Numbered from the stretch's first letter, positions 1 through 18,854 are shown. The stretch is DNA of 18,854 nt from Gemmatimonadota bacterium (GCA_031372565.1 JANMLN010000197.1:1-18854); one strand, 5' to 3'. Notes: a model not told the origin generated them from the letters alone. Program-made: numbers and translations.

Positions 1-2
1 AG

Positions 3-1799
3 GGAGACGCGACCACGGGAGGGCGCTACGTCACCGCGACCGCGGCCGCGCCGAACCGACGGCGCGCCTGGATGGAGCGCGCAGCGTGGCTCGCGGCGGT
101 GGCGGCGGTGGGTGCCTTCGCGTGGACCGCGGCACCGTCCGCTGCCGTGGTCGACGCGCCCGTCCTGCGCGTGCCGATTGTCCCGCCTGCGAGCGAGCGC
201 TTCATGACGGGCGGGTTCCCGTTGGTCATCTCGCCGCAAGGTGATCGCGTGGCATACGTGACGCAGGGAACGGCGGGCTACGCGACGATCGTGCAGCGCT
301 TCGACTCGCTCGAGGCCCGCGTGCGGCTCGCCTCGCGTGCGCTCCGGTGGTACGCCTTCTCGCCAGACGGTCGCGAGCTCGCGTACAACGAGCGGTATGA
401 CATCTTCCGCGTGAGCGTCACAGGCGGCACGCCGTCGCTGGTGGGTAGTACCGGCGGCTGGGATGTCCTGGGGCTCGCCTGGATGTCCGATGGGACGCTG
501 CTCATCGGGAGTTACAATGGCCTCCACGCCATTCCCGCGAGCGGCGGCACGGTCCGGAGCATCACGGATTCGACGAAGAAGAAGCGTGTCTACCTGCCGG
601 TGGTGCTCCGCGACGGGAAGACGGTGATCGCGGGAACCGACGGCGTAGCGGCGCAAGGGAGGCTCTCCGCGATCTCCCTCGCGACAGGCGAAACGACAGA
701 TCTGCCGATCCCGGGGGTTGCGGCCCTCGGCATGGTGGACAAGCGCCTGATCTACGTGAGTCTTGGCGGGGACATCGTCGCCGTCCCCTTCGATGTGGCG
801 TCGCGCAAGGTGCTCGGCGACCCCGAACCGCTCGTCGGATCCGTGAGCGCCGGCGCCCTGAGCCCAGGTGGGACGCTCGCCTACATCACCGGTACCGCCT
901 CGTCGCAACTCGTGCTGGCGAGCGGCAAGGAGGAGAGGTTGCTGCGCGCCGACAGCGCCGTCCACCGCGATCCGCGTTTCTCTCCCGACGGTCGTCGCCT
1001 CGCGGTGGTGGTGGGCGAACGGGATGAGGGCGACATCTGGGTGCTGGATCGCGCCGCGAGCACCTTCACGCGGCTGACCACGAACGGCGGCAGCAGCGCA
1101 CCCGAGTGGTCGGCCGACGGGCGACGCATCATCTACAAGTCGGTGAGCGGTGGCGGCGAGTTCATGTTGTCGAGCCCGGTGGATGGCAACGGCGCCACCG
1201 ACACCCTCTTCCGGTCGGCGAGCGAGCTCAAGGGGGAAGCCGGCGTCAACGAGGCGCTGCTCTCCCCGGATGGCCGCTGGCTCGTGATCCGCACGGCGCC
1301 GAGCGCGGCCTACCCGCGCGACATCTACGCCGTGAGCATGACAGGTGATCGCGCGCTGCGCCCGATGGCGGTGGGGTCAAGTTCTGAGATCATGCCGCGC
1401 CTCTCGCGCGACGGGAAGTGGCTCGCGTACCAGTCCGACGTGAGCGGGCGCGCCGAGATCTACCTGCGTCCTTTCCCCGATGAAGGACCGCGCGTGCAGG
1501 TGAGCGATGGGGGCGGCGCCGAGCCGCTCTTCGATGCCAGCGGCCGCACGCTGTACTATCGCACGCCGACCGGTATCGTGGCGGCGTCGCTATCCTTGGG
1601 CGCCGAGGTGACGGTCGGCGCGCGCCGGCTGGTGTTGCCCAGCGCGCAACCCGCCGATGCCACGCACCCGAGTTACGACGTGACCCCCGACGGAAAGCAG
1701 TTCCTGATCCTGCGGCCGACGAGTGGCGATGCGCGCGGGGTGCTGGTGAGCAACTGGGCGAAGGACGTGCGGCAGAAGCTCAAGGCGGCGGGGCGGTAG
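3..1799 (+). CDS. Partial (5'-truncated) membrane protein with TolB-like/PD40 beta-propeller repeats, probably the C-terminal region of a Ser/Thr kinase-propeller protein
   Basis: Frame is open from base 3 through ATG 72. A hydrophobic segment (WLAAVAAVGAFAW) is followed by repeated SPDGR/SPQGD/SADGR/SRDGK/TPDGK blades and the tail YDVTPDGKQFL..VLVSNW. The upstream kinase domain is inferred, not visible. Confidence 0.8.
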   Translation, partial: GDATTGGRYVTATAAAPNRRRAWMERAAWLAAVAAVGAFAWTAAPSAAVVDAPVLRVPIVPPASERFMTGGFPLVISPQGDRVAYVTQGTAGYATIVQRFDSLEARVRLASRALRWYAFSPDGRELAYNERYDIFRVSVTGGTPSLVGSTGGWDVLGLAWMSDGTLLIGSYNGLHAIPASGGTVRSITDSTKKKRVYLPVVLRDGKTVIAGTDGVAAQGRLSAISLATGETTDLPIPGVAALGMVDKRLIYVSLGGDIVAVPFDVASRKVLGDPEPLVGSVSAGALSPGGTLAYITGTASSQLVLASGKEERLLRADSAVHRDPRFSPDGRRLAVVVGERDEGDIWVLDRAASTFTRLTTNGGSSAPEWSADGRRIIYKSVSGGGEFMLSSPVDGNGATDTLFRSASELKGEAGVNEALLSPDGRWLVIRTAPSAAYPRDIYAVSMTGDRALRPMAVGSSSEIMPRLSRDGKWLAYQSDVSGRAEIYLRPFPDEGPRVQVSDGGGAEPLFDASGRTLYYRTPTGIVAASLSLGAEVTVGARRLVLPSAQPADATHPSYDVTPDGKQFLILRPTSGDARGVLVSNWAKDVRQKLKAAGR

Positions 1800-1873
1800 G
1801 CGGGTCGGTTGGCGGCGGCCCCACACCACCGGGTCGAACGGCGCCAGCACGTGCTTGCCGGTCACGCCGTGCC

Positions 1874-2917
1874 GTGACACGATGCTGGAGCAGGCGAGCA
1901 CCGCAACGGCCAGACGCAGCTGCCGGCTCTCTCGACTCGAGATCACGGTCATTGTATAGATCCTTGCTCTTGCTCGGCCTCTCCGCGCAGCTGCCAGCGC
2001 AATCGCCTCCGCGGGCCGTCGAACGCCGCGTCGAGGTGAACGGCGACTCACGCACCGTGATGGTGTACGCGCCCCCTTCCGCGCGTGCTGCTGCGCGCGG
2101 ACTGATCATCCTGCTGCACGGGCACGGCGGCAGTGGGGCCGATCTGCTCGGGCAGGGACGCAGCCGCGCGGCACCCTACCGCGCGTGGTTCGAGGTGGCA
2201 GCGCCGGAAGGGCTGGTGCTGCTGGCACCCGATGGCACAGTTGGCCCCGATGGCCAGCGCGGCTGGAACGACTGTCGCGCCGACGCCAGCACGAATCCCG
2301 GAGCAGACGATGTCGGGTTCATTGCGCGACTCATCAGCGACGTGCGCACCGAGTTTCGTGTGCCGGCGGATCGTGTGTTCCTCGCGGGCACCTCCAACGG
2401 CGGACATATGGCGCTTCGCATCGCGATCGAGCAACCGGCCCTGGTACGCGCCGTCGCGAGCATCGTCGGTGGCATGCCGTCGCAATCCCGATGCGCGGTG
2501 CCCAGCAATCCGGTGTCGGTGCTGTTCATGAACGGCACGGCCGATCCGTTGATGCCGTACGGGGGCGGCCGCATCGGCCGGGGCCGCGATGCGCGGGGGA
2601 GCGTGCTCTCGGTGGATAGCTCCGTCGCGATCTGGCGTCGCCTCGCCGGATTGACGACTGCGACCGACTCGACAGCGGTGGGTCAACCTCTCGCCCGTGA
2701 CCCGACATCGGTCGTGCGCACGACATGGTCGAGACCGGGTGGTCCTGCGATCGTGATGCGTTATCGCGTGAACGGCGGGGGCCACACGGAACCGAGCCGC
2801 AGCGAACGATACGCGTGGCTGTTCACGCGGTTGGTGGGCCCGCAGAGCAGCGCGATCGAGAGCGTGGACGAGATCTGGCGGTTCTTTCAGTTGGCGTCGG
2901 CGCCACCGGGCCGCTGA
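1874..2917 (+). CDS. Secreted alpha/beta hydrolase, PHB depolymerase/LpqP-like esterase
   Basis: LHGHGGSG oxyanion motif, G-T-S-N-G-G nucleophile elbow, NGTADPL acid, GGGH His. Start uncertain; in-frame TTG at 1952 precedes a signal-like LLLLGLSA. Confidence 0.85.
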   Translation: MTRCWSRRAPQRPDAAAGSLDSRSRSLYRSLLLLGLSAQLPAQSPPRAVERRVEVNGDSRTVMVYAPPSARAAARGLIILLHGHGGSGADLLGQGRSRAAPYRAWFEVAAPEGLVLLAPDGTVGPDGQRGWNDCRADASTNPGADDVGFIARLISDVRTEFRVPADRVFLAGTSNGGHMALRIAIEQPALVRAVASIVGGMPSQSRCAVPSNPVSVLFMNGTADPLMPYGGGRIGRGRDARGSVLSVDSSVAIWRRLAGLTTATDSTAVGQPLARDPTSVVRTTWSRPGGPAIVMRYRVNGGGHTEPSRSERYAWLFTRLVGPQSSAIESVDEIWRFFQLASAPPGR

Positions 2918-2979
2918 GCGCAGCGGCGTCCGTAGCGGCCACCTTCACGAGCCGAACCGCCATCATCGATGGCCAGCCG

Positions 2980-3096
2980 TCCAGACGGTCCGCTTGGTCT
3001 CGACGATGCGGCCAAGTGCACTGAAGGAAGACGCGTGATGTGACGGCGAAGAGGACGCTACAAGAGCGTGGCCGTCGGTCGCAAGCTACGTTCGGC
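2980..3096 (-). other. attC site, degenerate (left boundary uncertain, 2951-2990)
   Basis: R'' GCCGAAC (3096-3090) overlaps the end of the ATL gene and matches that cassette's start GTTCGGCGG. Arm gtggccgtcggtcgcaagc pairs only partly with gcttgg...gcggcca. Confidence 0.5.
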
Positions 3097-3499
3097 GGCC
3101 GCGCGCCGAAGTCCTGGCTGCCGTTGTCACGACCGGTCGCGGCGTGGGCGTCACTCCGGTGTTCCGCTTGGTCGGAGAGAATTGCAGCTTCTCGAACCCG
3201 ACGAGCCGACGCGTCGCGTCGAAGCCCAGCCCTTCGGCCTCCAGTAGTTCTCGCTGAGATCGTCCCCGTGCATCGTACTTGGGTCGGCCGAGGCTGCCAT
3301 CGTCTGCGACCACACGATACCAAGGCGTTGCCTCACGGGCGGGATCGTTGAGGCGTGCGAGCAAGAAGGCCACCTGACGCGGGACAACGTCGAGGAAGGC
3401 GCCAATGTCCGCGAAGGTGGCGACGCGGCCCTGAGGGATGGCGGCGGCGACCTGCATCACATCCCGATGGATTCGAGCGAACGCTTCGGACTTTGCCAT
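3086..3499 (-). CDS. Alkyltransferase-like protein (MGMT family, ATL/YbaZ type)
   Basis: IPQGRVATFADIG, PRQVA, and PWYRVV in place of the catalytic PCHRVV; QRELLEAEG. Bounded by attC sites. Confidence 0.9.
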   Translation of the reverse strand: MAKSEAFARIHRDVMQVAAAIPQGRVATFADIGAFLDVVPRQVAFLLARLNDPAREATPWYRVVADDGSLGRPKYDARGRSQRELLEAEGLGFDATRRLVGFEKLQFSPTKRNTGVTPTPRPVVTTAARTSARGRRT

Positions 3500-3528
3500 C
3501 TCACATGCGCGCGAATGTCTGAGAATCC

Positions 3529-3638
3529 GCCGAACGCCGGCGCTTTCTCGCAGGGCCCTTCAATAAGGTGCGGCCAGTGAGCGCCGGCGAACGGGCCGCG
3601 ATCCGTGAAGGCCTTGTCAAAAGCAACGCAGGTGAGAT
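3529..3638 (-). other. attC site
   Basis: + strand: gccgaac..gcgctttctcgcagggcc..loop..ggccttgtcaaaagcaacgc..gtgagat. R' GTTCGGC, R'' ATCTCAC. About 30 bp after the stop at 3671. Confidence 0.8.
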
Positions 3639-3670
3639 GGGTCGGGAGATGCGCCCACGCGCCGGTCGTC

Positions 3671-5067
3671 TCACGGCAGGCGCGGGACGACGAAGTCGAC
3701 GAACATGGAGCGGACGTGGATCCGGAGCGCATCGGCGACGCCGCTGAATCCCACGAAATAGTCGAACGCCGGCACGTAGAACATGTCCGGCGTGATGTGG
3801 AAGACATCGACGTCGAGGCCCGAACCGATGCGGAGGCGGAGGCCGTCGCGGGAGTCGATCACGCGGATCGTGTCACCGTCGGGTGCGACGTAACGTCCGG
3901 CGACCGCGTTGCGCCGAGCGTCATCCACGGCAACGAATAGCGGTCGCGGCGCTCGGTCGGGCTCGCGCCCGGCGAGCACCGCCACGAGGCCACGCTGCAG
4001 AGTGATCAGCGTCCACGGGGCGAGGTCGCTGTTGCTGAGCATCGCCACCGCCTCGCCGCGCGCGCGGTCCCAGTAGGCGAGGCTATGGAATGCGTTGATG
4101 TCGCCGGTGTAGTGGCAGCGTTCAGCGGCATCATCGCAATACCAGCTGAGCCCGTTGATCGCGGAGGGGTGCCCGTCGATGATTGGGCGCGGCTCGCCGA
4201 GCGCGCGCGAATGGCGGGGGGCAGTGCGGTGCCGGTCGCGTGCGCGCCCACCCAGCGCGCGAGGTCGAGGGCAGAGAAGTAGACGTTCGAGCCGCCGACG
4301 AATGCCTCGTTGTCGAAGACGTCGGCGACGACCCAGGCGGTGTCGGCCCATCGATACCCCAACGTGCGCGGTCGGGGAAAATCCGCCAACCGTCCCGGCC
4401 GCGCGAAGCTCGCGTTCATGCCAAGCGGCGCGAAGAATCGCTCCTGGAAGTAGCGCGCGATCGGCTGCCCGGTGACACGCTCGACGACGAGTGCCGCGGC
4501 GTCGAAGCCGAGATTGGAGTACTCGAAGCGCGTCCCGGGCGTGAATCGCGGTCGCGGCATCGCGCGACGCACGGTCGTGAGCAGGGCGACGGTGGTGCGC
4601 AGCTCGTGCGGACCGAAGTACGGGTCGAACGCCTCGTACGAGGGCGGCAGCCCGTTCGTGTGCGTGATCAACTGGCGGACCGTCGTCCCCGCGTACGGAT
4701 ACTCGCGGACGTAGGCGGTGACCGGCGTGTCGATCGCAATGCGCCCCTCGTGCACGAGCGTCCACACCGCGGCGGCGGTGAGCGTCTTGGCGAGCGAGCC
4801 GCCATCCGCGGGGGTGGAGGGCGTGAAGTCGAGGCCGGCGGCGACGTCGGCCTTGCCGGCGCCCCGTGCGTAGACGACTTGGCCATCGCGCACGAACGCC
4901 ACCGCGCCCATGAACGCATGCTCGGCAATGAGCGGCGCCAGCAGCGCGTCCACGCGCGTCGAGTCGATAGCGGTCCAGCCGGTGCGTGCGTCAGGTCGCT
5001 CGCCGATGCGGGCGCACGCCGACAGGACCATCAGCGGGGCGAGAAGGCGCGCGCGCAGACCTGTCAT
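3671..5067 (-). pseudogene. Beta-lactamase-family serine hydrolase lipoprotein split by a frameshift near 4200-4210
   Basis: ORF 4006..5067 has lipobox LSAC, SLAK (SxxK), LITHTNG and YSN. The HYTG..AMLSN C-terminal part continues in the 3671..4765 frame after a (CG)n tract. Confidence 0.85.
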
Positions 5068-5127
5068 GTCACGGGTGCGGGTCCGCCTTGAACTCCGGGC
5101 GGAAGAGAAACGACGCTCGGTCCGCTG

Positions 5128-5835
5128 CTACCGGCATGAACGGGACACCAACTCCGCGGCGCGCGCGTCCCCACGCTCGGCGGCCACGCGGCCATCCGCG
5201 CAGGCCCCCGCCTCGTCGCCCGTGTTGAGCCGTGCACGGGCGCGGCCGGCGTAGGCGCGCGGCCCCGGCAGTCCGGCGTCGATCGACGACGTGAACGCAA
5301 CCAGCGCGTCGGCGTGGCGGCCGGCCGAGCCGAGGGCAATCCCGAGGAAGTACCAACCGGCGGGATCGGTGGGCGCCGCGCCCGTGTAGCGCTCGAGCGG
5401 CGCCACCGCGTCGGCCACGCGCGTGGCATCGATCAGGGCCATGCCCTCGAGCAACTCCAGTTGCGGCGGCGCGAAGCCGAGACGGCGCGCGCGCGCGAGG
5501 TCGTCGAGTGCGGTGCGCGGTTGTCCCATGCGAATGCGCACAGTGGCTCGGCCGGCCCACCCCGGACCGAAGGTCGAGTCGAGAGCGATCGCGTGCGCAT
5601 ACGCCGCCTCCGCGTCGGCCAGCCGGTCGAGTTCACGCAGCGCGCGACCGCGCTGGGCGTGCAATGCGGCCACGCGCGGCGATGCACCAACCGCGGAGTC
5701 GAGGAGGGCGAGCGCCTCTGCCCACCGTTCGCCATCGAGCGCCGCACCGATGCGACTAGCCTGCGCGTCAATGCGTCGCGGGGAGAGCAGCAGCAGGAGG
5801 AGCGCCAACACACCGAAACGAGGGTACGCGAGCAC
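5128..5835 (-). CDS. Secreted tetratricopeptide repeat protein
   Basis: Signal-like LALLLLLLSP followed by TPR helices (RGRALRELDRLADAEAAYAHAIALD; WYFLGIALGSAGRHADALVAF; ACAD). GGAGG upstream of the GTG start. Confidence 0.85.
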   Translation of the reverse strand: MLAYPRFGVLALLLLLLSPRRIDAQASRIGAALDGERWAEALALLDSAVGASPRVAALHAQRGRALRELDRLADAEAAYAHAIALDSTFGPGWAGRATVRIRMGQPRTALDDLARARRLGFAPPQLELLEGMALIDATRVADAVAPLERYTGAAPTDPAGWYFLGIALGSAGRHADALVAFTSSIDAGLPGPRAYAGRARARLNTGDEAGACADGRVAAERGDARAAELVSRSCR

Positions 5836-6050
5836 GAGCCGGATGACGGCCTCCAGGAAACGGGAACGGGCAATTTACCGCCGCCACCTCGAACTCGCCT
5901 TGAACACCAAGAGCCCGTGCGGCGCGAGATCGATCAGCCGACGATGCTCGCCGGTGGAAAACGTCTTCCCGTGCAGCACTTGGGCGGCGACGAGCGCCCC
6001 CGCTCGCTCCGGCACTCCTCGCACACGCCATGAATCACCAACCGGTGCCG

Positions 6051-6301
6051 TGACGTTGGCCCCGTTTCCAGGCAGCGAATGAGGAGAGTCAGGCGGCTTC
6101 GCCGGTCCACGTGTGCTGACGTTGCTGCGTGAACTCCCTGGGGGTCAAGTGTCCCAAGGCGCTGTGGGGGCGCTGCTCGTTGTGGTCGGTCCGCCAGCGC
6201 TCAACGACCTCCCGGACGTGGGCGAGATCTGTGACTTGATGCACGGTGCGGTACTCGTCGCGCAAGCGCCCGTCGAAGGACTCGATATGCCCGTTGTCCG
6301 T
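6051..6301 (-). mobile_element. IS3-family remnant: transposase C-terminus plus right end
   Basis: TDNGHIESFDGRLRDE..WRTDHNEQRPHSALGHLTPREF ends at stop 6089. The minus strand then ends ...GGAAACGGGGCCAACGTCA at 6051, the 5'-TG..CA-3' terminus typical of IS3. Confidence 0.85.
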
Positions 6302-6373
6302 CGCTGCCGTCGTCTTCTGGGCCACGGTCAGCGCAACGTCGCACGAGCGATGTGAACATCCGATGACTTGCCA

Positions 6374-6471
6374 GGCGAACGTACAAGGTTCAACTGCGGC
6401 GCCATCTCGGACGATGCGCAGACGTCGGTCACCGTCAAGCTGGCCCCGCCAGCTCCAACGCGTAGTGAGCG
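6374..6471 (-). other. attC site
   Basis: ggcgaac..aaggttcaactgcggcgcca..tggccccgccagctccaacg..gtgagcg. Arms are very similar to the attC at 16580-16692. 6 bp after the stop at 6478. Confidence 0.8.
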
Positions 6472-6477
6472 TGCGCT

Positions 6478-6750
6478 CTACGGAACGAAGAGGGAGGCGA
6501 GCTTCACGAGTGTGACGTCGAGGAGCGCGACGCCGCCCATGACGAGCCAGTTCACCGTGGGCCGTGGCGTCGCTCCAGCGGTGCGCGAGGCAAGAGCCAG
6601 GATCGCGAAGAAGAACGCGGAAAAGAGAAAGGTGCCACCTTGCCAACCCCACGGCCGGACCGGCGCGAGCGCGGCAAGGAACGTGGAACCGATCGCCATC
6701 CCAAGCAGGCAGGAGTAGAACGTCCGTACAGACAGTGCAGAGGTGGTCAT
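6478..6750 (-). CDS. Small hypothetical membrane protein (about 90 aa, about 3 TM segments)
   Basis: Hydrophobic ORF fills the space between two attC sites exactly. ATG 6750 is preferred because ATG 6786 lies inside the attC. Confidence 0.7.
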   Translation of the reverse strand: MTTSALSVRTFYSCLLGMAIGSTFLAALAPVRPWGWQGGTFLFSAFFFAILALASRTAGATPRPTVNWLVMGGVALLDVTLVKLASLFVP

Positions 6751-6766
6751 CGTGAAGTCCGGGTCT

Positions 6767-6880
6767 GGCGAACGTTCGCGTTCCATGGCAGCGGCCTACA
6801 GAGAAAAGATGCGCCGACCGAGCGCGGCGAGGAAGAGGCGCATCCTGATGGCCGCTGTCAAGAACAACGCAAGGTTGGGC
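6767..6880 (-). other. attC site
   Basis: ggcgaac gttcgcgttccatggcagcggcc..gatgcgcc/ggcgcatc inner stem..ggccgctgtcaagaacaacgc..gttgggc. R' GTTCGCC, R'' GCCCAAC. Confidence 0.85.
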
Positions 6881-6902
6881 CGCGCGGCCAGATGCGGGCC
6901 GG

Positions 6903-8045
6903 TCAGGGTGCGCGCCCCCGTGCGGGGAAGGCGGCCAAGAACGCCGTAGCGAAGGGCGACCGCTCAATGGCTGCTTCATCCAGGCGCGTCGCCCACCGCA
7001 GCGCGTCACTGTTCGCCAGCAGCACCAGCGTGAGCCGCTCCGCAGGCGTGTCGCCCAGCACCTTGAGATAGAGCGCGGAGTACTGGCCGTCCCAGAGGCC
7101 GGTGTGCCAGGCGAGGCGGCGGCCTCCAATGCTTCCGAGAAACCAACCCAGTCCGTAGGGCAGCGCGCGGCCATCGGCCGTACGGGCCGACGTCCACAAC
7201 GCCGCGCGGGAAGCCGGAGTGAGCAACTCGCCGCGCGCGAGTGCGATATCAAAGCGGGCGAGGTCCATCGCGCTGGCGATCACCCCACCCGCCGCCCCAT
7301 CCCCCTGGGGCGGCGGTGGATCAGACTGCCGGAGCAGACCGGCCGCATCCACGTGGTACGGGGTTGCCAGCGCGGCGGCGATCGCGGGGGGCAACGGGAG
7401 GCGCCGATGTTGGCGGGCCGCGTGACGCATCCCGGCGGGACGCAACACGAGCGAGTCGACCAAGGCGGAGAACGCCTGCCCGGACACCTCCGCCATTGGG
7501 CGCGACGCCCACGAGTAGGACGGCGGGTTATACCAGAAGCGGGTCCCCGGTGGACCATTGGCTGTCATGGACAGCACATGCCGCAGCGTCAGTTGGTCAT
7601 CGCCGCACGCGTAGTCGCCAAAGAAGATCCCGCCGTCAGCGCGCGCGGCCGTGCAGAACTCCGCGAAGTCGCGGTAGTTGCGCATGGGCCGATCGAGGTC
7701 GAGGCGCCCATCCTGCACAAGGCGCAGGGCGACGACCGCCGAGATGGGCTTCGTGACCGACGCGATGTTGAAGGGCGTTTCGGGCGTCACCGGGATCGCC
7801 CGCTCCACGTTGGCGAACCCGAATCCCCGCGCCAAGGCGACCGTCGTGTCTCGGAGCAGCACGGCCGCGAGTCCGGGAATGCGCAGTTCGTCGCGGAGTG
7901 CATCAAACCGCGCGAACAACGCCTGGGCTGCCGCGGCATCGTCGGGGTCGACCGCGCGCGCCGTCAGCACCGGGCGCCGAGATGTACACGCCATCCCCGC
8001 GCCGATCGCGAGTGTCGACACCAGAATCCGACCGATAGGAGTCAT
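6903..8045 (-). CDS. Beta-lactamase-family serine hydrolase lipoprotein
   Basis: Lipobox GMAC, FNIASVTK (SxxK), PGTRFWYNP, AAGGVIAS, YGLGW, WHTG, LANS. Start at ATG 8045 (alternative GTG 8069). Confidence 0.9.
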   Translation of the reverse strand: MTPIGRILVSTLAIGAGMACTSRRPVLTARAVDPDDAAAAQALFARFDALRDELRIPGLAAVLLRDTTVALARGFGFANVERAIPVTPETPFNIASVTKPISAVVALRLVQDGRLDLDRPMRNYRDFAEFCTAARADGGIFFGDYACGDDQLTLRHVLSMTANGPPGTRFWYNPPSYSWASRPMAEVSGQAFSALVDSLVLRPAGMRHAARQHRRLPLPPAIAAALATPYHVDAAGLLRQSDPPPPQGDGAAGGVIASAMDLARFDIALARGELLTPASRAALWTSARTADGRALPYGLGWFLGSIGGRRLAWHTGLWDGQYSALYLKVLGDTPAERLTLVLLANSDALRWATRLDEAAIERSPFATAFLAAFPARGRAP

Positions 8046-8094
8046 AGGGTCACCTACGGCCGCAGTCACCTTCGGGTTACACCGGCGGTGCGCC

Positions 8095-8199
8095 GCCCAA
8101 CGTCAGGTTGTGCCGTGGTCGCTTCCATAGAGGTACGAAGCAGCACGGCCGCCCACCCGCTTCCCGAACGCGGCCATCGGTCCCCAACCGCCGTGAGGT
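8095..8199 (-). other. attC site
   Basis: gcccaac..ggttgtgccgtggtcgc..gcggccatcggtccccaacc..gtgaggt. Bulged stem; R' GTTGGGC, R'' ACCTCAC. Confidence 0.85.
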
Positions 8200-8221
8200 C
8201 GCGGCACGCAGGGCCCGGCGG

Positions 8222-8497
8222 CTAGAGGTTGAAACGCAACTCAACGCTCACGCGATCGCCATCGGTCTTCGAGCCGCGCACCTTGGCTGGCACCGCGAGC
8301 AGCGTCCGGCCGTCCTTGCCGCGCCACACGCTCGTGGTCCACCAAACACCGTCGATCCGCGCCTCGACAGGCGTCCGACCCCAGCCATGCGTGACCGGTG
8401 GGGCAAGGCGCTCCGGAACTGGCACGAAGTGCCAACCGCCCTTGCCAGGATACCGGAACAGAATCGCGGTGAACTTGCCGCCGTGCTTCAATCCCAT
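8222..8497 (-). CDS. DUF1905 domain protein
   Basis: GGWHFVPVP..WGRTPVEARIDG..WTTSVW..LLAVPAKVR..GDRVSVEL pattern. Flanked by attC sites. Confidence 0.85.
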   Translation of the reverse strand: MGLKHGGKFTAILFRYPGKGGWHFVPVPERLAPPVTHGWGRTPVEARIDGVWWTTSVWRGKDGRTLLAVPAKVRGSKTDGDRVSVELRFNL

Positions 8498-8546
8498 GGG
8501 GAGTTCAGAGTTCGATCTCTCGGGTCCGCGAACCTTCGGCGCGTCG

Positions 8547-8640
8547 ACCTGACGTTGGGTTGCGCTCCGGGCGCTCCATAAATGCTATGGCGCAGCCGCC
8601 GCGTCCAGATCGTGCCCGTCTGCACCAACCTTCGTGAGAC
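8547..8640 (-). other. attC site
   Basis: acctgac..ggttgcgctccgggcgc..gtgcccgtctgcaccaacc..gtgagac. R' GTCAGGT, R'' GTCTCAC. 2 bp after the PIN stop. Confidence 0.85.
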
Positions 8641-8642
8641 CG

Positions 8643-8885
8643 CTACGTGCGGGATGCGACCGCTCGGTAGCGAACGTGGGGCAGCCCCTCGAAATCCGCG
8701 TCGTGCGTCCAGAGTGTCGCCTCGTACGCGCGAGCGGTCGCATGGATCACGCTGTCCTCGAGCGGCAAGTTCAATTGCGTGCCGAGTGCGGCCGCCGAAA
8801 GAGCGTGCGGCGCCGACAGGTCCACCACCGTCGCCTGCTGCAGGAGCGCGACGGCGTTCAGCGCTGCGCTTTCGTCGCGCTGCTG
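8643..8885 (-). pseudogene. 5'-truncated PIN-domain (VapC-like) toxin
   Basis: QQRDESAALNAVALLQQATVVDL..LPLEDSVIHATARAYEATLWTHDADF is the C-terminal half of a PIN domain. The N-terminal VDSS-type motif, start codon and antitoxin are absent. Confidence 0.8.
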
Positions 8886-8889
8886 CCCG

Positions 8890-9050
8890 GACCACGGCGC
8901 CGCCTGGCTCGACGGCACGCTGGTGACCGGCACCTGGAACGGTCCCCACGCGTCGCTCACCGTGGACGACCGCAGCCGCACCACGGAGTACGACTGCGCC
9001 CACGGAGGGCTGCTCGCGCCCATCCGGCTCGACGCCGACGGCCGGTCACC
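8890..9050 (+). pseudogene. Fragment of a conserved hypothetical exported protein
   Basis: GTWNGPHASLTV..TEYDCAHG..PIRLDADGR reads as protein-like with strong GC3 codon bias. No start or proper end. Confidence 0.45.
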
Positions 9051-9157
9051 GCCGGCCCCGACACGCTCGGCCCCTTCGCCCTGCGCCGCTACGCACCCGT
9101 CCAGCTGCTCAAGAACCTGTGAGCGAGTCGCCAGCCCTTCAGCCTGCCGACCTCCCT

Positions 9158-9257
9158 GCATCACGAACACCCGCGCCAGGCCACGCAGCAGCCCCATGCT
9201 CGTGACATCCGTCACCGTCGTGAGGACGATGCTCGAGGCGATCACCGGGTCGGCGTG
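9158..9257 (-). pseudogene. Possible 3' fragment of an MgtE magnesium transporter
   Basis: ADPVIASSIVLTTVTDVTSMGLLRGLA resembles the MgtE last TM motif DPAxxSxxxxTTxxD. Confidence 0.5.
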
Positions 9258-9396
9258 TTGATGTCTCACTCGATCGGATGAGTCCCGCGCTCCGTTCGTG
9301 CGATGGCTGGCGCCGCAGGGCGCGACACACCTTGAGCGTGGACCCTCATGCGTCCCGGCCCGCGCCGCGTGCCGTCGCCCAGGTACCGGGAGCCTC

Positions 9397-10542
9397 ATGC
9401 ACGGCATCACCCAGAAGCTCGTCGCGCTGATCGAAACGCACGGATGGGAGCAGGACTTCGAGCGCGCGATCCAGGGTGCCCAGCTCCACGACGTGGCGAG
9501 CGTGCGCGGGATCCGCTGCCTGGCCGACTACCTCGCCTTCGTGGATGCGCTCGTCACCTGGACGCCGCACGAGCGCGGCGATTCACGCTTGATCAACGAG
9601 CAGCTCATCCGGTTCTACTTCTTCCTGGACCAGGAGCCGCTCAAGTCGTTGCAGAGCGCCCTCACCCCCGACGCGCACGCCGTCGCCCTCTCCCCGCTCT
9701 CAGCGTGGATCGTGGAGTTCGCGCAGGTCTGGGGCGCGTACCTCGACACCCTCCCGTCCGCGGCCGAAGTCCAGAGCTTCCGCGACAACCCGATCTTCAA
9801 CTGGGACGAGTACATGCCGCCGCCGAGCGGCTACCAGACGTTCAACCAGTTCTTCGCGCGCCACGCGAAGCCGGGGATGCGCCCCGTCGCCGCGCCGTGC
9901 GACGACCGCGTCATCGTCGCCCCCAGCGACGCGACCTTCGTCGGCTGGTGGCAGGTGAGCCAGCGCTCGCGCGTCTACGTCGAGGACCGCGTGCTCGCGA
10001 TCAAGAACCTGCAGTGGTCCATTCACCAGCTGCTCGAGGGAAGCGCCTACGCGGACCGCTTCCAGGGCGGCATCTTCACGCACTCGTTCCTCGACACCTT
10101 CGACTACCATCGGTGGCACGCGCCCGTGTGCGGCACCGTGCTCGAGGCGCGCGTCCTGCAGGGACAGGCGTACCTCGACGTGACCGTCGGCACGTCGGTG
10201 GTGGACGGGCACACGGTGAACGTGCTCGAGACCCCCGACGGCACCGGCTACCAGTTCGTGCAGACGCGCGGGCTGGTGGTCCTCGACTCGCCCATCGGGC
10301 TCGTGGCCTGCCTGCCCATCGGCATGGCGCAGGTCTCGAGCGTCGTGCTCACCGCCGAGGTGGGTGTGACGCTGCGGAAGGGCGAGGAGCTCGGCTACTT
10401 CCAGTTCGGCGGCTCGGACTTCGTGATGGTGTTCGAGCGCGCGAGCAACGTGCACCTCACGTCGCGTGTGGGCGTGCACGCGCAGCAGGGGAGCTGCATC
10501 GGGCAGGCGTATCCGGTGATGGAGCGGGCGCGACGGCGCTGA
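9397..10542 (+). CDS. psd: Phosphatidylserine decarboxylase family proenzyme
   Basis: TFNQFFAR..PGMRP, IVAPSD, DYHRWHAPV, IGMAQVSS, and KGEELGYFQFGGSD (GGS self-cleavage motif). GGGAG RBS before ATG 9397. Substrate not certain. Confidence 0.9.
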   Translation: MHGITQKLVALIETHGWEQDFERAIQGAQLHDVASVRGIRCLADYLAFVDALVTWTPHERGDSRLINEQLIRFYFFLDQEPLKSLQSALTPDAHAVALSPLSAWIVEFAQVWGAYLDTLPSAAEVQSFRDNPIFNWDEYMPPPSGYQTFNQFFARHAKPGMRPVAAPCDDRVIVAPSDATFVGWWQVSQRSRVYVEDRVLAIKNLQWSIHQLLEGSAYADRFQGGIFTHSFLDTFDYHRWHAPVCGTVLEARVLQGQAYLDVTVGTSVVDGHTVNVLETPDGTGYQFVQTRGLVVLDSPIGLVACLPIGMAQVSSVVLTAEVGVTLRKGEELGYFQFGGSDFVMVFERASNVHLTSRVGVHAQQGSCIGQAYPVMERARRR

Positions 10543-10674
10543 CGTTCCCCCGCGTCTGCGGACGCCGGGCGGGGCGCTCACGTCGCTGAAGCCGACCACG
10601 ATGCGGTCACTCCGGAGTATGACATTCAGTGTTATGGGGCCCGTCAGCATGCGCTGCACGCGCATCATGACATC

Positions 10675-10830
10675 AAGCTGCCGCACCCGCTGCATGACGA
10701 ATCGAAGCCGGCGCGGAAGCCGCTCGCGGTGTTCGGCCCGCAGGACGTTCACCATGATCCCGTCGCGCGAACCTGTGTGTGTCCGGCAAGCAAGTCGCTC
10801 TATCATCGGGGCGCACAGCGCGTGACGGGT
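10675..10830 (+). mobile_element. Possible IS1182-family transposase internal fragment
   Basis: Manual translation: LPHPLHDESKPARKPLAVFGPQDVHHDPVARTCVCPASKSLYHRG, resembling the F.YD....C.CPAG..L region of IS1182 transposases. Confidence 0.55.
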
Positions 10831-11050
10831 GATCAAGCCGGTGCGGCAGACCTGCGCCGCCCAGCAGCGGAACTTTGACGCGTTCCGGCACGAGTACAAC
10901 GACGAGCGTCCGCATGAAACGTTGGGGCAGCAGACGCCTGCCTCGCAGTGCCAGGCCTCCTCGCGTGCCTATCCCGCTCGGCTCCCCGTGCCCGAATACC
11001 CGGGGCACTACCTCGTGAAGACCATGAACACCGCCGGAACCTTCCGCCGT
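10829..11050 (+). mobile_element. IS481-family transposase C-terminal fragment
   Basis: QQRNFDAFRHEYNDERPHETLGQQTPAS..SSRAYPARLPVPEYP..VKTMNTAGTFR. No DDE core or ends. Confidence 0.8.
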
Positions 11051-11090
11051 ATCAACCATGGTCCCGGCTGTTCAGCGGCGTCCATCGCGG

Positions 11091-11630
11091 CTAGCGCGGG
11101 CCGGATTTCACGGTGCTGGGGGAGTGAATGGGCGGCGGAATGTCCGTGTTGAAGATGTCCACCATGATGCGCCATTCTCCGTCGGGTTGCCGCTTCCACA
11201 CCGACACCCATTTGCCACGTTCAAGCAATTGTTGACCGTCAGGCCCGAGCATCGGCGAGTCGAAAGTGCCGCGCGTGTATCCCAGATCCCCCGCGGTCGA
11301 CACATCCGCCGCGACCAGCCGCGCTCGGTTCGCGAAGCCAGGAATGCCGAAGACGTGGCGCCACTCGGCGAGAATCGCGGTGCGGCCTTCGATGATTGAC
11401 TCGGCCACTGGCATCATGACCGCCTCCTCCGCGTAGAACGAAGCGGCGCGGTCGGCATCGCGCGCCGCGATCGCGGCCTGCACGAGCGAATCCGCGGTTC
11501 GCAGAGCGGAAAGTGCCTGCGCCGCGTCGGGCGTGATCATTGAGGGTTGCCTGTCGCACGCCAGACCAAGCACCAAGGGTGACACGAGGAAGGCGTATCG
11601 CAATCGTTGAGTCAACAAGGCATGGTGCAT
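11091..11630 (-). CDS. DUF4440/SnoaL-like (NTF2 fold) lipoprotein
   Basis: Lipobox LGLAC; ARDADRAASFYAEEAV..GRTAI..GDLGYTRG..GKWVSVWKRQPDGEWRIMVD. GGAGG RBS before ATG 11630. Confidence 0.9.
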   Translation of the reverse strand: MHHALLTQRLRYAFLVSPLVLGLACDRQPSMITPDAAQALSALRTADSLVQAAIAARDADRAASFYAEEAVMMPVAESIIEGRTAILAEWRHVFGIPGFANRARLVAADVSTAGDLGYTRGTFDSPMLGPDGQQLLERGKWVSVWKRQPDGEWRIMVDIFNTDIPPPIHSPSTVKSGPR

Positions 11631-12069
11631 TCGCCTCCCGGGAAGAAACCGCGCACTCCACTTGGTCCCGCGAGGCCGGACGTTGCGTCGGAATGGCCCG
11701 TCGCTCAATGGAACGGTGATGGTCCGCACCCGAGTCGGTCGTCTGCTCGGCTTGAACTTCCTTCTGTGTACGGAGACTCCGGCAACGGGGGGCGAGGACG
11801 ACCTGGCGCGCTCCTGCAACTGACGCACCAGAGCGTCGGCATGCGAGCGCCGGCGCGTTCCGGGCCTGCGCGGGTGCGTCGGCGTGGCACCGCGTCGCGG
11901 CGTCCCCGTCTTGGCGTCGTGGCTTCGCGGTGCCGCACCCGATCCGCGAGTGTGGCGGCCGAGCCACGGAGCCGAATGCCGACCGCTGTCGTCATTTGCA
12001 CCCCGCAGGGCCGTTACTTGTCACCGATGACGCGGCGGCGATTGAAGCTGGTGATCTCACGTCCCAGCG

Positions 12070-12085
12070 TGGCGCAAGAGTTGCA
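12070..12085 (+). promoter_or_regulatory. Sigma54 (-24/-12) promoter
   Basis: TGGCGCAAGAGTTGCA has exact GG-N10-GC spacing, about 90 bp upstream of a PEP-CTERM gene, a known association. Confidence 0.7.
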
Positions 12086-12173
12086 GTGCCGCACTGTGTC
12101 GAGTCGCGCGCGATGCCGCGCGCCTGTTGTTGCCTAGCGGGGGCCGAACCCCCCGCGCACCGGAGTGCTTCCC

Positions 12174-12869
12174 ATGCGTTTCCGTCACCTCGCTTCCGCC
12201 CTGCTTCTCGGCTCGATCATGCAGCCCGCGATGGTCGGGGCGCAGTCCATCAACCTCGGCACGGGGTTGAGTGCGGGTGGGGTGGCGCTGGCAGACGGCG
12301 CCACCGATCCCTTCTGGACGACGTCCGTAAACGGCGGAGCCACGTTCTCGGCCGCCAAGGTGTTGGGCAACAGCTTCAACACGCCGTGCGGGTGCAGCAT
12401 CCTCCCGAACGCACTGTCCGGCAAGTGGATCAACACCACCGGCCAGATCGGCACGGGATGGCCCATCGGCCAGACGGTCTACACGCGTCGCTCCTTTGAC
12501 CTGTCCGGTTACGATCTCACGTCGGTCCTGCTGTCGGGCTCGTTTGCGGTCATGGACAGCAACCTCGGCCTCTACCTCAACGGCACCCTGCTCCCGGGGA
12601 CCACGCTCCTGTACCCGAGCTACACCCCCTGGTCCTTCCTCACCAACTTCTCGGTGCTGGGGACGAGCGGACTGTTCAACGCCGGGGTCAACACGCTCGA
12701 GTTTCGTTCGACCAGCGTGAACTCGATCTACGACGGCGTCATGCTCCAGAAGGCCAGCGTCGACGGCGACTACACGCCCCCGGCGACGGTGCCCGAGCCC
12801 GCGAGCTTGGCGCTCATGGCCACCGGACTGGTCGGCGTGGCGGTCGTGGGGCGGCGTCGGCGCCGCTAG
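12174..12869 (+). CDS. PEP-CTERM sorting domain protein
   Basis: N-terminal signal peptide, Thr/Ser/Gly-rich beta-sandwich-like body, C-terminal VPEPASLALMATGLVGVAVVGRRRRR. Confidence 0.95.
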   Translation: MRFRHLASALLLGSIMQPAMVGAQSINLGTGLSAGGVALADGATDPFWTTSVNGGATFSAAKVLGNSFNTPCGCSILPNALSGKWINTTGQIGTGWPIGQTVYTRRSFDLSGYDLTSVLLSGSFAVMDSNLGLYLNGTLLPGTTLLYPSYTPWSFLTNFSVLGTSGLFNAGVNTLEFRSTSVNSIYDGVMLQKASVDGDYTPPATVPEPASLALMATGLVGVAVVGRRRRR

Positions 12870-13293
12870 CGCCGGGCGCGCGAGCTGAACGCAATACGGG
12901 GCGCCGGTCAGTGACCGTCGCCCCGTTTGCTTGTGATGCCATGCCGAAGTGTGTCGGCTGGTGTCCGATCACCTGCACCGCCTGCAGACGGTCTGCGACG
13001 ACCGCGTCGCGCGCCCGTGCTCTTCGCGCGCGCATCGACGCCAGCAACCGCTCAGTCGCTGAGGTGATGCGCGTGCGTCTCGGTGGATCCGGCGACCGCC
13101 ACGCGGCGCGTCGGCTGCATGTGGACGTGTCGCAGCCGTGCTTCTGACAGTTCAAGACCAGTCTGTTCCGTAGATCGGACCCGACCTGCGACAGCCCGAC
13201 GCCGGCTCCTCGCGTTTCTGGCCAAAGCGATCAAGTCGCGACGCTTACGCCTCGCGGGACGCGCGCCCAGTGCGCGGCCACACTCGTCGCGAT

Positions 13294-13803
13294 TCAACGC
13301 GTGACGTCCGGCTCGCCCTTTAGCTGCCGCTGATACTCGGCGTCATCGAAGTGCCCGTCGGATGTCAGCAGGAGTCCGTTTGGCCCAAAGGTCCAGCGCT
13401 CGTATCCTCTCAGATTCACTGCCTTCCCGGTGCCTCCGGGCCCCGTGTTGGTTCCCGTCCAGGTCCAGTGGAATACGGTCTCGCCCGGTTCCTGTCGCAG
13501 CGAGTCCAGTCGAACGACCATGTCGGGAAACGCGGCCATGTACGAGCGAGCCGTCTCCACGATTGCGGCCCGCCCGACGGAGGCGGCGCCGTTCACGATG
13601 AGCGAGCCGTTCTCCTCATACATCTCGCCGAAGCGAACCGGATCCTTGCCGCTCCACGCGGCGGCGTACCGAGTCGCGAAGCCCGGGCGATCGTCCGCCG
13701 CCGCGGGCTTCTGTTCCGGACTGCACGCGACAACGAGTGCGGCGCACACGCACGTCGCATAACCTACGAAGCGCTGGTGGCCAATTGATCGCGCCCAGTT
13801 CAT
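13294..13803 (-). CDS. SnoaL-like / ester cyclase family lipoprotein
   Basis: Lipobox LVVAC; YAAAWSGKDP..GRAAI..AFPDMVV..HWTWTGTNTGPGGTGKAV..GYERW. ATG 13803 is used because ATG 13908 lies inside an attC. Confidence 0.9.
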   Translation of the reverse strand: MNWARSIGHQRFVGYATCVCAALVVACSPEQKPAAADDRPGFATRYAAAWSGKDPVRFGEMYEENGSLIVNGAASVGRAAIVETARSYMAAFPDMVVRLDSLRQEPGETVFHWTWTGTNTGPGGTGKAVNLRGYERWTFGPNGLLLTSDGHFDDAEYQRQLKGEPDVTR

Positions 13804-13850
13804 GCGACGGCTCTGTGTGATGGTTGGATTGGCACGGAGACCAGGTCTCC

Positions 13851-13946
13851 GCATAACGTTTGCGCTCAGCGGCAGCGGCATCAAATGGAAGCGCGCGAAA
13901 GGCGCCATCCATAGCGCCGCTGTCCGAGTGCAACGCTGGGTCAGGC
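13851..13946 (-). other. attC site
   Basis: Minus strand: GCCTGAC ccagcgttgcactcggacagcggcgc...gccgctgccgctgagcgcaaac GTTATGC, a textbook bulged stem. Confidence 0.9.
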
Positions 13947-13979
13947 CGACCCGAACTGGCTCATCGACCGCTGACCCGG

Positions 13980-14378
13980 TCAGCTCGAGGGAATCGCTTC
14001 GTGAAACTGCAGCACGTTTCCTTCAGGATCGACGCCATCAGCATAGCGCCGACCCTCGGCCTCCCACTCCCGCTCAACAGCGTCCAGCGCGCCGCCGACC
14101 TCGGCCGCGACTGCGCGTGCGCGCAGCAACGATGCCACCTCGAACGACAGTTTGATGGTCGCCTCCTCTCGGCGCAGCGGCGGCACGTCAATCGTGAAGG
14201 TGGCCGCAATGTGCGCGGGGATGGCGTGCAGCATCAGCCGCGAGCCGCCAAGACGTAACTCGACGATGGACGGGCGCTCTTCCACGGCCGTGACGTCAAG
14301 GACTCGGCGATAGAACGCCGTCATGACGCCGAGGTCCTTGGCGTAGAGCACGGCATTGAAGCCGGAGGAAACGCTCAC
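13980..14378 (-). CDS. VOC/glyoxalase family protein
   Basis: VLYAKDL..MTAFYRRVL..IKLSFEV..DGVDPEGNVLQF. AGGAG RBS. Confidence 0.9.
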   Translation of the reverse strand: MSVSSGFNAVLYAKDLGVMTAFYRRVLDVTAVEERPSIVELRLGGSRLMLHAIPAHIAATFTIDVPPLRREEATIKLSFEVASLLRARAVAAEVGGALDAVEREWEAEGRRYADGVDPEGNVLQFHEAIPSS

Positions 14379-14427
14379 TCGACTCTCCTGCCTTCACGAG
14401 GGATCGACCACGATCGCGATTCGTTCA

Positions 14428-14523
14428 GCCTCACGTGTGCTTCTGCTGCGGACACTCAACATAGAAGGCGGGCGTGCAGCGCCCGCTACCTCAGCGTGGC
14501 TGTCAGCAGAAAGTTCGATATGC
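14428..14523 (-). other. attC site
   Basis: gcctcac gtgtgcttctgctgcggacac..gcgggcg/cgcccgc inner stem..gtggctgtcagcagaaag..gatatgc. R' GTGAGGC, R'' GCATATC. Confidence 0.8.
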
Positions 14524-14575
14524 TGCCGTGCGCATTCAAGCCGACACGTCGCGTCGCGGATTCCTTCCGGCGCAC

Positions 14576-16483
14576 CTAACGCGGTTCCTCGACCCATACT
14601 GGCACGCGCGTCGTCACCGGCGGGCCAAACGTTGACGTGACTTCAAGCACGAGTGTACCCGCCCGCCTTGGGGCCACAAGCACGTCCATCGTTTCGCCAG
14701 GCGCGAGCAGTTGATCCGCGGCCACTCTCACGCGCTGTCGTGCTGAGAGATCCGCGCCGTCCTTCGCCACGACCGTCCATTGCAGGACCGCCTCGCCCTC
14801 CAGGAGTCTCACGTGCTTCACTGCAACGGCACCAATGCTGATGAGGCGGATGCGATGGGTAGTGCCGGCTGCGAGCCTGATCGGCACTGGGTCTCTGCGA
14901 CCATTGATCATCGACCCCGCCGGTGCGCGGACTGAGTCGGCGGTCGAGTCGGCGAGCACGATGACGCGCTCGTCGAGATCGGGTCGGCGGTTGCGTGCGC
15001 GAACGATCATCGCGCCGTAGAGCCCGCCCGTCAGTTGGTTGAGCTCGCCAGCGTGGGTGTGATAGATGAACGTGCCGGCGCGCGGCGGCGTCATGTGCGC
15101 CACGAAGGAGTCGCCAGGTGCGATAATCGGGGCGACGCGAGTTCCGGCTCCGCTCCAGCCCGCGACGCCATCATAAAAGCTCTCGAGCTCCATTCCGTGC
15201 CAGTGAACGGCCGTCGGTTGCCGGCTTCGATTCACGACGGTGATTGCGGTCGGCTCACCCTGCAGGAGTTCGATTGTGGACCCGGGAAGCTCGACAGAAT
15301 CGCGTGCGGGCTCGCGCCCGTTGCGCTGCAGCACGTATGCCAGCGACGGACTGCCGCCGCTTGGCGCCGCGCGCTCTGTGACGAAGAGTCGTAGACCCCG
15401 CCGCGGGGTCTCCGCGGTCTCCGCGGCCTCCGCCGACTGGGGCGCTGGGCGCACGCTGATCGCCGTGATGAGTCCTGCCATGACGTCGGAGACCGTGCCG
15501 TGGTCTGCGTGCGTGTGTGCCCCCGCTGCCGAGCCCAGCCGAAGCGCTTCGTCAATGTGGCTGATGGTGTGGCAGTGGAACAGCCAGTTCCCGGCGCGCT
15601 CGGCCTTCCAGCCCATCGTCATCGATTCGCCGGGCAACAGGAACTCCGTAACCACCAGCCGAGACGCGGCGCCAAAGGCCGAGTCCGTGAATGGCGTGCC
15701 GCGCGACTGCACCCGAAAGTACGTCCCGTGCAAGTGCATCGGATGGCTATGCTGGCTGAGATTGAGCACTCGCCAGCGAATCGAGTCGCCTTGGTCGTAC
15801 GTGAGGCGTTCTGTGAAGGGCCAAGATTGACCGTTGATCGCGAACACTTGCCGGGGGCCGTACGGCGAGGCGGGATTGCGGAGCGAGTCATCCCACGCCG
15901 TCATGACGAGAAGCCTCTCGCGCGAGTTCTGGACGCGTGAGTCGGTGCCCGCTGAGTCGACGATGAATGCGGCGACAAGCTGTGAGTCATCACGTCGGCT
16001 CAGCAAGGTCGGTGTAGGGGTCGTGCGCGCGAAGTACGCAAACGTCCCTGCCCGTCGAACGACGAAGCGCAGCTCGCGCAACTCTCCAGGGGCAAGAGAC
16101 ACGGAATCACGTCGACCATCGTGCTCGTGCAGCCCGTGCACCGTGGCACGTTCAGCAAGACGGTTGCGGATGGTGATGCGGAGGCGCGTGCCGGAGGGGA
16201 CGCGGATCAGAGGTCCAGGCACAGTCGCCGGTCGCCCCACTTCTGCAAAGCCGGACACGTCTACATCGAGAGTGCTCGGTGCATTCGGACGCCACGTCAT
16301 TCGCCGCACCTCGAGCGCAAGCGAGTACTCACCATCCTGTAGCCTGCCTGCAATCTCACGGTGGTTGTTGCTCGTGAGGTCGGCGACATCGGGGCCTGCA
16401 CTGCGCGCACCGATGGTCGCCAGGACAACCAGCGGAGCGAGGAGCAGCGTGTTCGCTCGTGACCGCGGGCGTGGGGGCGTCAT
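14576..16483 (-). CDS. Secreted multicopper oxidase with about four cupredoxin domains
   Basis: PGPLIRV, HPMHLHG, WLFHCHTISH, PGSTIEL, VHWHG, GTFIYHTH..GLYG. Start at ATG 16483 because the longer ORF would cross an attC. Confidence 0.9.
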   Translation of the reverse strand: MTPPRPRSRANTLLLAPLVVLATIGARSAGPDVADLTSNNHREIAGRLQDGEYSLALEVRRMTWRPNAPSTLDVDVSGFAEVGRPATVPGPLIRVPSGTRLRITIRNRLAERATVHGLHEHDGRRDSVSLAPGELRELRFVVRRAGTFAYFARTTPTPTLLSRRDDSQLVAAFIVDSAGTDSRVQNSRERLLVMTAWDDSLRNPASPYGPRQVFAINGQSWPFTERLTYDQGDSIRWRVLNLSQHSHPMHLHGTYFRVQSRGTPFTDSAFGAASRLVVTEFLLPGESMTMGWKAERAGNWLFHCHTISHIDEALRLGSAAGAHTHADHGTVSDVMAGLITAISVRPAPQSAEAAETAETPRRGLRLFVTERAAPSGGSPSLAYVLQRNGREPARDSVELPGSTIELLQGEPTAITVVNRSRQPTAVHWHGMELESFYDGVAGWSGAGTRVAPIIAPGDSFVAHMTPPRAGTFIYHTHAGELNQLTGGLYGAMIVRARNRRPDLDERVIVLADSTADSVRAPAGSMINGRRDPVPIRLAAGTTHRIRLISIGAVAVKHVRLLEGEAVLQWTVVAKDGADLSARQRVRVAADQLLAPGETMDVLVAPRRAGTLVLEVTSTFGPPVTTRVPVWVEEPR

Positions 16484-16579
16484 GCGACGGTCGGTATCGC
16501 GGCGAGCGCCGAATGTGATGAAGGTGGGAAGCCGACGGCGGTCGTCAGTGGTGCTCCTGCTTGAGAGGAGGGATGGTCG

Positions 16580-16692
16580 GCATAACGAAAAAGGTTCAGC
16601 TGCGGGGCCATCGGACGAGTATGCCGCTGGCGTGTGCAGCGAGCAAGGTCGCGGTAGGGCGACCTGGCCCCGAGCTCCCACGAGCGTTAGGC
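16580..16692 (-). other. attC site
   Basis: R'' GCCTAAC contains the toxin TAA stop. Arms ggttcagctgcggggcca / tggccccgagctcc; R' GTTATGC. Confidence 0.9.
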
Positions 16693-16989
16693 GCCGGTCG
16701 CGATCTCGTCCGGGTCCCAATCCTGGCGGCCGTGGCGAATCGTCAGGATGACGATCTGCGTCGCGTCGATGCGGTAGACGATGCGATACGGTTTGTGCTG
16801 GAGCTGCCGATACGCCGCCTTGCCAATCTCCGGGACGATATGTCCGCGCTTGGCAAACCGATCTAGGCTGGCGACGCGCGCGAGCAGCTCCTCGAGCCAG
16901 GCCTGCGCAGCGTGCGGGCGGTCCAGGGCGATCCGCTCGACGGCCTCCAGCGCCCGGAGCTCGGCGAGCGGCGACCAGACGACCTTCAC
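16687..16989 (-). CDS. RelE/ParE family toxin
   Basis: MKVVWSPLA..I..DRPHAA..RGHIVPE..PYRIVYRI..IVILTIRHGRQ. GTGA overlap with the antitoxin. Confidence 0.92.
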   Translation of the reverse strand: MKVVWSPLAELRALEAVERIALDRPHAAQAWLEELLARVASLDRFAKRGHIVPEIGKAAYRQLQHKPYRIVYRIDATQIVILTIRHGRQDWDPDEIATGA

Positions 16990-17267
16990 CGCCCCAGGCG
17001 TGCGCGCAGGCGCTTGGCGACCGCGGCGTGGCTCACGCCCTTGCCTGCGGCGACTTGCGCTTCGGCTTGGCGCACGTCGCGGAAGAGCGCGAGCTCGTCC
17101 ATCATCGACTCGTACGACTCCACGTCGAGGAGGACGGCGGCGCTGCGGCCATGCTGCGTCAGGATGACGGGTGCTCCGGTCTCGCGCACCTGGTCGATGA
17201 ACTGCGCGGCGTTCGCGCGGAACTCGGTGACCGGGTGAATGTCACGCGTGGGCTTGAGCTTCGACAC
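16986..17267 (-). CDS. Phd/YefM family antitoxin
   Basis: DIHPVTEFRAN..FIDQVRETGAPVILTQHGRSAAVLLDVESYE. GGAGG RBS. Confidence 0.92.
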   Translation of the reverse strand: MSKLKPTRDIHPVTEFRANAAQFIDQVRETGAPVILTQHGRSAAVLLDVESYESMMDELALFRDVRQAEAQVAAGKGVSHAAVAKRLRARLGR

Positions 17268-17292
17268 GGGGGCCTCCGCAGGGGGTCGCGTT

Positions 17293-17332
17293 CAGTACAG
17301 AATAACGTACAGAACCGATGACGGACGCGCAA
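17293..17332 (-). promoter_or_regulatory. TA cassette promoter with autoregulatory operator repeats
   Basis: TTGCGC-N17-TACGTT. Direct repeat TTCTGTAC x2 with GTAC cores at 17295 and 17307 (12 bp apart) overlapping the -10. Confidence 0.65.
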
Positions 17333-17345
17333 GCGCTCGTCGCGC

Positions 17346-17467
17346 GCCTCACGTGTATTAGGCCGAGGGCAGCAATCATCGTCGGCTCGCAGTTCCACAC
17401 AGCAGGCTGTCGGACCGCGAACGCACGGGTGTTTTGCCGCGCTCGGGCACATTCCAGCGGGTTGCGC
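17346..17467 (-). other. attC site, degenerate
   Basis: gcctcac..ccgagggcagcaa pairs with ttgccgcgctcgg..gttgcgc. R' GTGAGGCGC matches the TA cassette R'' GCGCCTAAC. Confidence 0.65.
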
Positions 17468-17532
17468 AACGAACGTGGATGACTCGACTAACGCTCGACT
17501 TCCAGACAACGCGGGCCGAGCATGCCTCCGTT

Positions 17533-17883
17533 CTATGAACAGTAGAAGGGTAGTGAGTCTATGACGACCGCTCCCGCTGCGAGAGTGACCACCTTGTCTG
17601 GCCAGCCGCCGCCATTCACGATCTGCGCGCCAAGCGTGTGCTGCCCGACCGATGTCGCGAACGCGCGTGAGGTCGTGCGGTCGCCACCAGCAACAGCGAT
17701 CCTGAAGGTGTCGGCTGCGACCAGCGCACCGTCGATGTAGAGCCGGACGGGAATGATCGAGCTGCAGGCGTACGGAATGAGCCTGAAGTAGACAGTTGGC
17801 TGCGGGGCAACGGACCGGGAGCCGTCGCATGAGACGAGTGCGGACGCGACAACGCTGAGTAGTACCCGAGGCAGAACCGACAT
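17533..17883 (-). CDS. Hypothetical lipoprotein (about 116 aa)
   Basis: GGAG RBS, three tandem ATGs (17883-17889), lipobox ALVSC, beta-rich body. Lies between two attC sites. Confidence 0.75.
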   Translation of the reverse strand: MSVLPRVLLSVVASALVSCDGSRSVAPQPTVYFRLIPYACSSIIPVRLYIDGALVAADTFRIAVAGGDRTTSRAFATSVGQHTLGAQIVNGGGWPDKVVTLAAGAVVIDSLPFYCS

Positions 17884-17916
17884 CATCATCTCCGTTCGGA
17901 CTCTGTGCGGGTTGCG

Positions 17917-18054
17917 GCCTAACGATTTGTGCTTCAGCGGCGGGCGCCACAGGGAACTGAGCGGCCGCGCCATCCGCCGATCAACATCGGGGCGCGGCCG
18001 CGACTCGTCAAACGGAGCCCCTGGCGCCCGTCCGCCTGCAAGCACGGGCTAGAC
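17917..18054 (-). other. attC site
   Basis: gcctaac..gtgcttcagcggcgggcgcca pairs with tggcgcccgtccgcctgcaagcac (three bulged bases)..gctagac. R' GTTAGGC, R'' GTCTAGC. Confidence 0.92.
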
Positions 18055-18064
18055 CGCAACACAG

Positions 18065-18661
18065 TCAAGTAGCCTCGTCTGCGGATCGTCGGCGTTGCCA
18101 GTGCAGTGGCAGGGCGATCCGTTTCTCGATGTCGCCCGACCAAACCGGCGCCATTCCGTGACGCCGCAGTACCGCGTCGACCTCGCGCGCCACAGCGGCG
18201 ATCCCCTCGTCGTTCCCGCCGAGCGAGCCATAGTTCAGAAAGAGGCCCCCACCGTCTACCGCGTGTTCGGTGTCTTGCTCGTGATAGAAGGTGTAACCTC
18301 GGGCGCCCCTGCTGACCGCCGCTTGCACCTCGTCGCAGATCTCCGCGGTGCCACATGTCCCGCAGCAGGTGTAGTTCTGGCGAGCCAGGATCCCGCTGTT
18401 CTCGAGCGCGGCGAACGCGGCATCGAGCCGATCGCAGTCAGTGGTTGCAGGCCACGTGGACTGCTGCTTGAGCTGGTCGGCCAACTGGTCGCTGGCGAGG
18501 CGGGGGGCAAGTTCCGCGAGTGTGGCCTCGGGCGCCTCGCCGGCAAGGTCTTCGATGGCACGACGGGCAATGTCGGGTGCCGGCACAAAGGCCCCGGCCA
18601 CGTCGCGCCGGATGGCTTCCCGCAAATCAGCGATTACATCGTCGAGCGGTCGCGTGTCCAT
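18065..18661 (-). CDS. DUF6891-like hypothetical protein
   Basis: WPATTDCDRLDAAFAALE..GILARQNYTCCGTCG..GYTFYHEQD..LFLNYG..WQRR. ATG 18661 lies 14 bp after a core site. Confidence 0.8.
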   Translation of the reverse strand: MDTRPLDDVIADLREAIRRDVAGAFVPAPDIARRAIEDLAGEAPEATLAELAPRLASDQLADQLKQQSTWPATTDCDRLDAAFAALENSGILARQNYTCCGTCGTAEICDEVQAAVSRGARGYTFYHEQDTEHAVDGGGLFLNYGSLGGNDEGIAAVAREVDAVLRRHGMAPVWSGDIEKRIALPLHWQRRRSADEAT

Positions 18662-18675
18662 AATGCCCGGTTGCG

Positions 18676-18714
18676 GTCTAACGTGTGCTTCTGCTGCAGC
18701 CGCTTCCATAAAAA
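18676..18714 (-). other. attC half-site (R' arm), interrupted
   Basis: gtctaac gtgtgcttctgctgcagccgc ttccataaaaa shares gtgtgcttctgctgc with attC 14428. No partner arm follows in the window. Confidence 0.75.
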
Positions 18715-18854
18715 GGTTCTTCGGGGAATTTCGGGAATTGGGCGTGACAGGCGGCCCTCGGGGTGCCATCGTGTCGGCATCGGAGGTGCCGGATGGGACA
18801 CGACGAGTTGGCGGCGATTCTCGGGAGTTTTGACGGCTTCGAGCTGGTCGGGGT
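18715..18854 (+). mobile_element. Left end of a probable ISL3-family IS with transposase start at 18793 (runs off window)
   Basis: GGTTCTTC terminus (ISL3 ends are GG(C/T)TCT-like) follows an AT-rich target. GGAGG RBS, then MGHDELAAILGSFDGFELVG, similar to ISL3 transposase N-termini. Confidence 0.6.

Follow-up and report, generated by a model that had tools for sequence, protein, structure and literature searches.

Integrons, CALINs and inverted integrases are already known. In the Vibrio cholerae superintegron and the integrons of Xanthomonas, an integron integrase (IntI) and an attI site are accompanied by tandem attC cassettes in one orientation, with IS insertions, and these features recur at the locus described here, which differs from both in that attI lies downstream of intI, several attI sites are present per intI, the attC sites are of several types rather than one repeat family, and those in the window are mostly decayed. 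Toxin-antitoxin cassettes, such as the one found here, occur in sedentary chromosomal arrays (PMC13108822). The position of attI downstream of intI is shared with the inverted (‘reverse’) integrons of Treponema; this arrangement is described in PMC4889954, which calls the group paraphyletic, and archaeal attI sites also lie downstream of intI (PMC9668308). The passages of these two papers that deal with inverted layouts name Treponema/Spirochaetota, one Acinetobacter and archaea, and Gemmatimonadota is not named in them. As in the CALIN (Cury et al. 2016, PMC4889954), in our locus attC sites are clustered and no intI adjoins them, and mobilisation of CALINs in trans has already been proposed (PMC9668308; bioRxiv 2025.06.18.660453), but in clusters of the present kind a copy of the host's attI stands at the head, so that they could receive cassettes, not just donate them. 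IntegronFinder, as described in PMC4889954, recognizes attI by exact match to classes 1–3 only, and would thus miss solo attI sites of this kind. We found no published description of multiple attI-headed arrays per integrase.

The window, that is, the whole stretch of 18,854 nt analysed here, belongs to a genome (G000) in which attC sites, discrete cassettes, a single intact IntI and three attI-like sites are present, and in which decay increases with distance. From its sequence, we consider it probable that the window is the old end of an inverted-layout sedentary chromosomal integron, most likely of Gemmatimonadota, in which two array ends stand in tandem and IntI would act in trans.

Cassettes and attC sites of the window

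The features are given below by coordinates and strand. R1 and R2 are covariance models trained only on attC sites from outside the window, R2 being the broader; S1 to S12 are the candidate sites.

2980..3096, minus: S1, heavily decayed attC remnant, last site at the distal end
3086..3499, minus: cassette gene with MGMT-type DNA-binding domain (PF01035), stop codon inside S1
3529..3638, minus: S2, attC, cores AAC/GTG (R2 28.6 bits, E 1.3e-5)
3671..5067, minus: serine hydrolase, beta-lactamase/PBP family (PF00144, 168 bits)
5128..5835, minus: TPR protein (domain search), attC on neither side (R2 scan)
6010..6330, minus: IS remnant, integrase core rve_3 (PF13683, 70.9 bits), bounds approximate, DNA matches on contigs C156, C114 and C116
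6374..6471, minus: S3, attC, AAC/GTG (R2 E 3.5e-4; R1 E 6e-5)
6478..6750, minus: small hydrophobic cassette gene, no family in domain search
6767..6880, minus: S4, attC, AAC/GTT (R2 E 2.2e-4)
6903..8045, minus: PF00144 serine hydrolase cassette, with a copy in G094 at 86% identity
8095..8199, minus: S5, attC, AAC/GTG (R2 E 3.2e-8)
8222..8497, minus: DUF1905 cassette gene (domain search)
8547..8640, minus: S6, attC, GAC/GTG (R2 E 3.1e-9)
8643..8840, minus: PIN-domain gene, 3' part only, from a broken cassette (PF01850, 23.4 bits vs cut-off 23.6)
9397..10542, plus: inserted non-cassette gene of the phosphatidylserine decarboxylase family (PF02666), on the opposite strand
10829..11152, plus: IS integrase-core fragment (PF13683, 30.1 bits)
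11091..11627, minus: SnoaL/DUF4440 gene (domain search)
11677..13017, plus: relic bounded by two stretches common to elements elsewhere in the genome (DNA matches), which we take to be IS91/ISCR-like
12174-12869: PEP-CTERM gene enclosed in this relic (domain search)
13294..13803, minus: SnoaL cassette gene (domain search), own attC lost here
13851..13946, minus: S7, attC, AAC/GTC (R2 E 2.3e-10)
13980..14378, minus: glyoxalase-like cassette gene (domain search)
14428..14523, minus: S8, attC, CAC/GAT (R2 E 3e-8)
14576..16483, minus: multicopper oxidase cassette (domain search), counterpart with canonical ends in the complete genome G233
16580..16692, minus: S9, attC, AAC/GTT (R1 and R2 matches)
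16687..17267, minus: Phd/YefM-ParE toxin-antitoxin cassette (PF02604, PF05016), first behind the probable internal attI
17346..17367, minus: S10, probable attI, core CCTAAT-ACAC-G|TGAGGC, crossover 17352/17351 (attI profile 20.4)
17533..17889, minus: probable lipoprotein gene, no family, between the upstream array and the probable internal attI, non-cassette in relatives
17917..18054, minus: S11, attC, AAC/GCT, at the end of the upstream array (R2 E 9.8e-7)
18065..18661, minus: DUF6891 cassette gene (domain search)
18676..18714, minus: S12, left part of an IS-split canonical attC, remainder at G000:C119:150-249
18715..18854, plus: end of an IS inserted in S12, presumably ISL3-type to judge from its GGTTCTTC ends, with an 8-bp target duplication at 18707-18714

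The central claim of the original prediction, an integron cassette array, is upheld, as nine of its eleven full sites (S2 to S9 and S11) were recovered in place by the two models. R1 gave E<0.01 for seven of the nine, with E=0.03 for the site at 3529, E=0.44 for that at 6767, and a match ending at 6468 for that at 6374, while R2, searched over 77 kb, gave E<=3.5e-4 for all nine. In every case where both strands match, the plus strand scores higher, which fits minus-strand genes. Covariation is upheld within the training sets, where 95% of cells are paired, a value reached by none of 500 shuffles. R and L boxes, extrahelical bases and a bottom-strand hairpin are found in the nine full sites and in the IS-split one, and the attC sites run from an 11-bp overlap with the preceding gene to 52 bp beyond it, in keeping with the predicted spacing of 0–65 bp. 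Twelve sites had been counted in all: the half-site at 18676 stands beside the nine, whereas that at 2980 is a remnant and that at 17346 scores as an attI. The half-site is indeed an attC cut by an IS, whose 8-bp duplication CATAAAAA is present again on contig C119; with the IS removed, the site folds at -44.2 kcal/mol and its AAC/GTT core is intact. This IS end has a copy on C112, its opposite end lies on C119 and C106, and its 28-aa piece has no Pfam match. S1 was missed by both R1 and R2, and we call it a remnant because its 3' arm is 83% identical over 41 nt to a relative's attC and its tail, GTTCGGCGG, equals the head of its own cassette, at S2, at 9/9 nt.

The palindromes might instead be unrelated repeats, REP-like or of the terminator type, that lie at gene ends, and not recombination sites. 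Bottom-strand folding, put forward as a check, gave z -3.4 for S4, z -5.7 for S11, z +1.9 for S1 and z -0.1 for 17346-17481; several sites fold no better than shuffles, and such z-scores are not enough by themselves to tell old sites from chance. Other abundant short repeats also lie near contig ends in this genome. We nevertheless give this explanation almost no credence, since it is refuted by the exact crossover boundaries of the cassettes, and the model matches, the head-to-tail matching, the intact IntI and the lack of any Rfam match also stand against it. Repeats scattered genome-wide were not seen either: when 150 of 8104 candidates were scored with R2, at least 30 matches fell on 11 of 201 contigs, mostly clustered. 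Generic repeat finding and Rfam searches gave nothing useful, and a hand-made hairpin scan was dropped after recovering one window site on the correct strand.

The cassettes behave as units with their crossover at G|TT. Each tail agrees with its own cassette head at 5.1 of 7 nt and with other heads at 3.8 of 7 (permutation p=3e-5), and whole cassettes with canonical ends were found again in G233 and G151. Homology of the multicopper oxidase cassette to G233 ends at the AAC|G crossover, 16586/16587, and in G151 the Phd/YefM-ParE cassette has a canonical attC on either side. The array is interrupted at 8641-13850, where about 5 kb consists for the most part of DNA other than cassettes. The G185 homologue of the phosphatidylserine decarboxylase gene has no attC nearby. 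The SnoaL/DUF4440 gene at 11091..11627 is possibly a former cassette: its G109 homologue (85%) is directly preceded by a head-like motif, xTAAC, and an R2 search of that G109 locus found no attC. Homologues of the second SnoaL gene, at 13294..13803, have attC alongside in G289 and G106. Lost cassette heads were searched for in 3700-6380 and 8700-13860, and none was found. The apparent frameshift near 4201 in the serine hydrolase gene at 3671..5067 is probably an assembly error; two bases are absent at that position in contigs from three of four read runs.

The integrase gene and the probable internal attI

A single intact intI is present in the genome (C195:34045-35126), with none on C22 or C119. 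Its product is free of stops, scores 407.6 bits against TIGR02249 (cut-off 265), and aligns over its full length with VchIntIA/2A3V, including the IntI-specific insertion and the R-K-H-R-H-Y residues. By position and by a motif conserved in the genus, its attI lies downstream, at C195:35280-35301, so that intI is co-oriented with the cassettes and attI is on its 3' side. The same motif is downstream of intI in 14 of 21 intI loci of relatives, and in 24 named loci it is downstream in nine and upstream in none. The prediction that attI and intI would lie to the right is right in part: the array does run on through the IS into C119, but the only intI is on C195 and in the inverted layout. The predicted Gemmatimonadota host gains support, as the closest IntI among named records comes from a Gemmatimonadetes MAG (67%) and 14 of 39 related loci carry Gemmatimonad- names; judged by this likeness, the host is probably Gemmatimonadota, bearing in mind that intI can move between genomes. 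IntI scored over the cut-off in 26 of 41 genomes, and is thus common in this little-studied phylum.

One array of twelve attC sites is not what the window holds, as S10 is most likely an internal attI landing site. The stretch 17346-17467 was missed as an attC by both R1 and R2. A profile of attI built from other genomes (the 14 intI loci of relatives), run over 8.87 million positions of this genome, ranked C125 first, C195 second and S10 third; a fourth match, C158:50830, was rejected because it is inside a gene, but its score of 19.4 is close to the 20.4 of S10. S10 has the attI core arrangement of this lineage (inverse box, 4-nt spacer, G|TT, here altered in its last base) at a cassette head, without a pairing attC arm. 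Since its third core base is changed and its upstream boxes are degraded, S10 may no longer work as an attI; its platform may extend to about 17500. A DNA search of its 241-nt region against 300 genomes gave short weak matches and no homologue, and a sigma-70 consensus scan upstream of all three attI sites (C195, C125, S10), which may not fit this lineage, gave no match.

A rival explanation would be a single sedentary integron of the ordinary kind, broken up by IS elements and by assembly, with S10 a badly decayed attC and the array leading to the intI of C195. IS ends do break C22, C73, C6 and C89, integrons split by IS are given as a source of CALINs in PMC4889954, and S10 has a weak, imperfect hairpin 65 bp after a gene. 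We regard this explanation as improbable, because S10 scores 20.4 as an attI and all 26 attC junctions tested score 4.4 or less, its spacer is 4 nt and theirs are 5–8 nt, and the gene upstream of it does not occur as a cassette in other genomes (400 genomes gave 15 homologues, and of 14 examined none adjoins an attC). Moreover, the attI on C125 heads a young array of its own.

Extra attI sites and dispersed arrays

This second attI, on C125, has no intI beside it, and its array continues into C73, to which C125 is joined by a 141-nt overlap; cores on the two contigs are canonical at 6/6. Because the genome holds at least one more attI lacking intI, a physical link between the window and intI is not required. 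The window itself has at least two attC sites with no intI nearby, as in a CALIN, which may be an effect of draft assembly. A search for end overlaps and target duplications found no partner for the right ends of C119 and C195 or for the IS end of C73. In four of five complete relatives, a biased rate since the five were chosen for cassettes in common with the window, a single IntI is present and attI copies head arrays 230–790 kb from intI; these remote copies show 72–87% identity over 59–209 nt. The array headed by a solo attI in G233 has 28/28 canonical sites. G094 has remote attC clusters, and no second attI was found in it.

Such arrays might be dead leftovers of integrons that were duplicated or acquired and then cleanly lost intI, with no loading since. 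Among the routes to CALINs listed in PMC4889954 is that one of several integrons loses its intI, S10 and the window sites are plainly decayed, and the left box of S10 is closer to other genera's attI than to that of its own genome, which would fit a foreign origin. We find this explanation unlikely in view of three observations. In the 5 kb upstream of each of 11 solo attI sites there is no convincing remnant of intI, and tblastn gave two weak matches there (E 0.034 and 0.037), one of them in a phage-type integrase gene; the arrays behind solo attI in G000 and G233 are young, although these attI copies have diverged by about 14–17%; and S9 is 90% identical to a young attC of another array (C125:794-908). 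Among the matches listed from contigs of four runs of one study, in which rare forms are dropped, no cassette-skipping or excision joints were seen.

We therefore prefer to read the locus as two array ends served by a distant integrase. Read in gene direction, from right to left, the locus would begin with the end of an upstream array (C119, the IS-split S12, DUF6891, S11) and continue with one non-cassette gene, the decayed attI S10, and a sub-array from the toxin-antitoxin cassette to S1. As expected from established integron chemistry, IntI would fold the bottom strand of a cassette and insert it at attI, pushing older cassettes outward, and the single IntI of C195 would act in trans on attI platforms that have no integrase gene of their own. 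A wider reading, for and against which we see the case as evenly balanced, is that of a dispersed integron in Gemmatimonadota, in which one integrase gene serves several copied attI platforms of ~60–250 bp, each the origin of a satellite array that has a first position of its own; platforms would also be copied behind existing arrays, as in this window.

Core decay and the fate of old cassettes

The view of the window as the distal, old end of a sedentary array agrees with its decayed cores and with a rise in GC, from 0.63–0.64 in young cassettes to 0.686 at 2980-8640. Canonical AAC/GTT cores remain in two of its nine attC sites, as against 80 of 82 in G233, so that seven of nine are decayed. 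The third base of the GTT core is changed at 21 of 44 positions, the second base at six and the L box at four. GTC/GAC as a new, compensated core type was rejected, since on inspection the changes in the two arms co-occur no more than by chance. Fixation of old arrays mainly through loss of this third base is part of the dispersed-integron reading and shares its even standing; positive selection for locking cassettes, a mutational hotspot and survivorship may each account for the loss, and are not separable here. With core triplets that no longer pair, most cassettes of the window would now be nearly immobile and thus on the way to becoming normal genes of the chromosome, in an array that IS elements are breaking apart.

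As an integron the array is unremarkable, in a phylum that has been little studied; it is the layout that matters. The window displays a late stage of cassette domestication, for which young and old copies of the same cassettes can be paired. If cassettes are loaded in trans at solo attI sites, the textbook view that an integron consists of one intI with one attI and one array would fail here, and the origin and activity of CALINs would become testable. Closed or cultured genomes in which two to three attI copies accompany a single integrase offer a natural test. If the dispersed-integron reading is true, many ‘CALINs’ would be live landing pads and not relics.

Recombination sites and cassettes of the window

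To avoid circularity, models of the cassette recombination site attC were trained without window sequence, R1 on 10 sites from other contigs of the window's genome and R2 on 23 canonical sites from that genome (outside the window) and five related genomes. In the R2 training set, 95% of cells were paired, which none of 500 shuffles reached, and slid controls gave 23–46%. R1 recovered nine of the 11 full sites, seven with E<0.01, and R2 recovered the same nine at exactly the coordinates first read, all with E<=3.5e-4. The original prediction counted about 12 attC sites; these nine stand, together with the half-site at 18676, while the palindrome at 2980–3096 is an attC remnant and that at 17346–17467, missed by both models, is better read as the landing site attI. 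The half-site is a real attC, split by an insertion sequence (IS) that we take to be of the ISL3 type; contig C119 carries the opposite end of the IS, the duplicated CATAAAAA and three further canonical attC sites, and with the IS removed the half-site, rejoined, folds at -44.2 kcal/mol. Since the remaining two ends of the same IS (C112 and C106) have a different duplication in common, the pairing of the window (contig C22 in its entirety) with C119 is unambiguous. Genome-wide, R2 gave at least 30 matches on 11 contigs (150 of 8104 candidates scored), mostly clustered and thus not scattered regardless of gene ends. The integron cassette array of the window is real and old.

After insertion, the first six bases of a cassette are expected to match its own tail, not that of its neighbour. 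Outside the GTT core, own head–tail agreement was 5.1 of 7 nt vs 3.8 for other pairings (10 cassettes, permutation p=3e-5); low matches were confined to three cassettes, two of which span inserted DNA, while the third (6374–6471 to 6767–6880) does not. The multicopper oxidase cassette recurs in the complete genome G233, where homology stops at the AAC|G crossover and the sequence reads GTTATGC, vs GATATGC in the window, and the Phd-ParE cassette recurs in the relative G151 with canonical sites on both sides. The window cassettes are discrete units. The stretch 8641–13850 (about 5 kb) is mostly non-cassette DNA, comprising a PIN fragment, an opposite-strand decarboxylase gene, IS fragments and a presumably IS91-like relic enclosing a PEP-CTERM gene. 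Two bases at 4201 are absent from read-derived contigs of three runs, so that the frameshift in the hydrolase gene at 3671–5067 is probably an assembly error.

Both AAC and GTT are kept in 2/9 full window sites vs 80/82 in G233, and cores on C119, C73 and C125 are canonical in 9/9; GC is 0.63–0.64 in young cassettes, 0.656 at 13851–18714 and 0.686 at 2980–8640, which bears out the placing of the window at the old end of an array. Because in class 1 integrons one non-complementary core, at the second base, cut recombination from 2.2e-3 to 6e-6 (PMC2811028), we infer that most window cassettes may be nearly fixed. Among 22 old sites of the genome (the unalignable C109:12973 was dropped), changes hit the third core base at 21/44 positions, vs 6 for the second base, 1 for the first and 4 for an inner L-box position (Fisher p=0.001 and 0.0001, for non-independent sites and models that favour intact stems); loss of the third base may reflect selection, a hotspot or survivorship. 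Decay as a step to fixation has already been described, as have inverted integrases, attC clusters lacking an integrase (CALINs) and IS-split arrays (PMC4889954 and PMC3575428), and toxin–antitoxin cassettes hold back excision, according to PMC13108822.

Other attC sites occur elsewhere in the genome. Two near-identical attC sites (C106:51030–51120 and 52522–52612) lie in a duplicated stretch, each adjoining the end of an IS91-like element, a possible rolling-circle capture of a cassette. Contigs C6 (locus L010) and C109, which overlap by 60 nt, form a second long decayed array, C6 ending in an IS3-type element, and a lone attC of 38 nt that has lost its middle lies away from any array at C10:94237–94274. 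Unrelated to attC is a roughly 30-nt repeat, abundant and clustered at many contig ends (e.g. C106, C129, C56, C179).

The integrase and its attI in the host and its relatives

The draft genome (4.44 Mb, 201 contigs, 96% complete) probably belongs to Gemmatimonadota, in line with the original prediction and on indirect evidence: among titled records the nearest locus of the integrase IntI is a Gemmatimonadetes MAG (67%), and 14/39 related loci bear Gemmatimonad- titles. Four sequencing runs from a single freshwater-sediment study contain the window's DNA, and one of them may be where it came from. The phylum figures among integron-bearing phyla in PMC8618304 and PMC10500605.

A single intact IntI is encoded on C195. 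About 170 bp downstream of intI, and on its strand, lies an attI candidate, behind which the first cassette runs off the contig. This cassette (locus L003, 2469–2570) holds the start of a short protein, whose 34 visible residues gave no Pfam match. An AAY-N4-GTT core lies within 500 nt after intI in 14/21 relatives' loci, and on this sequence evidence the inverted layout, with attI downstream of intI, is the rule among relatives. IntI exceeded the cut-off in 26/41 genomes, the window's own counted. Five complete relatives each carry one IntI at E<=1e-30, and in four of the five, a rate biased because these genomes were picked for cassettes shared with the window, attI copies head distant arrays.

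attI copies in complete relatives
G233: 86% over 59 nt, 787 kb from intI, at the head of 28 canonical sites; plus a shorter third match
G106: two copies, 86–87% over about 208 nt; exactly three strong copies in the whole-genome search
G052: 79% over 85 nt
G153: 78% and 72% over about 170 nt

No attI copy heading a distant array was found in the fifth, G094; of its 116 R2 matches, most among those listed fall in C1:1248000–1376000, a large array directly behind an inverted intI. The two copies in G106 and in G153 stand in tandem, 15–25 kb apart, and weaker second attI sites occur in the draft genomes G004 and G007. A tblastn search with five IntI proteins for intI remnants, covering 5 kb on the upstream side of 11 solo sites, yielded just two matches, both weak (E 0.034 and 0.037). 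IS-type transposase genes adjoin two of the attI copies (G007, G233); IntI-driven movement or uptake from relatives are alternative ways in which such copies might arise. In G007, a phage-type integrase and a transposase precede the second attI-like site (L049 6172–9070), which may therefore have been brought there by an island. The G106 platforms L146 and L148 have an inverted repeat of 12 bp that runs up to the left box and, some 180 bp upstream, a further palindrome, hairpin-like for an attI. In G004, a solo attI-like site (C143; L042 550–570), adjoined by what are presumably LPS-core genes, precedes a short cassette that has an internal duplication and apparently no gene.

Additional putative attI sites in the window's genome

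A second copy of the C195 attI core, with no intI nearby, heads six canonical attC sites that are spread over C125 and C73. A 22-nt attI profile, built from 14 relatives' cores and none from this genome, was run over 8.87 million positions and ranked C125 first (29.4), C195 second (26.5) and window 17346–17367 third (20.4), while all 26 attC junctions tested scored <=4.4; on these scores the 17346–17467 site, predicted as an attC, is probably a decayed attI. This reading fits the absence of attC beside any of 14 extracted homologues of the gene upstream, and the first attC behind (16580–16692), which keeps its core and shares 90% identity with a young site. Counting against it are a weak hairpin, decayed upstream boxes, a thin margin over a false match (20.4 vs 19.4) and the lack of a homologue of the region in 300 genomes. 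That fourth match lies inside a gene; the fifth (19.2; C89:4100–4121, L011), which heads a cluster of two attC sites, is a possible fourth attI. Sites 16580–16692 and C125:794–908, both in apparent toxin–antitoxin cassettes (the C125 pair presumably HicAB-like), are identical over a central stretch of about 56 nt and differ in the arms, including a lost extrahelical base.

A proposed dispersed integron

The attC bottom strand, once folded, is recombined by IntI with double-stranded attI; cassettes are therefore added at the attI end, and earlier ones are pushed outward. In the proposed working, one IntI would act in trans on attI platforms that lack an integrase. On this reading the window runs from an upstream array, ending at 17917–18054, through a spacer gene to an older attI with a sub-array of its own, which is decaying and being cut up by IS elements; this tandem arrangement resembles the paired attI copies of G106 and G153. 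In-trans mobilisation of CALINs has already been proposed (PMC9668308 and bioRxiv 2025.06.18.660453). No literature was found on multiple attI-headed arrays per integrase, nor on Gemmatimonas integrons, in searches that judged most matches by listing and covered subscription journals thinly; the PMC4889954 supplements may list these genomes' elements. We give an even chance to a dispersed integron in Gemmatimonadota, in which one integrase gene would serve several copied, integrase-less attI platforms, each seeding a satellite array. Across the lineage, the genomes compared suggest a layout of one integrase and several attI-headed arrays.
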